Of a stretch of 64,000 nucleotides of DNA, positions 1-64,000 are shown in pieces; within the stretch, counting starts at the first letter, position 1, and each line of letters starts with the position of its first letter. The notes below the pieces were generated by a model. The model had not been told where the DNA came from, searched no databases, and was given only the letters and a program-made list of their open reading frames with translations. The translations under genes and the position numbers were made by a program. Origin of the DNA: Chloroflexota bacterium (GTDB taxonomy: Bacteria; Chloroflexota; Limnocylindria; QHBO01). The stretch is from contig JACDEL010000004.1 of assembly GCA_013816405.1 (NCBI GenBank), forward strand, positions 3,475-67,474, given 5' to 3'.

Positions 1-34
1 GCTCGGGTCCTTGATCGGCCGGGTCACAGTCGCG

Positions 35-232
35 TTAAGGCAGCCAGATGTTGGCGAGCGCCAGGAGCTGGGCATCGGTCGCATTGCCCGACTCGTCGCG
101 GAAGATGACGTTGTCGTCACGATTGGAGTTGAAGGGGGGGTCGAGGTAGACCAGGTCGACGCTGGCATCGGGCAGGTAGTGACCCAGGATGTCGAGGTTG
201 TCGCAATAGTAGAGGACGTTGGTCTGATTCAT
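35..232 (-). pseudogene. Truncated 5' fragment (65 codons then stop) of an amino-type (N6A/N4C) DNA methyltransferase; repeat copy A
   Basis: ORF MNQTNVLYYCDNLDILGHYLPDASVDLVYLDPPFNSNRDDNVIFRDES... carries the DPPF motif-IV signature but stops after 65 aa. Its ATG overlaps the stop of the upstream gene (ATGA). Homologous segments recur at 975-1101, 5014-5062 and 15655-15740. Confidence 0.55.
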
Positions 233-621
233 CGGCCCGGGCGGCCCTGCCAGAGGACGTTCAGCAGGAGCCAGCGCTCGCCGCAGCGGGCCAGCTGCAG
301 GTAGTCCATGTAGGCCGCCGAGAGGACTCCGACGCTGGCAATGTCGCCGTACGCATCCAGCAGCGAGATCTCGTACGGCCCCGCATCCTCGGCGCCCTCG
401 CCCTGGCGTGTGAATTCGACCATCTGCTCGCGCGACAGGGTCTCGACAATGCAGCTCCCGGTCTGCGGGTCAGCGCTAACGGATCGCTTGACCAGCTCGG
501 GGTGCATGCAGCTGGCCATGCGGTCGCCATCGCCGGCAAGCCACGACTCGATGTAGTCGGTGGCGGACGCAAGGACCAGGTTGCGGTCCTCCGCAGAGAT
601 CTTCGCTTCATCGGTCATCAT
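229..621 (-). CDS. NTF2-like / SnoaL-like (putative lumazine-binding fold) small protein
   Basis: Real start at internal MMTDEAKIS (ATG at 619-621), preceded by GGAGG. 130 aa with the typical ..YIESWLAGDGDRM..HPE.. NTF2-like pattern. 4-bp overlap with the upstream cupin gene. Confidence 0.6.
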   Translation of the reverse strand: MMTDEAKISAEDRNLVLASATDYIESWLAGDGDRMASCMHPELVKRSVSADPQTGSCIVETLSREQMVEFTRQGEGAEDAGPYEISLLDAYGDIASVGVLSAAYMDYLQLARCGERWLLLNVLWQGRPGR

Positions 622-962
622 TCGGTGGCCTCCTCGGGACCGATCACCCAGAACTCGCGGAATGGGGCAGTGATGTGCCAGACCGTGTCGGTGCCGGCGG
701 GGAGAGACGCGGCGTCGCCGGTCTTCAGCTCGAGCGTCCGTCCGCCCGCGACCTCGATCTGCACCGCGCCCTGCAGGATCACGAACGACTCTCGGCGGGG
801 AGGCGTCCACGAAACCGGCTCGGGGTCGACGTCGTAGCGCGTGAAGCCAGCCCAAGTGCCGGGCACTTCACACAGGATGTTCATGAGGCCGCCCACATCC
901 GGATCCGGCTCCCAGGTGTCAGCTGCAAGGCTCGTCACGAACAGCCCAGGCTGTGGCTCCAT
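618..962 (-). CDS. Cupin domain protein
   Basis: 114-aa ORF. The small beta-barrel pattern (..LQGAVQIEVAGGRTLELKTGDAASLPAGTDTVWHI..) is typical of cupin_2/DUF861 proteins. Confidence 0.6.
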   Translation of the reverse strand: MEPQPGLFVTSLAADTWEPDPDVGGLMNILCEVPGTWAGFTRYDVDPEPVSWTPPRRESFVILQGAVQIEVAGGRTLELKTGDAASLPAGTDTVWHITAPFREFWVIGPEEATE

Positions 963-974
963 TGGTTCCTCCTA

Positions 975-1101
975 CTCAATCGCGATTCGAGTTGAAGGGC
1001 GGGTCGAGGTCGACCGGGTCAACGCTGGCATCGGGCAGGTAGCGATGCAGGATGTCGAGGTTGTCGCCGTAGTAGAGGACGTTGGTGGCGAGGTCGGGCA
1101 T
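975..1101 (-). pseudogene. Second partial copy (42 codons) of the methyltransferase 5' segment; repeat copy B
   Basis: Minus-strand translation is MPDLATNVLYYGDNLDILHRYLPDASVDPVDLDPPFNSNRD* and is ~80% nt-identical to 100-232. Its ATG abuts the merB stop at 1102. Confidence 0.5.
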
Positions 1102-1785
1102 CTACAGCGTCCAGTATTGGCCGGTAAGGCCCATCGCAGCGAAGTGAGCGAACAGCTCCTCTTTCGTGGGGCGTGCGTAGCCGAGCGTGAATTTGCCGGC
1201 ATAGATCGGTCCACTGAGGGTGTGGATCTGGTCTGGCGTTAGGGAGGCGGCCTGATCCTCCAGGGTGCAGAGGTCGGACGCGTCGCGATGCTCCGGTGAT
1301 GCGAAGAAGACCATAGTGTTCGAGCAGGTGGTGATGATGTCGCCCCACCATTCGGTGGGGCGCAGGGCAAGGTACACGAGCGATTCGGGGGGATCGACGT
1401 GGGTCGTGTCGCCATCGCGCAGCTCGACCCGGATGGGTTGGGCGCAGTGATGGCAGAACGAATCGACCCGGACGTCAATGCCGCCGAGCATGGCGTGAAA
1501 GGCAATCGCGTCCCACGCGCAGTTCGCAAAGTAAGAGCGGATGTGCGCCGTCACCCGGAACGGCGTTGCGATGGCCGAGAACGGGAACGCCATCAGGATC
1601 CGCGCGGTGCCCTTGACGAGGGCGATGTGGCGGGCCGCTTCCAGGTCGCGAAGGATGTCCGTTGCGGCAGAGCGGGACAGCGAGAACTCGTTCATCACCT
1701 GCTCCGCGACCGGCGGGGCAGCATGCTCGAGGAAGTGTTCGAAGATGAAAAGGCGTACGCGCTTCTGGAGCACCTGGTCAGTCAT
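1102..1785 (-). CDS. merB: Organomercurial lyase (MerB family)
   Basis: 227 aa from MTDQVLQ (ATG 1783-1785, GGGGGGA RBS). ANCAWDAIAFHAMLG matches the MerB catalytic Cys/Asp region (AWCALDTLIFPALIG in E. coli MerB). TTCSNTMVFFASPE matches the C159 region (SFCCHVHFFASV). The longer 389-aa ORF is an upstream artefact. Confidence 0.65.
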   Translation of the reverse strand: MTDQVLQKRVRLFIFEHFLEHAAPPVAEQVMNEFSLSRSAATDILRDLEAARHIALVKGTARILMAFPFSAIATPFRVTAHIRSYFANCAWDAIAFHAMLGGIDVRVDSFCHHCAQPIRVELRDGDTTHVDPPESLVYLALRPTEWWGDIITTCSNTMVFFASPEHRDASDLCTLEDQAASLTPDQIHTLSGPIYAGKFTLGYARPTKEELFAHFAAMGLTGQYWTL

Positions 1786-1849
1786 CGGTCCCCCCGCGTG
1801 CTGTGGCTCAAGTGGGCGCCGGAGCCTAGGGAGAGGGTAGCAGAGGGGG

Positions 1850-1990
1850 CAATGAGAATCATGTTGACCGTGGCACGGCACGCGGCTAGGTTGAGCCGCG
1901 CCGCCAACCTGTTGGAGAGAGGTGACCGATGCGCGTTGGACTGATGGCCGAGAACCCACTCGAGCGCGCCGTCCTCGCCACCGGGCGCGG
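1850..1990 (+). promoter_or_regulatory. Repeated promoter/leader module, copy 1 (TTGACC-17 bp-TAGGTT, GGAGAGAGGTG, start of the MAENPLERAV uORF)
   Basis: ~120 bp is homologous to 15755-15890. Contains a -35/-10-like pair with 17-bp spacing and an SD-like GGAGAGAGG. Sits in the merB / DUF-membrane-gene divergent intergenic region. Confidence 0.45.
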
Positions 1991-2078
1991 GACGGCGGGG
2001 TTGCACCTGGCGACGCCGGTCTGGGCGATCCTGGCAGGGCGGAGGTGGCTCGCCGCTGACGAAAGGACGCGGTCATGA
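1944..2078 (+). CDS. Short upstream ORF (44 aa, MAENPLERAVLATGRG...) translationally coupled (ATGA) to the downstream membrane-protein gene
   Basis: The first 10 codons are conserved in the second module copy (15850-15903). Its stop overlaps the ATG at 2075. Could be a leader peptide or a remnant. Confidence 0.25.
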   Translation: MAENPLERAVLATGRGTAGLHLATPVWAILAGRRWLAADERTRS

Positions 2079-2779
2079 CCCATCCGATCGGCGAACGACG
2101 TCCCTCGGTCGCGGCCGCAGCCGTGCTCTCGATCGTGCTCGGCATCGCGGCATCCATCCTCCTGCCGGCGGCATACGGATTCGACATCCAGGCGATCGCC
2201 CATCCGGGGTCGATCGTCGACAAGGGCCAGGGGGTCGCCGAGCTGCTGCGCTGGGGAGCCCTCCTCGACATGGCCAGCTATCTCCCGATGGCGGTCGTAG
2301 TGGTTTACTTCCACTACCGGTTGCGCGCGCGCAACCCGGAGCTGATCACCCTGTTTACCGCCTCCGGGCTGGCCTATGTGCTCATCGGGAGCATGGCGGG
2401 GGTGCTCCTGGCGACCGTCGGGCCGCCGTTGATCGAAGGGTATGCCACCGCGTCAGCGGGGGCGCAAGATGCCGCTCGGGTCACCCTCGAGGCGCTCGGC
2501 AATGCCGCCCTGATTGGGCTTTGGGGGACCTTGGAGTTGATCTTCATTGGGTTCTGGTTCATCGGCATAGGCTGGCTCATGCGCAGTGACTGGCGCAGAT
2601 TCGCCGTGTTGTCGACGGTCGTGGGCGTCGCCCTTTTGGCCACGAGCCTACGGACCGGCCTCACCGGTCGAACGCTGGTGGAGATCAACGGACCGCTCGA
2701 CCTCGTGGTCACTGCTCCGCTGGGGTTGTTCTTCGTGTGGGAGCTGTGGCTGGCGATGCGCTTATTGCGCGGTGCGTGA
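2075..2779 (+). CDS. Integral membrane protein (multi-TM, DUF4386-like architecture)
   Basis: 234 aa, very hydrophobic with several predicted TM helices. Paralogous in size and organisation to 8372-9025 and 7711-8361. Confidence 0.55.
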   Translation: MTHPIGERRPSVAAAAVLSIVLGIAASILLPAAYGFDIQAIAHPGSIVDKGQGVAELLRWGALLDMASYLPMAVVVVYFHYRLRARNPELITLFTASGLAYVLIGSMAGVLLATVGPPLIEGYATASAGAQDAARVTLEALGNAALIGLWGTLELIFIGFWFIGIGWLMRSDWRRFAVLSTVVGVALLATSLRTGLTGRTLVEINGPLDLVVTAPLGLFFVWELWLAMRLLRGA

Positions 2780-2880
2780 GGTGGGCCGACGCGTTGGAAT
2801 TTCAGGCGTAGGTCGCCCTGGCCGTTGGCGGGTAGCAGCCCGGTTCGATCGGGAACCGATTACGTAAGGAGGGTCAAGCG

Positions 2881-3351
2881 ATGGACTGGGCGGTCGTGGT
2901 CGTGCAATGGCTGCACATGCTGTTCGGCATCTTCTGGTTCGGCGGAGCCCTGTTCGGCAATTTCGTGCTCGGGCCGGTCCTGATCAAGCAGCCGCCCGAC
3001 CGGATGCGCGAGCTTGCCCTCCTGCTCGGGGAGCAGGGCGATCGCGTTATCCTGCCCGTCGCGACGCTGACCATCGTGCTCGGGTTCCTGCGGGGGACGG
3101 TCTTCGGGCCGGTACGGAGCATCGAATTCCTGTTCGGCACGGCATACGGCATCACGTGGCTGGTCGCGCTGCTGACAGCGATCGGGACCCTCGCCTGGGG
3201 TTCTATGACCGTTCGGACGATGCGTCGCGCCCTGCTTGCCGGAGCTGACATCACTGGCTCAACAGGCACGGCACTGCGTAATGCAGGAATCGAGCTCCTG
3301 GGTTTCGCCGTGATCCTCAGCTGCATGGTGCTGATGCGCTTCGGACTGTAG
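2881..3351 (+). CDS. Small integral membrane protein (4 TM, DUF2269-like)
   Basis: 156 aa. Strong RBS AAGGAGGG 7 nt upstream. WLHMLFGIFWFGGALFG N-terminal helix pattern. Confidence 0.55.
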   Translation: MDWAVVVVQWLHMLFGIFWFGGALFGNFVLGPVLIKQPPDRMRELALLLGEQGDRVILPVATLTIVLGFLRGTVFGPVRSIEFLFGTAYGITWLVALLTAIGTLAWGSMTVRTMRRALLAGADITGSTGTALRNAGIELLGFAVILSCMVLMRFGL

Positions 3352-3676
3352 ATGGCGATCGCCGCCCGATCGGCAAGAGCGAGGTCAAGCATCGGCCGCT
3401 CGGATCGTCTCGACCGCGTACAGCGGCCATTTGCCCGGAACTCCCTTCAGCTCGTGGATTCCGCGGTCATCGAGCGTGAAATCTGTGTCGGTGAGCGCAC
3501 GACGCAGTCCCGCCGCAGGCCGGTCGAAGGTGGCGAAGAACCCATCCCCCGCGGGTATTCACCTCTCGACCGCCATGTCGAGCGAGCTCGTGTCGAACAG
3601 CGGCACGGAAGCGCGCAAGCAGCGCCTGCCATCGTGCATCCCCAAGCTCGACGATCGCATTGGTGGGAGCAACTGA

Positions 3677-4484
3677 TCAGTCCTGTGCCGCACGGAGGAA
3701 CTGGCGCATTTCGTGATTGAGCTGGTCGGCCGCCTGGATATTGATCATGTGCCCCACGCCAGGGAGGATGACCAGGCTCGATTCGGGGATCGCCGTGTGA
3801 AGCGCCTCGGCGACATCCAACGAGGCTCGTACATCCCGATCGCCGTACAGCAGGGAGCGTTGGAATGTGGATCTTCGGCAGCACATCGCGCAGGTCGGCT
3901 TCGGCTAGCGACATAGCCAGAGTGCGGAATCCGTCGGGATGGAACTCGGCCATGATGGCGGAGTAACCGTCAACCACCGCCTTCGGTGTCGACTCTGGGA
4001 AGAGGGTGGGGATCATGGCGTTCACGAACTCGGCTGGCGCCTGATCGGCCAGTTCCAGGCTCCTGTGCAGTCGCGGTCCGGCGACCTCCGCGGGGAGGGA
4101 ACCGGTCCAACCGGCGTATGCGGCGGCCAGCACCAGCGTCCGCGGGATGCTGGGATGTCTACGGTACAGCTCAAGGGCCAGCGCACCGCCGAACGAGAGC
4201 CCGGCGATGTGCGGCCGCTCAAGATCGAGAGCGCCGATGACCTCGGCGAGGCAATCAGCGTAGTCAGCCATCCGAAATGATCCCCGTGGATCCTCCGACC
4301 GACCGGCGCCGGGTGCATCCCATGCCACGACGGTGAACTCATCGGACAGCGCCTCGAGCTGGCGACGCCACTCGCGGCTGTCGCCGACGAATCCATGCAG
4401 GAGAACGAGGGGCGGCCCGTTGCCGGCCTGCTCGTACGCGATGCGAAGCCCGCATACCTCTACCTCCTGCACGGCGTCGACTAC
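3677..4484 (-). pseudogene. Alpha/beta hydrolase with +1 frameshift (extra C in a CCC run near 3857) splitting it into two ORFs
   Basis: N-terminal part (..LVLLHGFVGDSREW..IAGLSFGGALALE..) is in frame 3447-4607. C-terminal part (LLYGDRDV..LVILPGVGHM..) is in frame 3677-3886. The two join if one C is removed. Start is probably GTG near 4484. Confidence 0.55.
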
Positions 4485-4870
4485 TGGCCTGCAGGCTCGG
4501 CGCGATACCGGCGCCGCCACTCGGGCGCGGGGAACGGTTGGCCGAAGTAGCCGGTCATGGAGGCCACGAGGCCGTTGCGGAGCTGCAGGATCCAGACATC
4601 CTCCCAAACGGTTCCGTCGGGATATTGCTCGTCGACCTCGACCACGGCGAGATCGCCTGAGCGGAGCACGTTGCGAACCGTGAAAATGGGTGGGTTGGGG
4701 AATGCTTCGTGGAAGGCCTGCTGGCGGTCGCGGCCCTCGAAGCGCTCGCCGGATTGGGGATAGATCTCCACTACGTCATCAGTCACGTAAGTCGCGAAGT
4801 CGGCAAATCGGCGCTCGTTGAAGGCCTGAAACGCCGCGGCGATGCCAGCCGCGAAATCGGGATCGGTCAC
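4481..4870 (-). CDS. NTF2-like / SnoaL-like protein
   Basis: 129 aa. FNERRFADFATYVTDDVVEIYPQSGERFEGRD is typical of SnoaL/DUF4440-type NTF2 folds. Confidence 0.6.
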   Translation of the reverse strand: MTDPDFAAGIAAAFQAFNERRFADFATYVTDDVVEIYPQSGERFEGRDRQQAFHEAFPNPPIFTVRNVLRSGDLAVVEVDEQYPDGTVWEDVWILQLRNGLVASMTGYFGQPFPAPEWRRRYRAEPAGQ

Positions 4871-5013
4871 GGGTTCTCCTCAGCGCTGGACGACCAGGCG
4901 CAGGGTGTGGGCCTCGGAAGGACTCGAGGAACTCACCGATGCGTCCCACCCGTTCCTGAAACCCCGGGTCCGCGCGCTACTCATGTAATTCTGCTGACCT
5001 TCTTCGACCGGTC

Positions 5014-5062
5014 GCGGAAGATCACGTTGTCGTCGCGATTGGAGTTGAAGGGTGGGTGGAGG
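5014..5062 (-). repeat. Third partial copy (~50 bp, DPPF-motif core only) of the methyltransferase 5' segment; repeat copy D
   Basis: Minus strand reads ..HPPFNSNRDDNVIFRD.. and matches 88-130 of copy A. No start codon. Confidence 0.4.
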
Positions 5063-5150
5063 AGCGTAGCACGGGATTACAGGCGTGGGCGCACGTGACC
5101 ACCCGCGAGGGGAGCGGTACGGGTAAGGTCGTCATGACGATCGGGTACCG

Positions 5151-6566
5151 ATGAAGGAAGGCCAAACGTTCATGGCGGAAGGGCTCGCGGGACTCACACG
5201 CGAACACCTTAGTCGCCTGCGCGAGACGTTCCGCGGCGAGGTCAACACCCCCGGCGACAAGGGGTACGACGACGCGCGGCGCGTATGGAACGCGAAGTTC
5301 GACCGTCGACCGGCGATCCTCATCCGGCCGACCGGCGCCGGGGAGGTCGCGACCGCGATCCGCTTCGGGCGGGAGCACGGGCTCGAGATCGCCATCCGCG
5401 GTGGCGCACACAGCAACGTGGGGCATTCGACGACCGACGGCGGGCTGGTGATCGACCTGTCACGGTTCCGCGGCGTGACGGTCGACCCTGAGCGGCGGAT
5501 CGCCCTTGCTCGGGGTGGCGCATTGCTGGGCGAGCTCGATGTCGCAGCGCAGGCGCACGGCCTCGTCTGCCCGGTCGGCGTCATCGGTCATACCGGCGTC
5601 GGCGGGCTGACGCTGGGCGGCGGGATGGGCCGGCTTCAGCGGCGCTTCGGCCTGACCATCGACAACCTTCTCGCTGTCGAGCTCGTGACCGCGGACGGCC
5701 GCACCGTGCGCGCCAGCGAATCGGAGGAGCCCGAACTCTTCTGGGGGATGCGGGGTGCGGGCGCGAATTTCGGCGTGGTCACCAGCTTCGAGTTCGAGCT
5801 CCGCGAATTCGGCCCGCTGCTCCACCGTGGGGTGCGGATCTACCCCGCGTCCGCTCTCCAGGAGGTCTGGGCGATGGTGCGGGACTTCGCTGCGGTCGCC
5901 CCCGACGAGCTCACGGTCATCGTCAGCATCGGCCTTGCCCTGCCGGTGGAGGACTACCCCGAGTCGGTCGCCGGACAGCCGATCGTGATCGTCTCCTACA
6001 ACCACTGCGGCGACGCGGCCAGCGTCGAACGGGATGTCGCTCCGCTTCGTGCAGGACCCGAGCCGGTCTCGAGCTCAGACAGCAGCCAGGAGTACCTCGA
6101 GGTCCAGACTGCGAATGACCTGGCCATGGGATGGGGGAGCAGGTCCTACATCAAGGGCGGCTATGCGAACGACTTCCGCCCGGAGGCCCTCGATGCGCTC
6201 CTCGAGCACGCGGCCACGGGGTCTGCCGAGAGCGGGTTCGGGATCACCCTGCAGGGCGGCGCGATGGGGCGGGTGCCGGACGATGCCATGGCCTTCACCG
6301 GGCGCGACGCCCGGTTCGAGATGAGCGCCGCCTCCGATTGGGAGGATCCCGCTCTCGACGAGACGGAGCGCGACTGGGTCCGTCAGGCAATGGCGATCGT
6401 CGAGCCGGACGCCGTGGCGGGCCGCTATCTCAACGAGATCTCCGAGTCAGGGCCGGAGGAGACCCGGGCCATCTACGGGGATGGGAAGCTCGCCAGGCTC
6501 ACGGGGCTCAAGCGGGCCTGGGATCCCGACAACGTCTTCCGCCTGAACCACAACATCGCGCCGTAG
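5151..6566 (+). CDS. FAD-binding oxidoreductase (PCMH-type FAD domain + BBE/berberine-bridge C-terminal domain)
   Basis: 471 aa. GGAHSNVGHSTTDGGLVIDLS..GVGGLTLGGGMGRLQRRFGL.. plus C-terminal ..AWDPDNVFRLNHNIAP are hallmark BBE-like oxidase motifs. Confidence 0.8.
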   Translation: MKEGQTFMAEGLAGLTREHLSRLRETFRGEVNTPGDKGYDDARRVWNAKFDRRPAILIRPTGAGEVATAIRFGREHGLEIAIRGGAHSNVGHSTTDGGLVIDLSRFRGVTVDPERRIALARGGALLGELDVAAQAHGLVCPVGVIGHTGVGGLTLGGGMGRLQRRFGLTIDNLLAVELVTADGRTVRASESEEPELFWGMRGAGANFGVVTSFEFELREFGPLLHRGVRIYPASALQEVWAMVRDFAAVAPDELTVIVSIGLALPVEDYPESVAGQPIVIVSYNHCGDAASVERDVAPLRAGPEPVSSSDSSQEYLEVQTANDLAMGWGSRSYIKGGYANDFRPEALDALLEHAATGSAESGFGITLQGGAMGRVPDDAMAFTGRDARFEMSAASDWEDPALDETERDWVRQAMAIVEPDAVAGRYLNEISESGPEETRAIYGDGKLARLTGLKRAWDPDNVFRLNHNIAP

Positions 6567-6922
6567 GGTCGGGGCGCCGAACGGCCGGGTCGACATCGTC
6601 TACTACGACCGGACCCGCGACCCGATTGACGTGCTGAACTACGTCACCTACTCGCGCCTCGATCCGACGAGTGGGCTGGGAGTTACCGCCATGAGTGACG
6701 GTGCCTGGAGCCCCGCCTTCAATGGCAACGTCGACGGCGGCCAGCCGACGACGACGTGCACGTCGTTCATCGGCGACTACATCGGGCTGAGCTCCGACGA
6801 CACGCACGTCTCCCTGGGCTGGACCGGGAATGGGCCGAGCGTCCACCACGACGAGTTCGGCGATCCGACGGACTGCGACGTGAACCAGGACGTGCTGACG
6901 GTGGCAATCAGGCCCTAGCTTC

Positions 6923-7714
6923 TCAGTAGCCGGACCATCGCGGGCGCGCCTCGGCTGAAGGCTCGTCGGGATCAGGCAGCTGGTTCCTGACCATGGCGAC
7001 GAACGGACCCATTGCGCTGGCGAGCAGTGTCGCGTCTTCGGCAGTTGGCTGGCCGTCGTAAGCGCGGTGAGCAGCGTGGATCGCTTCGTGCCAGCGGTCA
7101 GGGAGGTGCTCGAGCGCCCACGCGCCCGCGGAGCGTTTGGAGATCACCACGTTGCCGCTCTCGACGGCATGCAGGATGCGGCTGCCATTCAGGATCGAAT
7201 AGGTGGCCTCGTACGGATCGTCGTCACCCTCGACGACATGCCGCTCCAGATGTTCGAGCTCCCGGCGGAGGTCGACTTCGAGCTCAGCCCAGGTGGGTGG
7301 TGGCACGATCTCGGCTGGCTCTCGCCCGTACAGCGGCACGTAGCGGCCGGCGAGCCAATGCGCCCGATGAATTGCCCAGGAGGTGTCACGCCGTTCAGCT
7401 TGGAAGGCGTGAGGCGGGCTCTCGGGTCGACGAGCATCGGCGGCCAGGACGTACCACGCATCCCACTCGACGCCCTGCTCACGGGCGATCAGGGCGTGGG
7501 CGTCTTCAATTCTCTGGGAAGTGCGTTGGTCGGGTGGCCGATCAACCACCGCGTAGGTATCAAGGTCTCCGGAGAGCGGTCGGTCGTGAGACGTGGTTCC
7601 GCCGTGCCCCCACAACGCGACCAGATTGTTGGCAAGGATCACCTGCAATTCGTCTCGGAGGCGAATCCAAGGGATCCGCGCTCTGTCCGGGATCTCGTCA
7701 AGAGGGACGCTCAC
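6923..7714 (-). CDS. Nucleotidyltransferase-domain protein of the AadA/ANT(3'')-ANT(9) type (NT domain + DUF4111)
   Basis: 263 aa from GTG 7712-7714, which overlaps the upstream stop (GTGA). LVALWGHGGTTSHDRPLSGDLDTYAVV is the NTase G-S...D.D motif. The C-terminal ..ILNGSRILHAVESG.. aligns with the AadA DUF4111 region. The 307-aa ORF version has a non-homologous N-terminal extension. Confidence 0.6.
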   Translation of the reverse strand: MSVPLDEIPDRARIPWIRLRDELQVILANNLVALWGHGGTTSHDRPLSGDLDTYAVVDRPPDQRTSQRIEDAHALIAREQGVEWDAWYVLAADARRPESPPHAFQAERRDTSWAIHRAHWLAGRYVPLYGREPAEIVPPPTWAELEVDLRRELEHLERHVVEGDDDPYEATYSILNGSRILHAVESGNVVISKRSAGAWALEHLPDRWHEAIHAAHRAYDGQPTAEDATLLASAMGPFVAMVRNQLPDPDEPSAEARPRWSGY

Positions 7715-8361
7715 CGGCCGTCCTTGGGGCTTGTGGGGAAGAGGAAAAGCCACGCCCCGACGACCAAGCCCCACAGGACCACCACGTAGAACGGCGCAGG
7801 CAGCCACTGGTTCGGTGACCATCCGGTGGCGACGAGGAATGCCCACGATGAGATGGCGGCCAGCCCCGTGAGCCCGGTGAAGGCGCGAACCCAGGTCGGG
7901 GCCGCAGTTCCGCCCTTCGCGAGGGTGATCAGCGAGATGCCGAGCAGCATGCCGCCGATCCCGAAGAAGACGACCATCCCGCCGCTGATCAGCGCGTAGC
8001 TGATCGCGGGATCAATGGCCGGGCCGCCGGCAAGCACCGAGGTCGGCACCGCGAGATAGAGGCCCCAACCGATCATGAACGAGCCGGCCGCGGCCAGGCT
8101 GGTGCCCCAGACGACTCTGCCTTGGCGGCCTGCACCGAGCCAGGTCTCCGACAGGTGGGCCATCAATACGATCAGTCCGATGGTCGAGATGACGACCAGG
8201 TAAACGGACACGATGAGCGCGGTTCGGCTCTGCGCCACGAACCTGGAGATCTCGGTGGCGGAGTAGTGCCCACCTTTTGGGCCGAAGAGCGTGAACCCGA
8301 CGATCAGGCACACGGCGAACAGGACCCCGCCTGCGCCAGCGCGCTGCCTGTCTCGGTTCAC
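7711..8361 (-). CDS. Integral membrane protein (paralog of 8372-9025)
   Basis: Multi-TM ORF. Start is uncertain: GTG 8361 or ATG 8424. Its stop overlaps the start of the nucleotidyltransferase gene. Confidence 0.45.
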   Translation of the reverse strand: MNRDRQRAGAGGVLFAVCLIVGFTLFGPKGGHYSATEISRFVAQSRTALIVSVYLVVISTIGLIVLMAHLSETWLGAGRQGRVVWGTSLAAAGSFMIGWGLYLAVPTSVLAGGPAIDPAISYALISGGMVVFFGIGGMLLGISLITLAKGGTAAPTWVRAFTGLTGLAAISSWAFLVATGWSPNQWLPAPFYVVVLWGLVVGAWLFLFPTSPKDGR

Positions 8362-8371
8362 CAGTCGCCGT

Positions 8372-9025
8372 TCAAGTGGGAGGGGCCGTCCCGTCCATGT
8401 CCCCAGGGTCCCGCCATAGGGCATACCCCCAGGCCAGGAGGCCAGCGCCAACCAGGACACCCAGAGATGTCTGGCCGATCTGCTGCAGGCCCGGCGCGAG
8501 GAAAAGGACCGCCGGTACCGCAACCACCGCGACCGGCACCAGCAAGATCAGGACCCAGGAGCCGATCGACGGAAGAATGCCCGCGCGCAGCGTGGCGATT
8601 GCCAACAGCAGCAGGCCGATGAACCCGGCCAGGATCAGGCCCCCCACGAACTTGAGGGACAAAGCCGTGAAAAAGGGTCCATTCAGTACGAGCAGCTGCG
8701 GGGCACCCTGCGCGATGACCGGCTGCAGGACGCCGCCCCCGATCATCAGCGTGCCAGCGGTCAAAGCCGCGCCCGCCACCGCCATGACGAATCCGACGAA
8801 GCCAAGCCGTCCAATGCGCTCTCCCTGGCGCGCGTAAAGGCCGATTAGACCGAACAGAATCAGCAGCCATGCGAAGGCGCCCAGCCAGTGCGCGAGACCC
8901 CACACCGGCTCGAGGACGTACTTCGCCGTCTCGCCGGGCGGATGGAGGATGAGTTCCACCGCCAGGCCAATCCCGCCGAGCATCATGGAGAGCCCGCTCC
9001 AGCGGATCAGCCTTCGGGTGGACAT
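8372..9025 (-). CDS. Integral membrane protein (DUF4386-like)
   Basis: 217 aa from MSTRRLIRWSGL (ATG 9023-9025), highly hydrophobic. The longer 294-aa ORF upstream extension is not supported. Confidence 0.5.
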   Translation of the reverse strand: MSTRRLIRWSGLSMMLGGIGLAVELILHPPGETAKYVLEPVWGLAHWLGAFAWLLILFGLIGLYARQGERIGRLGFVGFVMAVAGAALTAGTLMIGGGVLQPVIAQGAPQLLVLNGPFFTALSLKFVGGLILAGFIGLLLLAIATLRAGILPSIGSWVLILLVPVAVVAVPAVLFLAPGLQQIGQTSLGVLVGAGLLAWGYALWRDPGDMDGTAPPT

Positions 9026-9069
9026 GTCCGGAAGCGTACGCCTCGGCTGCACTGCCCGATAACGCGGGA

Positions 9070-10015
9070 GAAGCAGGCAGCGCCCCCGGCCCATTCGGGG
9101 TGTACTCGCGGACAGGTCCGTCGATCGGCTTGAAGGTGAGCCGCGTGGGCCGTTCTTGGTGCCACTCAAGGCTGCCCTTCGTGCCGGACACGCGGATGTG
9201 GAGACCGTTCTCCACCCCAGCCGCCGTCTGCGTGACCCAGAAGCTCCCGCGCGCACCGTTGTCGAAGCGCAGCATGGCGGCGCCGTAATCGTCGACAGGC
9301 CGTTCCGGGATCACGTGGCCGATCTCGGCGGCGACCTCCGCGACTTCGAGGCGACTGACGAACCGCACCAGGTTGTGCGCGTGCGTTCCGATGTCGCCCA
9401 TCACCAGGGACGGTCCGCCTCGCACGGGGTTGTAGCGCCACGGCAACCCGCCGGCTGGGTCCGGGTCGGACTCATCGGCCTTGTTTCCCTGCACGTATTC
9501 GACCTGGACCAGCCTGATCTCGCCGACCTGCCCATCCTCGACCAGCGCGCGAGCCTGGCGCACCATGGGGTAGCCCGTATAGATGTGCGTGAGGCAGAAG
9601 ACCAGCCCCGTGGCATCGACCTTGCGGACGATGTCCAGGGCCTCGTCAAGCGTGTTCGTCATCGGCTTGTCGCAGACGACGTCGAAGCCCCGATCCAGAG
9701 CCGCCAGGGCATACCGATGGTGGCTGTCGTTCGGGGTCATGATCGCGACGACCTCGGCACCGTCCTCGCGGTCGCTCTCGGTATCGAGCTTCACATTGGC
9801 ATCGGAATAGGCGCGTGAGGGATCGATCCCCATGCCGATGGCAGCCTTCTCGGATCGCTCGGGATCCGACGAGACCACCCCTCCCACGAGCTGATAGCGA
9901 CCGTCGAGCCGTGCGGCCGTCGGTGCATCGCACCGATGAAGCTGCCCGGGCCACCGCCGATGACCGCCAGCCGAAGCGGGCGTCCAAGCATCTCAATGAT
10001 CGGCTCAGCGTCCAC
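9070..10015 (-). pseudogene. Gfo/Idh/MocA family oxidoreductase, frameshifted near 9895 (-1 in a G/C run); C-terminus unclear
   Basis: Rossmann N-terminus RLAVIGGGPGSFIGAMHR is in ORF 9791-10015. The rest (..VVAIMTPNDSHHRYALAALDRGFDVVCDKPM..GEIRLVQVEY..) is in ORF 8358-9887. That ORF then runs on stop-free across the next gene, which is a GC artefact. Confidence 0.5.
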
Positions 10016-10064
10016 GGAGGGCTAGCCTAGCATCGAGGTCCCGGAGCGAGGTCTTTCAGGACAC

Positions 10065-10346
10065 TCACGAACGGATGACCAGCTCGAGCGTGACGGTGTC
10101 GCCCAGCGCGAGTCCTTCGGCAGTGCGGACGACGTCCTTGATGGGCACGACGTAGCCGCCGTCCTTGGGAAACAGCGAGGTTTCCCAAACGCTTCGGCCG
10201 ATCCGGGCTCTGACCGGGATCATGCCCCAGCCATAGCTCACCATCGGCGACACGGCGCGCAGCTCGAGACCAACCGCCTTCGGCACCGTGATGAAGTGAA
10301 ACGGCGCAGGGCCCCTCCAGTACCACAGCTCGCCGATGAACTCCAT
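10065..10346 (-). CDS. DUF1905 family protein
   Basis: MEFIGELWYW..FHFITVPKAV..SLFPKDGGYVVPIKDVVRTAEGLALGDTVTLEL matches the DUF1905 pattern. Start at the second Met. Confidence 0.6.
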   Translation of the reverse strand: MEFIGELWYWRGPAPFHFITVPKAVGLELRAVSPMVSYGWGMIPVRARIGRSVWETSLFPKDGGYVVPIKDVVRTAEGLALGDTVTLELVIRS

Positions 10347-10487
10347 GGGCACGATCCCCGGATCCATCACCAGAAACTACTCGACCAGAAGCCGAATGAT
10401 GTGCGGCGGCTCAATCCGCGTACTAGCTAGGTGCAGGGCTGCCGTGAAGTGCGCTCCTGCCTCATGGCCACCTACTAGGAGTACACA

Positions 10488-11726
10488 ATGCGTTACTGGA
10501 AGCCGGCAGCCACTGCGCTCGCCGTCGTACTTATGCTCGCCGCGTGCTCGGCCGCGCCCGGCACCAGCACCTCGCCCAGCTCCGAACCGAGCATGGCGGG
10601 GAACAGCATGTCGCCGAGCCACAGTCCGGGCACAGGCGAAATCGAGTCAGCCGCGGCCACACTCCGCACTGACCTGAACTATCTTCTGGGCGAGCACCTC
10701 ATCCTCGCGGCCAAGGCGACTGGTGCGGCCCTTGGTGGTCGTGCAGATCAGTTCGCCGCCTACGCCGCGCTCTTGAACACGAATGGCACCGATCTGGGTG
10801 CCGCGATTGGCAGCATCTATGGCCAGGCCGCCCAGGACGAATGGAATCGGATCTGGAGCGCCCACAACGGGTTCTTCGTCGACTACACCAACGGGGTGGC
10901 GACCAAGGACCAGGCGGCCATGGACCTCGCCGTCAAGAACCTGACCACGGTCTATGTCCCGCAGTTCGCGGAGTTCCTGGCCGGTGCCACCGATCTGCCC
11001 ACTGAGGCGATCACGAACCTGGTCACGCAGCACGTCCTTCAGACCAAGGCGGTGGTGGATGCCCAGGCCGCAGGCGAGTGGGACGCCGCCTACGCGGCCA
11101 TCCGCGAGGCATACGCCCACATGCAGATGATCGGCGACGCGCTTGCCCCGGCAATCGCATCGAAGAATGGGATCGATGGTGACGCTGGCACCGCAGGTGT
11201 CGACTTCCGCGTCGCCCTGAACCAGTTCCTCCAGGAGCACCTGTTCCTGGCCTCCTTCGCGACCGATGCCGCACTTGCAGGAAGAGCCGATGAGTTTGCG
11301 GCAGCTGGGGCTGTGCTGAACACGAACGGCACCGATCTGGGTGCCGCCATTGGCAGCATCTATGGCCAGGCCGCCCAGGACGAATGGAATCGGATCTGGA
11401 GCGCCCACAACGGGTTCTTCGTCGACTACACCAACGGGGTGGCGACCAAGGACCAGGCGGCCATGGACCTCGCCGTCAAGAACCTGACCACGGTCTATGT
11501 CCCGCAGTTCGCGGAGTTCCTGGCCGGTGCCACCGATCTGCCGCAGAACGTTCTGGAGAAGTTGATCTCCGAGCACGTGCTGACCACCAAGGCGATCGTC
11601 GACGCGCAGGGAGCGGGCGACGTGATGGGGGCCGCCACGGCGGATCGCGAGGCTGCGCAGCACATGCGCATGATCGGCGACCCGCTTGCAGTAGCCATCG
11701 TCGGGAAGGTCCCCGACAAGTTCTAG
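10488..11726 (+). CDS. Secreted lipoprotein with two near-identical ~180-aa helical repeats (function unknown)
   Basis: Signal peptide plus lipobox (LAACSAAPG). Residues ~95-270 and ~275-410 are repeated. At nucleotide level 10770-11000 and 11310-11540 are nearly identical. AGGAG RBS. Confidence 0.7.
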   Translation: MRYWKPAATALAVVLMLAACSAAPGTSTSPSSEPSMAGNSMSPSHSPGTGEIESAAATLRTDLNYLLGEHLILAAKATGAALGGRADQFAAYAALLNTNGTDLGAAIGSIYGQAAQDEWNRIWSAHNGFFVDYTNGVATKDQAAMDLAVKNLTTVYVPQFAEFLAGATDLPTEAITNLVTQHVLQTKAVVDAQAAGEWDAAYAAIREAYAHMQMIGDALAPAIASKNGIDGDAGTAGVDFRVALNQFLQEHLFLASFATDAALAGRADEFAAAGAVLNTNGTDLGAAIGSIYGQAAQDEWNRIWSAHNGFFVDYTNGVATKDQAAMDLAVKNLTTVYVPQFAEFLAGATDLPQNVLEKLISEHVLTTKAIVDAQGAGDVMGAATADREAAQHMRMIGDPLAVAIVGKVPDKF

Positions 11727-11787
11727 CCCGTCCATCCGGGGAGCGGTCCGGTCATCCGGGCCGCTCCTCTCCTTTTGATAGCACGAG

Positions 11788-12195
11788 GTGGCATTCATGG
11801 CCCAGCTGAGAATCCTTTCGGTCTTCCTGCTCGCGCTTGGCGCTCTGTTGGGCGCATGCAGCTCCCCTGCCGGCGAGTCGTTCGCCGGCGCACCAAGCAT
11901 CAAAGCCGTGGAACCGGTGGCGATCCACGTGGCCGACTTCATGCTCGATAACCCAGACCTGAGCGTTACCGGTCCGACCGTCACGTTCATGGTCACCAAT
12001 GACGGCCCTACCCCGCACAATGTGGCGGTCCGCAACGCCGAAGGCGTCGTGCTGATGACCACTCGGGACCTCTCCCTCGGAGAGTCTCAGACGATCAGCG
12101 CGCAGTTCGCGCCTGGCGACTACATCACCTTCTGCTCGCTTCCCGGGCACGAGAGCCTTGGCGTCAAGGGCAGGTTGAGCGTGATCGCGCCTTAG
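11788..12195 (+). CDS. Cupredoxin-like (type-1 copper) lipoprotein
   Basis: 135 aa with lipobox LLGACSSP. PTPHNVAV...FCSLPGHESLGVKG gives the His...Cys-x-x-Gly-His arrangement of blue-copper sites. Confidence 0.6.
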   Translation: MAFMAQLRILSVFLLALGALLGACSSPAGESFAGAPSIKAVEPVAIHVADFMLDNPDLSVTGPTVTFMVTNDGPTPHNVAVRNAEGVVLMTTRDLSLGESQTISAQFAPGDYITFCSLPGHESLGVKGRLSVIAP

Positions 12196-12284
12196 CTGCG
12201 ACCTGGCCGACCATCGGCTCCGGCAGGGCGAGGCCATGCCCATTCACACGGCCGTCATGCGCTGGTGGTACCGTCGCGGCCGCC

Positions 12285-12989
12285 ATGGCCACCGTGCTCG
12301 TCGTCGATGATGACCCCAGTATCCGTGACCTCCTGCGCCTGTACGTGACCCGTGACGGTCACCGCGTGGTGTTCGCCACCGACGGCGCGCAGGCACTGGT
12401 GGCTGCCCACCAACACGTGCCCGACCTGGTTCTGCTCGACGTGATGCTGCCGGGAATCGACGGCCTGGAGGTCTGCCGGCAGCTCCGCGAGAATAGTGAT
12501 GTCCCAATCATGCTGTTGACCGCACGCAGCGGCGACTCGGACAAGGTGGTTGGCCTGGACCTGGGCGCCGACGATTACGTCGTGAAGCCGTTCAGCCCAC
12601 GCGAGCTGATGGCGCGCATCCGTGCCCAGCTGCGCCGGCGCACGAGTGCCGCCCTCGATGACCCGGTGCTGACCTCGATCGGGCTGATGGTCGACCCAAG
12701 CGCAATGGAGGTGCAGGTCAATGGCAGGCCGGTCGAGATCACCTCGACCGAATTTCGGATCCTGCATGCCCTCATGCGGCGAGCCGGCCGCGTCTTCACG
12801 CGAGACGAGCTGATCAGCGCGTCTTATGTCGACGACCCCGGCATCCTCGATCGGACGATCGATGTTCACGTCGGGCGACTGCGGCGCAAGCTGGGCGACA
12901 GCTCGGCGAGCCCGCGCTACGTGGCCACCGTTCGGGGCGTCGGCTACAAGTTCGTGTCCGCGGTCGAAGCGCGGGCGAGTGAGGGCTGA
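12285..12989 (+). CDS. OmpR/PhoB-family response regulator
   Basis: Receiver domain (VLVVDDDPSIRDLL..DLVLLDVMLPGIDG) plus winged-helix C-terminus (..RVFTRDELI..VDVHVGRLRRKL..). Confidence 0.85.
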   Translation: MATVLVVDDDPSIRDLLRLYVTRDGHRVVFATDGAQALVAAHQHVPDLVLLDVMLPGIDGLEVCRQLRENSDVPIMLLTARSGDSDKVVGLDLGADDYVVKPFSPRELMARIRAQLRRRTSAALDDPVLTSIGLMVDPSAMEVQVNGRPVEITSTEFRILHALMRRAGRVFTRDELISASYVDDPGILDRTIDVHVGRLRRKLGDSSASPRYVATVRGVGYKFVSAVEARASEG

Positions 12990-12992
12990 CCG

Positions 12993-14126
12993 ATGTCAAC
13001 GCTGAGTGCGCGGCTGATGGGCCTGTTCCTGCTCCTGTCCTTGCTCGTCGCCGGGGTGATCGTTCTCGCGGTCGTCCAGTTCAGCGCCGAGCAGGTGATG
13101 CACCTCCTGATGCAGGGCGTCGGCACGCCGGAGCAGGCGCGGGCCATGTTCGATCAATACGTGGTGCGCGTCATGCTGATCGGAGCGGCCGCGGGCGTGG
13201 TGCTCGGGAGCTTGGCCGCCTGGTGGCTGGTGCGACGCCTGATGCGACCGCTCCAACTGCTGACCGAGGCGTCGCAGTCGATCGCCGTTGGTGACCTGGC
13301 GGCGCGCGTGCCGGAACCGGCAGATTCGGAGCTGCGCCGGCTCGCCCAGTCGTTCAACCGCATGGCTGGCGCACTGCAACGCACCGAGCAGCTGCGGCGG
13401 GCCCTGGTCGAAGACGTGGCCCATGAGCTGCGGACGCCGCTGACCAGTCTGCGCGGCTACACCGAGGCGCTTGCCGACGGGGTCATCGCGCCGACGCCGG
13501 AGATGCTGCACACGGTGCACGAGGAGATCGAGCGACTGACGCGACTGGTCGAGGCACTCGACCAGTTGGCGCGCGGTGAGCGGGACGAGCGCTCACCCGA
13601 GCAGGGCGACGTCGATCTCGCCTTGATTGTGCGCCGCACGATCAAGCTGGCATCGCCGGAGCTCACTCGGCGTCAGATTGAGATCGAGGTCGTGGAGCCC
13701 CCTGCCCTGCCCCCTGTGCAGGGCGACGCGGACGCCATCGGCCAGGTTGTGGCGAACCTGGTCCAGAACGCCGAGCGCTACACCGATGATGGGGGCCGCA
13801 TGACGGTCCGCCTCGCCGCCGGTGCCGAATCGCTGCGCTGCGCCGTCGAGAACACAGGTGACGGGATCCCACCCGATGAGCTTGAGCTCATCTGGGAGCG
13901 CCTCCACCGCGTCGATCGCTCACGAGCCCGCGCCAGCGGCGGCGCGGGCATCGGCCTCGCCATCGTCCGCCAGATCGTTGACGCCCACGGAGGACAGGTG
14001 GGCGCCTCCTCGGCCGACGGGCGGACCGAGATCTGGTTCAGGCTTCCGATCGCGAATCGCGCGAGTAAGGCACCGGTTCAGCAAGCCGTCACAAGCGCGT
14101 CATCACCTCGACACATGCGCGGCTGA
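12993..14126 (+). CDS. Sensor histidine kinase (TM, HAMP, HisKA, HATPase_c)
   Basis: N-terminal TM helices, H-box AHELRTPLTSLRGYTE, and G-boxes ..DGGRMTV.. and GGAGIGLAIVRQIV. Confidence 0.85.
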   Translation: MSTLSARLMGLFLLLSLLVAGVIVLAVVQFSAEQVMHLLMQGVGTPEQARAMFDQYVVRVMLIGAAAGVVLGSLAAWWLVRRLMRPLQLLTEASQSIAVGDLAARVPEPADSELRRLAQSFNRMAGALQRTEQLRRALVEDVAHELRTPLTSLRGYTEALADGVIAPTPEMLHTVHEEIERLTRLVEALDQLARGERDERSPEQGDVDLALIVRRTIKLASPELTRRQIEIEVVEPPALPPVQGDADAIGQVVANLVQNAERYTDDGGRMTVRLAAGAESLRCAVENTGDGIPPDELELIWERLHRVDRSRARASGGAGIGLAIVRQIVDAHGGQVGASSADGRTEIWFRLPIANRASKAPVQQAVTSASSPRHMRG

Positions 14127-14176
14127 CCCTGACGGAGACGGCCGGAGAAGCCGGTCCGCGAACCCGAGGATGAACC

Positions 14177-14566
14177 ATGCGACGAGTCTTGCTGATGCTG
14201 TCGGTCATCGCGGCGATGAGCCTGGTGCTGGCCGCACCGGTCGGCGCCAAATCATTCGGCACGATCTACGCTGAGGGTGACGCCTACCGCACCTTCGGCA
14301 CACCTGCACACGTCGAAGCTGGCACAGGCACCGATCCAATCATCGCCTTCAGCAACTTCGACCAGGGTGGCGTGGCCAAGTACGCGCCCGGACAGGGCTC
14401 GCACGGCGGGCGCTGGATGGTCTGGGTGGCGACCTGGGTGGTTCCGGGAGACGCCTACCTGCTCACCGACTATGACGACGTGATCGCGCTGGTCGATGCT
14501 CGCGAGATCACTCTGCAACGAATGCCCGGCGCGGACTTCCGCTGCCCGATTCTGCCGAACGCTTAG
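14177..14566 (+). CDS. Secreted hypothetical protein (signal peptide)
   Basis: 129 aa. N-terminal MRRVLLMLSVIAAMSLVLAAPVGA. GAGGATGAACC RBS region. Lies downstream of the two-component pair. Confidence 0.5.
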   Translation: MRRVLLMLSVIAAMSLVLAAPVGAKSFGTIYAEGDAYRTFGTPAHVEAGTGTDPIIAFSNFDQGGVAKYAPGQGSHGGRWMVWVATWVVPGDAYLLTDYDDVIALVDAREITLQRMPGADFRCPILPNA

Positions 14567-14584
14567 ACATCCGAGATCGGGCGC

Positions 14585-14615
14585 CGCCGGTCCGCAGGGG
14601 CCGGCGGTGTCGTTT
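14585..14615 (+). terminator. Candidate intrinsic terminator (CCGCCGG-10 nt loop-CCGGCGG then U-rich TGTCGTTTA)
   Basis: Inverted repeat 20 bp after the stop of 14177-14566, followed by a T-rich tract. Confidence 0.3.
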
Positions 14616-14880
14616 ACCCGACCCGGCCGTCGGTTCGATATCGGACACGTCGGGGTGGGCGCCGGAGCCTCCGGGCAGAGCACCGGCGGGCACACAAGCG
14701 GGTCGCCCACGGCAGGTCAGGCTGAAGCCATTCTCGCGGTGCAGCAATCTGTCGCTGCTTGACCACCCACCCCGGCTCGCGCCGAGGCCCCCGCGCCCTC
14801 TCGCTGCGGGCGACCGGCGCTCTCCACCGCGGTGCCACCCCGGACGTTTCCCGGCATGCAGCTCATCAACGAGGAGGATT

Positions 14881-15040
14881 CATGACCGAGCGCGAACCAA
14901 TCCACAGCGCGGCGGCTCCGTCCACCGCCAGGCCCGCGGCGCGAAAGCTGGTGGATCGCCGCCGCGCGATGTCCCTGATGGTCAGCGGGATGGCAGCTCT
15001 GTCGGCCATCGTGCCTCTCATGGTCCTCAAGCCCGGCTGA
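14881..15040 (+). CDS. Small hypothetical protein (53 aa)
   Basis: Good RBS (GAGGAGG then ATG at 14881). MTEREPIHS.. with a hydrophobic C-terminal segment. The longer ORF 14759-15040 lacks RBS support. Confidence 0.3.
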
Positions 15041-15201
15041 CCTGACCTAGGAAATCCATTGACCCGCTGGCCCCCGGCGAGCATGATGCCGGCGTGAAGG
15101 TCGACCGGCAGAGCCGGACGGTTTGCGATGCGGCGTTGCGTGCGCTGAATCGGCGGAAGATTGGCCCGGTGTACTAACTCGGCACGCGAACGGGGTGAGA
15201 C

Positions 15202-15642
15202 ATGATCCATGCCGATGCCAACACAACCATTCGGCGACCCATCGCCGATGTCTTTAACTATGTGACCGATCCGACCAACGAGCCCGCCTGGCACACCGAC
15301 GCGGCCGAGGCGCGGCCGCTCATTACCGGCCCGATCGGGGTGGGAAGCCGGATCGCCTATGTCTTTCCGTTCATGGGTCGGCGCTCGACGTCGATCGGCG
15401 AGGTCGTCGCGTTCGAGCCGCCGCACCTCGAAGCGATCCAGTTCGATAGCGGGCCATTTGGCCTCAAGCCGAGGATCACCTACCGCTTCGAGGATCTCGG
15501 CGGGTCTGTCCGCTTCACCCGCCAGGCTGAGGCAGAAACGCGGGGCCTCATCCGCGTGATCGCGCCAATCATGCAGCGGCTACTGGTCCGCCGGAGTGCC
15601 TTGTTTGTCGAGAACCTTCGACGGCAGCTCGAGGGAGCCTGA
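15202..15642 (+). CDS. SRPBCC-superfamily (polyketide cyclase/START-like) protein
   Basis: 146 aa. ..IRRPIADVFNYVTDPTNEPAWH.. is the typical SRPBCC N-terminal pattern. Confidence 0.6.
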   Translation: MIHADANTTIRRPIADVFNYVTDPTNEPAWHTDAAEARPLITGPIGVGSRIAYVFPFMGRRSTSIGEVVAFEPPHLEAIQFDSGPFGLKPRITYRFEDLGGSVRFTRQAEAETRGLIRVIAPIMQRLLVRRSALFVENLRRQLEGA

Positions 15643-15654
15643 CAACCGACGATG

Positions 15655-15740
15655 CCAGCAGCTGGGCATCGGTGGCATTGCTCGACTCGTCGCGGAAGAT
15701 GACGTTGCAGTCGCGGTTGGAGTTGAACGGCGGGTCGCAG
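15655..15740 (-). repeat. Fourth partial copy (~85 bp) of the methyltransferase 5' segment; repeat copy E
   Basis: Minus strand reads ..CDPPFNSNRDCNVIFRDESSNATDAQLL.. and is homologous to 55-135 of copy A. Overlaps the 3' end of the SRPBCC gene on the other strand. Confidence 0.45.
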
Positions 15741-15754
15741 CGCGAGAAAGCGAT

Positions 15755-15903
15755 CGGCGATGAATCATGTTGACCGGGTTACTTGACCTCCCCAGGTTGG
15801 GCCGCGCTGGCGACTGCTTGGAGAGAGGTGCGTCATCCGAGTTCGACAGATGGCCGAGAACCCGCTCGAGCGTGCAGTCCATGCCTCCTACGGGGTCAGC
15901 TGA
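15755..15903 (+). promoter_or_regulatory. Repeated promoter/leader module, copy 2, with truncated uORF MAENPLERAVHASYGVS
   Basis: ~120 bp homologous to 1850-1990 (ATCATGTTGACC..TTGGAGAGAGGTG..GATGGCCGAGAACCC). No gene follows in sense orientation. Overlaps the stop of the convergent methyltransferase gene. Confidence 0.4.
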
Positions 15904-16997
15904 TAGAAGCGGAGCATCTCGAGCTCCGGCTGGTCCAGTCGCTCGGTGCCGCTGAATCCAGCCTCGGATGCGTATCGGCGCATCGTGCCCTCGCGGATGA
16001 CGGTCCCGGTTGCGGCAGTCGGACGCTCGGTCATGGCCGCGGGAAGACAGGTGAAGAGGCTGAATCCGTAGTAGAGCCGCTCGATCTCGCCCGCCGGGGC
16101 GGTGAAGGTGTCCTCCGTCTTCTCATCGGCGACCAGGGCGATGCCGCCAGGGCGCAGCATGCGACGCATGGCCGACAGCACCTCGACCGGCCGGGAGAGG
16201 TCATGGATGGCCTCGATGATCACCGCCAGGTCGTACTGCCCCACGGCAGCGGGGTCGGCCGCATCGCGCCGCTCGAACGTCACCCGGTCGCCCACCCCTG
16301 CCTTTTGCGCGTTCTTCCGAGCCAGGGTGATCGAGGCCTCGTCGAGGTCGAACCCATCGACCGTTACATCGGGGTAGGCCTTCGCGATGGCGATTGCCGC
16401 CCAGCCCACGCCGCACGCCACATCGGCGACGCGGGCGGGCGGGCCTGCCCCCAGCCGCTCGTGAATGGCGGTGATGGCCGGCAGGATCTCCGAGCCGAAC
16501 GAGTTGACCAGCCAGGGCCGGTTGAAGTCGCCCTGCGACTCGATCATGTCCGTGCCGTAGTCGGACCACTCGACGCCGCCTCCGGTCCGATACGCCTCCA
16601 GCAGCTGGGGCATGACCTTTGCGGATGCCACGAGCGAGCGTGCCAGCGGCGCGATCGAGTACGGGCTGTCCGCGTTGAGCAGTGGCTCGACGTACGCCTC
16701 GGGGAGCAGATAGCGGCGCTCATCGGGCGCGGCCGCGACGTCATCGACCTCGAGGATGCCGGTCGCCGCTTGCTGCTCGAGCCACTCGCGTGCGTATCGC
16801 GCGTCGATCCCTGCCCGGGTCGCCAGCTCGGGGGCCGTCGCCGGTCCGCCGTCCCGCAATGCGCCGTACAGCCCGAGCCGATCTCCCAGGTAGACGGCCA
16901 TCACCTCGAACATGCCGAGGCTGGCTTCGAAGATCCTCTCGACGAGGGCATCGGCCGTTGCCTGGGGCGGGGGATCCATCGGTTTTTCGCTGGTCAT
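15888..16997 (-). CDS. Class I SAM-dependent methyltransferase with N-terminal winged-helix/dimerisation domain (O-methyltransferase-like)
   Basis: 369 aa. VADVACGVGWAAIAIAKAYPDVTVDGFDLDE is motif I. ..LRPGGIALVAD.. is the post-II region. Confidence 0.75.
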   Translation of the reverse strand: MTSEKPMDPPPQATADALVERIFEASLGMFEVMAVYLGDRLGLYGALRDGGPATAPELATRAGIDARYAREWLEQQAATGILEVDDVAAAPDERRYLLPEAYVEPLLNADSPYSIAPLARSLVASAKVMPQLLEAYRTGGGVEWSDYGTDMIESQGDFNRPWLVNSFGSEILPAITAIHERLGAGPPARVADVACGVGWAAIAIAKAYPDVTVDGFDLDEASITLARKNAQKAGVGDRVTFERRDAADPAAVGQYDLAVIIEAIHDLSRPVEVLSAMRRMLRPGGIALVADEKTEDTFTAPAGEIERLYYGFSLFTCLPAAMTERPTAATGTVIREGTMRRYASEAGFSGTERLDQPELEMLRFYQLTP

Positions 16998-17255
16998 GTT
17001 GGGCGCTAGATTAGATCACCGCCGTCTTCAAGCTGTTGAGCCACGCGAGTTCCTGCCCGCGGGAGTCCACAAGCCAACCGGCGAAGATATCGAACTCCGC
17101 GCCAGCCGGCACGGTTATCCCTCCGGTTCCGAAACCTTTCAGATCTGAGACTTTCTCTGATGTCGGCCAAAAGAGATGCCGCCGCGGTGTGCGGACGGAT
17201 GCCGGTATCCTGATTGTCACCGCGGATCGCGAGCGCACCCGAAAGGCGGACGTTG

Positions 17256-18035
17256 ATGGACGCACTCAGCCTGGCGGGCAAGGTGGCCGTTGTCACCGGC
17301 GGCACCTCCGGGATCGGGCGTGAGATCTGCCTGCGATTCGCGCGGGCCGGGGCGCAGGTGGTCGCGGCCGGGCGGCGGAACGATGCGGGCAAGTCGGTCG
17401 TTGCGGAGATCGAGGCGAGCGGGGGATCGGCGCGCTTCGTCGAGACAGATGTGACCGACCCTGGGCAGGTGGCCCGGTTGATCGGCTCGGCTGAGGAGGA
17501 CTACGGGCAGGTCAGCGTCCTGGTTTCGGCGGCAGGCGTCATGTTGATCGGCTCGGCTCCCGAAACATCGGTGGACGCGTGGCGGACGACGATCGAGACC
17601 GACCTGTCGGGTCCCTTCTACCTGGCGAAGTACGGCATTCCGGCGCTGCTGCGGGCGGGTGGCGGGACGATGGTCGTCGTCGCCTCGGAGCTCGGGCTGG
17701 TGGGAGCTCGGGAGGCGGCTGCGTACTGTGCCGCCAAGGGTGGGCTCGTGAACATGGTGCGAGCGCTGGCGGTCGACCACGCGCCGCAGGGCGTCCGGAT
17801 CAACTGCCTGTGCCCGGGACCCATCGATACCCCGTTGCTGCAGGGATGGTTTGCCGCTGGGGCGGATCCATCGGATCGGGAGCGCCAGCAGGTCGCGCCG
17901 GTGCCGCTGGGGCGGCTGGGCCGCGTGGAGGAGATCGCCGAGGCCGCGCTGTTCCTGGCCTCGGACGCGAGCTCGTACTTCGCCGGGTCGATCGTGGTGG
18001 CCGATGGGGGAGCGACCGCCTGGTACGGCCTCTAG
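17256..18035 (+). CDS. SDR-family oxidoreductase
   Basis: GKVAVVTGGTSGIGREI (TGxxxGIG), NAAG motif and catalytic YxxxK (YCAAKGG). Confidence 0.8.
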   Translation: MDALSLAGKVAVVTGGTSGIGREICLRFARAGAQVVAAGRRNDAGKSVVAEIEASGGSARFVETDVTDPGQVARLIGSAEEDYGQVSVLVSAAGVMLIGSAPETSVDAWRTTIETDLSGPFYLAKYGIPALLRAGGGTMVVVASELGLVGAREAAAYCAAKGGLVNMVRALAVDHAPQGVRINCLCPGPIDTPLLQGWFAAGADPSDRERQQVAPVPLGRLGRVEEIAEAALFLASDASSYFAGSIVVADGGATAWYGL

Positions 18036-18712
18036 GACTCGGCCTTCAGGTGGGGGATGAGGCGATCCATGGTCGGGAAGACGAGCGCGGCGCCCGCGGC
18101 GCGGAGCTGATCCGGGCTCATCGCTGAGCCGGCGGTGATGCCGATGGCCACCATGCCGGCGGCCTCCGCCGCGACCATGTCCCAGGTGGAGTCGCCGACC
18201 GCCCAGCATTCCGCGGAATGCACCTCGAGCGCGCCGGCGGCGGCCAGCAGCAGGTCGGGGTGAGGCTTCGCCAGCTTGACCCTGGTGCCATCGGCGATGA
18301 GCGGCGGTTCGTTGCGATGCAGGGCCGCGACCGATCTGCCGACCTGCTCGCGACGGCTTGACGTGGCAATCGCCCAGGGAAGCTTCCGCTCGTCCAGCGC
18401 GTCGAGGAAAGCGGTGACGCCGGGGAGGAGCTGGGGGTCGAGATTGAGCCTGGAGTAGATGGCGCCGGAGCGGGCGTCGATCCGTTCGGCGCCATCGTCG
18501 TCGAGCTGCGCGCCCGCCGTGTCAGACACGATCCGGGCCAGCTGGCGTCCGTCTGAGCCGATCAGCTCGGCGACGATTGATCGATCGGCAGGGATACCCT
18601 CTTCCTCGAAGGTTTGCAGCCAGGCGTCGATGCGCGTCTTGACCGTGTCCACCAGCGTGCCGTCGAGGTCGAGCACGACGCCCTTTGGCTCGGGAAAGTG
18701 CGCGGTCGTCAC
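18032..18712 (-). CDS. HAD-family hydrolase (HAD-IA phosphatase-like)
   Basis: VVLDLDGTLVDT motif I. ..WAIATSS.. and a terminal GDSTWDM..AGM motif IV. ATGA overlap with the LLM gene. Confidence 0.75.
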   Translation of the reverse strand: MTTAHFPEPKGVVLDLDGTLVDTVKTRIDAWLQTFEEEGIPADRSIVAELIGSDGRQLARIVSDTAGAQLDDDGAERIDARSGAIYSRLNLDPQLLPGVTAFLDALDERKLPWAIATSSRREQVGRSVAALHRNEPPLIADGTRVKLAKPHPDLLLAAAGALEVHSAECWAVGDSTWDMVAAEAAGMVAIGITAGSAMSPDQLRAAGAALVFPTMDRLIPHLKAES

Positions 18713-19593
18713 GAGAGATGGGCCCCGGCCGCGACCGCGTCGTCCCGGAAGCTGTCGAGGACGGCGAGGTCGGTTGCGGAGGCATGGATCTGCGCGATGA
18801 CGCGCGAGACGCCGAGTTCTCGATACGCGGCCAGGCGCCGAGTTCGTATCGGGCCCTCGTCGTCGATCACCGGTCCCCAGAGATGGACCGAGATCCGCAG
18901 GGAGTCGGGGTCACGGCCGATCTCGTCGCATCGGTCCCTGACGAGGGGGATTGCCCTGGCGACCTCCTCCGGGGTCAGGCCGTCGAGGTTCAGCTCATCG
19001 GCGTGGCGAGCGGCAAGCCGGAAGGTGACTGACGGTCCGTTGCCACCGACCACGATCGGGATGCGGGGCTTTTGAAGTCCCGCCGGCACGTTGATGGCAT
19101 CGGTGACCAGGCGGTGCTTGCCCGCGAACGTGGCGTGCGTCCCGGAGAACATCCGGGCGACGATCTCGAGCGTGTCGCCAAGGATGGCGAGCCGTTCCCG
19201 GGTCGGCGGGAAGTCGTAGCCGAACGCGAGGTACTCGTCTTCCTTCCACCCGGCCCCCAGCCCCAGCTCCATCCTGCCGTCGGTGACCACGTCCAGGGTG
19301 GAGGCCATCTTGGCCACCAGGGCTGGGTTTCGATACCCGGCTCCCAGCACGAGGTGACCCAGGCGGACTCGCTCCGTCCAGGCGCCCAGGGCGGCGAGCA
19401 GGGTGAAGGCCTCGAAGGTGATCTCGTCCTCGGGGGTCGGGTCGGTCTGGAAGTGGTCGTACAGCCAGATCGACTCGAAGCCGAGCTCCTCCGCGTGACG
19501 GGCCACTTCGATCGAGCGACGCCAGGCCGCCGAGGGGTCCCATCCGTCGTACTCGTGGTCGACACCCTGCGGGACGATGACGCCGAGCTTCAT
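18709..19593 (-). CDS. LLM-class (luciferase-like) F420-dependent oxidoreductase
   Basis: 294 aa from MKLGVIVPQ. ..LGFESIWLYDHF.. and ..MELGLGAGW.. are typical of TIGR03560-type LLM proteins. Confidence 0.7.
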   Translation of the reverse strand: MKLGVIVPQGVDHEYDGWDPSAAWRRSIEVARHAEELGFESIWLYDHFQTDPTPEDEITFEAFTLLAALGAWTERVRLGHLVLGAGYRNPALVAKMASTLDVVTDGRMELGLGAGWKEDEYLAFGYDFPPTRERLAILGDTLEIVARMFSGTHATFAGKHRLVTDAINVPAGLQKPRIPIVVGGNGPSVTFRLAARHADELNLDGLTPEEVARAIPLVRDRCDEIGRDPDSLRISVHLWGPVIDDEGPIRTRRLAAYRELGVSRVIAQIHASATDLAVLDSFRDDAVAAGAHLS

Positions 19594-19654
19594 GCGCCCG
19601 GTTGATACCACGCCGCGCGCCGAATGCCGAGCCCTGTGACCAGTTTCGTGACAA

Positions 19655-20449
19655 GTGTCTACTTGTTGTCCCAAGTATCCTCAGCCGATGCTGCGCGGTG
19701 AGGTACCAGCCACATTGCGCAACGATTTTTCGCCCTCCTCACTCCCGATTCACGAGGTGATTCAGCGCACGCTGCGGCGCCGAATCGAGGACGGCGAGCT
19801 CACCGAGGGACGCCAGCTGCCATCCGAGGCTGCCCTCCAGCGCGAGTTCCAGGCCAGCAGAACGCCAGTTCGGCAGGCGCTGCGCAGGCTGCAGACCGAC
19901 GGGCTCATCATCCGGGCGCAGGGGAAGGGCTCATTCGTCGCCTCCGCCAAGATCGGGGTCGCACTGCGACAGATGGTGAGCTTCGGCAATGAGCTTCGGC
20001 GGCAGGGCCACGCCGTCGAGGCGCGCACCCTGAGTGTCGAGTGGGCGCTCGCGCCGACGGAGGTGGCCCGCTCGCTGGGGCTCGCCGACGACCACGCGAC
20101 GCACCTTCGTCGCCTCCTGGTCGTGGATCAGGTCCCTCTCACGTTCTTCGAGCACTGGATCGCGCCCACCATCGCGCATTCCGTCTTCGAGGCCGCCGGT
20201 GACTTTCCCTCGCTCTACGAGCTGCTCACCCACCACGGGCGTGAGCCCTGGTACGGAACGGAGACGATCGGTGCCTCGGTCGCCAACGAGGAGATGGCGG
20301 AGCTCCTCGACTACCCGCAGGGCGGCCCGCTGGTCACCATGGTTCGCTTCACGCGCGACTTCGAGCGCCTGCCCATCGAGTACACGACCTACTCCGTGCG
20401 GGCCGATCGCTACGCCTACGAGATCAACCTGATGCGGCAGCGTCGGTGA
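19655..20449 (+). CDS. GntR/HutC-family transcriptional regulator (HTH + UTRA domain)
   Basis: ..LPSEAALQREFQASRTPVRQALRRLQTDGLIIRAQGKGSFVA.. is the GntR HTH. C-terminal UTRA-like domain. Start could be a later Met or GTG. Confidence 0.75.
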   Translation: MSTCCPKYPQPMLRGEVPATLRNDFSPSSLPIHEVIQRTLRRRIEDGELTEGRQLPSEAALQREFQASRTPVRQALRRLQTDGLIIRAQGKGSFVASAKIGVALRQMVSFGNELRRQGHAVEARTLSVEWALAPTEVARSLGLADDHATHLRRLLVVDQVPLTFFEHWIAPTIAHSVFEAAGDFPSLYELLTHHGREPWYGTETIGASVANEEMAELLDYPQGGPLVTMVRFTRDFERLPIEYTTYSVRADRYAYEINLMRQRR

Positions 20450-20453
20450 CCCG

Positions 20454-21581
20454 ATGAGCGACACGAACCTCGAGCTGCTGGCACAGGACCTCCGGCGCCA
20501 GAGGGACGTGCTCGCCGCGGGGATCTCGAGGTCGCGGGGTCGGGTGCGGGACCTTGCCGGGGAGATCGGCCGGCCGAGTCGCATCTACATCGTGGGCTGT
20601 GGTGACTCGCTGAACGTGGGCATGGCGGTCCGCTTCGAATGGGAGCGGGTGATGGGACTGCCCGTGCATGCCATCCCGGCGCTGACCTTCTCGCGCTTCG
20701 AGGCATCGAACCTCCCCGCCGATGCGCTGGTGATCGCGCTGTCGCAGTCAGGCACGGTGGTGCGCGTCATCGAGGCGGCACGCGCGAGCTTCTCGCGCGG
20801 TGTGGGGACGATCACCGCGTCAGCCTCCGGGACCAGCCCACTGGCCGCCGAGCCGGCCACCGCAACCCTCATCACCGACTTCCCGAAGCTCGGATTCGTG
20901 CCGGGCACGACCTCCTTCCCCTACCACCTGGCGGTCTTCTACGAGCTGGGGCTGGCGCTCGCCGAGCGATGGGGGACGGAGGCGGACACCGGCGCCGGAC
21001 GCGCGAACCTCGATCGGCTTCCGGACCTGGTGGAGGCATCCCTCGAGCCGATGTGGGCGACCGCCCGCGACCAGGCGGCAACGATCACACGCGACAGGCC
21101 GTTCCTGGTGCTCGGCACCGGGCCGAACTTCGCGAGCGTGCTGTTCGTGGCCCGCAAGCTCTTTGAGGTGCCGCAGGTCGCCGGCCTGGCCCAGGAGACC
21201 GAGGAGTACGCCCACGACGAGTACTCCGTGGTGACCCCCCAGGTGCCTTCCATGATCATCGCGCCGCACGACGCGGCGGCGAAGCGAAGCAGCGAGATCC
21301 TCGACTCGCTGCTGAACATCGGCTCACCCACGGCGGTGGTTGCCGAACGCGGACACGTGCCATCCAGGCCCGCCACGTGGACGTATGAGATGGAGCCCGG
21401 CCTGGACGAGCTGTACACCCCGCTCCTGGCCACGCTGCCCGGGCAGCTGCTGACCTACGAGCTGGGGCGTGCGATCGGCGGTTCCTTCTACGCCACTGAC
21501 GATCCGATCCATCGACGAGACGGCGACGACCTCATCTACCGCAGCGAGCTCGTCGCCACCAGCCCAGCAACGAAGGAGTAG
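20454..21581 (+). CDS. Two-domain SIS (sugar isomerase) protein, FrlB/AgaS/GlmS-C-like putative sugar-phosphate deglycase or isomerase
   Basis: ..RIYIVGCGDSLNVGMA..VIALSQSGTVVRVIEAA.. is the SIS signature twice. 4 bp downstream of the regulator gene. Confidence 0.7.
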   Translation: MSDTNLELLAQDLRRQRDVLAAGISRSRGRVRDLAGEIGRPSRIYIVGCGDSLNVGMAVRFEWERVMGLPVHAIPALTFSRFEASNLPADALVIALSQSGTVVRVIEAARASFSRGVGTITASASGTSPLAAEPATATLITDFPKLGFVPGTTSFPYHLAVFYELGLALAERWGTEADTGAGRANLDRLPDLVEASLEPMWATARDQAATITRDRPFLVLGTGPNFASVLFVARKLFEVPQVAGLAQETEEYAHDEYSVVTPQVPSMIIAPHDAAAKRSSEILDSLLNIGSPTAVVAERGHVPSRPATWTYEMEPGLDELYTPLLATLPGQLLTYELGRAIGGSFYATDDPIHRRDGDDLIYRSELVATSPATKE

Positions 21582-21583
21582 CA

Positions 21584-23107
21584 ATGGTCCGGTTCAGAGT
21601 CATCGTCGCCCTCGTCGTCGCGTCTGTCCTGGTGGCCGCCTGCGGAACCTCGCCGACATCGCCCGGCAGCTCCCCCGCGGGCTCCGAGGCCCCGCAGATC
21701 CCGGAGGCCCCGCAGCAATTCCAGGACCTCATCGCGGCGACCAAGCCGGCGGACAAGCAGTACGACGGCGTCGAGGTCAGCGTGGTGGTCGACTCGATCC
21801 AGAGCGGCTACCCATGGTTCTGGCTCGCGCCGGCGATCGAGAAGGCCTACAACATCAAGATCAAGGTCATCGCCACCCCATTCGAGACCTTCTACCAGGC
21901 GATCCAGAACGACATCGTGTCGGGGACCGGCGCCTACGACATCCTGAGCTACCCGCCCCGCTTCCTCGGCGACCTGGCGTCGGCCGGGAACATCCTCGAT
22001 CTCACGGACTACGCAGCGAAGTGGGACCCCGAGATGGGCGACGTCTATCCCGTCTACCAGCTCTACACCCAGTTCGACGACAAGCTCTTCGCCCTGCCGA
22101 TCGACGGCGATCGGCTCGAGCTCTACTACCGCAAGGACCTGTTTAGCAACGCCGATGAGCAGGCGGTCTTCGAGGCCCAGTACGGCTATCCGCTGGCCGC
22201 CCCCGAGACGTGGGACCAGTACCTCGACGTCGCCAAGTTCTTCAAGCGCGATGCCGGCGCGACACTGGCCGGCGAGACTCTCGCCGATCCGTTCTCGGGC
22301 ATCGCCGAGATCACCAAGCTGCCGGACAACTTCGACTGGTTCCTGAACCGCTTCGCCAGCCACGACGGCATCTACTTCGACGACCAGATGCACCCCCAGC
22401 TCGACACCGATGCCGGCCGGAGCGCGCTCCAAAACTTCGTGGACGCCGTGAAGTACGGCCCCTCGGACATCCTGAACTTCGAGTACGTCGAGTCCTTCGA
22501 TGCGTTCGTGCAGGGCCAGACGGCCATGTGCATCCAGTGGACCGACGTGGCCAAGATCGCCGAGGACCCGAACACCAGCAAGATCGTGGGCAAGACCGGC
22601 TACGCGCAGGTCCCCGGGGTTGAGCAGCCCGATGGCTCAATCGTCCATCGGTCGACGCTGGCCTACAACCGGGTCAACTCGATCAGCAAGCTGGCCAAGA
22701 ACCCGGAGGCGGCGTATCGGGTCATGCAGTTCATGAACCAGCCCGATGTCAGCCTGCTGTACGTGACCGAGCCGAGCGCCGGCATGGATCCGTACCGCAA
22801 GTCGCACTACGCAGATCCGACCAAGTGGGTCCAGCAGTGGCCAGAGCTGTCGGCCTACATCGACAACAACAAGCAGAGCCTCACCAACGGCTACCCCGAG
22901 CTCACGATGCCCGGTGCGAACCGCTACAACGAGGCGCTGGGAACCCACATCGCCCAGGCACTGGCCGGCCAGGAGTCGGTCTCAGAGGCGCTCAAGAACG
23001 CGACCACGGAGTGGGAGTCGATCACCGACGAGCTGGGTCGCGACGCACAGATCACCCACTGGCTTGCCCAGTTGAAGGGGTGGGAGGAGGTCGGGCTCAT
23101 CGACTGA
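21584..23107 (+). CDS. ABC transporter substrate-binding lipoprotein (family-1 extracellular solute-binding protein, sugar type)
   Basis: Signal peptide plus lipobox (VAACGTSP). 507 aa. Followed by two sugar-type permease genes. Confidence 0.8.
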   Translation: MVRFRVIVALVVASVLVAACGTSPTSPGSSPAGSEAPQIPEAPQQFQDLIAATKPADKQYDGVEVSVVVDSIQSGYPWFWLAPAIEKAYNIKIKVIATPFETFYQAIQNDIVSGTGAYDILSYPPRFLGDLASAGNILDLTDYAAKWDPEMGDVYPVYQLYTQFDDKLFALPIDGDRLELYYRKDLFSNADEQAVFEAQYGYPLAAPETWDQYLDVAKFFKRDAGATLAGETLADPFSGIAEITKLPDNFDWFLNRFASHDGIYFDDQMHPQLDTDAGRSALQNFVDAVKYGPSDILNFEYVESFDAFVQGQTAMCIQWTDVAKIAEDPNTSKIVGKTGYAQVPGVEQPDGSIVHRSTLAYNRVNSISKLAKNPEAAYRVMQFMNQPDVSLLYVTEPSAGMDPYRKSHYADPTKWVQQWPELSAYIDNNKQSLTNGYPELTMPGANRYNEALGTHIAQALAGQESVSEALKNATTEWESITDELGRDAQITHWLAQLKGWEEVGLID

Positions 23108-23120
23108 GCGCGCCCCTTCC

Positions 23121-24014
23121 ATGGAACGCGTGACCGGAGCGAGGACCATTGAGTCACGGCGCGTGCCGTGGCTCATGGTTCTGCCGGCCCTGCTGCTCGT
23201 CCTTGCCATCAACATCATTCCGCTGGTCTACAGCACGGTCCTCGCCTTCTTCCAGTGGAACCTGACCCAGGCCCAGGTCGCGCCCAGGTTCGTTGGCCTG
23301 GACAACTTCATCCGCCTCCTGACCCGGGACCCCCAATTCCTGACCGCGGCCGTCAACACGGCCATCCTGGTGGTGGCGACCGTCGTGATCCAGACGGTGC
23401 TTGGCGTGGCGGTCGCCCTCCTGCTCGACCAGAAGCTGAGGTTCACCGGCGTCGCCACGACCCTGCTCCTCGTCCCCCTGGCGCTCGCGCCGGCCGTGGT
23501 GGGCCTCCTGTTCAGCAGCCTCCTGAGCGGGAGCCTGGGTCCGATCAACTACTGGCTGGAGGCGATCGGCCTGCCGGCGCCATCGTGGCTCGGCGATGCC
23601 CATTGGGCGCTTCCGAGCATCGTCCTGGTGGACACGTGGCAGTGGACCCCGTTCATGATCCTGCTCACCCTGGCGGGGCTGCGATCGCTCTCGCAGGAGC
23701 CGGTCGAGGCGGCGCTGGTGGACGGCGCCAGCAGCTGGCAGCGCTTTCGGTACGTGAAGCTGCCGATGCTGCTGCCGGTCCTGACGGTGGCTGTGCTGCT
23801 GCGTGCCATCGACAGCTTCAAGACGTTCGACCTGGTCTTCCTGCTGACCTTTGGCGGGCCGGGCACCTCCTCGACCACCCTGAGCTTCTACGGCTACAAG
23901 GTCGGCCTGCAGGCCTTTGACATCGGCCGCGCGTCGGCCATCGCGTTCCTGATGGTGCAGGTCTTCATCGTGTTCGTGGTCATCTTCTACTCGCGGGCGA
24001 AGGACCAGCTGTGA
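23121..24014 (+). CDS. Sugar ABC transporter permease (MalF/UgpA type)
   Basis: 6 TM with the EAA loop (..ALVDGASSWQRFRYVKLPMLLP..). Confidence 0.85.
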   Translation: MERVTGARTIESRRVPWLMVLPALLLVLAINIIPLVYSTVLAFFQWNLTQAQVAPRFVGLDNFIRLLTRDPQFLTAAVNTAILVVATVVIQTVLGVAVALLLDQKLRFTGVATTLLLVPLALAPAVVGLLFSSLLSGSLGPINYWLEAIGLPAPSWLGDAHWALPSIVLVDTWQWTPFMILLTLAGLRSLSQEPVEAALVDGASSWQRFRYVKLPMLLPVLTVAVLLRAIDSFKTFDLVFLLTFGGPGTSSTTLSFYGYKVGLQAFDIGRASAIAFLMVQVFIVFVVIFYSRAKDQL

Positions 24015-24859
24015 GGCCGAATCCAGTCGTCCGCGCGCTCCAGTACATCGGCCTCTTCGTTGTCGTGGCCGTCTTCACCTTCCCCACCTTCTGGATGGTG
24101 CTTGGCGTCTTCAAGCGCAACGTCGAGCACAAGGCACGGCCTCCCGTGCTGTTTCCGCAGGATCCCTTCGGCGCGGCGGCGGACACGATCCGCTTCGCGT
24201 TCGAGAGCTCGCCGGTGCCGCTGGGCCACGTCTTCCTGAACAGCGTCGTGGTTGCCTCGGCGACCGCGATCGTCACGCTGGCGGTGGGCGTGACCGCCGC
24301 CTACTCCTTCGCCCGATTCCGAACCGGCGGAACGAGCCTGCCGTTCTTCATCCTCACGCTGCGCATGGCCCCGCCGATCGCCGTGGGCCTGCCGTTCTTC
24401 CTCGTCTTCCGGCAGCTGGGGCTGCTCGACAGCCAGCTCGGCCTGGTGGTCGCCTACACCACCTTCAACCTGCCGCTGGTGATCTGGCTGCTGCGCAGCT
24501 TCTTCCGTGAGCTCGATCCGTCCATGGAGGAGGCCGCCCTCGTGGACGGCGCCTCGCGCTGGCAGGCGCTCCGTTACATCGCCCTGCCGCTGGCCCTGCC
24601 GGCCATCGCCAGCACCGGGCTCCTCGCCTTCATCTTCAGCTGGAACGAGTTCTTCTTCGCGACGCTGCTCACGTCGAGCGAGGGACGGACGATTCCGGCT
24701 CTGCTGCCGCTCTTCCTGCCACGCTCGATCTCGGCGGGGCAGCCGCTGGGTGCCTCGTTCTTCATCGCCGCGATCAGCGCCGTGCCGATGATCATCCTGG
24801 TCCTGTTCCTGCAGCGCTACCTCATCAAGGGCCTCTCACTGGGGGCCGCCAAGGAGTGA
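24011..24859 (+). CDS. Sugar ABC transporter permease (MalG/UgpE type)
   Basis: EAALVDGASRWQALRYIALPLALPA is the EAA motif. 4-bp overlap with the previous gene. Confidence 0.85.
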   Translation: MRPNPVVRALQYIGLFVVVAVFTFPTFWMVLGVFKRNVEHKARPPVLFPQDPFGAAADTIRFAFESSPVPLGHVFLNSVVVASATAIVTLAVGVTAAYSFARFRTGGTSLPFFILTLRMAPPIAVGLPFFLVFRQLGLLDSQLGLVVAYTTFNLPLVIWLLRSFFRELDPSMEEAALVDGASRWQALRYIALPLALPAIASTGLLAFIFSWNEFFFATLLTSSEGRTIPALLPLFLPRSISAGQPLGASFFIAAISAVPMIILVLFLQRYLIKGLSLGAAKE

Positions 24860-24863
24860 AGAT

Positions 24864-26243
24864 TTGAAGGCTCCGTACGCTTTCTACCTGGCCGAGGATC
24901 CGGACAACACCATCCTCGACAGCGCCATCGCCTCGGTCCGCTTCGCCGCCAGGGTCTGCGACGACCCGGGCGACGGCACGCTGCGCTGCCAGAGCATGGA
25001 CGCCATCCCGGACGGCACCCTGGTCGCCTTCCGCGAGCGGATGATCGACGGGGTTGGCTACTGCACCGATTCGGTCTTCGCCGCGAACCAGCTCATCCGC
25101 CTTGGGCGCCTGCTCGACAGCCCGGGCATGATCCGCTTCGGCGAGCGGCTGGCGGAGCACGCCTTCAACGGGGGCTTCTTCGACGACGCGAAGCTGCCGG
25201 TTCGGCTGTACCTGGTCCTTGGCAGCAACCAGTTCCTGGACAATCTGGAGGGCCACCAGACATACATCGAGCCCGGCCATATGGCGCGTGTGGGGCACCA
25301 GCTGCTGATGCTCAGTGACGTCGTCAACGACGAGATGGCATCGCGGGCGCGGGAGGCGGGAGCGCGGATCGCGATGTGGGCGACGACCCTGGAGCGCTGT
25401 GCCAACGGCTGGTTCCCGCGCCGCTCGACGCCAGAAGGGCGTGCCTTTCCGAACGCGGCCGATGCCTTCGGCCCGGTCAGCCTGGGAGCGCCCCTGCCAC
25501 AGGACCCGATCCACGACCGCAGCGGGAGCGGGGTGCTGATCCTGCAGCTCCTGGTCGAGGCGCATGCGCGCGGGCTGGGGGACTTCAGCGCCGCCATCTC
25601 CGACACCATCGGCGCCTTCATCGAGGCCGGTGGCCACTTCGGGAGCACCAACAGCGACACCGAGGATTTGCAGGAGAACGTGACCTACGCGATGGCGTTC
25701 CAGGCCCTGCACGCCGCCGGCAAGCTGTTCGATCGCCAGGACTGGGTCGACTTCGCGTACACCGATTGCCTCGAGCCGCTGGTGCGCTTCGAGCTGGTCG
25801 AGGACCTCAACGGGCTCGCCACGAAGGGGCTGCTGTACATGGAGGACTCGTGGAACGCGGCCTGCACCTGGGAGATCGCCGAGGCCGCCCAGGCGTACCT
25901 GGTGGCCTTCGGAGACCGCGGCAGGCGGCCTGACCTGCACAAGGCGCTGACGATGCTGCGCGGCCTGGCCAAGCATCATCACGGGCCGCACGGCTTCCTG
26001 ACCGAGGCTGTCGACTGGGACGGCCACTCAGTCGTGACGCGCCACATGGACGGCCTGCGCTACTCGGACATCGTGACGACGCACCCGTTCCTGAATAACC
26101 TCCACGTCGTGGAGCCGACGGTCACCTTCCTCGAGCGGTTTGCGGTCCGCTCCGCCGTGGACGGTGTCGAGGCCTACTACGACCCGGAGGGCAACCGGCT
26201 GGGCCCCACTCGCCTGGAGGGAGCCGATTGGCTGCCGAGCTAG
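24864..26243 (+). CDS. Hypothetical 459-aa cytoplasmic protein inside the sugar operon (fold not confidently assigned; possibly an alpha/alpha-barrel glycosidase or epimerase-like enzyme)
   Basis: TTG start 7 nt after AAGGAG. No recognisable catalytic motif. Sits between the permease and kinase genes and is co-directional with them. Confidence 0.5.
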   Translation: MKAPYAFYLAEDPDNTILDSAIASVRFAARVCDDPGDGTLRCQSMDAIPDGTLVAFRERMIDGVGYCTDSVFAANQLIRLGRLLDSPGMIRFGERLAEHAFNGGFFDDAKLPVRLYLVLGSNQFLDNLEGHQTYIEPGHMARVGHQLLMLSDVVNDEMASRAREAGARIAMWATTLERCANGWFPRRSTPEGRAFPNAADAFGPVSLGAPLPQDPIHDRSGSGVLILQLLVEAHARGLGDFSAAISDTIGAFIEAGGHFGSTNSDTEDLQENVTYAMAFQALHAAGKLFDRQDWVDFAYTDCLEPLVRFELVEDLNGLATKGLLYMEDSWNAACTWEIAEAAQAYLVAFGDRGRRPDLHKALTMLRGLAKHHHGPHGFLTEAVDWDGHSVVTRHMDGLRYSDIVTTHPFLNNLHVVEPTVTFLERFAVRSAVDGVEAYYDPEGNRLGPTRLEGADWLPS

Positions 26244-27160
26244 TGGCCTTCGGCGACATCAGCATGGATGTCGCCGTGGAGATCCCCCGGCTTCCCGGGC
26301 CCGATGAGAAGCTGTGGGTCGAGATCGTCGGTGAGTACCCCGGCGGCATGGGGGCCAACGCGGCAGCCGCCTTCGCGGCACTGGGCGGCCGGGCCGCACT
26401 GGTGGCATCGGTCGGCGATGACGAGCGGGGGACGAGGGCGCTGGCGGAGCTGACCGAGCGGGGCGTGGACCTGGCGGGCGTTGCGCACCTCGACGCGGCG
26501 ACCTTCTGGACGCTGGCCCTGCTTGCGGAACGCGGCGAGAAGAGCCTGCTCCAATTCGCCACGCCGGCGTTGCGGGTGCCGTGGGCATCGGTCGACTGGT
26601 CCATCCTCGACGGTGCCATGTTCGCGCACACCATCGCCGACGAGGGCGACGGCAACCTGCGTCTCATCGCCGAGGCACGGCAGCGGGGGGTCATGGTCTC
26701 GGTGGACATCGAACCGGTCACGCTGGAAGCGGAGATGCGCGATCAGCTGCTACGGGGTGCGCAGGTCGTCTTCACCACCCCCGCCGCGCTGCAGTCGCTC
26801 GGTGCACCACGCGGGCCAGAGGTCGGAGCGGCCTGGCTGATCGAGCGTGGGCCGCGGATCGTCGTCGTCACGCTCGGCCACGACGGGTGCTTCGTTGCTA
26901 CCTCCTCCGCGGAGGCCGCCCAAATCGCCGGCATTGATGTCGAGGCGCGCGACACGACCGGCGCGGGGGATTGCTTCGCGGGCGCATTTCTCTGGGCACT
27001 GAGCCGGCGACGCAGCGCGCTGGAGGCGGGCCGCCTCGCCAACAGCATGGCGGCCCTGAGCACGAGCGCGCTCGGATCGCGAGGCAACCTGGTGGGGCTG
27101 GCCGAGCTTGCGGGTCGCCAGGAGCTGGCCGGGCTGGGCGTGGAGGGCTGGGGAGGGTGA
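26228..27160 (+). CDS. PfkB-family carbohydrate kinase (ribokinase/fructoselysine-kinase-like)
   Basis: C-terminal DTTGAGDCFAGAFLWAL is the PfkB signature 2. ..GGMGANAAAA.. is the N-terminal GG motif. Confidence 0.8.
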   Translation: MAAELVAFGDISMDVAVEIPRLPGPDEKLWVEIVGEYPGGMGANAAAAFAALGGRAALVASVGDDERGTRALAELTERGVDLAGVAHLDAATFWTLALLAERGEKSLLQFATPALRVPWASVDWSILDGAMFAHTIADEGDGNLRLIAEARQRGVMVSVDIEPVTLEAEMRDQLLRGAQVVFTTPAALQSLGAPRGPEVGAAWLIERGPRIVVVTLGHDGCFVATSSAEAAQIAGIDVEARDTTGAGDCFAGAFLWALSRRRSALEAGRLANSMAALSTSALGSRGNLVGLAELAGRQELAGLGVEGWGG

Positions 27161-27168
27161 ACGACTTG

Positions 27169-28221
27169 ATGCTGCGCGAGATGCAGTCGCAGCCGGCGGA
27201 TCTCGCGGCCGCGCTGGTCGACCTGCGAACCCAGGTCACTGGGCTCGATCTCGGCCGCCCCCAGAAGGTGGTCCTGACCGGGAGCGGGGACTCCGGCTTT
27301 GCGGCGATGGCGGTGGAGTATGCGTTCACGCAGGCGCTGGGGCGTCCCGTCTGGGCGCTGCCCTCGGCATCGGCCGCCCGCTACGGGCAGGGTCGCATCG
27401 ACGGGCTGACAGTCGTCATCTCGGTGAGCGGAGAGGTGCGACGCACGATCGAGGCGGCGATGGCGGCACGCAATGCCGGCGGTCGCGTCGTCGCCCTGAC
27501 GGCAGGCGCGGCCTCGTCGCTGGCGAAGCTCGCTGACGCGGTGCTGCTCATGCCCGAGCCGATCAGCCGCTCGACGCCGCACACCCGCGACTACACGATG
27601 ACCCTGCTCGCCCTGCTCGCCCTGCTCGAGAGGCTCTCCGGGACGCCGATTCCCGAGCTCGACGCGTGGCCGGAGCAGATCGGCGACCTCCTGCCGGCAT
27701 CCCTCGCCTGGGCCGACCGGCTCGCCGAGGCCTTTGCATCGGTCGATGAGCCGGTCTGGTTCCTGGGCATGGGCCCGGAGCGCGGCACGGCGGCGTATGG
27801 CGCGCTGAAGTTCTGGGAAGCCGGCGGCAGCGCGGCCTGGTGGGACGACCTCGAGGAGTTCGGCCACGGCTCGCAGCTCGCCGCCAGACCCGGCCAGCTC
27901 GCCGTCTTGTTCGCGAGCGGGCCGGCGTGGGGCCGGGCGCACGAGATGCGCGACGGCCTGGAGCGGATGGGCCTGTCGCCGGCGGTGGTGGGGGACCGCG
28001 CCCCGGAGGACTCGCAGTGCCTCGCGCTGCCGGAGATTCGAGCCGAGCTGAGCCCGCTGCTCACCTCGATTCCAACCCAGGCGCTCGCCCATGCCTTTGC
28101 CACGCGGCGCGGGATCGAGGTCGAGCTGCCGATGGGCGGCAACTCGCTGGGGGACCTCTACGACGAGGTGCACCGCGACTGGATGCGACGCTCCGCGCTC
28201 GAGCCGATCCCGCGGGAGTAG
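27169..28221 (+). CDS. Second SIS-domain protein (two SIS domains)
   Basis: ..KVVLTGSGDSGFAAMA..VVISVSGEV.. and a second SIS half. GGAGGG RBS then ATG 27169. Confidence 0.7.
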   Translation: MLREMQSQPADLAAALVDLRTQVTGLDLGRPQKVVLTGSGDSGFAAMAVEYAFTQALGRPVWALPSASAARYGQGRIDGLTVVISVSGEVRRTIEAAMAARNAGGRVVALTAGAASSLAKLADAVLLMPEPISRSTPHTRDYTMTLLALLALLERLSGTPIPELDAWPEQIGDLLPASLAWADRLAEAFASVDEPVWFLGMGPERGTAAYGALKFWEAGGSAAWWDDLEEFGHGSQLAARPGQLAVLFASGPAWGRAHEMRDGLERMGLSPAVVGDRAPEDSQCLALPEIRAELSPLLTSIPTQALAHAFATRRGIEVELPMGGNSLGDLYDEVHRDWMRRSALEPIPRE

Positions 28222-28223
28222 CC

Positions 28224-29051
28224 ATGAACCTCCCGCTCGGCGTCGCGACGGCCACGGCCGCCGCCATCTCCTTCGGTGCGGCCGATTTCTCCGGGGCAGT
28301 GGTGTCGCGCCGGGTCACGCCGCTCTCGGCGGCGCTCTCGGTGCAGGTCATCAGCGCTGCCGTCCTGGCCGCCGTCCTGGTGGTCACCTCGCAGGAGATC
28401 CGGCCATCCGCGGTGGGGATCGGCCTCGTCGCCGGCCTGGGCGTGGCAGTGGGGCTGCTTGCCCTGTACCAGGCCCTCGCCGTCGGTGCCATGGGCGTCG
28501 TCGCCGTGCTCACCGGCGTGGTCGCCTCGGCGCTGACGCTGGGCTACGACACGCTCGTGGCGGGGCAGGCGCCGTCGATCGTGCAGGTCGGCGGGATGGC
28601 CTTCGCGATCGCAGGAGCGGCGCTGAGCAGCCGCCTCGGGACCGTCTCGATGCGCGTCGCGGCGCTCTCGCTGGTGGGTGGCTGCGGGTTCGGCGGATCG
28701 TTCATCGCCTTCAACCTGGCGTCGGGAGAGAGCCCCGTCACCGTCCTGTTCGTGGCCCGGCTGGCGGCGATCGTCCTGCTCGGCGGCGCATGGGCGACGC
28801 AGTCCGGCCGACGATTGACGATGCACCCGTTGATCACGGTCGCCGGCGTGCTCGACACGGCGGCCAACCTGCTGATGCTGGTGGCGGTCACCCTCATTCC
28901 GGTGAGCTTGGCGACCGCCATCTCATCGGCCAATCCGCCGATCATCACCATGTTCCTGGCGCGCTTCGTGCTCGGCGAGGGCCTTCCCCGGTCGGCCTAT
29001 CTGTCGGTCGGGCTCGCCTCGGCCGGGATCGCCCTGATGTTCCTTGGCTGA
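28224..29051 (+). CDS. EamA/DMT-superfamily transporter (10 TM)
   Basis: 275 aa from MNLPLGV. Two EamA-like 5-TM halves. Confidence 0.7.
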   Translation: MNLPLGVATATAAAISFGAADFSGAVVSRRVTPLSAALSVQVISAAVLAAVLVVTSQEIRPSAVGIGLVAGLGVAVGLLALYQALAVGAMGVVAVLTGVVASALTLGYDTLVAGQAPSIVQVGGMAFAIAGAALSSRLGTVSMRVAALSLVGGCGFGGSFIAFNLASGESPVTVLFVARLAAIVLLGGAWATQSGRRLTMHPLITVAGVLDTAANLLMLVAVTLIPVSLATAISSANPPIITMFLARFVLGEGLPRSAYLSVGLASAGIALMFLG

Positions 29052-30511
29052 TCGGCTGCGACCAGGGCGTGGATCACCTCGCGCGTGTCGAGGTACGCCT
29101 GGCGGTAGAGGTCGAAGAGCCGGGCGTACATCGGCCCCAGTTCGCGGTTTGGCTCGATCGTCTTCTCGACCGGGTTCCAGCTCTCCAGCCCACTGATGCC
29201 TGCTGCCCCTGCCGCGAGCATCGCGTCGCCGAAGGCCGCACCGACCGTGTGACGAGGCAGCAGCTGGGGAATGCCACTCACGTCGCTCACGATCTGCGGC
29301 CAGATCGTCGTTCGGGCGCCGCCGCCCACCGCCAGGTAGCGGGTGGCGGGCGCGCTGACCTCGTCGAAGGCGTCGAGGTTGTGGCGCACGCCCAGGGCAA
29401 CCCCCTCGAGCATCGCACGCATCATCTCGGCCCGGCCGTGTGACAGGGTCAGGCCGATGAGCAAGCCCCGCGCATGCGGATCGAAGATCGGAGTCCGCTC
29501 GCCGGCGAGGTAGGGAAGCATGAGCAGTCCATCCGCTCCAGGCGTGACCTTCGCCGCTTCGGCAATGAGCGTCTCGAGCGGCTGACCCGCCACTTTGCCG
29601 AACCACGTGGCCACGATGCCGCCGGTCGCCATCCCCGCCGCCAGGGTCTCGGTTCCCTCATGGACGCCCGCTGTCGCCCACAGCTTTGTGGATCTGGCGC
29701 CGCGTTCCACGACCTTGGTCAGGAACATCGTTGAGCCGTACATCAGCATGATGTCGCCCATTTCAGTCGCGCCGATGCTCACGGCCTCCGCCCAGGCATC
29801 GATCGTGCCGGCCAGCACCGGCGTTCCCCTCTCGAGCCCTGTTGTTTCCGCCGCAGAGGCCGTTACGGCACCCGCCACCTCTGACGACCACAGCAGGCGC
29901 GGCAGCTCGATCCCCGGAGCGACGCGCTCGACCATCTCCTCGCTCCAGCGGTTGGCCGGCAGGTCGTAGAGTGGGTTGCACTGGCTGGCGGAGTGGTGGT
30001 CCAGCATGTACTCGCCGGTGAGCTGCCAGACCGCGTACGAGCTCGGCATGAAGAAGCGTCGCGTGCGAGCCCAGACCTCTGGCTCGTGGCGCTGGAGCCA
30101 GAGGATCTTGGGACCCACCGCCTGTGAGCTGAGCAGCGACCCGCCGCGTACCAGCAGCTCGTCGTCGCCGATCTCCGCGCTGAGCTCGGCGATCTCCGCC
30201 TCAGCGCGGCTGTCAATGCCATAGAGGATCGCCGCCCTCACCGGCTCGCCTGCGGCGGTCGCTGGCGCCAGGCACGGTCCCATGCCGCTGACGCATACCG
30301 CAGCCGGCGATTCGCCCAGCTGCGTCACCACCCGGCGGCTGAGCGAGGCCATCTCGGACCACCAGGTCGCGGGATGGTGCTCGGCCCACCCGATCCGGGG
30401 CCGGGAGATCTCGTGCGAAACCTGCTCGGTGGCGCGGATCTCGCCGCTCTCGTCCACTGCAACTGCCTTGGACGACGCGGTGCCGATGTCGATGCCGAGG
30501 ACGTATGACAT
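28997..30511 (-). CDS. FGGY-family carbohydrate kinase (L-fuculokinase/xylulokinase-like)
   Basis: 504 aa from MSYVLGIDIGTASSKAV (FGGY N-terminal motif). ..GGGARTTIW.. is the C-terminal ATP motif. Confidence 0.8.
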   Translation of the reverse strand: MSYVLGIDIGTASSKAVAVDESGEIRATEQVSHEISRPRIGWAEHHPATWWSEMASLSRRVVTQLGESPAAVCVSGMGPCLAPATAAGEPVRAAILYGIDSRAEAEIAELSAEIGDDELLVRGGSLLSSQAVGPKILWLQRHEPEVWARTRRFFMPSSYAVWQLTGEYMLDHHSASQCNPLYDLPANRWSEEMVERVAPGIELPRLLWSSEVAGAVTASAAETTGLERGTPVLAGTIDAWAEAVSIGATEMGDIMLMYGSTMFLTKVVERGARSTKLWATAGVHEGTETLAAGMATGGIVATWFGKVAGQPLETLIAEAAKVTPGADGLLMLPYLAGERTPIFDPHARGLLIGLTLSHGRAEMMRAMLEGVALGVRHNLDAFDEVSAPATRYLAVGGGARTTIWPQIVSDVSGIPQLLPRHTVGAAFGDAMLAAGAAGISGLESWNPVEKTIEPNRELGPMYARLFDLYRQAYLDTREVIHALVAADQPRNIRAIPAEASPTDR

Positions 30512-30519
30512 CGGGCGGC

Positions 30520-32298
30520 TCAGCCGTACAGGGGCCCGAACGCGTCGCAGGCGCGGAAGTCGGCACCCTCGGCATCGGCCGTTCCGAATCCGTTCCAGGC
30601 TGCCGGTCGAAAGACCTGGTCGGCGTCGACGTTGTGCATGAAGACCGGCACCCGAAGGATGGACGCCAGGGTGATGAGATCGGCGCCGATGTGGCCGTGA
30701 CTGATCGCGGCATGGTTGGCGCCCCAGGCATTCATGACCGAGTAGACGTCCCGGAAGACGCCGTCTCCCTCCGTGCGGGGCACGAACCAGGTCGTGGGCC
30801 ACGAGGGATTGGTGCGGTCGTCCAGGACCGCATGCACCTCGTCAGGCAGCTCGATCGTCCATCCCTCGGCGATCTGCAGCGCCGGACGGCCGCGGTATAT
30901 GTTGATGCGGCACATGGTCACCGGCATCCCGCCGCGCGTCCGGAAGCGCGTCGACCAGCCACCGCCGCGGAAGTACTCGGTCAGCCCCGGGTGCCACGTC
31001 GTGGCGCGCAGGCTTGCGGCGATCTCGTCCTCGGAGAGCTCCCAGAACGGCTTGATCGCGGCCCGGCCGTCGATCGTCTGCTGCCCGGTCGCATCGAGCG
31101 CCGCGGGCCCGGAGTTGATCAGGTGCAGGAATCCACCGGCCTCGACCCCGCCGAGCTCATGTCCCGCGACCCGTTTCACGGCCTCCGGGCTCCAGTAGGT
31201 CCGAACGTCGGCAAAGATCTGCGCCGTGTTGGTGAGCAGGTGGCCGAACAGCATCGAGGCGCCGTTCAGGGAGTCGTTCTCGGTGGCGACCACGTACGGC
31301 GCGCGAGGCCCGTCCCAGTCGAACGACGAGTTGAGGATCGCCTCCATGAAGTCGCCGTTGGGCAGGAAATCGGTCCATTGGCGCTGCCCCTGGAAGCCGG
31401 CCAGGATCGCGTTGTGGCCGAGCGACTCCTCGCCGTGCCCGGCCTCCTTCAGCTTCGGATTGCCGACCATCAGGTCCCGCATCGCCAGCGCCATCTTCAC
31501 CGATGAGGCCCAGTCGCGATCCAGCTCCTCCCGGGAGCGTTGTTTCTCGGCGCGGTTGTAGTCGGTCCCCTCCACACAGTTCACGCGCACCCACTCCATC
31601 GCCCGCTCGAACTCCGCGGGGTCATAGATGCCACGCTCGATCCTGCGCAGGATCTCCGTCATGTCGATCGCCTCGACGCGCATCCCCAGGTAACGCTGGA
31701 AGAAGGCGCGATCCACGATCGAGCCCGCGATTCCCATCGAGGTGCCACCCACCGACAGGTAGGATCGGCTCCGCATCAGCTGCGATGCGACCGCCGCCTT
31801 CGCGAAGCGCAGCACCTTCTCGCGAATGTCGTCAGGCACGGACACGTCACCGCTGTCCTGCACGTCGCGCCCGTAGATGCCGAACGCGGGCAGGCCCTGC
31901 TGGGCGTGGGCTGCCAGGACAGCCGCCAGGTAGACGGCCCCGGGCCGCTCGGTCCCGTTGAATCCCCACACCGCCTTGGGCCGCAGCGGATCGACGTCCA
32001 TCGTCTCAGAGCCGTAGCACCAGGCCGGCGTCACCGAGATCGTGGCTCCCACGTCCTCCCGCCGAAACTTCTCATCGGCTGCGGCCGCCTCTGCCACCCG
32101 ACCGATGGTGGAATCGGCGATGACGCACTCCACGCGCTCGCCGTTGGGGTACCGCAGCGCGCCGGAGATCGTGTCTGCCAGCGCTCGAGCGAGCTGGATC
32201 GTCTGCGCCTCGAGCGATTCGCGGACTCCGCCCTCGCGTGCATCGATCGTCGGCCGGATCCCGATCCGGGGGAGGACGCCAAATCGGTCCGCAGTCAT
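30520..32298 (-). CDS. fucI: L-fucose isomerase
   Basis: 592 aa from [16 protein letters not shown]. Long colinear matches to E. coli FucI: ..[56 protein letters not shown].. and ..[36 protein letters not shown].. and ..[35 protein letters not shown]. Confidence 0.85.
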
Positions 32299-32486
32299 CG
32301 GTCTTGCTCCTCGCACGGGCGGCGGATGAGGCGGCGCCGCCGCCGCGGGATGGCAAGTATCAGCCGAGGGTTGCATCCCGTGGCCCTTTCGCGGCCTTCG
32401 GAGGGACCTCCTCCAAATTTGATGACAACACAGACTGGCTTGTACTCACCGGCCTGCCCCTGCAACGGACGGCCGAAATGGTCCAA

Positions 32487-32506
32487 AACATAGGAAAACC
32501 TATGTT
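32487..32506 (+). promoter_or_regulatory. Perfect 8-bp inverted repeat AACATAGG-aaaa-CCTATGTT covering the RBS (AGGA) and the first ATG of hemA
   Basis: Seen directly in an unusually AT-rich 120-bp stretch of the fucI/hemA divergent intergenic region. Could be an operator or an RNA hairpin sequestering SD and AUG. Confidence 0.4.
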
Positions 32507-33794
32507 TCTGTTTGACTCCGAAGCTGGCCGCACCTACGGTTGCGCCTTCGGCGAGTTCCCTTCTGACATCGAGGTTCAGTGCTTGCCTCCACTCCCTAAC
32601 CCTAGGACCGGAGCTCGCGGAGAGCGTAGCCAGCAGCTGGAGCGCCTTGTCGTTGCCGGCGCCACCGTTCGCGACGTGGACACGGCGGGCCGGGAGGCGC
32701 TTGCAGTAGCCCTCGAGAGCCACTCCGATGTTTTCTCCGAACGCGTGCTCCTTCACACCTGCCATCGTGTCGAGCTGGTCGCGTTTGCCGAGGTAGAAGA
32801 AGCCCTGGTTCCTCTGCCCGACGTGGTGCACCAGATCTCGGGGCTTGCAGCCGCCGAGCGAGTGATGCTGGTGGCAGGAGGGCTGGATTCCGCTGTCCTC
32901 GCCGAGGAGCAGATCCTCGGACAGGTGCGCGACGCGTACAGCTCGTCGCTCGAGCAGGGCCAGACCGGGCCAGTCACCAACGAGCTGTTTCGGCGGGCGA
33001 TCCGCTTCGGCAAGCGCGTCCGATCCTTCGCCCAGCCGATCGGAGACCGCTCGCTGGCGGACAGCGCGGCGCGGTGGTTGGAGCAGCGACTGACGCCGCC
33101 GGACGGACGCCCACTGCGCGCACTGGTCATCGGCACCGGCGAGATGGGGCGCGCCCTTGCAGCTCATCTCGGCGCCCGCGGTGCACGGGTCACGTTGGCA
33201 TCCCGGAGCGCAGACCGCGCAGAACGCGTCATCGCCAGCCTGCCGCATCCGGAACGGCACCAGGCGGCGCTCCTCTCGCAGGCCCTGGCCGTACCCCTGT
33301 CCTACGACGTCGTCGCGATCGCGGTCCGGGACGGCATCGGGCGGCTCGACGCCAGCCACCTTGCCGGGCACCCCCCGCTGGTCGTGGATCTCTCGTCTCC
33401 CGGCAGTGTCACGCCGGCGGCAGCCGCTCGGCTCGGAGACCGTCTGCTGGATCTGGACCAGCTCGGCGTTCCGGGCGATGCCCGTCGCCTGGCGGCCGAC
33501 GTCGAGCAACGCCTCCGCACCGAGGCGCGAGCTGAGGCGAACGAATTTGCCGAGTGGCTGGAGATCCGCGCCAACGGCGATGCGGTCGCGATGCTGCGTG
33601 CCCACGGCGACGATGTCCGGCGGCGGCACCTCATGCATCTGCGCCTGAAGCACACCCTTGACCAGGAGCAGGCCGCCGCCGTCGAGGCGATGACGGTCGC
33701 CATGCTCGGTGAGCTTCTTCACGCGCCGATCGTCCGGCTGCGCCGGAACCCCGACGCCGCCGCGCGGGTGCGGGAGGTCTTCGGGATCGAATGA
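32502..33794 (+). CDS. hemA: Glutamyl-tRNA reductase
   Basis: ..ERVLLHTCHRVELVA.., ..NELFRRAIRFGKRVRS.., ..RALVIGTGEMGRALAAHL.. match GluTR motifs. Start is uncertain. ATG 32502 gives 431 aa but a ~45-aa non-conserved N-terminus. An in-frame TTG at ~32594 is the alternative. Confidence 0.7.
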   Translation: MFLFDSEAGRTYGCAFGEFPSDIEVQCLPPLPNPRTGARGERSQQLERLVVAGATVRDVDTAGREALAVALESHSDVFSERVLLHTCHRVELVAFAEVEEALVPLPDVVHQISGLAAAERVMLVAGGLDSAVLAEEQILGQVRDAYSSSLEQGQTGPVTNELFRRAIRFGKRVRSFAQPIGDRSLADSAARWLEQRLTPPDGRPLRALVIGTGEMGRALAAHLGARGARVTLASRSADRAERVIASLPHPERHQAALLSQALAVPLSYDVVAIAVRDGIGRLDASHLAGHPPLVVDLSSPGSVTPAAAARLGDRLLDLDQLGVPGDARRLAADVEQRLRTEARAEANEFAEWLEIRANGDAVAMLRAHGDDVRRRHLMHLRLKHTLDQEQAAAVEAMTVAMLGELLHAPIVRLRRNPDAAARVREVFGIE

Positions 33795-34687
33795 GCACCG
33801 TCACCACCACGCTGCGACTCGGCACCCGCGGCAGCCGACTGGCGATGGCACAGGCAGTGGAGGCCGCCGCGGCGCTGGCGGGGGCGCACGGACCTGGCTC
33901 GATCGAGATGGTCGAGATTCGCACCCGGGGGGACGCCATCAGCGAGCGACGGCCAGCCGGGCATCTCGTCGTCGGCGACGGGCAATTCACCGGTGAGCTG
34001 GAGCAGGCGCTGCTCGACGGAACGATCGACATCGCCGTCCATTCCCTCAAGGACGTGCCCACGGTGTCCCACCCGGGGCTCGTCCTCGGCGCGATCCTGG
34101 CGCGCGCTGATCCGCGGGATTGCCTGCTGAGCCGTCATCCAGCGGGCCTCGAGGGACTGCCGTTCGGCGCACTGATCGGCACGAGCAGCCTCCGGCGCGC
34201 AGCGCAGCTGGCGGCGGCCAGGGTCGACCTGGTGGCGCGTCCCATCCGCGGGAACGTTGATACCCGGCTGCGACGTCTCGAGGCCGGGGAATACGACGCC
34301 CTGCTGCTGGCTGCGGCAGGGCTCGACCGCCTGGGATTCCAGATCGGCCCGGATGATCGGCTCCCGCTCGACCTTATGCTCCCGGCACCGGGCCAGGGGG
34401 CGCTTGCACTCCAGGTCCGAGCGAGTGACATGCGACTGGTGCGTCCGCTCGATCACGGGCCGACAAGGCTGGCCGTCCAGGCTGAACGTGCCCTGCTCCG
34501 GGCTCTCGGCGGCGGATGCCTCGCGCCGCTCGGTGCGCTCGCGGAAATCGCGGACGGCCACATTCGCCTGCGTGCCGCATACGAGGGACCCGCCGGGTTC
34601 GCACGTGTCGACCTGAATGGCTTGCCCGATCGTCCCGGCGAGCTCGTGGCTGAGGCAGCGGCGAAGATCAGGGAGGCCACGGCGTGA
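33791..34687 (+). CDS. hemC: Hydroxymethylbilane synthase (porphobilinogen deaminase)
   Basis: LRLGTRGSRLAMAQA..IDIAVHSLKDVPT.. is the HemC signature. ATGA overlap with hemA. Confidence 0.85.
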   Translation: MSTVTTTLRLGTRGSRLAMAQAVEAAAALAGAHGPGSIEMVEIRTRGDAISERRPAGHLVVGDGQFTGELEQALLDGTIDIAVHSLKDVPTVSHPGLVLGAILARADPRDCLLSRHPAGLEGLPFGALIGTSSLRRAAQLAAARVDLVARPIRGNVDTRLRRLEAGEYDALLLAAAGLDRLGFQIGPDDRLPLDLMLPAPGQGALALQVRASDMRLVRPLDHGPTRLAVQAERALLRALGGGCLAPLGALAEIADGHIRLRAAYEGPAGFARVDLNGLPDRPGELVAEAAAKIREATA

Positions 34688-35439
34688 CCACGCTCCTCGT
34701 CACGCGGCCTGCGCCGCAGGCCGCCGAGCTGGTGACGCTGCTGGCCGAACGCGGCCTCGATGCGATCAGTGTCCCGACCGTCGAGATTGCCCCCGCTCCA
34801 CCGGACGGGGCTCTCGACAAGGCGATCCAATCCCTTGACGGCGCTGCCTGGCTGGTCATCACCAGCGTCAATGGCGCGGCCGCCCTGCTTGGACGCCTCA
34901 CTGCCCTCAGCGCATCGCTCCCGGTTGGCGTCCGAGTCGCGGCAGTAGGCCCTGCCACTGCCGCGGCGCTCGAGATGGGCGCGCTCCGCGTCGACCACAT
35001 CCCGCCCCGATACCGCACCGTCGCGATCGCCGATGGCCTCGGCGACGTCGCGGGCCGGCGCGTCGTGCTGGCACGCGCAGATGCAGCCACCGCCGACCTT
35101 CGCGATCTCCTCCGGAGCCGGGGTGCGCTGGTAGAGGAGGTCGTCGCCTACCGGACCGTCGAAGGGCCCGCCGCCTCGCGCGACCGCGTCCGCGCGGCGC
35201 TTGCACAGCCCCTCGATGGCGTGACCTTCACCAGCGGCTCAACCGTGCGCGGCCTGCATGCCCTCCTCTCGCCGCCGGAGGCACTCCGCGTCACCGCGCT
35301 GCCGGCCTATTGCATCGGTCCGGTCACCGCCAAGGTCGCCCGCGGGGCCGGGTTCGCGGTACCCGTGGTGGCGGCCAGTCACACGGTCGTGGCCCTGGCG
35401 GAGGCGATACACGCCCACCTGAGCAAGGAGATCTCATGA
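34684..35439 (+). CDS. hemD: Uroporphyrinogen-III synthase
   Basis: 251 aa. ..LLVTRPAPQAAELVTLLAERGLDAISVPTVEI..WLVITSVNGA.. is the HemD pattern. Overlaps both neighbours. Confidence 0.75.
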   Translation: MTTLLVTRPAPQAAELVTLLAERGLDAISVPTVEIAPAPPDGALDKAIQSLDGAAWLVITSVNGAAALLGRLTALSASLPVGVRVAAVGPATAAALEMGALRVDHIPPRYRTVAIADGLGDVAGRRVVLARADAATADLRDLLRSRGALVEEVVAYRTVEGPAASRDRVRAALAQPLDGVTFTSGSTVRGLHALLSPPEALRVTALPAYCIGPVTAKVARGAGFAVPVVAASHTVVALAEAIHAHLSKEIS

Positions 35440-36461
35440 GCCTCGGCCTCGAAACCGGCGGCACCTCGGAGATTGCATTGCGCGGCCGGCGCCTGCGTCG
35501 CTCGGCGGCGCTCCGAGGCCTCGTCCGGGAGACCCGTCTGCACCCGGAGATGCTCGTCCAGCCGATCTTCATCCAGGCTGGGCTCGCCGGTCGCGAGCCG
35601 ATCGGTGCCATGCCGGGGCAGGACCGCCTTGGCCTGGCGGCTCTTCCCGAGGAGGCGGCACGCCTCAGGGCCGCGGGTGTCCGATCGGTCCTGCTGTTTG
35701 GGCTGCCGTCGTCCAAGGACGCCATCGGCTCGGGCGCATGGGCACCCGATGGGGTCGTCCAGGAGGCAATCCGCGTGCTGCGCAGCGCCGACACGGAGCT
35801 GGTGATGATCGCGGACGTCTGCCTGTGCGAGTACACCAGTCACGGGCACTGCGGCGTCCTGGCCGGGAACGGCGAGGACGCAACCGTTGACAACGATCGC
35901 TCGCTCGAGCTTCTGGCGCGGATCGCCGTCTCGCTGGCGGACGCAGGCGCCGATCTCGTGGCGCCGAGCGCGATGATGGATGGACAGGTGGCGGCGATCC
36001 GAGCAGCGCTGGATGAGGCCGGTCGCCGCGAGACCGCGATCCTGGCCTACGCGGCCAAGCACGCCTCTGCTTTCTACGGCCCGTTCCGCGAGGCTGCGGA
36101 CTCCGCGCCTGCATTCGGCGACCGTCGCAGCTACCAGATGGACCCTGCCAACGGGCGCGAGGCGCGCCGGGAGATCGACGCTGACCTGGCCGAAGGGGCC
36201 GACATGATCATGATCAAGCCGGCGCTCCCGTCGCTCGACCTGGTGGCCGCCGCCCGCGCGCGCACCGACGTGCCGATCGCCGCCTACCAGGTGAGCGGCG
36301 AGTACGCCGCCATCTGCGCCGCCGCTGCAAACGGCTGGCTGGATCGTCGCGCCGTTGCGCTCGAGAGCCTGCTCGCCATTGCGCGGGCCGGCGCCGACAT
36401 CATCGTCACCTACTTCGCCGCCGAGGTGGCCGGCTGGCTGAGGGACGAGGCACCGCGATGA
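35436..36461 (+). CDS. hemB: Porphobilinogen synthase (delta-aminolevulinate dehydratase)
   Basis: 341 aa from MSLGLETGG. ..RRLRRSAALRGLVRETRLHPEMLVQPIFI.. and active-site region ..DVCLCEYTSHGHCGV.. AAGGAG RBS. Confidence 0.85.
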   Translation: MSLGLETGGTSEIALRGRRLRRSAALRGLVRETRLHPEMLVQPIFIQAGLAGREPIGAMPGQDRLGLAALPEEAARLRAAGVRSVLLFGLPSSKDAIGSGAWAPDGVVQEAIRVLRSADTELVMIADVCLCEYTSHGHCGVLAGNGEDATVDNDRSLELLARIAVSLADAGADLVAPSAMMDGQVAAIRAALDEAGRRETAILAYAAKHASAFYGPFREAADSAPAFGDRRSYQMDPANGREARREIDADLAEGADMIMIKPALPSLDLVAAARARTDVPIAAYQVSGEYAAICAAAANGWLDRRAVALESLLAIARAGADIIVTYFAAEVAGWLRDEAPR

Positions 36462-37140
36462 GCGAGGAGCGCTTCGTCCATGCCTGGCTGCTGCGCCTGG
36501 ACCCGGCGTGGCGGCGCCTGCCCACGGCCGATCGCGAGGCGGAGATCGCGGCGTTCTGTGCGGCCGCCGATCGCTCGGCAGCTCGACTGGTGCAGCACGC
36601 CTATTCGACGATCGGCCTGCGGGCGGAGGGAGACCTGCTGCTATGGCGGATGGGCGAACGAATCGAGGAGATCGAGGAGACGGCGGCCGACCTGCTGGCC
36701 AGTGGCCTCGGTCGCTGGCTGACGACGGCGATCTCCATGATCGGACTCACGCGGCCAAGCCAGTATGTGAAACGGCCCAGCAGCCAGGAGCAGAGCCTCT
36801 TCTCCGGCGCGCGCTCCCGCTACCTGGTCGTATACCCCTTTGTGAAGAGCACGGAGTGGTACCTAACCCCGGCCGAGGAGCGGCAGGAGGTGATGAAGGG
36901 CCACATGCGGGTCGGGCACCGCTTCCCGCAGGTCCGTCAGCTGCTCGCGTACTCGTTCGGCCTCGACGACCAGGAGTTCATCGTCGCCTACGAAACCGAC
37001 GACCTAGTCGCCTTCCAGGACCTGGTGCGCGAGCTGCGCGAGACGGAGAGCCGTCGCTCCACCGTGCGTGACACGCCGATCATCACCGGCATCCACCGGC
37101 CGCTGGGTGAGATCCTGGGGCAGCTGTCCGGGACTGCCGC

Positions 37141-37144
<4 letters not shown>
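36458..37144 (+). CDS. hemQ: Chlorite-dismutase-family coproheme decarboxylase (HemQ/ChdC)
   Basis: 228 aa. ..YPFVKSTEWYLTPAEERQEVMKGHMRVG.. and ..FIVAYETDDLVAFQDLVRELRETE.. match the HemQ family. Embedded in the hem operon. Confidence 0.7.
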
Positions 37145-38389
<1,245 letters not shown>

Positions 38390-38397
<8 letters not shown>

Positions 38398-39442
38398 GAC
38401 TCCCGCCCAGCCGATGACGGGCGAGGGCCGGTTCCTCGCCTCGCTGCGCCATGAGCAGCCGGACGCCACCCCGGTCTGGTTCATGCGGCAGGCAGGCCGC
38501 GCCCTGGCCGACTACCGCCTGCTGCGCGAGCGCTACCCGATCCTGACCCTGGCCAAGACGCCGGAGCTGTGCGCCGAGGTGACGCTGATGCCGGTCCGCG
38601 CCTTCGGCGTCGACGCCGCGGTGCTCTTCGCGGACATCATGCTGCCGCTGGAGCCGATGGGGGTCTCGCTCGAGATCCAGCCCGACGTCGGACCGATCAT
38701 CCACAACCCGATCCGCTCCATGGCCGACGTGGACCGCCTGCGGCTCATCGAGCCGGCCGAGGAGGTTGCGTTCGTAATGGAGGCGATCCGCCTGGTGCGG
38801 GGCGAGCTGGCCGGGAGGCAGGCGGTCATCGGCTTCTCAGGGTCGCCATTCACGCTGGCCTGCTACCTCATCGAGGGGCGGCCGTCGCGGGACTATGCGA
38901 TCGCCAAGGCCTTCATGTACCGCGAGCCGGCCGCCTGGCATGCCCTGATGGAGAAGCTCGCCGAGGTGGTCATCCGTTACCTCAATGCCCAGGTCGCCGC
39001 AGGGGCGCAGGTCGTGCAGCTCTTCGACTCGTGGGTCGGCGCGCTCTCGCCGGGGGATTACGTGACCTATGCCCAGCCGCACGTGGCCCGCATCTTCGCG
39101 GCGGTGCGCGGTGCTCCCACCATCCACTTCGGGACCGGGACGGCCGCCCTACTGGAGCTGATGGCCGACGCGGGTGGCGATGTGATCGGGGTCGATGCGC
39201 GCCAGTCGCTCGACGTTGCATGGGACCGCATCGGCCTCGATCGAGGGATCCAGGGCAACCTGGACGCCACCCGTCTGCTGGCCGGATGGGACGCGACACG
39301 AGAGGGTGCGCGTGACGTGCTGCGCCGCGCTGCCAGCCGCCCGGGGCACATCTTCAACCTGGGGCATGGCGTCCTGCCTGAGACCGATCCCGCCCTGCTG
39401 GCCAGGCTGGTCGAGCTGGTGCACGAGGAGAGCGCCCGATGA
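38390..39442 (+). CDS. hemE: Uroporphyrinogen decarboxylase
   Basis: ..TPVWFMRQAGRALADYRLLRERY..VLFADIMLPLEPMGV.. are canonical URO-D motifs. Start ATG 38390 overlaps the hemL end. Confidence 0.85.
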
Positions 39443-40389
39443 AAACGGGCGCGCGACGACTGGGCGTCCTGCTCATGACCTACGGCTCGCCGGACGACCC
39501 CGAGGATATGCCCCGCTACCTGACCGCCGTGCGCGGCGGGCGACCCGTGTCGGAGGAGGTGGTCGCCGAGTTCCGGCGGCGCTATGAGGCGATCGGCGGC
39601 TCCCCGCTGATCCCCATCACCCAGGCCCAGGCGGCCGCCGTCGAGAAGCGGCTGCGCCGGGATGGCGTGGACGCCCGCGCCGCGGCCGGCATGCGCTTCT
39701 CGGAGCCGACGATCGCCACCGCGCTGGGCGGGCTGGCGGAGGCGGGCCGTCGCGAGGTGGTGGGCATCATCATGAGCCCCCAGTTCTCCGGCCTGTTGAT
39801 GAGCGGGTATGAGCGCACCCTCAACGACGCGGCCGCGTCGCTCGGCGCGGATGCCCCGGAGGTTTGCCTCGCGCCGCCGTGGTACCGAAATGAGCGGTTC
39901 GTCGAGGCGGTGTCCAGGCGGATCGACCAGGGGCTCGATCGGCTGCCGGCCGCCGAGCGGGATCGCGCCGCGGTGCTGCTGACTGCCCACTCGCTGCCCC
40001 GCCGCGTGGCGGAGACAGAGCCGGAGTACCTTCATCAGCTTCGGGCGACGGCCGAAAGCGTTGCCGCGCGGGCGGGACTTCCACCTGAGCGCTGGCACTT
40101 CTGCTGGCAGTCGGCGGGGCATGAGCCCGGGGAGTGGATGAAGCCCGACTTCGCTGAGCTGCTCCCGGAGTTGCGCAGAGCCGGGCACCGCGCGGTCCTG
40201 GTTGCGCCGATCCAGTTTCTGGCCGATCACCTGGAAGTGCTGTACGACATCGACATCGGCGCCCGAGCACAGGCCGAGGATGCCGGGATGGCTTTCGCGC
40301 GCATCGAGTCGCTCAACCTCATGCCGGAATTCGTGGCGGCGCTGTGCGATGTCGCCCAAGGGGGCCGAGGTAGCCTGCTGTCCGCCTAG
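39439..40389 (+). CDS. hemH: Ferrochelatase (coproporphyrin ferrochelatase type)
   Basis: ..[28 protein letters not shown].. at the N-terminus and ..[22 protein letters not shown].. at the C-terminus are ferrochelatase signatures. Confidence 0.8.
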
Positions 40390-41204
40390 CGGACGGCCTC
40401 CAGGAACCTTCGCGTTCGCTCCTCGCGCGGGTTGCCGAAGAACTCGTCCGGCGGTGCATCCTCGATGATGCGCCCCTCGTCCATCATCACCACCCGTCCG
40501 GCCACATCCTTGGCGAAGCCGATCTCGTGGGTGACCACGATCATGGTCATCCCCTCACGGGCCAGCTCCTCCATCACGGTCAGCACCTCGCCGACGAGTT
40601 CGGGGTCGAGGGCCGATGTCGGCTCGTCGAAGAGCATCACCTTGGGATGCATCACCAGCGCGCGGGCGATGGCCACCCGTTGCTGCTGCCCGCCCGAAAG
40701 CTCGGACGGGTAGAAGTCAGCGCGCTTGTCCAGCCCGACCCGCTCGAGCATCACGCCCGCGGTGGATCGGGCGTCCGCCTCGCTCATGCCGCGCACCTCG
40801 GTCAGGCCGATCGTCACGTTGCCCAGTGCCGTTCGGTGCGGGAACAGGTTGAAGCGCTGAAACACCATCCCGATATCGGTGCGCTGCTTCGCCAGCACGC
40901 GCTCTGGCAGGGGCACGAAGCGGCCGCGCGACTCGCGGACCCCGACCCGGGCACCTTCGAGGTGAACCTCCCCGCGGTCGATCGGCTCCAGGAGCCCGAG
41001 ACAGCGCAGGAACGTGCTCTTGCCGGAGCCGGATGGACCGAGGATGGCCTTGACGTCTCCGCGATGCACGCCGAGCGATACGCCCTGCAGCACGTCGTTG
41101 GAGCCGTATCGCTTCCAGACGTCCCGCGCCTCGATCACGTACTCGCTCGCCGGCGTGGTGGAGAGCTCCTCGATGGTTCCCTCGTCGAGGATGCGCCCGG
41201 TCAT
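40386..41204 (-). CDS. Polar amino-acid ABC transporter ATP-binding protein
   Basis: Walker [11 protein letters not shown]-loop, signature [15 protein letters not shown], Walker [11 protein letters not shown]. Start at MTGRIL (ATGA overlap with the permease gene). Confidence 0.8.
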
Positions 41205-41920
41205 CGGCCGATCGCACGCATGATCGAGCGCTGGCCGCGGACGCGCGAGGTCCACACGAACCGACGCTCGAGCCACGCCTGTCCGACCATGAAGATGCTG
41301 ACCAGCACAAGGTAGTAGACGGCCGCCGCCAGGTACCACTCGGCGAAGCGGAACGACGAGGCGACCGCGGTCTGGGTGTTGGTCATCAGCTCACGCACGG
41401 AGACGACACTAGCCAGGCTGGTGATCTTGAGCAGGGTGATGAAGTCGTTGGCCATGGGCGGAATCGCCACCCGGGTCAGCTGGGGCGCGACGACCTTGCT
41501 GAACACCTTGAATGGCGTCATGCCGAGCGCGCGCGCCGCGACCTTCTGACCGTCGTCAACGGCCAGCAGGCCGCCGCGCATGATCTCGGCGGCGTACGCG
41601 GCCTCGTTGAACGACAACGCAATGGTCGCCGCCAGGAACGGCGTGAACCATTGTTCCCTGAACACCGGGAACACTTGCGGCAGCGCGTACCAGACGATGA
41701 AGAGCTGGATCAGCGTCGGGATGCCGCGGAAGATCCAGACGTAGGTCCACGACAGGATCCGCAGCACCCGCAGCCGACTGTCGCGCATCACAGCAACCAG
41801 CAGGCCGATGACGAGGCCAACCGCAAACGCGACGACCGTCAGGGCGATCGTGACCTGGACGCCCTGGATCAGGGACTTTGAGGTGAGTGCCTCCAGGAAG
41901 ACGGGCCCTTGAAAGTCCAC
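41201..41920 (-). CDS. Amino-acid ABC transporter permease (HisM/GlnP type)
   Basis: 239 aa with the EAA loop ..[20 protein letters not shown].. Confidence 0.8.
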
Positions 41921-41963
41921 GCTTGCCTCACGCGATCAGGGACCCGCCTCGGCGGGGAAACGC

Positions 41964-42860
41964 CTACTCGATCTTGTCGAGCGTGGCCGGATCGAGGTTG
42001 TACTTCTCCGCGATGGTCGTCAGCTTGCCATCCGCCTTCAGCGCGCGAAGAGCAGCCGCGATGGCGTCACCGATGTCGTCATGTGCTTTCTGGCGGTAGA
42101 CGCCGTAGGTCTTGTCCTGGGAGGCGACGAACGCAACCTCGTACTTGTCGGCGTTGCGGGTCATCCAGTCGGCAACCGCCTCCTGGGTCTCCCAGATGGC
42201 GACCGCGCGGCCAAGGACGATCTGCTGGAACTCATCGGCGACCTTTGCGTAGCCCTGAATCTCGATCGCCGGATTGCCGGCGTCCGTGCAGTCCTTGCTT
42301 GCCTGGGCCGAGACCGTCTCGACCAGGCCGCCGGTCTGGATCGCAACGGTCTTGCCGCACAGGTCGGCGGCTGTCTTGATGCCCTCGGGGTTGCCCTTGA
42401 CCACCATCACGACGTGGCCGGTGGCCATGTACGGCGTCGCGTCGGCGACGGCGATGCGCTCATCCGAGATGAAGAGGCCGGACCACACGATGTCGCAGCG
42501 TCCCGCAGTGAGGTCAGGAATGAGCGCGTCGAAGCCGGTGTTGCGGATCGTGATGGTGAGGCCGAGCTTGTCGGCGACCGCCTTGGCGGCATCGACGTCA
42601 AAGCCGATCGCAAGGTTCGGATCGGTCACGTCGGATGTCTCGAAGTATTCGAGCGGGGGATATTCGATGTCGACGCAGTCGACCAGCTGCCCGGCCGTGA
42701 TCAGGCTGGTGGGCGCCGGGATGACGGAGGCCGATGCCGCAGCGCTCGCGCTGGCCGCCGCCTGGCTCGGGCTCGCCGAGGAGCTCCCCGCCTGCTGGCA
42801 CGCGGCCAACATCAAGGCTACGATTGCCACGGCTAGGAACGAAGTTCTGCGGACGATCAC
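41964..42860 (-). CDS. Amino-acid ABC transporter substrate-binding lipoprotein
   Basis: Signal peptide plus lipobox (LAACQQ). Family-3 SBP size and pattern. Confidence 0.75.
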   Translation of the reverse strand: MIVRRTSFLAVAIVALMLAACQQAGSSSASPSQAAASASAAASASVIPAPTSLITAGQLVDCVDIEYPPLEYFETSDVTDPNLAIGFDVDAAKAVADKLGLTITIRNTGFDALIPDLTAGRCDIVWSGLFISDERIAVADATPYMATGHVVMVVKGNPEGIKTAADLCGKTVAIQTGGLVETVSAQASKDCTDAGNPAIEIQGYAKVADEFQQIVLGRAVAIWETQEAVADWMTRNADKYEVAFVASQDKTYGVYRQKAHDDIGDAIAAALRALKADGKLTTIAEKYNLDPATLDKIE

Positions 42861-42905
42861 CTTCTGCCTCCTGAAGCCCCCGTCTCATCGAACGCCGTCG
42901 GGGGT

Positions 42906-44585
42906 TTGTACCACGCTGGGGGGTGGGTCGACAAGACGTACCATGCCGGTGTGAGCCCTCGCGACGCGACTACGACGGTCTACATCAATGGGCGGGTCCT
43001 GACCTGCGACTCCCGGCAACCGTCGGCTGCCGCCGTGGCCGTGCGCGACGCGCGGATCGTGGCGGTCGGGGAGGCTGCCGCGGTCCAGCAGCATCTCATC
43101 GGCGGCGCGACGAGCCTCGACCTCGGCGGCCGCACCATGGTCCCCGGCTTCATCGACGCGCATAACCACATGGCCTGCACCGCGGAGACCTTCTTCGCCA
43201 TTGACGCCGGCCCTCGATCGGTGAGCTCCATCACCGAGCTGGTGACCGCGGTCGCTGAGGCAGCCACGGACACGCCGCCTGGCGCATGGATCCGCGGCTT
43301 CGGGATGGACTGGACGCGGTTTGCGGAAGGCAGGCGGCCCACCCGCTGGGACCTCGACGAAGCCGGTGACCAGCACCCGGTCGTGATCCTGCACGTGTCC
43401 GGGCACTACGCGCTGGTCAACTCCCGTGCCCTCGCGGACAGCGGCCTGAGCGAGGACGCCCGCGACCCGGAAGGGGGATCGCTCGAGCGCGACGAGTCCG
43501 GGCGGCTCACCGGGCTGCTGCTCGACAGCGCGACGAACCTGGTCCTGCAGACCTCGGTCGACATCTGCGGACACGGGCCGAACATCCACACGGCCGTCGA
43601 CACGGACGAGTTGGCGCGCATGATCGGCGAGGCATCACGACGCTATCTCGCGGCAGGCCTCACCACGATCTGCGATCCGCAGGTCACCTCGCGCGAGATG
43701 GCGGCATACCAGTTCGCGCGTGCCCAGGGAGATCTGCCCATTCGGACGGTGATGCTTCCCCTGTCCCATCAGCTCGACGAGTACCTGGCCATCGGCCTGG
43801 TTGGCCCGATGGGAGACGACCACCTGCGCATCGGCGCAATGAAGTTCTACACCGACGGCGCGATCACCGGCGGTACTGCGATGTTCAGCAAGCCGATGGG
43901 CTCTCGCGGCCAGTACCCCGGCTCGCTCTACCACCAGCCGGCGGAGCTGGCGGACCTGCTGCGCCGAGCGGCCGGCGCCGGCTGGCAGCTGGCCATCCAC
44001 ACCATGGGCGACCGCGCCATGGGGATCATGCTCGACGCCGTCGAGGCGGCAATGGCCGCCGCACCGGATGGCGACATCCGGCACCGCATCGAGCATTCGA
44101 CCTGGCCGACCCCCGAGCAGCTGGCCCGCATCGCGAGGTTGGGAATGGTGCCGGTCACCCAGCCCGGCTCGATCGCCGAGCTCGGCGACATCTGGCACGA
44201 CCACCTGGGCGAGCGCGTCCATCGGGCCATGCCGTTGCGAGACCAGCTTGAGCTTGGGATCCGCCCGGCGATCAGCAGCGATGCCTTCGTGCAGAGCTAC
44301 CGGCCGCTGGACACCATCGCGGCTGCGATGCAGCGGGTCACGCCGAGCGGCTTCCAGGTTGGCCCGGACCAGGAGCTGACGATCGAGGAGGCCCTTGCGG
44401 CGCACACGATCAACGCGGCCCGGGCGATCCACATGGAGGATCGGATCGGATCGATCGAGGTTGGGAAGCTGGCCGACTTCGCGGTGCTGGACGGCGACCT
44501 GTTGGCCACGCCAGCCGAGGACATTCGCCGCATCCCGATCTGGATGACCGTCATCGGCGGCGAGCCCCTGCACCCAGGCAGCTGA
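42906..44585 (+). CDS. Amidohydrolase-family metal-dependent hydrolase (amidohydro_3 type)
   Basis: ..VPGFIDAHNHM.., ..ILHVSGHYALVNS.., ..WQLAIHTMGDRA.., ..RIEHSTW... N-terminus may start downstream of 42906. Confidence 0.7.
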   Translation: MYHAGGWVDKTYHAGVSPRDATTTVYINGRVLTCDSRQPSAAAVAVRDARIVAVGEAAAVQQHLIGGATSLDLGGRTMVPGFIDAHNHMACTAETFFAIDAGPRSVSSITELVTAVAEAATDTPPGAWIRGFGMDWTRFAEGRRPTRWDLDEAGDQHPVVILHVSGHYALVNSRALADSGLSEDARDPEGGSLERDESGRLTGLLLDSATNLVLQTSVDICGHGPNIHTAVDTDELARMIGEASRRYLAAGLTTICDPQVTSREMAAYQFARAQGDLPIRTVMLPLSHQLDEYLAIGLVGPMGDDHLRIGAMKFYTDGAITGGTAMFSKPMGSRGQYPGSLYHQPAELADLLRRAAGAGWQLAIHTMGDRAMGIMLDAVEAAMAAAPDGDIRHRIEHSTWPTPEQLARIARLGMVPVTQPGSIAELGDIWHDHLGERVHRAMPLRDQLELGIRPAISSDAFVQSYRPLDTIAAAMQRVTPSGFQVGPDQELTIEEALAAHTINAARAIHMEDRIGSIEVGKLADFAVLDGDLLATPAEDIRRIPIWMTVIGGEPLHPGS

Positions 44586-44586
44586 G

Positions 44587-44955
44587 TCAGGGGACGACGA
44601 TTTTCCAGAACGAGTCCTTCTTGGCGATCAGGCCGTCGCGGAAGGTCCACAGGTCGCAGCCTCGGACCTCGATCCGCTCGCCGTCGGTCGTCGTCCCACG
44701 CAGCGTCCACTCGGAGGCGCCGCGGTCGCCCACCGCGAAGTGGTCGTCATCGCCGTAGTGGAGCTCGGGCAGTCCCGCGAATCGGGCGGCCAGGCCCTCA
44801 CGCACCCGCTCCCTGCCCTCGAACCTGGTTCCCCATGGATCCGGCCCGCGAGGCGACTCGAAGACCGCGTCATCGGTGAAGTAGTTCATGACCGCGTCCA
44901 GGTCGCGGGTGTTGAAGGTTGCAGTGAACTCCCTGAGCACGTCTGCATCGCTCAA
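44587..44955 (-). CDS. SnoaL-like / NTF2-like protein
   Basis: 122 aa. ..LREFTATFNTRDLDAVMNYFTDDAVFESP.. Confidence 0.6.
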   Translation of the reverse strand: MSDADVLREFTATFNTRDLDAVMNYFTDDAVFESPRGPDPWGTRFEGRERVREGLAARFAGLPELHYGDDDHFAVGDRGASEWTLRGTTTDGERIEVRGCDLWTFRDGLIAKKDSFWKIVVP

Positions 44956-45065
44956 TTCGTCTGCCCTCCTGTGTGTTCTTGAGTGGAGTTGTAATACCCA
45001 TCGTCAAGCGTCGGCCGTATCCTCCTGCGGAGGCAGGACGCCGCCACAGCAATGGGAGTCGAACG

Positions 45066-45506
45066 ATGGGCGACACCGATTTCTCCACCGAGCGGCTGCT
45101 CGAACAGGCACGAGGCAATCAGAGCGCAATCTTCCTTTTGGCCGTGCGCTGGGCCCGCGAGCGCGATGGGTCGGTCGATGGATGGGCAAACTTCCTCGGG
45201 AGCCAGTTTGCAGAGGGCTGGGCGAGTCTGCGTGGGGGCGCCGCGCTGGAGGTCGCGCGGATGGCGGGCCTGAACTTCGCGAGCTCGGCGGACTCGAAGT
45301 TCGTCCGGGTGGAAGGCGACTCTTCACGAGCGGAGGCGGTGATCGATGGGCCAGACCCGCAATGGCTTGAGGAGACTGGCGTGTCGATCGAGGACAACGA
45401 TCGGGCAAATGAGCTGATCTTCGCCCGCATCGCCGACTACCTGGGGATGTCGTTTGAGGCGCACCGAGACGCAGACGGTCTCCACCTGACGTTCTCGCAG
45501 ACCTAG
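45066..45506 (+). CDS. Hypothetical protein (147 aa)
   Basis: Start at MGDTDF. No recognisable motif. Codon usage is consistent with the neighbours. Confidence 0.4.
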   Translation: MGDTDFSTERLLEQARGNQSAIFLLAVRWARERDGSVDGWANFLGSQFAEGWASLRGGAALEVARMAGLNFASSADSKFVRVEGDSSRAEAVIDGPDPQWLEETGVSIEDNDRANELIFARIADYLGMSFEAHRDADGLHLTFSQT

Positions 45507-45955
45507 GCCTCCATCAGTCGTGGATCTTGGCCACGGTCGCCATCGACCGTCAGGACGACGTTCCCCGTCTTCTGCTCCGTCTCGACGTACCTGACGGCCT
45601 CGACGACGTCCTCCAGCGGGTAGGTCCGATCTATGACAGGCGGTACTTCCCCGCCTCGATCAGTTCCTTGAAGAGCAGTTCCTCCTTCTTGTACCGGGCG
45701 ATCCCCATCCTCAAGCTTCCTGCTGCCGATCCACCGCGTCGCGAAGAGCAGCAGCGGAACGTGCATCATGAAGCCGAGGTCCGTTTCGATGAAGGTTCCA
45801 CCCGGCTTGAGCGATCTCATGGACCGCCTGAAGGACTGCTTGCCCACGCTGTCGAAGATGACGTCGTACCGCTTGCGTTCGTCGTGAAGTCTCGCTGGGT
45901 GTAGTCGATCACCTCATCGGCCCCGAGCGACAGCTCTCATCGGCTCGTCCTTCCC
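45503..45955 (-). pseudogene. Remnant C-terminal half of a zinc-binding (MDR) dehydrogenase / quinone oxidoreductase, with at least two frameshifts and no N-terminal half
   Basis: Three frames give ..LGADEVIDYTQRDFTT.., ..SFRRSMRSLKPGGTFIETDLGF.., ..VIDRTYPLEDVVEAVRYVETEQKTGNVVLTV.., which are colinear with the MDR C-terminus. Confidence 0.45.
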
Positions 45956-46051
45956 GTTGGCCAGCGCGCCTAGGGTAGCAGTGGACCGACGGCCTGCCGG
46001 TATGATGATTCGCCTCTCAGCCGGCCCAGACATGGGGCGCCGATAGATCAA

Positions 46052-47494
46052 ATGGTCACTCGTAGCGGCAAGCGTTCAGCCCAGGGCGCGAACGAGATCA
46101 CAGCTGCGGGCATCGAGGCCCTGCGAGGGACCTTCCGCGGCGAGCTGCTGCTGCCGGGGGACGAAGGGTACGATCCGGCCCGCCAGGTATACAACGCCAT
46201 GATCGACCGACGGCCCGCCCTCATCGCCCGGTGCCTTGGCGTCGCCGACGTGGTCGCGGCGCTTGAATTCGGACGTTCGGCTGGGCTGGAGATCAGCGTC
46301 CGGGGCGGCGGGCACAGCGTGAGCGGTCACGCGGTCGTCGACGGCGGGCTGATGATCGACCTGTCGCTGATGCGCGCGGTGCACGTTGACCCTGAGCGGA
46401 TGGTCGCATCGGTCCAAGGGGGCGCGCTCCTCATGGATCTGGATCGCGAAGCCGCCCACTTTGGACTCGCCACTCCCGCCGGACTGGTCGCCGACACCGG
46501 TGTTGGTGGCCTGACCCTGGGCGGCGGGTACGGCTGGCTCGCCCGCCGTTATGGCCTGGCCTGCGACAACCTGCGGGCGGCCGAGGTGGTGACGGCCGAT
46601 GGCTCGCTGCTGACAGCCAGCGCCGAGCAGAATCCGGACCTCTTCTGGGCACTGCGGGGCGGCGGCGGCAACTTCGGGATCGTCACGACCTTCGACATCC
46701 AGTTGCATCGGTTTGGACCGATGGTCGGGACCGGCGACCTCTACTTCCGGGTTGAGGATGGCACGCCCGCACTACGTGCCTTCCGCGATCTCCTGGCCGA
46801 GGCACCTGACGAGTTCTACCTGATGGCCTACGTGATCCATGCCACGGCCGACGTCCCCGTGGCGGAAGAGCACCGCGGCCGCCCGGTGGTAGGCGTCTCC
46901 TGGGTCTGGGTGGGGGACGACCTTGAGGAGGGCGAGCGGGTGGCCGCCCCGCTGCACGTTGGCACGCCGATCGCCGAGGTGCTGGAGTCGGTTACCTACG
47001 TCGCCCTCCAGTCGATCGCCCTGGCGCCGGACCGGACCGGCAAGCGGCATTACTGGAAGTCCTCGCTGCTGGCGGATATTTCCGATGCAGCGCTGGCGGC
47101 GTTCCTGGAGGGTGGTGCCGAGGCGAATCGTTCGGCACCGATCATGTTCGCCGAGATGCTCTCCATGGGCGGTGCCATCGCGCGCGTCGGGGAGGATGCG
47201 ACGGCGTTTGGCAATCGCCACGCGGTGGTCGACTTCATCTGTGGAGCTACCTGGACCGATGCAGCCGAAGACGAGCAGCACATGTCCGGCGCCCGCGACG
47301 TCTGGCAGGCCGTGTCCGCGCACGGCTCGAGCGGGGTGTACGTCAACAACCTGGGCTCGGAGGGCGAGGGTCGGATCCGCGCGGCGTATGGGGCGGCGAA
47401 ATACCAGCGACTGGCCGAGATCAAGGCTCGCTACGACCCGGAGAATGTCTTCCACCTGAACCAGAATATTCGCCCTGCAGAGGTTCACCCGTAG
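46052..47494 (+). CDS. FAD-binding oxidoreductase (BBE-like), paralog of 5151-6566
   Basis: ..SVRGGGHSVSGHAVVDGGLMIDLS..GVGGLTLGGGYGWLARRYGL.. and C-terminal YDPENVFHLNQNIRP. Confidence 0.8.
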   Translation: MVTRSGKRSAQGANEITAAGIEALRGTFRGELLLPGDEGYDPARQVYNAMIDRRPALIARCLGVADVVAALEFGRSAGLEISVRGGGHSVSGHAVVDGGLMIDLSLMRAVHVDPERMVASVQGGALLMDLDREAAHFGLATPAGLVADTGVGGLTLGGGYGWLARRYGLACDNLRAAEVVTADGSLLTASAEQNPDLFWALRGGGGNFGIVTTFDIQLHRFGPMVGTGDLYFRVEDGTPALRAFRDLLAEAPDEFYLMAYVIHATADVPVAEEHRGRPVVGVSWVWVGDDLEEGERVAAPLHVGTPIAEVLESVTYVALQSIALAPDRTGKRHYWKSSLLADISDAALAAFLEGGAEANRSAPIMFAEMLSMGGAIARVGEDATAFGNRHAVVDFICGATWTDAAEDEQHMSGARDVWQAVSAHGSSGVYVNNLGSEGEGRIRAAYGAAKYQRLAEIKARYDPENVFHLNQNIRPAEVHP

Positions 47495-47506
47495 ACTGCA
47501 CGACCG

Positions 47507-48718
47507 ATGGAGCAGTTCGAGGCGGTGATCGTCGGCGGCGGACAGGCGGGACTCGCCGCCAGCCACCAGCTCACGCAGCTTGGCGTGGAGCACATCGTGC
47601 TGGAGCGTGGGCGCATCGGGCAGACCTGGCGCGATCGCTGGGACAGCTTCTGCCTCGTCTCGCCTAACTGGACCATCCAGCTCCCGGGCGGACCGTATGC
47701 CGGCGACGATCCCGATGGGTTCATGCCGCGCGAGGAGATCGTCGCCCACCTGGAGGGATACCAGCAGGCGTTCGGCCTCCCCGTCCGGGAGGGCGTTGGC
47801 GCGATGTCGATTGAGTCGGACGCAGACGGATTTCACCTCCGGACGTCAGCTGGCGATCTCCAAGCTCGATCGCTGGTGCTTGCGAGCGGCGCCTACCAGC
47901 GCCCCTACCGGCCGCCCGCGTCCGCGACGCTGCCGTCGGACCTGCTCCAGATCGACGTGGACGACTACCGCAACGAGGGCTCGCTGCCGCCGGGGCGGAT
48001 CCTGGTCATCGGCAGCGGCCAGTCGGGCTGCCAGATCGCCGAGGAGCTGCGCGAAGCGGGCCGCGAGGCCGTCCTTTCCTGCGGCAAGGCACCATGGGTC
48101 CCGCGACGGGTGGGTGGCCGGGACATCTTCCACTGGTTCGTCGACACCGGCTTCATGGCTCACACGCCCGATTCGCTCTCGAGTCCCGCCGCGCGACTCG
48201 CCTCGAACCCATTGGCCACGGGCCATGGCGGTGGCCACGACCTCGACCTGCGGATCCTTCGAGCGAAAGGAGTCGTCCTCGTCGGCCACTTCCTGGGCGC
48301 GTCGGACCACCGCGCTCGATTCGCCGTCGATCTTGGAGAGAGCGTGGCCTGGGGAGACGAGCGCTACGGACAGATGATGGATGGCATCCGGAAGGCTGCG
48401 GTTGAGCTCGGCTACCCCGATCCGGAGATCGCCGAGCCGAAGCCGTTCGACCCGGAGTCACCCGAACATGTGTCGCTAGAGGACCTCGGCGCGGTCATCT
48501 TTGCCGGGGGATTCCGCCCCTCCTATCAGTCGTGGCTGCCATGGCCCGCGGCCTTCGACGACATGGGATTTCCGATCCAGACGGAGGGGGCGAGCACGGT
48601 CGTCGACGGGCTGTACTTCGTCGGCGTCCACTGGATGCGGCAGCGCAAGTCGGCGCTCCTGCTGGGCGTCGGCGAGGACGCAGCGATCGTGGCGCGGGCG
48701 ATCAGCGAGAAGGGGTAG
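47507..48718 (+). CDS. Flavin-containing monooxygenase-like NAD(P)/FAD-dependent oxidoreductase
   Basis: N-terminal VIVGGGQAGLAAS (GxGxxG) and a second dinucleotide motif ILVIGSGQSGCQIAEEL. 403 aa. Confidence 0.7.
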   Translation: MEQFEAVIVGGGQAGLAASHQLTQLGVEHIVLERGRIGQTWRDRWDSFCLVSPNWTIQLPGGPYAGDDPDGFMPREEIVAHLEGYQQAFGLPVREGVGAMSIESDADGFHLRTSAGDLQARSLVLASGAYQRPYRPPASATLPSDLLQIDVDDYRNEGSLPPGRILVIGSGQSGCQIAEELREAGREAVLSCGKAPWVPRRVGGRDIFHWFVDTGFMAHTPDSLSSPAARLASNPLATGHGGGHDLDLRILRAKGVVLVGHFLGASDHRARFAVDLGESVAWGDERYGQMMDGIRKAAVELGYPDPEIAEPKPFDPESPEHVSLEDLGAVIFAGGFRPSYQSWLPWPAAFDDMGFPIQTEGASTVVDGLYFVGVHWMRQRKSALLLGVGEDAAIVARAISEKG

Positions 48719-48721
48719 GCA

Positions 48722-49181
48722 ATGGGAATCACCGAGATCACGGGCGCGATCGCTGTCGTCGTGTCCGTCCGTCCTGTACCTGGGGCTCCAGATCCGCGAC
48801 AACACCAAGGTGCTGCGCAGCCAGGCTCACTACAACGCGCTGTCGCTCGCGCAGCGGCCGATGGAGATGATGATCGAGAACGAGAGCCTGGCCAGCATCG
48901 TCAACCGGGGCTACGCAAGCCCCAACGCCTTGAGCGCGGACGACTGGGCCAGGTTCGGCAACTACGCGTTCATCAGCTTCAACGCCTGGGAGTATCTCTA
49001 CTACCAGCATCGCGATCGTGCGATCCCGAAGGAGCTCTGGGTGGGCGCGGATAGCTACTTCAAGGGCCTGGTCGCCGAGAAGCCCGGATTGACCCGCTTC
49101 TGGTCAGAGTTCCACACATCGTTCGACGAGCCGTTTCGGTCTTATGTCACACAGGAATTCGCAAAGCGGACGGCGGCCTAG
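48722..49181 (+). CDS. Hypothetical membrane-anchored protein; a 4-bp tandem duplication (CCGT-CCGT, ~48770) breaks the frame between the N-terminal helix and the body
   Basis: MGITEITGAIAVVVS in one frame continues as VLYLGLQIRDNTKVLRSQ..YYQHRDRAIPKELW.. in the 48501 frame if CCGT is removed. Confidence 0.3.
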
Positions 49182-49392
49182 GCGGCGAAGAAGTCTGCGA
49201 GGACTGGGGCAAGGACAGCCGGCTTTACGACGTGCGTCTGCCCCTCCAGGGTGACGTGCTTTGAGTTGGGGAGGAGGTCGACCTGCGCCCTCACTCCGTT
49301 CGGCATCGAGGCCGGGCTCTTGGCGCCGTCCACGATGAGCGCTGGAGCGGTGAGCGATGCCTAGCGATCGGCCGGAAGTGGATGCGGAGTCT

Positions 49393-49875
49393 CTACGCCG
49401 CCAGGTTGGCCAGGAGTCCCTCGAGGCGTGCGTAGGTCTCGGTAGCCCCGCGCTCCGCGCCCGACGCGACGATGCTGTCACGCTGCTCAGTGGTGTCGAA
49501 GAGTGAGGTGACGGTCAGACGGGTGCGCTCACCGAGATCCTCGAAGGTGATCGTCTCGACGTGGGTCGTGCCCATCCCCTCGATCGCGAAGGTCTGCACG
49601 ATCCTCTCGGGCGGGGTGACCTCGCGGTAGGTACCGCTGAAGGCCGCGTCGTAGCCGTTCGGATAATGAGCGAGGAATCGCCAGCTGCCGCCGGTCCGTA
49701 CGTCCATCTCCTCGACGACGGTCTCGGCGCCCCACCACTGCGGGATGAGGGATGGATCGGTATAGGCGGCGAAGACGCGGTCTCGCGGCGCGTCGAAGAC
49801 CCGCTCGATGCGGAGCTCGCGGTCTGACGGCAGACTGAACGTGACAGGCTGCGCCTGCGGTTGTGCGCTGGTCAT
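49393..49875 (-). CDS. SRPBCC-superfamily protein (AHSA1/Aha1-like activator-of-Hsp90-ATPase fold)
   Basis: 160 aa from MTSAQP. ..ELRIERVFDAPRDRVFAAYTDPSLIPQWWG.. is the AHSA1 family pattern. Confidence 0.6.
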   Translation of the reverse strand: MTSAQPQAQPVTFSLPSDRELRIERVFDAPRDRVFAAYTDPSLIPQWWGAETVVEEMDVRTGGSWRFLAHYPNGYDAAFSGTYREVTPPERIVQTFAIEGMGTTHVETITFEDLGERTRLTVTSLFDTTEQRDSIVASGAERGATETYARLEGLLANLAA

Positions 49876-50186
49876 GAGGTCGTTCCCTTCTTGCGTTCGA
49901 TATGGCGCGTGGCACCTCGGCCTGACTGACGATGCCACCGATGAGACAAAGGCGCGCTATGCCTTCGTGGTCGGCGATTTTCGACGCGTGCACCGGACCG
50001 GCTTGATCGCCTGCCAGTACCGCGCCGCGGAGTGGCGCCACAAGGAGGTTGAGCTGGCAGCCCACCGTCTGCTGCAGCTGCTGGATCGCACAAGTGGGCT
50101 GACCACACCGTAACTGCCGCGATCTGAGGGCCGTCTCTTGTCCAGCTTCGCCCATCCGGGCACCGCTGAATGCAGGAGAAAGCCCG

Positions 50187-50867
50187 ATGTTTCACAGAAT
50201 CCTTCCGGCACTGGCCGTCGCGACGATGCTCGCCCTTCCCGCCGCCGCCAGCGCGGCCACCCCGGCGATCTACCACACCGTCGACGGCAAGTTCGCCAGC
50301 GCCTACTTCACCAGCCTGGACGGCTGCCTCCAGACCGACGTCTGGGTCGCGAGCTCAGCAGCGACCTACGCCCCGCAGCCAGGAGTTGCTGACGCGCTCA
50401 ACAAGCAGGGCCTGACATCGGTCCAGATCTTCGTGTACGACACCTGCCAGCCGATGGAGGGCAAGCACTACCCGATCGTGGCGGACTGGTTTGCCCAGAG
50501 CGCCGATCGTCTGGTGGCCGAGTCGCGCATGCGCTCCGCGCACGTCGTCGCGACCCTCACCATGACCGATTCGGTTTCCGGCGATTCGGCGGCCGTGTCG
50601 ATCGAAGTGGCCTGGCAGGCCACATCGGTTGCACACCCCGACACGGTCCGGAACAACCACGTCCGCTTCCCGGGCGAGGGGATCGTCAACACGCACGACA
50701 ACAACATCAACCTCTCCGCCCTGGCGTCGGGGACGGTGCTGCTGGGCGGCGTCAACGTCTCGCCGGACCCCGACCCGAGCGCCACGCTCGAGCAGGTCAA
50801 GTCGGCCTGCATGGAGATCGGCTATCCCCATTGGGATGGCGACACCCTGTTCTGCTTCGGCTTCTGA
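50187..50867 (+). CDS. Secreted hypothetical protein (signal peptide, 6 Cys)
   Basis: MFHRILPALAVATMLALPAAASA signal. AGGAGAAAG RBS. No known domain recognised. Confidence 0.55.
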   Translation: MFHRILPALAVATMLALPAAASAATPAIYHTVDGKFASAYFTSLDGCLQTDVWVASSAATYAPQPGVADALNKQGLTSVQIFVYDTCQPMEGKHYPIVADWFAQSADRLVAESRMRSAHVVATLTMTDSVSGDSAAVSIEVAWQATSVAHPDTVRNNHVRFPGEGIVNTHDNNINLSALASGTVLLGGVNVSPDPDPSATLEQVKSACMEIGYPHWDGDTLFCFGF

Positions 50868-50900
50868 CGCCCGGCCGGCAACGGGGTATCGTGGCCCGCG

Positions 50901-51566
50901 ATGGCTCGAGCGCTGATCTTCGACCTGGACGGCACGCTCATCGACACCGTCTATGCCCATGTCTTTGCCTGGCAACGGGCCCTCGCGGAGGCAGGGCTGC
51001 CGATCGAGGGTTGGCGCATCCATCGGCGCATCGGGATGAGCGGCGGCCTGTTCACGCGTGCGGTTGCGCGGGAGCTCGGCCGTCCGCTCAGCGACACGGA
51101 GGTCGAGGAGATCCAGCGGCGGCACGGCGAGCTGTTTCGAGAGCTCGTGCCGGAGCGACGTCCCCTCCCCGGCGCGGTGGACCTGCTGGCGCACCTGGGC
51201 GAGGCCGAGGTGCCATTCGGCATCGCGACTTCCGGCCGCCGCCCGGAGATCGACGCGTCCCTGGAGGTCCTGGGCGTTGGAGCTGACGTGGTAGTGGTCG
51301 AGCGGGGCGACGTCCTGCGCGCCAAGCCGGAGCCCGACCTGTTCCTGGCCTGCCAGGAACGGATGGGCGTGCACATCCGCGACGTGACGGTCGTCGGCGA
51401 CGCTGTCTGGGACCTGCTGGCCGCTCGCCGGGCAGGGATGCTCTCGGTGGGGCTGCTGACTGGCGGCTACGGCGAGGACGAGCTGGCGCGCGCTGGCGCG
51501 TTCCGCGTCTATCGCGATCCGGCGGAGCTGAACGCCTCGCTCGACGAGCTGGGGATCGTCCCATAG
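50901..51566 (+). CDS. HAD-family hydrolase
   Basis: LIFDLDGTLIDT motif I. ..GIATSG.. and ..GDAVWDL.. motifs. Confidence 0.75.
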   Translation: MARALIFDLDGTLIDTVYAHVFAWQRALAEAGLPIEGWRIHRRIGMSGGLFTRAVARELGRPLSDTEVEEIQRRHGELFRELVPERRPLPGAVDLLAHLGEAEVPFGIATSGRRPEIDASLEVLGVGADVVVVERGDVLRAKPEPDLFLACQERMGVHIRDVTVVGDAVWDLLAARRAGMLSVGLLTGGYGEDELARAGAFRVYRDPAELNASLDELGIVP

Positions 51567-51624
51567 ACGAGCTGACGCTCACCTCCGTCCCTGGGGAGCG
51601 GGCGACCGCCCGCTCGTTGACCGC

Positions 51625-52083
51625 GTGATGGGGGACCCGCGCATGACCGAACACCTCGGCGGCCCCGAGTCACCGGAGAAGCTCGCGGAGCGCCAGGCGC
51701 GCTACGAGCGAATCCATGAAGCGGGAACGGGTGGGATGTTCGTGATCTGCGCGGGTCCCGAGGGCGAGGGGGTTGGCTCCGTCGGCTTCTGGGAGCACGC
51801 CTGGCGCGGCGGGACCGTATGGGAGATCGGCTGGAGCGTGGTCCCTGAGTTCCAGCGTCGTGGGATTGCGACCCGGGCCGTGAATCTGCTGCTGGAGGAG
51901 ATTGCCGCGGTCGGGCTGGACCGAGCGATCCTGGCCTACCTGGCGGTCGACAATGAGCCCTCCAACGGGGTCTGCCGCAGGGCCGGCATGACGCTCATCG
52001 GCGAAGCGGTGGTCGAGTTTCCTCCCGGCAATCCGTTCCGGGCCAACGAGTGGATCCTTCAGCCGGCCTCGGCGCGGAGCTGA
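51625..52083 (+). CDS. GNAT-family N-acetyltransferase
   Basis: ..WSVVPEFQRRGIATRAV.. is the acetyl-CoA-binding motif A (Q/RxxGxG/A). Confidence 0.6.
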   Translation: MMGDPRMTEHLGGPESPEKLAERQARYERIHEAGTGGMFVICAGPEGEGVGSVGFWEHAWRGGTVWEIGWSVVPEFQRRGIATRAVNLLLEEIAAVGLDRAILAYLAVDNEPSNGVCRRAGMTLIGEAVVEFPPGNPFRANEWILQPASARS

Positions 52084-53243
52084 TCGACCGCAGCTCCAAG
52101 GTGGGCGGTGGCCTCCTGCAGGGCCTCGGCGGGATGCATGCTGAAGGCCAGCCGCAGTGCACCGGGGGCAGCGCGATCGTCGAGGAAGAAGCGATGGCCG
52201 GGCAGGAATGCCATGCCGCGGGCCGCGGCCACCGGCAGCAGCGCATCGGCCGTGATTCCCGGCGGGAGCTCAACCCAGACGAAGTAGCCGCCCTCCGGGC
52301 GAGACCAGGAGGCCGTGTCGGGAAGGTGGGCGCTGAGGCCAGCGAGGAGCCGATCACGCTGGGCCCGATACGCGGCGCGGAAGTGCTCGACCTGCCTCGC
52401 ATAGTCCCCGCTGCCGGCGTATTCGGCGAGCACGGTGGCGGCGAAGTGGTTCATCCCCCCTCCCGAATCGAGCAGGCCGCCGGTCGCCAGACGAGTCGCG
52501 ATCTCCGCTGAGGCGGTCACGTAGCCAAGGCGCAGGCCGGGCGCCACGGACTTCGCAAAGCTGCCGATGCGGACCACCGATCCGGCGCCGTCCAGCGCCC
52601 ACAGCGACGGGGGCGGCGGACCGTCGTAGGAGAGCTCGCGATAGGTGTCGTCCTCGGCGATGAGCAGGCTCTCCTGCGCCGCGAACGCGACCAGCGCGTT
52701 TCGTCGCTCGAGCGAGACCTTGCGCCCGGTCGGGTTATGAAATGTCGGGATCGTGTACAGGAGTCGCGGGCGCTCACCGGCGTGTCGCAGGCGCGCGACC
52801 GTCTCGGCCAGGTCATCGAGCACGATGCCGTCCGCGTCCGACGCCACGGCCTCGAGCCGGACCGGGTGATCGGCCAGGATGCTGATCGCCAGGTGATAGG
52901 TGGGGACGTCGACCAGCACCGTGTCGCCCGCGGAGAGGAGCAGCGTGGCCGCCAGGTCGAGCCCCTGGGACGCCCCGCTGGTGATCACCACCTGGGCCGA
53001 GCTGGGAGCGCGCGCATCGGTCTCGCTCAGGCGTTGGCAGATGAAGTCGATCAGCGGCGGAGATCCCGCCGTGCTGCCGTACTCGAGGATGTCCGACCCG
53101 TGGCGGTCCATTGCGCGTTGGGCCGCCGCCCGCAGCTCACGCACCGGGAGCAGGTTTGGGTCCGGGTGTCCCCAGGCGAGGTCGATGACGCCCGGCGTCG
53201 CCTCGTACTGGGTCAGCGATGAGGCGATGCCGCGTTCGGTCAC
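52059..53243 (-). CDS. PLP-dependent aminotransferase (class I/II fold)
   Basis: 394 aa. ..IGSFAKSVAPGLRLGY.. contains the PLP-lysine motif (SFSK-like). Confidence 0.75.
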   Translation of the reverse strand: MTERGIASSLTQYEATPGVIDLAWGHPDPNLLPVRELRAAAQRAMDRHGSDILEYGSTAGSPPLIDFICQRLSETDARAPSSAQVVITSGASQGLDLAATLLLSAGDTVLVDVPTYHLAISILADHPVRLEAVASDADGIVLDDLAETVARLRHAGERPRLLYTIPTFHNPTGRKVSLERRNALVAFAAQESLLIAEDDTYRELSYDGPPPPSLWALDGAGSVVRIGSFAKSVAPGLRLGYVTASAEIATRLATGGLLDSGGGMNHFAATVLAEYAGSGDYARQVEHFRAAYRAQRDRLLAGLSAHLPDTASWSRPEGGYFVWVELPPGITADALLPVAAARGMAFLPGHRFFLDDRAAPGALRLAFSMHPAEALQEATAHLGAAVDQLRAEAG

Positions 53244-53475
53244 CGGGTAAGGGGTCCGACGTGCAGGCTCACCACCTCGGTGAGCTCCTGCTTCCCCTTG
53301 AGCTCGAGGCTTCGCCGGTCGAGAGTGTCAGGTAGTTGCGCCAGAACTCGCTGTTCTTCGAATCTGGCGGCGGGGTAGCATTCATTGCCCGCCAAGATTG
53401 ACCATCGGCGATGACCCGGTCAACCGCGGTCGCTGCGGAATCCGCTGCAGCTGACCGGGTACCATCCCCGCCGAC

Positions 53476-54192
53476 GTGGATACGACGCGCTCTGCCCTCC
53501 AGGCTGATCTCGTGGCGATGCTCGGTGCAATGCGCGACGCGGAGCGGGATCTGTTCGCCATGGTCCCGCATGCGACCCGCGAAACCCCGGGCACGATCGG
53601 CGATTGGTCGCCGAAGGACGTCCTGGCCCACCTCGGTGCCTGGCGTGCCGTCGAGGCGCGGCGATTGGAGGCCCGCGCGTCGGCGGATAGGCCCAGCCCG
53701 GACGACCCGTCACTGGATGAGCCGATCGACGAATCGAACGCCAAGCTCCAGGCGCGCGATCGGGACCTGAGCTGGGAGGCGGTTGTCGTCGCGGCAAATG
53801 CCAGTGTCGACGCGCTCATCATGGCCGTCGACAGGAGCTCAACCGATGTCCTGTGCGAGTGCGACGACGGCTCGGTCGCCGGGATCGGGGTGAACGGCGT
53901 GAACCATGCCGTCGGCCACCTGCCGGAGATAGCGGACCTGGTTGCCGGGGGAGTGCGCTTCGACGCGTTCGCGCGTGAGATCGAGGCCGTCCTGCGTGCA
54001 GGCCACGTGCCGCCGCGCGACTCCGGCACGATCCTCTACAACATCGCCTGCGCCCAGGCACTCTCCGGGGCGCTGGACGACGCGCGTCGCCTCCTTGGTG
54101 CCGCCTTTGCCCGTCGTCACGACCTCGCCGACCTGGCCACGCACGATCCGGACCTGGCCGCCCTTGGTGGGGAGCTGTCGAGCCCGGCCTAG
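53476..54192 (+). CDS. DinB/YfiT-like (maleylpyruvate-isomerase N-terminal-domain-like) protein with C-terminal extension
   Basis: GTG start. ..DWSPKDVLAHLGAWRAVEARRL.. resembles the DinB_2 four-helix-bundle histidine motif. A similar pattern is seen in 61485-61973. Confidence 0.45.
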   Translation: MDTTRSALQADLVAMLGAMRDAERDLFAMVPHATRETPGTIGDWSPKDVLAHLGAWRAVEARRLEARASADRPSPDDPSLDEPIDESNAKLQARDRDLSWEAVVVAANASVDALIMAVDRSSTDVLCECDDGSVAGIGVNGVNHAVGHLPEIADLVAGGVRFDAFAREIEAVLRAGHVPPRDSGTILYNIACAQALSGALDDARRLLGAAFARRHDLADLATHDPDLAALGGELSSPA

Positions 54193-55847
54193 CCGGGCGC
54201 CCGCATCGGTTTGGCGTAGACCTCCAACCCCTCGACCCACGTCGCCTGCACGCTTGCCTCACCGATCGGGGCAGCGTCTGGGTCGCGCAGGTTGCGGTCC
54301 AGCAGCGCGAGATCCGCGAGCTTGCCGACCTCGATCGAGCCAGTCTCCGCATCCAGGTGGCTCACGTACGCCGAGCCGATGGTGAATGCGGCCAGGGCCT
54401 GGTCCAGGCTGAGGCGCTCGGCGGGCAGGAACGGTTCGCCCGAGCGGGCGACCTCGCTGACCCGCGTCATGGCGACTTCGATCTCGAGCAGCGGGTTGGC
54501 GCTGGTGACGGGCCAATCGCTGCCTGCCGCCAGCCGCGCACCGTGCTGCAGGAGACTCGCAAAGGGGTACTGCCAATTCGTGCGCTTCGGTCCCAGGAAC
54601 GGAATGGTGCGCTGGTCCATGGTCGGCTCGTGGCAGGCCCAGATGGGCTGCATGTTGGCGGTCGCGCCGAGGGCCGCGAACCGAGGCAGGTCGGCCGGGT
54701 GGATGAGCTGGATGTGGGCGATGTGATGGCGCAGGTCCGACGGCCCGTTGGCCTGGCGTGCCGCTTCGATGGCGTCCAGGGCGCTGCGCACCCCCGCATC
54801 GCCGATGGCGTGCAGGTGCACCTGCAGCCCGGCACGGTCCAGCGCCGTTACCGCGTCGCGCAGGAGCTCCGGCGGAACGAGCGCCATGCCCCGGTTCTCG
54901 GTTACCTGGCCGTGCTCGTCCAGGTAGGGATCGAGCATCGCGGCGGTGAGCCCCTCGATCACTCCGTCCACCCAGATCTTCACGGTTGAGGCGCGAAGCC
55001 GGCCGATGCCTGCCGACGCGGCCTGCTCGACGAACCCCTCGACCTGGTCCAGGCTGCGACGCGGATCCCAGAAGAGACTGGCCACCACGCGCGCCTGCAG
55101 GCTGCCAGCCTGGGCCGCAGCGCGATAGGCCTCGAGCTGTCGTGCACAGGCGCCGGAGTCATAGACCGATGCGTCCTGCCAGGCGGTGATGCCCAGGGCG
55201 TGGAGGCGTCGCTGAACCGACGCGAGTGCGAGTAGGTGTTCCTCGGCGCTCGGTTGCGGCGCGAACTCCTCCACCATTGATACCGCCCCCTCGCGCAGCG
55301 TGCCGCGCGGTGAGCCGTCAGGATCCCGGATGATCAACCCGCCCGGGGGGTCCGGCGTGGCGGCCGAGATGCCCGCCAGGTCCAGCGCCCGCGAGTTGAC
55401 CCACGCCGAGTGGCCGTCACGGCTCCACAGGAAGGCCGGACGGTCCGCGACGAGGGCATCGAGGTCGGCTCGCCGAGGTGCCGCGTCGGGGAAGTCGGTG
55501 ACGGACCAGCCCGCCCCGACGATCCATTGGCGGTCCGGATACCTCGCCGCGTAGTCGCGGATGGCGGCGTCGAAGCGGTCCGCGCTCAGCTCGCTGAGAT
55601 CGCATTGCATGACCGTCAGCTCGCCCTGCACCGGGTGGATGTGCGCATCCTGGAAGCCGGGGAGCAGGGTCTCGCCGTCCAGGCGAATGACCCGCGTGGC
55701 GGGGCCGATCAGCTGCTCGACATCGGCCGTGCGGCCAACGGCGGTGATCCGCCCATCCGTGATGGCGAGGGCCTCGGGCGCCGGACCAGCCACGGGGGTG
55801 ATCGGCTCGATGGTGGCACCAAGGAACACGAGCTCGGCAGCGCTCAT
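54189..55847 (-). CDS. Amidohydrolase-family protein (amidohydro_3)
   Basis: 552 aa from MSAAELVFLGAT. ..LLPGFQDAHIHPV.., ..LQVHLHAIGDAG.., ..HIAHIQLIH.. metal-ligand motifs. The 164-aa N-terminal extension of the ORF is rejected. Confidence 0.75.
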   Translation of the reverse strand: MSAAELVFLGATIEPITPVAGPAPEALAITDGRITAVGRTADVEQLIGPATRVIRLDGETLLPGFQDAHIHPVQGELTVMQCDLSELSADRFDAAIRDYAARYPDRQWIVGAGWSVTDFPDAAPRRADLDALVADRPAFLWSRDGHSAWVNSRALDLAGISAATPDPPGGLIIRDPDGSPRGTLREGAVSMVEEFAPQPSAEEHLLALASVQRRLHALGITAWQDASVYDSGACARQLEAYRAAAQAGSLQARVVASLFWDPRRSLDQVEGFVEQAASAGIGRLRASTVKIWVDGVIEGLTAAMLDPYLDEHGQVTENRGMALVPPELLRDAVTALDRAGLQVHLHAIGDAGVRSALDAIEAARQANGPSDLRHHIAHIQLIHPADLPRFAALGATANMQPIWACHEPTMDQRTIPFLGPKRTNWQYPFASLLQHGARLAAGSDWPVTSANPLLEIEVAMTRVSEVARSGEPFLPAERLSLDQALAAFTIGSAYVSHLDAETGSIEVGKLADLALLDRNLRDPDAAPIGEASVQATWVEGLEVYAKPMRAPG

Positions 55848-56413
55848 CGGCGGCTCATCTCGACGATGAGCACGGAGCGCGAATCGTCGTCGTGCTCGAC
55901 CAGGATCGAGATCCGGATGCCAGACGACTCCGCCTGGGCAGGCGGAGTCCCGATCGGGTCGGCCCCCTCCGGCGGCGCGTTCAGTGCCTGGTACTCGCGC
56001 AGGATCTCGAGGACCTCCCGCCCGGTCACACCGCGGAGCGGATCCCGGTCCTTGAACACGAATCCCCACACCTTGGCGATTGCGCCAGTGAGGCCGATGG
56101 CGGTCAGCAGCACTCGCAGGGCATCCGAAGCCAGCACGTCCCGAACGAAGCCAAAGACCTCGAACAGGATGTCGGCCGATCCCGGAGCCGCGTCCACGAA
56201 GGCAAGACCGCCGTCCTGGGGTGGCGGCACCTTTGCGCTCCCATCCGTCTGGGCGTCCACCGCGGCGCGCCGCACCTCGCGGTCGAGCTCCGCGATGCGC
56301 CAGCCGATCTGTGATGCCGACACGTACTCGGCGTGCCACGCCACCTGCAGGCTGCGGACCCCCCGCTCACGAGCGATCTGCTGGAAATCTGCCTGGGTCT
56401 GCTCCGTCGTCAT
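55844..56413 (-). CDS. Hypothetical protein (189 aa) translationally coupled to the amidohydrolase
   Basis: Stop overlaps the amidohydrolase ATG. No motif recognised. Confidence 0.4.
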   Translation of the reverse strand: MTTEQTQADFQQIARERGVRSLQVAWHAEYVSASQIGWRIAELDREVRRAAVDAQTDGSAKVPPPQDGGLAFVDAAPGSADILFEVFGFVRDVLASDALRVLLTAIGLTGAIAKVWGFVFKDRDPLRGVTGREVLEILREYQALNAPPEGADPIGTPPAQAESSGIRISILVEHDDDSRSVLIVEMSRR

Positions 56414-56640
56414 GGGTCCCGAGACTCTAGCATCGGGCTCGGACAGCTCATTCGTCGCCTACTCTTGAGCGTGATGGCCGAGCGAGATCCCTCCGACCTG
56501 GTCGAGATGTCGCCTGGCGCGCAACCGCCGAGCGGCTTTGGAGATCGAATCCTGGTGGGTCTGGCGCTGATCGCGGATATCGGCACAACCTGCGCGGCGA
56601 CAACCCAATCGTCTGGCATCGGACCGCCGCTGGCGGTTGG

Positions 56641-57129
56641 TTGCCGGAGGTCGAGCCGATGCTGGCCGTCGTCCCCGATCCGGCGACTGACGAGTGCCCG
56701 GCCATGCCGACCGAGTACCTCGAATTCACGGTCGTCGATTCGGCGGGCGTGGTCTCCTGCTACGGCGATGCGCGGATCACCTTCCAGGCGTTCTCGGTTT
56801 CGTGCGACGGATGTGCCGGGTTGGTGGAGGGCAACCCTGAGCCGGCCTGGCTTCTGAACCCCTATACCAACCAGCTCTACCTTTCGCCGAACGACAGCAA
56901 CGGCGCCTGGCAGTCGGCGGTGGTGCTGGGACCGGCTCTCAAGCTCGATCCTGCATGGACCGACAACATGCTCGAGCTGACGGGTCATTTCGATGATCCG
57001 ATTGCGCCAACCTGCACCATCGAGCTGACCGCCAGTTCGGTCTCCTATTGGACGGGCCGGCAGGCGATCATCGACCAGTGTCGCCAGACCTTCGTGGTGA
57101 CCGATGTGAACGTTCTGCCCGGGCTCTAG
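56641..57129 (+). CDS. Hypothetical Cys-containing protein (TTG start, or ATG at 56659)
   Basis: 162 aa, 7 Cys, no signal peptide. Upstream frame carries a hydrophobic stretch in another frame. Confidence 0.35.
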   Translation: MPEVEPMLAVVPDPATDECPAMPTEYLEFTVVDSAGVVSCYGDARITFQAFSVSCDGCAGLVEGNPEPAWLLNPYTNQLYLSPNDSNGAWQSAVVLGPALKLDPAWTDNMLELTGHFDDPIAPTCTIELTASSVSYWTGRQAIIDQCRQTFVVTDVNVLPGL

Positions 57130-57166
57130 GCCAGCGCGCTCAAAGGCTGATCGGCACGACCTCCGG

Positions 57167-57766
57167 GTGCTACTGTCGCGCCGCATGTCGGAGAGCAGCC
57201 GCGGCATCGTGAGGCGAGCAGCGGTGGCCGCATACGTCATAGCCGCCGCGGGGCTGGTTGCGATGGTGACGATCGTTCTCTTCTTCACGATCGGACAGCC
57301 GTGGGGAACGCTCAATGACATCGCCCTGCTGGTCTCGACCGCTGCGACCCCGATCTTGATGCTCGCCTTCTGGGAGCTCGGCGGCCTGACGCCGACGCCA
57401 CTCGCCCTGGTGGCACAGCTCTCCGGCTGGATCGCGGTGATCGTGTGGTGCGTGGTTCAGGCCCTCTTCATCGCGGGCGTGCTCGACCTTGACTACGACC
57501 ACGCAGCGACGGGTGGGCTTGCGGTCGAGGCGGTGGCCCTGATCGTCCTCGGCCTCTGGATCGCTGGTGCCAACCTGCTGGCGGGGAGCTGGCTGAACTC
57601 GATCCGCTGGTTCGGGGTGGTGAGCGGGCTGGGCTTCGTGCTCCTGCCGACGGGCCTGATCCTGGGCGGCGCCAGCCATCCGCTCACCTACGGCGGAGGG
57701 ATCGGCTATTCGGTCGGTTTCCCGATCTGGGCATTCCTGATGGGGAGGCACCTCAGCGCGTCTTGA
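57167..57766 (+). CDS. Integral membrane protein (5-6 TM)
   Basis: 199 aa, strongly hydrophobic. The first in-frame ATG at 57167 (MLLSRR..) is used. A later Met is possible. Confidence 0.5.
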   Translation: MLLSRRMSESSRGIVRRAAVAAYVIAAAGLVAMVTIVLFFTIGQPWGTLNDIALLVSTAATPILMLAFWELGGLTPTPLALVAQLSGWIAVIVWCVVQALFIAGVLDLDYDHAATGGLAVEAVALIVLGLWIAGANLLAGSWLNSIRWFGVVSGLGFVLLPTGLILGGASHPLTYGGGIGYSVGFPIWAFLMGRHLSAS

Positions 57767-57821
57767 CAGGTCCATACCATGTGGGGGCCGCAGGGAGCGG
57801 CGCACGAGGAGGAGAGGCGGC

Positions 57822-59348
57822 ATGACAGCAACCAGCGTCCCGGGTACGGCTGGAGAAGGCCTCCAGCGCAACGCCATCGGCCTGACGGAGGTCCTCTTTC
57901 AGTCGATCACGCACATGGCGCCGGCGGTGGCCGTCGCCTTGTCGATCGGCGCGGCGACCGGCTTCGCCGGGCGGTTGACGCCGCTCGCCGTGGTGCTGGC
58001 GATGGTGGCCTGCCTGTTCACTGCCTATTCGATCGGCCAGCTGGCGAAGCACCTGCCATCGGCGGGTGGCATGTACACGTACGTCGCGCGTGGGCTAGGC
58101 CCATTCTTCGGCTGGCTTATGGCATGGGCCTTCGCACTGGCCGAGCCACTCGTCGCACCGATCCTGCTGGCGGCCTTTGGCTTCTTTGGCGCGACGTTCC
58201 TGACGGCCTACCTGCACATCGGCGAGGGAGTCACCTACCTGTGGGTGTACCTCGCGGTGGTGTGCGGCCTGCTGCTGTGGTACCTGATCTACAGCGGCGT
58301 GCAGCTATCCACCCGGACGGGTGTCGTGCTCGGCCTGATCGAGATCTCGATCTTCGTCTTCGTCTCCATCGTCCTGATCGTGAACGCCGGATCGAAGAAC
58401 ACGCTGAGCGTCTTCATCCCCGGCGACGAGGGGATCCAGCCTGCCTTCCAGGGCATGATCTTCTGCCTTCTGGCGTTCATCGGCTTCGAGGCCGCCGCCC
58501 CGCTCGGGGAGGAGGCCCGTGAGCCGCGTAACACGATCCCGAAGGCGGTGATCTGGTCGACCATCGGCGTGGGCTCCTTCTACGTCCTGTGCTACTACGC
58601 CGCGACCGTCTACTTCGGCGAAGGTCGCATGGGCGAGTTCTATGCCTTCAACGGCGGCGATCCTTGGGGCTTCATGGCGACCGAGGTGCTCGGTACCCTC
58701 GGCGGCATCCTGGTGGTCTTCGCAATCATCAACAGCTCTCTGGCGAACGCCAACTCGGGCGCGACGGCGGCGACCCGGTCCATCTTCTCGATGGCCCGTG
58801 GCGGTCTCCTGCCGAAGTTCTTCGCGGCCGTGCACCCGACGCACCGGACGCCGGTGAACGCGGTTCACGCCCAGGTGCTGGTGGCGATCGTGGTGGCGGT
58901 GGCCGGCGGCCTGATCCTCGCCGAGGATCCGTATCCCGGTCTCGGCCCGATCAACATCTACGTCTTCATCGGCACCATGCTCGGCCTGCTCTTCGCGGGC
59001 ATGTACATGGCCGTGAACCTGGCGGTGATCGGCTTCTACTGGCGGGAGCGGCGCGATGAGTTCAACGTGATCAAGCACCTGCTGATCCCGATCCTCGGCG
59101 TGCTGGCCATGGTCCCCGCCCTGCTTTCAGTCATCGGTGGGCTGACGATCCCACTCTTCGACGTCGAGCTGCCGGCATACACGACTTCGCTGCGCTTCAC
59201 CGCACCGATCGTCGGGGCCTGGATGCTGATCGGCATCGTCATCTTCGTGGTGCTGTGGTTCGTGAACCGCGCAGCGCTGGACAGGATGGGCGAGGTCTAT
59301 GGGGGCGAGGCCCCCGCCGATCAGCCGAAGATCGAGAGTGGGCAGTAG
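57822..59348 (+). CDS. APC-superfamily amino-acid permease
   Basis: 508 aa, 12 TM. ..FQSITHMAPAVAV.. and a GFEAAAPLGEE-type consensus. Confidence 0.8.
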   Translation: MTATSVPGTAGEGLQRNAIGLTEVLFQSITHMAPAVAVALSIGAATGFAGRLTPLAVVLAMVACLFTAYSIGQLAKHLPSAGGMYTYVARGLGPFFGWLMAWAFALAEPLVAPILLAAFGFFGATFLTAYLHIGEGVTYLWVYLAVVCGLLLWYLIYSGVQLSTRTGVVLGLIEISIFVFVSIVLIVNAGSKNTLSVFIPGDEGIQPAFQGMIFCLLAFIGFEAAAPLGEEAREPRNTIPKAVIWSTIGVGSFYVLCYYAATVYFGEGRMGEFYAFNGGDPWGFMATEVLGTLGGILVVFAIINSSLANANSGATAATRSIFSMARGGLLPKFFAAVHPTHRTPVNAVHAQVLVAIVVAVAGGLILAEDPYPGLGPINIYVFIGTMLGLLFAGMYMAVNLAVIGFYWRERRDEFNVIKHLLIPILGVLAMVPALLSVIGGLTIPLFDVELPAYTTSLRFTAPIVGAWMLIGIVIFVVLWFVNRAALDRMGEVYGGEAPADQPKIESGQ

Positions 59349-60259
59349 GCGGTCACGATCCAGTTCGGCGCGTCGACGATCTCGCTGATCTTCAGGTCGC
59401 AGGCCACGCTGCACAGGAGGTAGGCGTCGATCGGATCGATGCCGTGCTCGCGGCCGAGGTAGTCGATCATGCGGCGGGTTGCCTCGCGTGCCGCGGTCAT
59501 CAGGTCAGGGCCGACGCCGTCGGTGGCGTAGTACGGACCGACGTTGGTCCCGCGCGCCAGCGGACCGGGGGTCAGGAACTCCGGCGCGGTGACGTGCAGG
59601 TCCTTGCGGACCGAAAGGCGCACCCGCGCCCGCATCGGGGTCTCAATCGCCGTGCCGCACACCTCGCCGTCCCCCTGGGCGGCGTGGCCGTCGCCCAGTG
59701 AAAAGCGTCCCCCGCGGGCGAAGACGGGGAGGTAGAGCTTCGTCCCAGCCGTCAGGTGCCGGGTGTCCATGTTGCCGCCGAACACGTCGGGTGGGATGGT
59801 CGAGTGGGCGCCGTCGGTCGGCGGGGCAACTCCAAGCTCGCCGCAGAACGGGGCGAGCGGGATGTGGACGCCGGGCAGGAACTCGGCCATCCCCTCGGCC
59901 AGGCGAGTGATGCGCAGGGCGGGGTCGGTGAAGTCGTCCGCCAGCAAACCGAAGCCGGGGATGTTCGCCGTCCAGCCCCAGTCCTCAGGGGCAAACTCCA
60001 GCAGCTCGATCTCCAGCGTGTCGCCCGGCTCGGCACCCTCGACCGCGATCGGTCCATTCACCTGGTCGACCCGCGAGAAGTCGAGGTTGGCCAGGTCGGC
60101 CACCGTCGAATCCCTCGTGATCTGGCCGCCTGACGCATCCAGCGCGTCGATCTCCACGACGTCGCCGCTGGCGACGGTTGCGATCGGCTCGATGGATCGG
60201 TCCCAGGCGAGGTGGAACTGCTCGCGACCGATGCGCACGGATGGCTGCGATGTATCCAT
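59321..60259 (-). CDS. Acetamidase/formamidase (FmdA_AmdA family)
   Basis: 312 aa from MDTSQ. ..GPIAVEGAEPGDTLEIEL.. and ..GNMDTRHLTAGTKLYLPVFARGGRFSLGDGHAAQGDGEVCGTAIE.. are family hallmarks. Confidence 0.75.
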   Translation of the reverse strand: MDTSQPSVRIGREQFHLAWDRSIEPIATVASGDVVEIDALDASGGQITRDSTVADLANLDFSRVDQVNGPIAVEGAEPGDTLEIELLEFAPEDWGWTANIPGFGLLADDFTDPALRITRLAEGMAEFLPGVHIPLAPFCGELGVAPPTDGAHSTIPPDVFGGNMDTRHLTAGTKLYLPVFARGGRFSLGDGHAAQGDGEVCGTAIETPMRARVRLSVRKDLHVTAPEFLTPGPLARGTNVGPYYATDGVGPDLMTAAREATRRMIDYLGREHGIDPIDAYLLCSVACDLKISEIVDAPNWIVTAYCPLSIFG

Positions 60260-60341
60260 GGCCGCGATGTTAATGCCGAAGCAGGCCATGCAGGCGCTAG
60301 GATCAGGTCGATCTCTGAGGCAGGCATTCCAGGAGCCGCCG

Positions 60342-60596
60342 ATGTACACCGTCGAAGACGCGACGTTCGAGCAGGCGAGGGCCATCCTCTCCGCGCTGGC
60401 GCGTGAGCTCGACGCCCAGCTGGCATCCCGGTCGCAGCATCCGGTCGATCTCCACGAGCTGATCAGGGGTGGCGCGCCCAGGGATGTCGAGGCGGGCGTC
60501 GAGGCGGGCTACCCGCATTCGATCGCGGAGAAGCTCGAGAAGTCCTTCCCCATCAATGAGCTGTTCCCGCGCGGGCGTCGTGCCCGCAGCGCGTAG
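60342..60596 (+). CDS. Small hypothetical protein (84 aa)
   Basis: AGGAG 6 nt upstream of ATG 60342. No motif. Confidence 0.3.
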   Translation: MYTVEDATFEQARAILSALARELDAQLASRSQHPVDLHELIRGGAPRDVEAGVEAGYPHSIAEKLEKSFPINELFPRGRRARSA

Positions 60597-60616
60597 CCGA
60601 CGTCACGGTCGCGCCG

Positions 60617-61450
60617 ATGGAAGCTGACGAGGCGGAGCGGATCTTCGACGAGTTTGCCGAGGCGTACCGCGACTGGTGGGGGCCGATCATCGCTCCCGCA
60701 GCGCTCCAGGTCCTCGACGACGTCGAGGTGCCGAGCGGCGACCCATCGCCCTTCGACCTCCTGGACCTCGGGACCGGCACCGGCGTCCTCGCGGTGGCTG
60801 CCCTCGCGCGCTGGCCCGGTGTCCATGTCCTCGGCATCGACCTGTCGGGTCACATGCTCGAACTGGCCGCTGAGGCGGCTCGGCGGCGGTCGCCCGCGGA
60901 CGCGCCCCGCTTTCGAACGGTCGTCGCCGGTGCCGATCGGATGCCGCTGGCCGACCGCAGCGTCGACGTGGCGGCCTCGTCCTTCGTGATCCAGCTCGTC
61001 CCGAGTCGGGCGCGGGCTTTGCGCGAGGTGCTCCGGGTGCTCCGCCCGGGCGGCATCTTCGCGTGTCTGACCTGGCAGGAGGACGACCTGCGGTTCGCGC
61101 CCGACGAAGCCTTCTCCGATGCGCTCGATGAGCTGCAGATCATCCCGCCGCCCGACGATCGCGATGTCCACCCGTATACCTCCGCCGCCGCCGCCGCCGC
61201 GGAGTTCCGCCGCGCCGGCTTCCGGGAAGTGAACGCCAGCGACGTGTGGCTGGAGCATCGGTTCACACCGGAGAGCTACCTGGACCTGCTCGAGCACTGG
61301 ATCGAACGCGAGGTCTTTGCGAGCCTGGACGCGGAGTCGCGGGGCCAGCTGCGCGCGGTCGCGCTGCGGATGATGGGCGAGCTCCGACCGGACGCCTTCC
61401 TCTGGCGGCGCCCCCTCGTGCGGGTGGTAGGCCGGCGGCCGTCCCGCTGA
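60617..61450 (+). CDS. Class I SAM-dependent methyltransferase
   Basis: LLDLGTGTGVLAVAA (motif I), ..RPGGIFACLTW.. post-II. Confidence 0.75.
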   Translation: MEADEAERIFDEFAEAYRDWWGPIIAPAALQVLDDVEVPSGDPSPFDLLDLGTGTGVLAVAALARWPGVHVLGIDLSGHMLELAAEAARRRSPADAPRFRTVVAGADRMPLADRSVDVAASSFVIQLVPSRARALREVLRVLRPGGIFACLTWQEDDLRFAPDEAFSDALDELQIIPPPDDRDVHPYTSAAAAAAEFRRAGFREVNASDVWLEHRFTPESYLDLLEHWIEREVFASLDAESRGQLRAVALRMMGELRPDAFLWRRPLVRVVGRRPSR

Positions 61451-61484
61451 GGGCGCACTCGCCACCGCGGACTATCATCCGTTC

Positions 61485-61973
61485 GTGGGCAAGAGGGTCG
61501 CGGGCGAAAAGGCTGCAGCCAAGATGAACGCGAGAGTGAAGGACCTCGATGGGGAGGCTGAGGCCTGGCACCGCCTGCACGCGGTGATGTACCGGATCAC
61601 GCCGAAGATGGCGGAGGTGCCCGGCTACTTCCGCGAGGGCTGGACCGCCAAGGATGCGGTCGCCCACCTCGGGACGTGGATGGCGGATGGTGCCCAGATG
61701 CTGCGGCGGATCGCCGCGGGCACCTATCGCGAGGGCGAGCTGGACGTCGACGCCGAGAACGAGCGCTTCCTGGCCGCCATGCGCGACATCCCGCTCGACG
61801 TCGTCCACCTTCAGGCCGCATCGGCCCGCGCGGAGCTGCGCCGCGCATGGGCGGAGCTGCCCGAGGTCACTCCCGGCGCTGAGTTCTGGCTCCGCAAGGC
61901 CGGGCCTGACCACATGGCCGAACATTTGCCGCGGCTCGAAGCGTGGGTTGACGAGCAGGAAGCGAAAGCCTAG
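61485..61973 (+). CDS. DinB-like (maleylpyruvate isomerase N-terminal-domain-like) protein
   Basis: ..GWTAKDAVAHLGTWMADGAQML.. and C-terminal ..HMAEHLPRLEAW.. fit the DinB_2 His triad. Confidence 0.45.
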   Translation: MGKRVAGEKAAAKMNARVKDLDGEAEAWHRLHAVMYRITPKMAEVPGYFREGWTAKDAVAHLGTWMADGAQMLRRIAAGTYREGELDVDAENERFLAAMRDIPLDVVHLQAASARAELRRAWAELPEVTPGAEFWLRKAGPDHMAEHLPRLEAWVDEQEAKA

Positions 61974-62006
61974 CCAGGGGATCGGTACCCCGACGGAATC
62001 GACACC

Positions 62007-62742
<736 letters not shown>

Positions 62743-62746
<4 letters not shown>

Positions 62747-63486
62747 CCCTGGGCGCGGTAGCCGAGACCCTTATCACCCGCGGTCAGCGTCAGGCGGTCT
62801 CCATCAATGCTGGCCGCGAAGCCGGTTGAGAGCACCTCCAGGATGTGCGTGTCCTGGTCGCCGAGCGGCGCGGCGCATCCGATCGTGTCGTACGGGTCGA
62901 GCGTCACCTGCACCGGCCCCTCGGAGAGGGTGTATCGGCCCGTGACCTCGCGGCAACCGGTTGATGCGGAGATCGTGCCATCGCCGCCCAGCTGCAGCGT
63001 CGCCTGGGCGACCGTCGACGAAGCCGCCTCGCCGCTGATCAGCGATTCGAGGATCCAGGTCGTGCCGACGAAGGGCGCATTCGCGACGGGCGCGACTCGT
63101 GTATAGCGGAGCTCCACCTGCGGCCCGCTCAGAACAAGGCTATTGCCGTTGTGCGTCGCGGTGGTGACCCGAGGCAGCGCTGCCAGGTAGGCCGCCTCGG
63201 AGGCCATCAGGTTCTCCTGGCATGCCATCTCGGTCATCGACAGGGCGGAGATGACAACGGAGCCCCCGGCTATCTGGATCGTGCCGCCGTAGCTGTTGCA
63301 GGCGGCGCTCCCGCCGACCTGCGTCCCATCGACATTCAGCGTGATGCGGCTGCCTGCCACGATCGGGACCGGTTGGCCCTGGTTGGTGCCGGCCTGAAGC
63401 TGCCATTGGCCGTCGAGCGAGGCCGATGCCCCGGCATGAAGGAGGGAGCAGCCAGACAACAGCAACATGAGGATGAGTGCTTTCAT
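62743..63486 (-). CDS. META-domain (HslJ-like, DUF306) lipoprotein with two META repeats
   Basis: Lipobox LLSGCS. Two copies of the ..GxWxL..G...........TL.F..DG...G.SGCN.Y.G.Y pattern. Confidence 0.6.
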
Positions 63487-63531
63487 GCCGGCAGGACGCC
63501 ATGGCGGCCACTTCAGTTGCCCGTTGGGGCC

Positions 63532-63924
63532 TCAGAAGTCGCGCCTGCCCTCGAAGTGCTCGCCAGCCTCCGGTCGTTTAAGCTGGTAGATGGCGAGCCG
63601 ATGGCCTCCCGGCGTTCGGAACGGACAGACCGGTCCATGCGGAATCTCAAAGGTCGGCTCTGGCTGCCAGCCCCGCCGTTCGAGCTCTCGCATGGCCTTC
63701 TCGAGGTGTTCGACGCGATACACCAAGACCGGCTGGTCGCCTTCCAGATGGCCTGCCAGCAGGACGCGGGGCGGGCCTCCTGTCAGGTCGACCATCGCGA
63801 CCCGGGTTCCCATCCCTTCCACCGCGAAGATGAGGCGGCCGCCCAGGACATCCGTGAAGTAGGCCATGTCCGAGGCCACGTCAGCGCTCGGCATGTAGAC
63901 GAAATCGAGCTGCTCGAACGTCAC
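63532..63924 (-). CDS. VOC-family (glyoxalase/bleomycin-resistance fold) protein
   Basis: 130 aa. ..LDFVYMPSADVASDMAYFTDVLGGRL.. and a C-terminal beta-alpha-beta-beta-beta half. Confidence 0.65.
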   Translation of the reverse strand: MTFEQLDFVYMPSADVASDMAYFTDVLGGRLIFAVEGMGTRVAMVDLTGGPPRVLLAGHLEGDQPVLVYRVEHLEKAMRELERRGWQPEPTFEIPHGPVCPFRTPGGHRLAIYQLKRPEAGEHFEGRRDF

Positions 63925-64000
63925 CCTGTGAGCGTATCAGGCCTCCCCTCGAGCGTGGCAGGCTGCTCTTGTGTCGGTTCCATCTGGTTTTCTCCTTTCG

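Follow-up and report, generated by a model that had tools for sequence, protein, structure and literature searches.

An eroded, repeat-spaced cassette array separated by 5' segments of a DNA-methylase gene in Chloroflexota

Why do pieces of the start of one DNA-methylase gene recur between unrelated genes at one end of this window (the whole 64-kb stretch of Chloroflexota DNA that was analysed)? The initial annotation had described four repeats, mutually ~80–90% identical, that mark the borders of gene blocks in an arrangement resembling a cassette array. The repeats (c1–c4, Table 1) were borne out: all are on the minus strand and all are highly significant. Querying the whole window by blastn with positions 1–260 returned exactly three more copies, and a profile built from 55 module copies of other genomes detected no further significant copy in the 64 kb, the next best match having an E value of 0.034. 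The core pattern given for the repeats matched four times in the window versus none in 100 shuffles. Two tight junctions also stood: at the first, the start of the c1 ORF shares an ATGA with the stop of the NTF2-like gene; at the second, the c2 ATG directly follows the TAG of the MerB-like gene. Both were seen in an independent assembly (L082) with 100% identity across 10.9 kb, and the second (CTGTAG followed by ATG) has an identical counterpart in L012.

Table 1. Module copies, module remnants and cassettes in the window. Positions prefixed q refer to the module reference; L numbers are array loci in other genomes; profile matches are given with their E values.
Feature	Position	Strand	Description	Matches
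c1	35–232 (also given as 43–232)	−	Nearly canonical module: own start MNQ, methylase codons 4 to ~63, stop; translation MNQTNVLYYCDNLDILGHYLPDASVDLVYLDPPFNSNRDDNVIFRDESGNATDAQLLALANIWLP, then stop	q201–390, 87%; profile 43–227, 9e-56
c2	975–1104	−	Array-type leader ATG CCC GAC CTC GCC; truncated after NSNRD (q316); translation MPDLATNVLYYGDNLDILHRYLPDASVDPVDLDPPFNSNRD, then stop	blastn 980–1086, 89.7% over 107 nt; profile 978–1104, 1e-37
c3	4998–5062	−	Internal-deletion remnant, q287–337; translation LHPPFNSNRDDNVIFRD	blastn 5005–5062, 89.7% over 58 nt; profile 4998–5062, 6e-12
c4	15652–15740	−	Internal-deletion remnant, q290–373; translation DPPFNSNRDCNVIFRDESSNATDAQLLA	blastn 15654–15737, 89.3% over 84 nt; profile 15652–15737, 2e-25
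TGACCGATG	~609–617	−	Module's start context, read directly from the sequence	
Fifth unit, leader-only	1776–1852	−	Conserved 75–130-nt upstream motif plus leader GACCG ATG ACT GAC	blastn 82–90% to the motif in L034, L027, L020, L007, L009, L002, L014
Second partial OMT 5' end and intergenic context	1853–1984	−	~20 OMT codons on the + strand	blastn, L020 3942–4157, 79.6% over 216 nt
Module-context remnant next to c4	15753–15875	−	Divergent O-methyltransferase 5' end and intergenic region	blastn, L020 3957–4079, 84.6%
NTF2-like (Lumazine_bd_2) cassette	229–621	−		L004, L014, L086, L087 (preceded by modules in all four)
Cupin (Cupin_3) cassette	618–962	−		L003 (then a module), L087
MerB-domain cassette	1102–1785	−		L012, L025, L040 (77–81% nt)
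DUF4386 cassette	2075–2779	+	Opposite orientation	L026
SnoaL-like cassette	4481–4870	−		
FAD/BBE oxidase cassette	5151–6566	+	Opposite orientation; start within ACCGATG context	L037 3155–3721 (weak similarity)
Two coupled cassettes	6923–8424	−	AadA_C-domain gene (6923–7714) and 237-aa membrane-like gene (7711–8424)	237-aa gene between modules in L027, L034, L070
GFO/IDH/MocA-type oxidoreductase cassette	9063–10015	−	Apparently disrupted in the window	L034, L027, L083 (86–89%)
HTH_65 + SAM-methyltransferase gene	15888–16997	−	Upstream edge of the array zone	Within the L087 array (89%)

Further remnants of the same repeat had been missed. A fifth, leader-only unit joins the MerB-like ORF start at its ATG, with all methylase codons gone; the context remnant directly upstream of c4 precedes a module elsewhere; and TGACCGATG is the sole remainder between the cupin and NTF2 cassettes, genes that full modules separate in other arrays. 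Just before c3, at 5063–5085, lies a piece that by direct reading resembles the module's upstream motif (cccgtgctacgctcct). The c1 copy is the terminal one of the array in the window and is orthologous to the L014 copy at 10004; the flank past it, with PNPOx, LacI and others, shows synteny with L014 (78.5%). Positions 1 to ~17,000 are the worn end of a cassette array spaced by repeats.

Comparison with other genomes confirmed that this is a true array, with the copies at the borders of its cassettes. We found 112 close copies of the repeat in 39 loci, from Chloroflexota MAGs and some other phyla, the array hosts being mostly Chloroflexota. Density reaches ~13 same-strand copies per 13–17 kb, with ~13 copies in L086 and ~12 in L087; L001 has eight same-strand copies in 11 kb, followed by an intact 533-aa methylase. 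Metagenomes hold 1,406 stub-like proteins, of which the best 120 are all of 61–114 aa. The cassettes are single ORFs of 0.4–2 kb without integrases, each packed stop-to-start against modules and about one-quarter of them in the opposite orientation, encoding cupins, NTF2/SnoaL and MerB-like proteins, oxidoreductases, toxin–antitoxin pairs and defence-like genes. Relatives have or lack the blocks one by one, and the same cassettes there have other neighbours and another order; the MerB-domain gene in L012, L025 and L040 follows modules truncated at differing points.

The repeated module, ~200 nt long, goes back to the beginning of a DNA-methylase gene. An array-specific leader, (stop)ACCG ATG ACC/CCY GAS CTC GCC, sometimes after the conserved upstream motif listed in Table 1, is followed by codons 4 to ~63–72 of a β-class N6/N4 DNA methyltransferase gene. 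The leader edge is a sharp 5' boundary kept in 90 of the 112 copies, across phyla. The 3' ends concentrate downstream of the DPPF motif at q380–424 (codons ~60–75), where 40 of the 112 copies end, versus 19 across q214–364; at the protein level the ends peak at residues 58, 64 and 71–74. Breakpoints form several clusters plus a continuum, with no single position, and GAGGCGAC at q415 is continued by six different sequences. No methylase can be made from the stub because the SAM-binding half is absent and the DPPF motif is often mutated. Differences among copies by codon position number 1632/1242/2809, several copies have mutations in the catalytic motif, and stop codons, frameshifts and frequent internal deletions occur. 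The deletions fall at microhomology, and the shorter copies are deletion derivatives of the module. The 3' junction of c4 (LLA to SSV) is found in the related record P0096 with an intact full 5' part, so c4's ancestor had a full 5' part.

We favour, at a probability of about one-half, the reading that the modules supply portable homology through which RecA-type recombination exchanges cassettes, and also serve as translational-coupling linkers, with no need for a dedicated recombinase in cis. RecA-type recombination between any two modules could excise, insert, duplicate or swap the genes between them, both within one genome and after horizontal transfer. Such exchange would explain the same cassettes in differing orders. 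It would also explain modules 95–99% alike across diverged genomes: module identity is 95–99.5% in genome comparisons in which nrdJ stands at only 76–87%, and for one cassette the figure is 93.5% against 85.9% for nrdJ. The c2, c3, c4 and leader-only units may have arisen by deletions at short repeats within the module (CCGATG, ACCTCG). The leader, with stops in other frames and then a restart ATG, together with the short stub ORF, would couple translation from cassette to cassette. Spacing suggests such coupling via the stub: the upstream ORF stop lies ≤10 nt from the leader start in 39 of 67 copies (17 of those 39 being ATGA overlaps), and the stub-ORF stop lies −30 to +10 nt from the next ORF start in 24 of 61. 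As a caveat on coupling, at 68% GC chance alone often yields long open frames.

Homologous recombination by itself accounts neither for the joining of so many unrelated genes to the module at an identical 5' nucleotide nor for the accumulation of 3' ends at a few positions with many different partners. These features bring in a second reading, possible though doubtful, of an integron analogue: a site-specific recombinase or nuclease whose gene lies at a distance from the array would recognise a site in the module and insert or excise ORF-sized cassettes, the remaining stub being a passenger. Either the leader edge or TTCGAGGACACCTGG, a segment lying within an imperfect palindrome of 50 nt, would be the candidate site. 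Isolated 20–50-nt pieces, all with TTCGAGGACACCTGG, stand directly after cargo stops in at least seven places, and 19–30-nt direct repeats of this segment flank two genes (MerB-like in L025, TIR in L011); together they look like a specific site. The common 5' edge, the gathering of 3' ends in a 45-nt zone, and ORF-tight toxin–antitoxin and small-enzyme cassettes, as in chromosomal integrons, point the same way, as does a local hairpin spanning q354–405 in the DNA fold. However, the structure signal is weak (z −2.3 and −0.7), the breakpoints are spread over several clusters and a continuum, and the opposite-strand cassettes do not fit. The earlier statement that the window holds no recombinase extends to the arrays of relatives: the 10 kb on either side of ~20 arrays hold no recombinase, attC site or tRNA gene, and the array gene tables inspected contain no recombinase. 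Nor was any recombinase family among 25 families of 112 ORFs (≥170 aa) around 17 arrays, comprising every family with at least three members and some with two. The window has no attC-like R''...R' pairs, a tRNA gene search returned none, and no circular or empty-site intermediates were observed.

It is improbable that the array is a graveyard, formed as a mobile methylase gene arrived or duplicated time and again at a chromosomal hotspot and was repeatedly broken by unrelated indels, leaving stubs without a role. The relaxed substitution pattern, stops, frameshifts and internal deletions of the stubs would suit such debris. The methylase family is indeed mobile, occurring on plasmids and actinophages, and the arrays occupy conserved chromosomal spots, adjoining nrdJ or PNPOx-LacI. 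But the recurrences are drawn from the first ≤330 nt of a 1.6-kb gene only; we saw no middle pieces in the arrays, and only one 3' piece. Debris should moreover decay faster than nrdJ, whereas the stubs are far better conserved, and it would predict neither an identical edge across phyla nor systematic stop–start packing.

The initial annotation's own model we judge very unlikely. In it, integrative elements inserted one after another at a single attB within the 5' end of a resident methylase gene, and each left an att copy with the DPPF core. The four window copies do overlap in the DPPF segment, c2 ending just past it and c3 and c4 starting at it, and an intact methylase gene ends one array. 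The constant feature, however, is the leader edge and not the proposed crossover core; the DPPF segment is wholly missing from 30 of the 112 copies, and ends do not cluster there. The c3 and c4 copies look like "core plus right arm", but upstream-context pieces precede both, and the 5' part is intact in P0096, which shares the c4 junction; they are internal deletions that retain upstream module context. The idea that each block brings a partial gene copy holds in that each cassette has its own stub, but the leader has no counterpart in native full-length methylase genes, so the stubs do not come from a resident target gene. Likewise the cassettes, as single ORFs without integrases, are not integrative elements. 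An intact gene, which the initial annotation would place outside the window, is missing from most arrays: it ends only one of ~20 (L011), and none lies within 3.5 kb past c1. We give least credence to an RNA-mediated origin, in which reverse transcription would switch template from the 5' end of cargo mRNA onto the 3' ends of short methylase transcripts, so that the 5' edge would be fixed where the transcript starts and the 3' ends would vary; the fixed edge with its two alternative upstream extents, cargo left borders ~15 nt or less from start codons and discrete 3' clusters agree with it, but the gene tables and family list show no reverse transcriptase close to any array, cargo right borders fall at the stop codon and not at transcript ends, and opposite-strand cassettes are present.

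We found no published description of such arrays. Several known systems come close. Like sedentary chromosomal integrons and CALINs (attC clusters without an integrase), the arrays are long, mostly co-oriented and tightly packed sets of ORF-sized accessory genes, with small enzymes (cupin, glyoxalase, SnoaL-like) and toxin–antitoxin cassettes, a 60–300-nt repeat after every gene, and a cassette order that differs between genomes. Unlike in those systems, direct repeats of coding origin (methylase leader and N-terminus) take the place of attC imperfect palindromes; the repeat holds an ORF apparently translationally coupled to its neighbours, and there is no IntI or other recombinase nearby.

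Orphan toxin-tip/immunity arrays of Rhs and CDI polymorphic toxin loci likewise place a fragment of one conserved gene, with one constant and one variable edge, beside each variable unit; units are thought to be gained or displaced by homologous recombination via the conserved fragment, and the intact gene may stand at one end. The present arrays are the mirror image, built from the 5' end of a gene and not a 3' core and lying upstream of the intact gene; their variable units are unrelated free-standing genes in place of in-frame toxin tips and immunity genes, and what recurs belongs to a DNA-methylase gene. Tandem accretion, as for SXT/R391 at the prfC 5' end and for streptococcal ICE/CIME, also leaves partial gene-end copies that delimit successive insertions, the incoming unit supplying a replacement gene end. 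The units here differ in being single genes without integrases, in arrays that have no fixed identity core and usually miss the intact target gene.

Neisseria minimal mobile elements exchange cassettes through flanking homology without a dedicated mobility gene, and restriction-modification genes inserted with long target duplication have a long direct copy of the target on either side. Those cases concern one site between two different conserved genes, or a single duplication, unlike the present arrays, in which a propagating 200-nt module is repeated up to 13 times and is common to several phyla.

Searching the window with its own positions 1–260 (blastn) returned three further copies of the methylase-derived module and nothing else above noise (see table). 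A profile made from 55 copies of other genomes recovered the same four on the minus strand (E = 9e-56, 1e-37, 2e-25 and 6e-12), with the next-best match at E = 0.034. The core pattern proposed by the initial annotation matched four times in the window, against none in 100 shuffles. By all three tests the four partial methylase copies it described are real, and their translations match its description; nor do they belong to a ubiquitous dispersed repeat, the four significant copies all lying in the first 16 kb on one strand. Its fused or abutting fragment start codons were also seen in L082 (NCBI GCA_020064125.1), an independent assembly that is 100% identical to window 1–10932: there the start of the c1 ORF and the NTF2-like gene's stop overlap as ATGA, and at c2 the ATG directly abuts the TAG of the MerB-like gene. 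G+C content of the window is 68%, and no tRNA gene was found in it.

The encoded fragment is the N-terminus of a beta-class N6/N4 DNA methyltransferase (PF01555), with its catalytic motif IV as DPPF in c1, c2 and c4 and as HPPF in c3. Stubs align to residues 4–63 of a 533-aa protein at locus L011 (PF01555, E = 1.5e-44); the 65-aa stub alone gave no Pfam match. All four window copies end by residue 65 or before, tblastn with the full protein found no methylase residues beyond 110 in the window, and the window stubs have neither SAM-binding motif I nor the remainder of the fold that activity requires. The c1 peptide matched 1,406 proteins in public data, of which the best 120 were all 61–114 aa, so the common entity is the stub itself, not the full methylase. 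Thousands of annotated ORFs of 60–115 aa, many publicly named 'site-specific DNA-methyltransferase', appear to be these stubs. Elsewhere, single intact genes of the methylase family are found on plasmids of rhizobia and actinobacteria and in Streptomyces and Mycobacterium phages, at no more than 59% identity.

Similar arrays were found in other genomes, 112 close copies in 39 loci. In locus L001, eight copies lie on the same strand within 11 kb, with one to three genes after each; the last of them forms the start of an intact 533-aa N6_N4_Mtase gene with a C-terminal Mrr-like/NA-iREase1 domain. Copy numbers were ∼13 in L086, ∼12 in L087, 8 in L027, 6 in L012 and 5 in L025. Of 506 genomic loci, the 80 best had mostly Chloroflexota MAGs as hosts (Chloroflexia, Limnocylindria, Tepidiformaceae), with a few Gemmatimonadales, Vicinamibacterales, Nitrospira and Solirubrobacterales. 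Array locations are conserved, adjoining nrdJ in five genomes and PNPOx-LacI in three. A ribonucleotide reductase gene is the downstream flank in L002, L009, L010, L012 and L037; that of L002 carries an intein with a LAGLIDADG domain. In our window the flank beyond c1 (PNPOx, LacI, metallophosphoesterase, SnoaL, M24 peptidase) is 78.5% identical over 3.5 kb to L014, a locus of a related MAG. Copy c1 is orthologous to the terminal copy of the related MAG, where more array lies beyond the same flank (contig CAVVPF010000032). Our literature search found no description of such arrays.

At the DNA level the 5' edge is the same in almost every copy, a leader reading (stop) ACCG ATG ACC/CCY GAS CTC GCC ACC AAC. 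About one-fifth of copies (23/112) reach upstream into a conserved 75–130-nt motif (...GCTTGCCCCCGCTGCTACCCTCTCCCCAGGCTCCGGCGCCCACCTGAGCC...GGGGGACCGATG). Full-length methylase genes (∼550 aa, at least 40 single-copy loci) instead start (G/A)TG AAG/CAG ACC AAC and have neither leader nor motif, so the stubs are a lineage of their own and not pieces of a resident gene. A second protein search, aimed at full-length genes headed by the array leader, was uninformative: its matches were all partial proteins no longer than 336 aa, most of them from short contigs. Coverage over the 112 copies climbs at the leader from 64 to 93, declines slowly until reference module coordinate q364, where it is 74, and then drops from 68 at q379 to 28 at q424. 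The canonical module is the leader plus ∼190–215 nt (codons to ∼63–72), with protein-level ends peaking at residues 58, 64 and 71–74; one breakpoint can be followed by several different sequences. A 50-nt imperfect palindrome (CCGATGCCCAG...CTGGGGTCCATCGG) at q354–405 covers the stretch in which most copies terminate and includes the segment that also occurs as isolated pieces, making it a possible breakage or recognition site. In one module sub-lineage, GCATAG replaces TGGGG, placing an in-frame stop after TWH(A); this replacement is common to several genomes (also records P0049, P0074, P0103, P0114 and P0117), evidence that modules propagate as already-dead copies. One L087 module continues to at least q600 and into a 264-aa ORF, the only case seen of an array leader heading a long, though probably broken, methylase gene, and may be close to the module source.

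Coordinates of modules, cassettes and associated features in the window and in loci of other genomes
Feature	Location	Coordinates	Strand	Remarks
Module copy c1	window	43-232	-	nearly canonical, q201-390
Module copy c2	window	975-1104	-	leader present, end at q316; blastn 980-1086, 89.7% over 107 nt
Module copy c3	window	4998-5062	-	blastn 5005-5062, 89.7% over 58 nt
Module copy c4	window	15652-15740	-	blastn 15654-15737, 89.3% over 84 nt
Fifth unit	window	1776-1852		motif and leader only, fused at ATG to MerB-like gene
Remnant ahead of c4	window	15753-15875		divergent O-methyltransferase 5' end and intergenic region, as before module in L020
Marginal module match	window	6577-6652	+	just past BBE oxidase stop; E 0.034; opposite orientation (VDIVYYD vs VDLVYLD)
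merB start, ACCGATG context	window	1785	-	
BBE start, ACCGATG context	window	5151	+	
Histidine kinase start, ACCGATG context	window	12993	+	
Methyltransferase start, ACCGATG context	window	16979	-	
Alpha/beta-hydrolase ORF	window	3447-4607	-	
237-aa gene	window	7711-8424		
GFO/IDH ORF	window	8358-9996	-	
159-nt duplicated segment	window	10774-10932 and 11317-11475		98.7% identity, 543 nt apart
412-aa ORF	window	10488-11726	+	function unknown; faint OrfB_IS605 match, E 0.006
Toxin-antitoxin pair	L027	8256-8961		
Toxin-antitoxin pair	L037	9256-9892		
Toxin-antitoxin pair	L014	19554-20169		
Toxin-antitoxin pair	L086	6532-7244		
Toxin-antitoxin pair	L087	974-1599		
Ribonucleotide reductase gene	L002	16127-19517	-	
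GCATAG module	L020	2747-2950		
GCATAG module	L027	8045-8251		
GCATAG module	L002	7941-8157		
Long module	L087	16616-17737		
50-nt palindrome	L012	10145-10196		
50-nt palindrome, c1 equivalent	window	∼43-95		

Several routes of erosion were visible. The c4 copy has lost its leader and first 80 nt through internal deletion, since a remnant of the upstream module context seen in L020 still precedes it. A separate NCBI record, P0096, has the full 5' part joined to the 3' junction of c4 and its downstream sequence. A piece of the upstream motif likewise precedes c3, and at the cupin/NTF2 junction of the window TGACCGATG alone is left, where other arrays have full modules between these two genes. 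Other arrays directly show deletions at short repeats (CCGATG, ACCTCG) within the module. Four array-zone genes start in an ACCGATG context, against only about one gene in the remaining 47 kb, and stub deletion may have left the module start context joined to cargo genes. As a recombination core this heptamer was rejected, being common window-wide (46 sites) and present inside the stub too; it was retained only as a start context. The marginal match past the BBE oxidase could be a remnant of a BBE cassette inverted along with its module, but was discounted as too weak. Probably decaying cassettes are the alpha/beta-hydrolase and GFO/IDH ORFs, whose Pfam models matched only in part and which the L082 gene caller split or ignored. 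The L082 assembly breaks exactly at the 159-nt repeat, which lies inside the 412-aa ORF.

Cassettes are shared and reordered between genomes. The MerB-like gene is also present in L012, L025 and L040 at 77–81% nucleotide identity, behind modules cut at q381, q390 and q302, and is followed there by a leader (the L012 junction, CTGTAG|ATG, is identical to the window) or a short module piece. Also found in other arrays with different neighbours were the NTF2, cupin, GFO/IDH, DUF4386 and HTH_65 methyltransferase genes and the 237-aa gene; L010 and L012 have cassette X and the HTH-TPR gene in swapped order. Toxin-antitoxin pairs (HepT/MNT, PIN with antitoxin, MazE) lie inside arrays, mostly on the opposite strand. 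Modules are 95–99.5% identical between genomes whose nrdJ genes are 76–87% identical, yet stub substitutions are relaxed (1632/1242/2809 differences by codon position) and catalytic residues are often changed, so protein-level selection cannot explain the identity. The explanation must lie in recent inter-lineage exchange or in constraint that acts on the DNA itself.

No recombinase was found in cis. Pfam scans of the window confirmed the initial annotation in finding no recombinase there, and likewise no integrase, transposase or reverse transcriptase; these three were also lacking in the gene tables of L001, L002, L082, L083, L086 and L087. Around 17 arrays, 112 ORFs of at least 170 aa gave 25 listed families (all those with three or more members and some with two), with no recombinase, integrase, transposase or reverse transcriptase among them. 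Recurrent neighbours considered as candidate recombinases turned out to be HTH+TPR, STAND/LuxR, HepT/MNT, Schlafen-type helicase and ion channel genes. A regular expression for attC-like sites (R''-N35-125-R') gave 0 matches on both window strands, against 3.0 expected from shuffles. Single-strand DNA folds showed modest structure (z = -2.3 and -0.7), and Rfam found no family in window 1–17 kb, only a chance sRNA match (E = 0.3). The upstream motif matched neither a sigma-70 promoter nor a terminator and did not behave as structured RNA (z = -0.85). A terminal inverted repeat between leader and 3' zone, suspected by eye, was unsupported in a repeat search. Comparisons between loci used blastn because tblastx gave floods of spurious high-GC matches.

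Module spacing bears on expression. In 39 of 67 copies the stop of a long same-strand upstream ORF lies within 10 nt of the leader start, 17 of these as ATGA overlaps, and in 24 of 61 the stub-ORF stop falls at -30 to +10 nt of the next ORF start. Read directly, the leader has a stop for each of the two remaining frames (TAG/TGA ahead of ACCG; TGA within ATGA), then a restart codon. This spacing suggests translational coupling between cassettes via leader and stub, with counts inflated by chance open frames at 68% G+C.

For arrays with this architecture, these module edges, shared and reordered cassettes, visible erosion and no recombinase in cis, we favour a reading, at a probability of about one half for the reading as a whole, in which cassettes would move by homologous recombination between modules. 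It is favoured because the modules are long and similar enough, no enzyme is linked to the arrays, and breakpoints form a continuum with several clusters. Homology alone explains four features poorly: the single-nucleotide 5' edge common to unrelated cargo; the clustering of breakpoints that have many different partners; isolated 20–50-nt pieces, all with TTCGAGGACACCTGG, just past cargo stops; and 19–30-nt direct repeats of the TTCGAGGACACCTGG segment on both sides of the L025 MerB-like gene and of the L011 TIR gene. Because of these, an integron-like mechanism that acts at a specific site through a remote enzyme stays in play, as a tentative second choice. Equally tentative is a wider reading, the integron principle invented independently a second time: chromosomal cassette libraries in Chloroflexota and some neighbouring phyla, with capture, excision and reshuffling at a defined site in the 200-nt methylase-derived module by an enzyme encoded elsewhere, the module doubling as expression adaptor through stop-restart coupling. 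That the modules are pure debris would suit the dead stubs and eroded copies but fits poorly with the identity of modules between genomes; we consider it unlikely. Accretion at a single attB within the methylase 5' end, as initially proposed, is very doubtful: the cassette array stood up to analysis, but the shared core did not. The DPPF segment, its supposed core of att copies, is present in 82/112 copies and absent in 30, 3' ends cluster at q380–424, and the common feature is the 5' leader (the 5' start is kept in 90/112). Integrative elements with their own integrase were found neither among window genes nor among the 25 families, and an intact target methylase ends the array downstream in L011 only; none lies within 3.5 kb beyond c1, but one may be present further on, as more array follows this flank in the related MAG. 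An RNA-mediated origin, with no reverse transcriptase seen near the arrays, is the least probable of all.

The arrays look like a widely distributed store of cassettes in Chloroflexota that are abundant in soil and freshwater, built on another repeat than integrons and probably on another mechanism. They would represent a new pool of accessory and defence genes undergoing rapid exchange, and a natural case of a gene fragment turning into a recombination and expression module. Leader and stub together offer a simple sequence handle for recovering cassettes from metagenomes by PCR or read mining, and stub ORFs that carry methyltransferase names in public sources matter for annotation.

Sedentary integron arrays and CALINs are closest in layout and content. 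To our knowledge, no well-understood system other than integrons keeps stocks of single-gene cassettes. Their ORF-sized, tightly packed cassettes, reshuffled between genomes, have counterparts here, and the toxin-antitoxin pairs of our arrays are similar to the stabilising toxin-antitoxin cassettes of large chromosomal integrons. Integron attC sites, however, are imperfect palindromes bounded by RYYYAAC...GTTRRRY after each cassette, whereas the repeat here is direct and coding-derived; the IntI-type tyrosine recombinase beside integron arrays (absent by definition in CALINs) was not found in the neighbourhoods examined. Rhs/CDI orphan arrays follow the same logic, a conserved gene fragment serving as recombination handle. 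Their fragment is a conserved toxin-gene core fused in frame to a variable toxin tip, with an immunity gene after it; here it is a methylase N-terminus ending in a stop, with unrelated enzymes as neighbours. SXT-type and CIME-type accretion differs, our arrays having neither integrases nor a fixed core. REP and MITE copies are scattered genome-wide with terminal inverted repeats, while the four window copies show no such scatter and no inverted repeat was supported.

Follow-up and report, generated by a model that had tools for sequence, protein, structure and literature searches.

The five genes considered here come from the metagenome-assembled genome (MAG) of a soil bacterium of the Chloroflexota (Limnocylindria), and lie in a 64-kb window, that is, the whole stretch of 64,000 nucleotides that was analysed. 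A sequence-only reading of this DNA had taken the five, here called g1 to g5, for one candidate copper/redox-sensing module of the envelope, like the CopRS and CusRS loci. Its inventory holds up: all five ORFs are found on the + strand, and all five products are predicted to be in or outside the membrane. The intergenic gaps are 61 nt (g1-g2), 89 nt (g2-g3), 3 nt (g3-g4) and 50 nt (g4-g5). Position 10420, where that reading began the stretch, is still in the promoter region of g1, the coding sequence of which begins at 10488. The 64-kb window has no gene for a copper exporter, multicopper oxidase or chaperone.

Gene g1 (10488..11726, + strand) encodes a 412-aa lipoprotein, as judged from the ORF, lipobox, repeats and an AlphaFold2 model. 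Its signal peptide ends in the lipobox MLAAC, the Cys20 of which is invariant in 25 homologues, and is followed by a Met-rich tether (residues 21-52) and two helical repeats, residues 53-229 (nt 10644-11174) and 234-410 (nt 11187-11717). The two-repeat build, already seen from the letters, is confirmed as a 543-nt direct repeat encoding two 181-aa repeats with 74% protein identity and about 77% nucleotide identity. The central 75 residues are identical between the repeats, and the matching 225 nt, encoding residues 96-170 (10773..10997, +) and 277-351 (11316..11540, +), are 98.7% identical; differences are dense in the flanks, synonymous ones among them. We read the two segments as gene-conversion tracts, and identical central segments in both repeats are also seen in several g1 homologues. 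The AlphaFold2 model is all-helical, with 12 helices and a mean pLDDT of 85.9, and in it g1 is modelled as two six-helix repeats behind a flexible Met-rich tether. The tether includes the motifs MMSHDPSM and SMDHSMDP, and its Met content is 7.5%, versus 0.9% for the g2 tether in the same genomes. Each repeat has three conserved His at equivalent positions with a 56-residue spacing, His70, His126 and His182 in the first and His251, His307 and His363 in the second; they are 84-94% conserved among 100 representatives, and Gln is the main substitute. These His keep register once the three helical hairpins are aligned, in profile alignments that are statistically weak (E 0.003-0.01), and five of the six point to the hydrophobic side of their helix to within 10-40 degrees, the orientation of His251 being ambiguous. 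The g1 family is large (1,778 clusters at 50% identity). It had been described as having no nameable family, and indeed Pfam, NCBIfam and PDB gave no relative; similarity to known metal-binding families was not detectable.

The second gene, g2 (11788..12195, +), encodes a 135-aa type-1 cupredoxin lipoprotein with the lipobox LLGAC, identified by Pfam, NCBIfam and alignment to auracyanin B and 6kol. It scores 21.3 bits against Pfam Copper-bind (cut-off 21.2) and 24.6 bits against Cupredoxin_1, under the cut-off of 27. The blue-copper site suspected from the motif His77 ... Cys116-S-L-P-G-His121 is a genuine type-1 site: the three ligands, aligned at codons 12016-12018, 12133-12135 and 12148-12150, are kept in 54/54 orthologues, as is Asn78. 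The axial Met, the presence of which had been raised as a question, is absent, and the alignment places Val126 (12163-12165) at that position; across the orthologues the residue is Met in 23, Ile in 23, Val in 6, Thr in 1 and Leu in 1. By cupredoxin chemistry, replacement of the axial Met by Val should raise the reduction potential. With its His ... Cys-x4-His ligands and an Asn past the first His, g2 is like auracyanin, plastocyanin and azurin (PF00127); its C-terminal copper loop aligns with those of auracyanin B and 6kol, and g2 and the auracyanins are alike in being blue copper proteins that Chloroflexota tether to the membrane. It differs from the type-1 cupredoxins in its axial residue, which is not Met in 31 of the 54 orthologues, and in the sequence HESLG past the second His, which is specific to the g2 family. 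Unlike the auracyanins, for which we know of no such arrangement, g2 comes with an obligate partner gene that encodes a helical protein. A further comparison is with CopI of Rubrivivax gelatinosus, a periplasmic cupredoxin-like copper-tolerance protein with disordered His/Met-rich segments that capture copper (PMC13308877). Both systems have an extracytoplasmic cupredoxin and a Met-rich segment, and g2 gives a weak NCBIfam match to CopI (E 2.2e-4); however, it scores 21 bits against a cut-off of 280, and the Met-rich segment is carried by the partner g1 and not by the cupredoxin.

How firm is the partnership? g1 and g2 lie side by side in 70 of 79 related genome loci, and five of the remaining nine loci stop directly past g1. 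Helical repeats are fused to a C-terminal cupredoxin in P0242, P0245, P0249, P0257 and P0260, the first being a Caldilineaceae protein of 954 aa with equal length in two MAG records, and in P0266 the order is reversed, with the cupredoxin N-terminal. The fusions have different copper loops (CSLPGHESLGL, CSVPGHRAAGM, CAIHESM), which argues for several independent fusion events. P0525, a remote relative of g1, is also followed by a cupredoxin. As far as adjacency and fusion can establish it, g1 and g2 are functionally coupled. Many members of the g1 family have no cupredoxin, for example those of Halobacillus and Aureibacillus and P0329, so that the helical domain would also have a role independent of g2.

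Downstream, g3 (12285..12989, +) encodes a 234-aa response regulator of the OmpR/PhoB family (Pfam Response_reg 4.7e-32, Trans_reg_C 3e-26) that reaches no equivalog cut-off in NCBIfam, and g4 (12993..14126, +) a 377-aa histidine kinase with two transmembrane segments and HAMP, HisKA and HATPase_c domains (Pfam, NCBIfam). The outer loop of g4 is just 26 residues, FSAEQVMHLLMQGVGTPEQARAMFDQY, is conserved in 28 orthologues, and bears conserved Met and His residues. The last gene, g5 (14177..14566, +), encodes a 129-aa secreted protein with a signal peptide and AxA cleavage site; Pfam, NCBIfam and PDB gave it no family, and its AlphaFold2 model is unreliable (pLDDT 56.7). Its homologues number 635, and identity is 72% or more for the best 120. 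A g5 gene lies directly past the kinase in 18 of the 19 informative metagenome loci (38 kinase loci in total), and by this gene order g5 is the conserved downstream partner of g3-g4. The g3 promoter region (12243..12274, +) has the direct repeats TTCAC-N6-GTCAT (12243-12258) and a -10-like TACCGT (12269-12274). Only 10 nt separate the latter from the ATG and a Shine-Dalgarno sequence is absent, so that the mRNA would be near-leaderless. This stretch is kept in most of 20 metagenome loci, and the DNA further upstream diverges. Four pentamers, TTCAG, GTCAC, GTCAT and GACAC, with 11-bp spacing, lie in the 3' end of g4 (14077..14114, +) and are recognisable upstream of g5 in most of 18 loci. The array contains the sole exact match to GTCAY-N6-GTCAY in the window, and KTCAY-N6-KTCAY has just two sites in the 64 kb, one before g3 and one before g5. 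Direct pentamer repeats are typical of OmpR-family regulators, and the array upstream of g5 is predicted to be a binding site for the response regulator. Comparison of 18 loci also reveals a small hairpin, GGCCGGAGAAGCCGG (14137..14160, +), that is conserved in the g5 leader; GGCCGG-N4-GCCGGCC or a one-base variant of it is present in 18/18.

The control sequences of g1-g2 are of a different kind. A motif match 66 nt upstream of the g1 ATG, TGATGT-N16-CGTA (10397..10422, +; -35 TGATxx, -10 CGTA), marks an ECF-type promoter; ECF-class promoters have a -35 tgaAAC and a -10 CGTA or CGTC (PMC5758882). TGAT-N18-CGTA has a single match in the 64-kb window, and in the 79 related loci (1.74 Mb) 28 of its 38 matches are just upstream of g1, with three more just upstream of adjacent ECF sigma genes (L056, L059, L060). 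The g1 5' UTR (10429..10487, +) has a stem-loop and the Shine-Dalgarno sequence AGGAG (10477-10481); when 18 orthologous leaders were folded, most were seen to begin with a stem of 6-8 bp, the sequence of which varies. Straight after the g1 stop, folding gives a GC-rich 14-bp hairpin followed by TCCTTTT (11738..11769, +). Its energy is -30.9 kcal/mol, with a mean of -31.9 over 51 orthologous loci; random 110-nt windows from those loci give -20.1 +/- 3.9, and 2% of them reach -28. Lying between g1 and g2, this hairpin may serve as a partial terminator or stabilise the mRNA, and its strength implies that g1 is probably more abundant than g2. The g2-g3 gap yielded no terminator, so that read-through from the g1 promoter into g3 may occur.

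What do these genes do? The reading that we favour, and to which as a whole we give about an even chance, is that g1-g2 is a copper/redox pair and that its neighbour is an independent, autoregulated sensor with g5 as its output. It is also possible, though we consider it unlikely, that g1 is mainly a signalling protein, an extracytoplasmic sensor of a ligand or metal that acts on an RskA-type anti-sigma factor and is induced by the same pathway, g2 being a lineage-specific addition. CnrX, acting on CnrY and CnrH, and CpxP, acting on CpxA, are models for such a role. An ECF sigma gene with an RskA_C anti-sigma partner adjoins the pair or fusion in Limnocylindria, Dormibacteria and Caldilineaceae, and a g1-family gene in the Bacillota isolate Aureibacillus halotolerans, making four lineages in two phyla, one of them cupredoxin-less; the same promoter motif precedes g1 and sigma gene alike, and His, Glu and Met residues are conserved in the helical hairpins that make up g1. 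In placing ECF sigma and RskA_C genes beside a helical extracytoplasmic protein with a common ECF-type promoter, g1-family loci are like CnrYXH and SigK-RskA. They differ in that g1 is unrelated in sequence to CnrX, and the 64-kb window has no sigma or anti-sigma gene, hence not the cognate ECF sigma either. The RskA-regulated groups ECF18 and ECF19 have been linked to redox sensing (PMC7826278). Against a signalling role, a sigma gene is missing from the 7 kb around most g1-g2 loci, and matches to the CnrX, CpxP and LTXXQ families were not found. The hairpin past g1 suggests a protein made in large quantity and not, like a sensor, in matching amounts. An effector is also the better fit for the recurrent fusions to cupredoxins and to the wall-anchoring SLH, LysM, Cu_amine_oxidN1 and sortase domains.

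Are the five genes one module or two? One might think of a single envelope copper/redox-sensing operon, in which g3-g4 sense copper and control g1-g2 and g5, with g1 or g2 perhaps as co-sensors. The co-directional genes and tight spacing that prompted the sequence-only reading are real, and the unterminated g2-g3 junction and the Met and His of the g4 loop would suit such an operon. Like CusRS/CopRS, g3-g4 are an OmpR-family regulator with a HAMP-HisKA kinase, and they score high against the cztR_silR_copR and cztS_silS_copS models. Both stay under the NCBIfam heavy-metal cut-offs, however (214.9 against 292.55 for the kinase), the 26-residue loop of g4 takes the place of the periplasmic metal-sensor domain of CusS and CopS, and the conserved partner of g3-g4 is g5 and not a copper efflux or oxidase gene. 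Further, the five-gene arrangement is not co-conserved in relatives, a finding that the earlier proposal had itself named as counting against it, and the single CopRS/CusRS-like module is not supported. Neither g1 nor g2 is present at any of 38 orthologous kinase loci, though the upstream DNA extends to 2 kb or more in 14 of these, and the loci lacking them include 90% identical kinases with 4 kb upstream. Conversely, among the 79 loci, a regulator and kinase adjoin g1-g2 only in L010, where a kinase orthologous to g4, 60% identical and with an outer loop like that of g4, and the regulator orthologue are oriented divergently beside g1-g2, a different arrangement; some cross-talk between the two-component system and g1-g2 is thus possible. 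The cis elements differ as well, an ECF-type promoter at g1 versus direct pentamer repeats at g3 and g5; the former is common to loci without the two-component system, and no regulator-type repeat is found upstream of g1 in the window or in L010. We regard the single operon as distinctly improbable, since conservation and cis elements show, so far as genome comparison can, two separately conserved, separately controlled units side by side, g1-g2 and g3-g4-g5.

It is quite doubtful that g1 is instead an abundant structural protein of the envelope that holds no metal, its conserved His serving folding or packing. The wall-anchoring and sortase fusions would suit such a protein, as would an alanine-rich, strongly helical sequence and a transcript bracketed by 5' and 3' hairpins that suggest high expression, but pure packing would not typically call for three equivalent core-facing His per bundle, replaced mainly by Gln where they vary, and the g1 family is tightly and repeatedly paired or fused with redox-active cupredoxins. 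EfeO of EfeUOB consists of a cupredoxin domain and an all-helical M75 domain, with M75-only forms also in existence (PMC9174327), and the joining or pairing of a cupredoxin with a two-lobed all-helical extramembrane protein, in fused and split forms, is a likeness to EfeO/EfeM (PMC9174327, PMC3143127); g2 differs in keeping the full type-1 Cys/His site. That g1-g2 is an iron-handling pair like a split EfeO, the cupredoxin oxidising Fe(II) and the helical protein binding Fe(III), is nevertheless very improbable: g2 is weakly similar in sequence to the EfeO cupredoxin domain, its strongest NCBIfam match (E 6.9e-7; E 2e-4 against E. coli EfeO by BLASTP), and Ferritin_2 genes flank the Caldilineaceae fusion, but the GxHxxE motif is absent, no EfeU/Ftr1 permease or EfeB was found nearby, and the Met-rich tether favours Cu(I) over iron. 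As an M75/imelysin protein g1 is ruled out by Pfam (0/45 g1-family members match the family), by hhalign against E. coli EfeO (probability 1%) and by Foldseek, the matches of which contain no imelysin or EfeO structure.

In the favoured reading, of a copper/redox pair beside an independent sensor, the two units would be neighbours by chance in this genome. g3-g4-g5 would be an autoregulated OmpR-type two-component system, the kinase having almost no external domain, with g5 as its conserved output and possibly also its co-sensor. g1-g2 would be transcribed from the ECF-sigma-type promoter in response to envelope or redox stress, by way of an ECF sigma factor and its RskA-type anti-sigma partner, of the sort that adjoins the pair in some genomes but here would be encoded outside the window. 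With these bacteria taken to have a single membrane, g1 and g2 would both be held by their lipid anchors at the outside of the cytoplasmic membrane. There g2 would act as a type-1 (blue) copper electron-transfer protein, with a reduction potential made higher by the axial Val, and g1 as its dedicated partner, each bundle being three helical hairpins with one conserved core-facing His apiece. Our inference is that g1 is a metal-binding protein, with copper as the most likely metal; the Met-rich tether may capture Cu(I), which the His sites may then hold. Together the two proteins would handle or oxidise copper, or transfer electrons, outside the membrane, and the physiological role of g1-g2 would be that of an ECF-controlled copper-handling or redox pair.

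The five open reading frames that the sequence-only reading had grouped as a single envelope copper/redox sensing module are all real and lie on the + strand: g1 (10488-11726), encoding the 412-aa repeat lipoprotein; g2 (11788-12195), the cupredoxin lipoprotein; g3 (12285-12989), an OmpR-type response regulator; g4 (12993-14126), a HAMP-HisKA-HATPase kinase; and g5 (14177-14566), a small secreted protein. Pfam and NCBIfam agree with the assignments of g2, g3 and g4, and place g1 and g5 in no family. The gaps between successive genes are 61, 89, 3 and 50 nt. The flanking genes, which encode DUF1905, SRPBCC, methyltransferase, SDR and HAD proteins, are unrelated, and a motif scan of the window found no P-type or copper ATPase, multicopper oxidase, Ftr1 or c-type cytochrome signature. 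The source is a soil Chloroflexota MAG; the G+C of the window is 64-72%, 'MAG: hypothetical protein H0W81_01570 [Chloroflexi bacterium]' matches the g1 product at 100% identity, and the database labels close relatives of g1 as Candidatus Limnocylindria. A literature search on Limnocylindria and cupredoxin found no paper. On the - strand at 8358-10015 a Gfo/Idh/MocA oxidoreductase gene appears disrupted: the first ~30 positions of its Rossmann fold are read in another frame (9791-10015), and its long ORF is out of frame past about residue 250, overlapping a membrane-protein ORF at 8372-9256. Either the gene has become a pseudogene or the assembly is wrong here.

Do the five genes belong together? 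A scan for relatives of g1, taking one genome per species, yielded 79 loci in Limnocylindria and Dormibacteria. In 70 of them g2 directly follows g1; of the nine others, five are on contigs that break off just past g1. An orthologous regulator and kinase adjoin the pair in one locus alone (L010), where they lie divergently upstream, and none of the 79 has g5. Scanning metagenomes for the kinase gave 38 loci, in 14 of which the regulator gene has 2 kb or more of DNA upstream of it; neither g1 nor g2 occurs in any of the 38, including one of these 14 (L082) whose kinase is 90% identical. The kinase is followed by g5 in 18 loci, out of 19 in which the kinase is 70% or more identical and downstream DNA is available. 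The co-conservation that a single module would entail is thus absent, and by the yardstick that the sequence-only reading had itself set this refutes the five-gene module. Two units, each conserved without the other, have come to lie side by side here: g1-g2 and g3-g4-g5. We consider this two-module architecture highly probable. It carries a caution, as a tidy co-directional cluster of five genes would here represent two unrelated regulons.

The bond between g1 and g2 extends to gene fusion. In five representatives of the g1 family (P0242, P0245, P0249, P0257 and P0260) a cupredoxin is C-terminal to the g1-family repeats in one polypeptide, and in a sixth (P0266) it is N-terminal. The Caldilineaceae fusion P0242, with four repeats and a cupredoxin, is 954 aa long in two independent MAG records. 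The copper loops differ between fusions (CSLPGHESLGL, CSVPGHRAAGM, CAIHESM), which argues for several independent fusion events. A cupredoxin gene also follows the gene of a remote g1 relative, P0525. Adjacency and the fusion of both families together show a functional coupling of g1 and g2.

The g2 product scores 21.3 bits against PF00127, marginally above the cut-off of 21.2, and 24.6 against PF13473, for which the cut-off is 27; most of the 120 homologues listed carry precomputed hits to one or both families. Its signal peptide ends at the Cys of the lipobox LLGAC, and its C-terminal loop and ligands align with those of auracyanin B and blue copper protein 6kol. Aligning the window protein and 53 orthologues taken from related loci shows His77, Asn78, Cys116 and His121 to be invariant (54/54); at the axial position 23 sequences have Met, 23 Ile, six Val, one Thr and one Leu. 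The blue-copper-like site seen by the sequence-only reading therefore has its three strong ligands and lacks the axial Met, the window protein having Val126. Type-1 sites without an axial Met exist, as in fungal laccases, so that g2 is not excluded from the class: it is a variant type-1 cupredoxin whose predicted copper site is intact save for the axial Met. A non-coordinating axial residue gives a three-coordinate type-1 site with a higher reduction potential, and the Met/Ile/Val variation among the g2 orthologues provides a ready-made series on reduction-potential tuning.

How is the pair controlled? Upstream of g1, at 10397-10422, stands TGATGT-N16-CGTA, the sole match to TGAT-N18-CGTA in the 64-kb window. 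Across the 79 loci the pattern has 38 matches in 1.74 Mb, of which 28 are directly upstream of g1 and three directly upstream of ECF sigma genes that neighbor the pair (L056, L059 and L060); three more adjoin other genes of the same three clusters. ECF sigma factors that control their own gene usually show it by such a motif upstream of that gene. The pattern fits the general ECF-class form (-35 TGAxxC, spacer of ~16 nt, -10 CGTA) and is shared by g1 with those sigma genes' own promoters; ECF-class promoters have a -35 tgaAAC and a -10 CGTA or CGTC (PMC5758882). This comparison shows the predicted g1-g2 promoter to be of ECF type. Scanning for sigma-70 promoters gave no site ahead of any of g1-g5.

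The transcript itself has two further elements. A GC-rich 14-bp hairpin (11738-11769) directly follows the g1 stop codon and precedes g2; in 51 related loci its mean fold energy is -31.9 kcal/mol versus -20.1 +/- 3.9 for random 110-nt windows, 2% of which reach -28. Position and strength are conserved, but the sequence is not, and the hairpin may be a partial terminator or an mRNA stabilizer that sets the g1:g2 ratio. The predicted g1 transcript (10429-10475) opens with a stem-loop of 6-8 bp that covaries in sequence among the leaders of 17 loci and has no Rfam match, consistent with a stabilizer at the 5' end; an Rfam scan of 9900-15300 likewise gave no credible match. Leader stem and post-g1 hairpin together suggest that the g1 message is stabilized and abundant and that less transcription reads through into g2.

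ECF sigma genes with RskA_C anti-sigma genes stand beside g1-g2 in L004, L006, L054, L056, L059 and L060, and with RskA-type anti-sigma genes beside a g1-family gene or fusion in a Caldilineaceae locus (L119) and in Aureibacillus halotolerans (L123), a cultured Bacillota isolate. A tblastn search of the 64-kb window found no homologue of these sigma and anti-sigma genes. ECF groups regulated by RskA have been linked to redox sensing (PMC7826278). In A. halotolerans (3311-6653) the order is ECF sigma, RskA-type anti-sigma, then a g1-family gene with a Cu_amine_oxidN1 tail, which has TGATCCA-N16-CGAAT ~40 nt before its start codon; a second Cu_amine_oxidN1 protein is encoded nearby at 8342-9934. 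This is a cultured, tractable organism for the ECF/g1-family pathway. The Caldilineaceae cluster (5025-12553) reads ECF sigma, RskA-type anti-sigma, Ferritin_2, the fusion of four repeats and cupredoxin, a second Ferritin_2 and sortase, and adjoins a nitrous-oxide reductase (nosZ/nosD) locus; a search of it for the Limnocylindria promoter motif found none.

Could g1 instead be a CnrX-like sensor of the RskA pathway? Such a role would suit the recurrent sigma and anti-sigma neighbors and the promoter motif common to g1 and the sigma genes; on the other side stand the post-g1 hairpin, which suggests an abundant product, and the repeated joining of g1-family repeats to a cupredoxin. We regard the sensor role as unlikely, and prefer to see the g1-g2 pair as working under ECF control.

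Several other neighbors of the pair deserve mention. In Dormibacteria (L054, 4228-4827; also L056 and L059) a membrane protein whose N-terminus is rich in Met (MNMPGMQGMQGMDHGG...) and which weakly matches DUF7475 is encoded beside the sigma/anti-sigma genes and g1, a further hint of copper. A secreted or membrane-anchored protein of 200-290 aa with no Pfam match, whose mature end begins Cys-Ser-Cys (…AVACSCVPP…), is encoded at 8763-9419 of L040 and in seven other loci, often after g2. A multi-pass membrane HisKA_3-type kinase lies 1-3 genes downstream of g1-g2 in L005, L020, L031, L033 and L077, so that g1-g2 neighbors three kinds of envelope signaling genes, by lineage.

The second module appears to have a control of its own. 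Upstream of g3 (12243-12274) are TTCAC-N6-GTCAT and a -10-like TACCGT, the latter ten bases before an ATG that lacks a Shine-Dalgarno sequence, and the g3 mRNA appears near-leaderless. Of the 20 kinase loci examined, most keep this stretch, whereas the DNA further upstream differs. Upstream of g5, four pentamers (TTCAG, GTCAC, GTCAT, GACAC) are spaced at 11 bp (14077-14114), and the g5 leader (within 14077-14160) has a small conserved GGCCGGAGAAGCCGG hairpin; both can be recognized over the set of 18 loci examined. OmpR/PhoB-family regulators typically bind direct repeats of 11-bp period. KTCAY-N6-KTCAY has two sites in the whole window, before g3 and before g5, and the stricter GTCAY-N6-GTCAY has no match in L010, the locus where regulator and kinase adjoin g1-g2. 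Because the repeats stand only before g3 and g5, the predicted two-component regulon comprises g3-g4 and g5, without g1-g2. The outer loop of the kinase is well conserved and only ~26 residues long, so that g4 probably detects its signal inside the membrane or by way of a partner, for which we infer g5 to be the obvious candidate. There are 635 homologues of g5, a highly conserved Limnocylindria protein; an AlphaFold2 prediction (pLDDT 56.7) was too poor for a fold search.

Might the two-component system nevertheless govern all five genes, in the manner of CopRS or CusRS, as the sequence-only reading proposed? The co-directional order and tight spacing of the genes would fit such a unit. The resemblance to CopRS/CusRS does not survive comparison, however. 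Against cztS_silS_copS (TIGR01386) g4 scores 214.9, with a cut-off of 292.55, and against PRK09835 137.4, with a cut-off of 423; g3 scores 174.1 against cztR_silR_copR (TIGR01387), with a cut-off of 279.2, and PhoB, MtrA and others score higher, none at cut-off. CusRS/CopRS have a periplasmic metal-binding sensor domain between transmembrane segments, in place of which g4 has its short loop, and they are linked to copper efflux or oxidase genes, whereas the conserved neighbor of this kinase is g5 and its other neighbors vary, none being copper genes. On these three counts g3 and g4 fall outside the CusRS/CopRS family. One module under two-component control seems to us quite improbable, and we retain two modules.

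What sort of protein is g1? Its signal peptide ends in the lipobox MLAAC, with Cys20 invariant in 25 homologues. The public entry H0W81_01570 is 372 aa long and begins at Met41, 40 residues late (window 10488-10607 is left out), and so has no signal peptide or lipobox; we prefer the 412-aa form because homologues are conserved along its full length and AGGAG stands six bases before the ATG at 10488. Two 181-residue repeats follow, 74% identical as protein and detected as a direct repeat at 543-nt spacing. Over their central 225 nt (10773-10997 versus 11316-11540) the repeats are 98.7% identical, whereas identity over the whole unit is ~77% and the flanks differ at many closely set sites, synonymous ones included, a pattern that indicates gene conversion within the gene. 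In several homologues the central segments of both repeats are likewise identical, and conversion seems to recur in different lineages.

An AlphaFold2 model of g1 (pLDDT 85.9, pTM 0.82) has six helices per repeat. Among 100 two-repeat representatives the conserved polar residues are Arg60, Glu69, His70, Asn99, Trp123, His126, Tyr133, Asp141, His182 and Asp191, and His211-Met212 is ~70-75% conserved. His70, His126 and His182 are spaced by exactly 56 residues, and profile-to-profile alignment of the three hairpins of the repeat, weak at E 0.003-0.01, puts the His in register (L..LL.EH, F..lW..H, v..ll..H). On a helical wheel five of the six His lie within 10-40 degrees of the hydrophobic face of the helix; the helix of His251 has a weak hydrophobic moment. 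This is indirect evidence that the conserved His may be buried and core-facing. The tether between lipid anchor and first bundle is 7.5% Met, versus 0.9% in the g2 tether of the same genomes, with motifs including ESMAPESM, MMSHDPSM and SMDHSMDP. These resemble the Met/His-rich segments of copper-resistance proteins, which bind Cu(I).

That no family could be named for the repeat lipoprotein holds up in database searches. Searches of g1 against PDB sequences (phmmer and two profile searches) gave no real match, and a Pfam search with 45 diverse members did not assign the helical part to any family consistently. DUF6478, DUF2150, DUF6415 and SMBP fell below threshold and were inconsistent between members, and kinship with the Ferritin_2 proteins neighboring the Caldilineaceae fusion was rejected. 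A profile search of 1.84 billion representatives nevertheless found 1,778 clusters (50% identity) at E <= 0.001, a large uncharacterized domain with no Pfam, NCBIfam or solved-structure relative. The two-repeat form is found in 103 of the 150 best representatives, and four repeats in five. Some members carry a wall-anchoring or surface domain, SLH in Halobacillus litoralis, Cu_amine_oxidN1 in A. halotolerans, LysM or sortase, consistent with an extracytoplasmic location in single-membrane bacteria, and Actinomycetota members have a caspase domain. The genomic context of the Halobacillus member and of another representative, P0329, gave no functional clue. These surface domains would also be expected of a structural envelope protein, a role that would leave the conserved His and the recurrent cupredoxin aside, and we think it very unlikely.

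Closest in working to the g1-g2 pair are EfeO, a cupredoxin with a two-lobed helical domain, and CopI, a cupredoxin with Met/His-rich capture segments, yet g1 fails every test of membership in either. CopI has its His/Met-rich segments within the cupredoxin itself, unlike the Met-poor g2, which scores 21 bits against NF051440 (E 2.2e-4), with a cut-off of 280. That g1-g2 is an EfeO-like iron pair is the least probable of the alternatives, a faint prospect. In its favor is the likeness of g2 to the EfeO cupredoxin domain (NCBIfam E 6.9e-7; BLASTP versus E. coli EfeO E 2e-4), which is far under family cut-offs; against it, g1 lacks an EfeO/imelysin-like M75 domain with its GxHxxE motif (hhalign probability versus E. 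coli EfeO 1%; Peptidase_M75 not among the Pfam families listed for 45 members; no imelysin among Foldseek PDB matches), and there are no EfeU or EfeB neighbors and no REGLE motif in the window.

We conclude that g1-g2 is an extracytoplasmic cupredoxin-partner module whose scaffold is an uncharacterized helical domain and which is linked with an ECF sigma pathway. What might it do? The g1 product would be the metal-binding partner of the cupredoxin, and the metal would most likely be copper, given a tether rich in Met, His at equivalent and apparently buried positions, and the repeated joining of the family to a copper redox protein. Under ECF control the pair might then handle or oxidize copper, or pass electrons, outside the membrane. 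This copper-handling mechanism is a tentative proposal, to which we give somewhat less than an even chance. A bolder joint reading, which we hold to be doubtful, is that the g1 family is a new extracytoplasmic metalloprotein fold, the effector of an ECF/RskA pathway, to which g2 was recruited in Chloroflexota. The fold would be a tandem-duplicated six-helix bundle in which each of three hairpins gives one His to a buried metal site; the ECF sigma/RskA-type pathway would be widespread among single-membrane bacteria, in at least two phyla; and a high-potential type-1 cupredoxin would form with g1 a two-protein copper oxidase or copper-detoxifying redox system. If true, this would be a functional counterpart of the multicopper oxidases on an unrelated scaffold.

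Limnocylindria and Dormibacteria are abundant uncultured soil bacteria whose envelope biology is, to our knowledge, essentially unknown. Adjacency and repeated fusion link the g1 family to blue copper proteins, and a shared promoter and neighborhood link it to an ECF sigma pathway. These links provide a concrete, testable handle on an uncharacterized domain, and on the output of an RskA-type ECF pathway outside mycobacteria.

Follow-up and report, generated by a model that had tools for sequence, protein, structure and literature searches.

Operon organization and promoter region

Within the window, i.e., the whole 64,000-nucleotide stretch of DNA from an uncultured Chloroflexota bacterium that was analyzed, nine tightly packed genes occupy the plus strand between positions 19688 and 29051 (ORF listing of 19655–29051). 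The intergenic gaps do not exceed 13 nt and neighboring genes otherwise overlap by 4–16 nt, an operon-like spacing. The leading gene encodes a GntR/HutC regulator with a UTRA effector domain (19688–20449; Pfam GntR 1.3e-19, UTRA 8.3e-23). It is followed by SIS-A, a 375-aa protein of the two-SIS sugar-phosphate isomerase/deglycase type (20454–21581; Pfam SIS; GlmS isomerase domain in the PDB at 2.6e-16), a CUT1-type solute-binding lipoprotein (21584–23107; Pfam SBP_bac_1 1.1e-26), and two ABC permeases, one UgpA/MalF/GlcT-like (23121–24014; BPD_transp_1 4e-18) and the other MalG/GlcU-like (24011–24859; BPD_transp_1 1.7e-22); no ABC ATPase gene is present within the operon. Downstream lie a 459-aa protein of an unannotated family, predicted from an AF2 model and Foldseek to form an (alpha/alpha)6 barrel (24864–26243), a PfkB-family sugar kinase (26228–27160; Pfam PfkB 4.2e-36), the SIS-A paralogue SIS-B (27157–28221; Pfam SIS 6.2e-16, alignment, tree and motifs), and an EamA/DMT-family membrane transporter (28224–29051; Pfam EamA 1.1e-13, two stretches). 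The starts of three genes were revised: the regulator probably begins at the ATG at 19688, SIS-B at a GTG at 27157 that overlaps the PfkB stop, and the EamA gene at the ATG at 28224. The first-pass annotation had described the same nine genes and compared them with Bacillus subtilis frlR/frlBONMD; all nine ORFs and each family assignment are backed by our searches, and the parallel holds for both gene classes and their order.

On the minus strand, an F420-dependent luciferase-like (LLM) oxidoreductase of the TIGR03560 family (18709–19593; 236.9 bits, cut-off 231.4) is transcribed divergently from the regulator gene. A HAD-superfamily phosphatase of the beta-phosphoglucomutase/sugar-phosphatase type (18032–18712; TIGR02009 100.7 bits, below cut-off) overlaps the LLM stop by 4 nt and is co-transcribed with it, divergently from the operon. 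The phosphatase gene is retained in the close relatives L004 and L007 and is a possible accessory only, while other, different F420-type LLM genes directly adjoin the barrel gene in loci L001, L010, L094 and L100. The divergent promoter region contains the perfect palindrome ACAAGT-GTCT-ACTTGT (19651–19666), which occurs once in the window vs. 0.09 copies expected by chance, and L004 and L007 share the pattern ACAAGT-N4-ACTTGT at the corresponding position. We infer that this element is probably the operator of the GntR/HutC protein; the regulator of locus L095 is of the same GntR/UTRA type.

SIS proteins and PfkB kinase

The two-SIS isomerase domain of GlmS can be aligned with both SIS-A and SIS-B over almost their entire lengths. 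In the Pfam search, SIS-A gave one SIS match and SIS-B a SIS match plus a weak sub-threshold SIS_2 match in the same N-terminal region, and no glutaminase domain was detected in either protein. Both carry the catalytic Glu-X15-His pair (E238/H254 in SIS-A, E221/H237 in SIS-B), aligned with E224/H240 of FrlB and E488/H504 of GlmS; being common to FrlB and GlmS, the pair does not discriminate between the two. The phosphate loop reads SQSGTVVR in SIS-A, whereas SIS-B has SVSGEVRR. Both proteins thus carry Val and Arg at the positions taken by Thr96 and Glu98 in the conserved FrlB loop S91-x-S93-G94-x-T96-x-E98 and by Thr352 and Asp354 in GlmS.

Profile scores place the two proteins at a distance from FrlB, GlmS, NagB-II and AgaS. 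SIS-A reaches 80.8 bits on GlmS, 45.5 on NagB-II and 35.6 on FrlB (NF008481), and SIS-B 54.5 on GlmS, 41.3 on NagB-II and 19.7 on AgaS with no match to the FrlB profile, all in NCBIfam; every equivalog cut-off is missed (FrlB 430, GlmS 418, NagB-II 430 and AgaS 529 bits). The best matches of both are thus GlmS and then NagB-II, with GlmD also among them, all far below cut-off. Among PDB sequences, the GlmS isomerase domain is the best match of SIS-A, whose family comprises ~57 close relatives before full-length GlmS proteins appear at 24–29% identity; for SIS-B, 7KQA (a SIS-fold chain deposited as 'FecR') ranks top, 1J5X/8EOL third and fourth and GlmS sixth. The SIS-type GlcN-6-P deaminases 8EOL and 1J5X are found among the matches of SIS-A and SIS-B. 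The earlier description of both as deglycase-like, and of SIS-A as FrlB-like, is upheld in the catalytic Glu-X15-His pair and fails as orthology, given 35.6 vs. 430 bits for SIS-A, no FrlB match for SIS-B, the Val/Arg loop and 19–23% identity to FrlB. Clustering with GlmS/AgaS isomerases, together with a kinase grouping with ribokinase proper, had been named beforehand as evidence against deglycases; GlmS is the best profile, and in the neighbor-joining tree SIS-A and SIS-B (28–29% identical) are each other's closest paralogues and form a clade of their own with a bootstrap of 90.

The kinase, previously called FrlD-like, is not an FrlD orthologue. The ribokinase profile scores best, at 118 bits, vs. 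53.8 bits for the FrlD fructoselysine 6-kinase equivalog NF007321 (cut-off 247 bits), both below cut-off, and identity is 23% to E. coli FrlD (BLASTP) and 29% to YihV. The protein also matches sulfofructose kinase 7AG6 in the PDB at 1.4e-17, which makes ribokinase and sulfofructose kinase its nearer relatives and FrlD a more distant one.

The 459-aa barrel protein

No Pfam, NCBIfam or PDB sequence match was obtained for the 459-aa protein, including a PDB profile search that returned no AGE chain. Its AF2 model (pLDDT 94.2, pTM 0.94) comprises 12 helices in an (alpha/alpha)6 barrel. The top Foldseek matches are cellobiose 2-epimerases (E 8e-9, TM 0.59–0.69, 12–17% identity); nearly all of the top 28 PDB matches belong to the AGE superfamily (E 8e-9 to 1e-5), with the putative exported protein 7TEM also present, and the sulfoquinovose (SQ) isomerase is among the fold matches. 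The barrel is therefore confidently predicted to resemble the cellobiose/GlcNAc 2-epimerases of the AGE superfamily, at the level of the modeled fold only. Profile comparison with AGE using hhalign gave a hairpin-level similarity (E 4e-4), and PF07221 matches weakly in 4 of 36 relatives (best 9.5e-4), the operon's own protein having no match at the Pfam gathering score. Against YihS the hhalign probability was 0.3%, and against the SQ-isomerase profile 34%, the latter placing family residues 254–370 onto YihS 90–206, out of register.

The family is small, with 210 clusters among 1.84 billion representatives. Across 36 homologues, 44 alignment columns are invariant, mostly Asp, Glu, Trp and Asn, and the invariant Asp/Glu/Trp-rich residues map to loops preceding the inner helices (alignment and AF2 model). 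In other phyla the barrel occurs without the SIS-A/kinase/SIS-B trio, among GH1, GH78, GH106, GH116, GH123 and GH127-like genes, and 23 Planctomycetota loci carry it as a fusion with GH172. These relatives show no amine link, and no sequence or profile link between the barrel family and GH families was found.

Conservation of the module in related loci

The content of the module, but not its order, is conserved across Chloroflexota and Actinomycetota. Locus L095 encodes a GntR/UTRA regulator, an ABC importer, SIS-A, PfkB, SIS-B, the barrel and EamA, and L001, L100, L086 and L088 resemble it; the Actinomycetota loci have an equal gene content, reordered, with a peptide/opine-type importer. Since this content recurs in such distant genomes, the nine-gene set is no chance arrangement. 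In L098 and L099, the SIS-A/kinase/SIS-B trio stands without the barrel, beside SBP_bac_3 amino-acid-type importers. The first-pass annotation had regarded the 459-aa protein as a likely catabolic step and absence of its gene from homologous loci as evidence to the contrary. Such contrary evidence was found in part. Because the gene is missing from two loci with SIS-A/kinase/SIS-B orthologues, the predicted barrel, as judged from gene content, is an accessory enzyme, an optional add-on to a probable sugar-amine operon, and the core pathway can do without it.

The importers attached to the SIS/kinase core are CUT1 in the present operon, the SBP_bac_5 NikA/DppA/AgaA cluster, and the SBP_bac_3 amino-acid type. 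All three are importer types for which ligands bearing an amino acid, or Amadori compounds, are known (CUT1 as in FrlO). In the PDB, the binding protein studied here comes closest to the sorbitol-binding protein 4RYA and to trehalose/maltose-binding proteins, and the barrel accompanies importers for larger ligands. In L099, a 46% SIS-A orthologue adjoins an FrlD-like kinase, a DDAH/ADI gene and an amino-acid-type importer, which favors a sugar-amine substrate; this kinase shares 35% identity with E. coli FrlD (E 4e-37), and in no other locus does a true FrlD-like kinase accompany a SIS-A orthologue. DDAH/ADI genes also occur in L098 and L100. Fructose-6-phosphate-aldolase (FSA)-like genes, seen directly in L001 and L017 and assigned by sequence clustering with these in L011, L012 and L016, are found in five related loci and fit a hexose-6-P product. 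Exporters of amino acids and metabolites are found in the EamA family. The module of L095 and that of L001/L100 likewise carry EamA genes, which are barely related; these transporters were recruited separately in three lineages, and the one described here would export a released amine or aglycone.

Proposed pathway and alternative explanations

Considering these associations, we hypothesize, with slightly less than even confidence, that the operon serves the catabolism of an imported sugar-amine conjugate, either an Amadori/Heyns-type glycated amino acid or an opine-like compound, with the barrel as accessory pre-processing enzyme. From the gene families we infer every step of the route. The CUT1 importer, energized by an ATPase encoded elsewhere, would take up the conjugate, and the barrel may epimerize or isomerize its sugar moiety, as AGE-fold enzymes do, or remove an extra glycosyl residue. 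The PfkB kinase would phosphorylate the sugar, after which SIS-A and SIS-B, perhaps as a heterodimer, would isomerize the phospho-sugar-amine via the Glu/His pair and release the amine, yielding glucose-6-P or fructose-6-P; EamA would export the freed amine or amino acid. The GntR/HutC repressor would control the operon, probably via the palindrome, and the divergent LLM oxidoreductase and HAD phosphatase may supply a redox or dephosphorylation side step. The absence from the window of a gene for breakdown of the released amino acid counts against this reading, and no operon component passes the equivalog cut-off for FrlB, FrlD, GlmS, NagB-II or AgaS. Also at odds with a sugar-amine substrate are the better SIS scores on GlmS than on FrlB, the Val/Arg loop, the non-FrlD kinase and the barrel relatives among glycoside hydrolases.

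The preference for GlmS and NagB-II (45 and 41 bits for the latter), together with GlmD and the deaminases 8EOL and 1J5X, could instead indicate the catabolism of free amino sugars or amino-sugar disaccharides, e.g., mannosamine/glucosamine or chitosan-type oligomers. The barrel would then be a 2-epimerase or glycosidase, PfkB an amino-sugar kinase, and the SIS proteins NagB-II/GlmD-type 6-phosphate deaminases producing fructose-6-P and ammonia. The fold matches to GlcNAc/cellobiose 2-epimerases agree with this, as an AGE-family enzyme is the 2-epimerase of the Bacteroides sialic acid route, and the FSA-like genes fit the product. We consider it unlikely, however: all SIS scores are far below cut-off, two deaminase paralogues and EamA would be superfluous if ammonia alone were set free, a deacetylase is missing, the importers belong to the peptide/opine, amino-acid and CUT1 types and not to those for monosaccharides, and SIS-A orthologues occur together with an FrlD-like kinase and DDAH/ADI genes. 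Rather doubtful, too, is the catabolism of a neutral glycoside or disaccharide, in which the barrel would act as a novel glycoside hydrolase on the imported compound, the kinase and SIS proteins would process the freed, possibly rare, sugar, and EamA would export the aglycone. The glycoside hydrolase neighborhoods, the GH172 fusion and the invariant Asp/Glu/Trp-rich loop residues speak for it, as do a CUT1 importer typical for di-/oligosaccharides and the barrel's pairing with larger-ligand importers and absence from SBP_bac_3 loci. Nevertheless, the known chemistry of GlmS/FrlB-type double-SIS proteins that retain the Glu/His pair is C-N chemistry rather than plain sugar isomerization, the core trio occurs without the barrel beside amino-acid importers, and the barrel has no sequence or profile link to GH families.

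Sulfoquinovose-type (6-sulfo sugar) glycolysis is very improbable. It would require a YihS-like barrel isomerase, a YihV-like PfkB, cleavage by FSA/TAL, export of a C3 sulfonate by EamA, and a Val/Arg loop that binds sulfonate rather than phosphate. The SQ isomerase fold match, the kinase's similarity to 7AG6 and YihV, the FSA-like genes and the loop altered in both SIS families are compatible with it. However, the window lacks a sulfoquinovosidase, a sulfolactaldehyde reductase/dehydrogenase and a YihT-type aldolase, and GH31/SqgA, YihT and YihU-type genes are absent in and beside the operon; the SQ-isomerase alignment is out of register, and the association with DDAH/ADI genes, an FrlD-like kinase and amino-acid importers would be left unexplained.

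Comparison with known systems

Under the sugar-amine reading, the operon would be a variant of a familiar pathway type, with the uncharacterized barrel as an optional add-on, and not a new pathway type. The closest counterpart by layout is frl (E. coli frlABCDR; B. subtilis frlR/frlBONMD-frlP), which likewise places a GntR/HutC regulator with UTRA beside catabolic genes and has the order regulator, SIS, SBP, permease, permease, kinase. The B. subtilis operon encodes a CUT1 binding protein and a pair of permeases but no ATPase (PMC12632257), as does ours in the genes corresponding to frlONM, and FrlB is a double-SIS enzyme with a Glu-X15-His catalytic pair (PMC10285752), the same pair that is encoded here alongside a PfkB kinase. 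In contrast to frl, the SIS proteins (19–23% identity) and the kinase (23%) are non-orthologous and far below NCBIfam cut-offs, the phosphate loop is SxSGxVxR instead of SxSGxTxE, an FrlC-type (TIM-barrel) epimerase is lacking, and two paralogous SIS genes, the (alpha/alpha)6 barrel and EamA are present.

With the AGE superfamily (cellobiose 2-epimerase, N-acylglucosamine 2-epimerase, mannose isomerase, YihS), the 459-aa protein shares the (alpha/alpha)6 fold and its best structural matches (TM up to 0.69 on the target), but no significant full-length sequence relationship; the out-of-register hhalign match did not locate the AGE catalytic set of Arg, two His and Glu at inner-helix ends, and Asp, Glu, Trp and Asn dominate the invariant residues seen here. 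The GlmS isomerase domain and NagB-II provide the two-SIS architecture, the catalytic Glu/His and the best profile matches, whereas SIS-A and SIS-B score 5- to 10-fold below the equivalog cut-offs and differ from GlmS in lacking a glutaminase domain and in branching separately. In the gfr systems of Salmonella and Enterococcus, GfrE and GfrF are two SIS deglycases for glucoselysine-6-P and fructoselysine-6-P (PMC12675984). There a PTS phosphorylates the substrate during import, in contrast to the ABC importer and separate kinase of the present operon; by analogy of gene content, the two different SIS-type enzymes per locus could here, too, serve an aldosamine and a ketosamine.

Organization of the operon and its surroundings

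The first-pass annotation described nine genes in this locus, and the description is correct: all nine ORFs lie on the + strand within positions 19655-29051 of the window (GC content ~68%) and belong to the families it named. The order is a GntR regulator with a UTRA domain, the two-SIS-domain protein SIS-A (375 aa; 20454..21581), an SBP_bac_1 binding protein, two BPD_transp_1 permeases, a 459-aa ORF, a PfkB kinase, a second two-SIS-domain protein, SIS-B, and an EamA transporter; no ABC ATPase gene is found among the operon's ORFs. Adjacent genes are separated by gaps of at most 13 nt or overlap by 4-16 nt, and most starts are preceded by Shine-Dalgarno-like motifs. Three starts were revised: GntR to 19688, EamA to 28224, and SIS-B to 27157, where a GTG overlaps the stop codon of PfkB.

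On the 5' side, the divergent neighbours encode a HAD phosphatase and an F420-dependent oxidoreductase of the LLM type, which scores above the TIGR03560 cut-off. A perfect 16-bp palindrome, ACAAGTGTCTACTTGT, occupies 19651-19666 in the divergent promoter region that separates the LLM gene from GntR; the pattern ACAAGT-N4-ACTTGT is kept at the same site in two loci from related MAGs (L004 and L007), which makes the palindrome a plausible candidate operator. A scan for promoters and terminators returned nothing above background. On the 3' side, genes for an FGGY kinase resembling xylulokinases and for an L-fucose isomerase that exceeds its equivalog threshold occupy 28997-32376 on the - strand, and their 3' end overlaps the end of the EamA gene by ~55 nt. 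A tie between this pair and the operon through D-arabinose and the GH172/GH116 enzymes discussed below was considered and dropped, since the two genes are convergent with the operon and kept only in close Limnocylindria relatives. Farther along, at 41988-42713 (-), the window carries a gene for an SBP_bac_3-type amino-acid binding protein, ~29-31% identical to those adjoining SIS-A orthologues in two loci, L098 and L099.

Family and predicted fold of the 459-aa protein

The 459-aa protein (24864..26243, +) shares 93% identity with a protein of a Candidatus Limnocylindria (Chloroflexota) MAG. A search of 5.8 billion proteins yielded 253 homologues (E <= 1e-3); the best 120 of these carry no Pfam domain, and any named ones are hypothetical. 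An exhaustive profile search recovered just 210 clusters at 50% identity, mostly fragments, among 1.84 billion representatives, so the family is small and sharply delimited; 369 homologous loci have so far been found in GTDB genomes. No match was found in Pfam, in NCBIfam, or in the PDB by phmmer or profile search, a tblastn search against plasmids was negative, and literature searches returned no description of this gene cluster or protein family.

An AlphaFold2 model built with a 36-sequence alignment (pLDDT 94.2, pTM 0.94) consists of twelve helices in a predicted (alpha/alpha)6 barrel. Foldseek against the PDB places cellobiose 2-epimerases first (E 8e-9, TM 0.59 by query and 0.68 by target, 12-17% identity), followed by glucose 2-epimerase, GlcNAc 2-epimerase, mannose isomerase and sulfoquinovose (SQ) isomerase, and, at lower ranks, by GH88, GH105, GH76 and GH47 barrels. 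The sequence-level link to the epimerase/isomerase (AGE) superfamily is faint: PF07221 gives weak matches in four of the 36 family members, and hhalign gives 0.3% probability against YihS and reaches 34%, in a wrong register, against a 20-sequence SQ-isomerase profile, so the AGE catalytic residues could not be mapped onto the barrel. A tblastn search with YihS across all loci compared returned matches at chance level only. The 44 invariant columns of the alignment, in which Asp, Glu, Trp, Asn, His and Arg are prominent, fall in six loops ahead of the putative inner helices. The barrel may act as an epimerase/isomerase or as a hydrolase.

SIS proteins and the kinase

SIS-A and SIS-B (27157..28221) can be aligned along their whole length with the isomerase domain of GlmS, and both retain the Glu/His pair, 16 residues apart; their families share the loop SxSGxVxR, as against SxSGxTx(E/D) in FrlB and GlmS. 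In a bootstrapped NJ tree they form sister clades (support 90) apart from GlmS, E. coli FrlB and AgaS, with their deeper placement lacking resolution. They are each other's paralogues. Profile scores rank GlmS above NagB-II and NagB-II above FrlB, all far under cut-off. The window kinase scores best with ribokinase profiles and shares 29% identity with YihV and 23% with FrlD. Neither the SIS proteins nor the kinase can be assigned to a characterised equivalog. The analogy with the fructosamine (frl) operon remains useful for how the locus probably works, but does not extend to FrlB and FrlD family membership.

A cluster on plasmid pMHb of Mesorhizobium huakuii (L097:8231-16740) combines a UTRA regulator, a carbohydrate kinase, a SIS protein, BtpA and a BMP-type ABC importer, and adjoins Rieske, ferredoxin reductase and desaturase genes. 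Its SIS protein shares with SIS-A 29% identity and the SxSGxVxR loop; lying in a cultured rhizobium, the cluster may offer an experimentally tractable SIS-A relative.

Homologous loci and the separability of core and barrel

In relatives with at least 49% identity, which comprise Limnocylindria, Acidimicrobiales, Ca. Aldehydirespirator and other Actinomycetota, the barrel gene is accompanied by orthologues of SIS-A, PfkB and SIS-B and by an ABC importer. The whole operon content recurs, rearranged, in locus L095: GntR/UTRA, SBP_bac_5, ATPase, two permeases, a 163-aa protein, SIS-A, PfkB, SIS-B, barrel and EamA. Actinobacterial binding proteins group in the NikA/DppA/AgaA cluster. F420-type LLM genes directly adjoin the barrel gene in several loci, and a fructose-6-P-aldolase-like gene occurs in five (L001 and L017 directly; L011, L012 and L016 by sequence clustering). 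Every actinobacterial locus examined also carries a conserved ~165-aa protein with no Pfam or PDB match (L095:6443-6934, L010:5247-5774, L094:4732-5766, L086:11409-11936, L001:16125-17105), which is tandemly duplicated or fused in L001, L100 and L016 and is not present in the window; its resemblance by eye to GNAT proteins was dropped without Pfam or PDB support. The EamA genes of the module (window 28224-29051; L095:11802-12557; L001:15174-15998; L100:17437-18366) are barely alike among three lineages (BLASTP E 1e-5 or worse), and each lineage apparently recruited this transporter family on its own.

Core and barrel also occur apart. Locus L098 (8643-15258) holds SIS-A (51%), PfkB (47%) and SIS-B (49%), accompanied by SBP_bac_3 and an ADI-like gene, and L099 (10001-15330) holds SIS-A (46%), a DDAH/ADI gene, an SBP_bac_3 amino-acid-type ABC system and a FrlD-like kinase (35% identity to E. 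coli FrlD); the barrel is absent from both. The guanidino-modifying DDAH/ADI enzymes, the SBP_bac_3 importers and the L099 kinase hint at a glycated arginine-type substrate there. Conversely, the barrel stands alone in L087 and L096, and it accompanies the trio of SIS-A, kinase and SIS-B only where the importer is of the CUT1 or SBP_bac_5 type, both of which take larger ligands. The 459-aa gene had been proposed as a likely catabolic step of the pathway; given its absence from otherwise homologous loci, the barrel is an accessory that is not obligatory for the core.

At ~40% identity, a barrel clade has glycoside hydrolase surroundings. In 23 Planctomycetota loci the barrel is fused C-terminally to GH172 (DUF2961) in one ORF of ~1100 aa, always followed by a GH116-like gene (for example L034:7859-11266 and L034:11304-14363; also L048, L042 and L078); a Pfam search of the other fusion partners was negative. 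Together, GH172 and GH116 are known to provide exo-alpha- and exo-beta-D-arabinofuranosidases, and alpha-D-fructofuranosidase activity also lies within GH172. The barrel gene adjoins GH1 in Ca. Caldisaccharidevorator and lies among GH78, GH106, GH123 and GH127-like genes in Maribellus.

Proposed function

The reading we favour, though tentatively, is that the operon could serve the use of a sugar conjugated with an amine or an amino acid. The core, a kinase with a paralogous SIS pair, would cleave the conjugate once phosphorylated, as in the frl, fra and gfr systems, and the accessory barrel could bring more complex conjugates, by trimming or conversion, into a form accepted by the core. A sugar-amine substrate is suggested by the partners of the core (importers for amino-acid-bearing ligands, DDAH/ADI, the FrlD-like kinase of one locus and the independently recruited EamA), by the intact catalytic pair of both SIS proteins, and by the hexose-6-P aldolase genes, which fit the expected product.

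Catabolism of a free amino sugar, a reading to be set beside the GlmS and NagB-II profile ranking on one side and the amino-acid-type importers on the other, is unlikely. Neutral glycoside catabolism, in which the barrel would be a new hydrolase, has the GH-rich surroundings of the ~40% clade on one side and the occurrence of the core without the barrel, beside amino-acid importers, on the other, and seems improbable. The sulfoquinovose reading ranked low among the rivals, and a sulfosugar route is very improbable: next to the SQ isomerase among the structural matches and the YihV-related kinase stands the 34%, out-of-register hhalign match to the SQ-isomerase profile.

A bolder reading, which we consider rather doubtful, makes the 459-aa family a new carbohydrate-active enzyme family, either a new GH family or a new AGE-type epimerase branch for N-substituted sugars. 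It would perform an undescribed first step on inputs such as opine-like compounds, Amadori products derived from disaccharides or Heyns products in their manno-epimeric form, feeding complex glycated amines to a kinase/deglycase core made of a new heteromeric GlmS-like SIS pair.

Soils and decaying biomass are rich in glycated amines such as Amadori products, Heyns products and opine-like compounds. To our knowledge, how bacteria break these down has been described almost exclusively in enteric bacteria, Bacillus and Agrobacterium. Finding the module in uncultured members of Limnocylindria and Acidimicrobiia suggests that a distinct SIS/kinase lineage handles glycated amines, coupled to three different importer classes. 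It also puts an unannotated (alpha/alpha)6 family, fused to GH172 in other phyla, into a setting where its role can be tested. Identifying the barrel reaction would allow several hundred homologous loci to be annotated and might add a CAZy family; if not, the locus is an ordinary sugar-derivative utilisation operon. This kind of catabolic operon is already known, and what is new is this variant, with its uncharacterised enzyme family.
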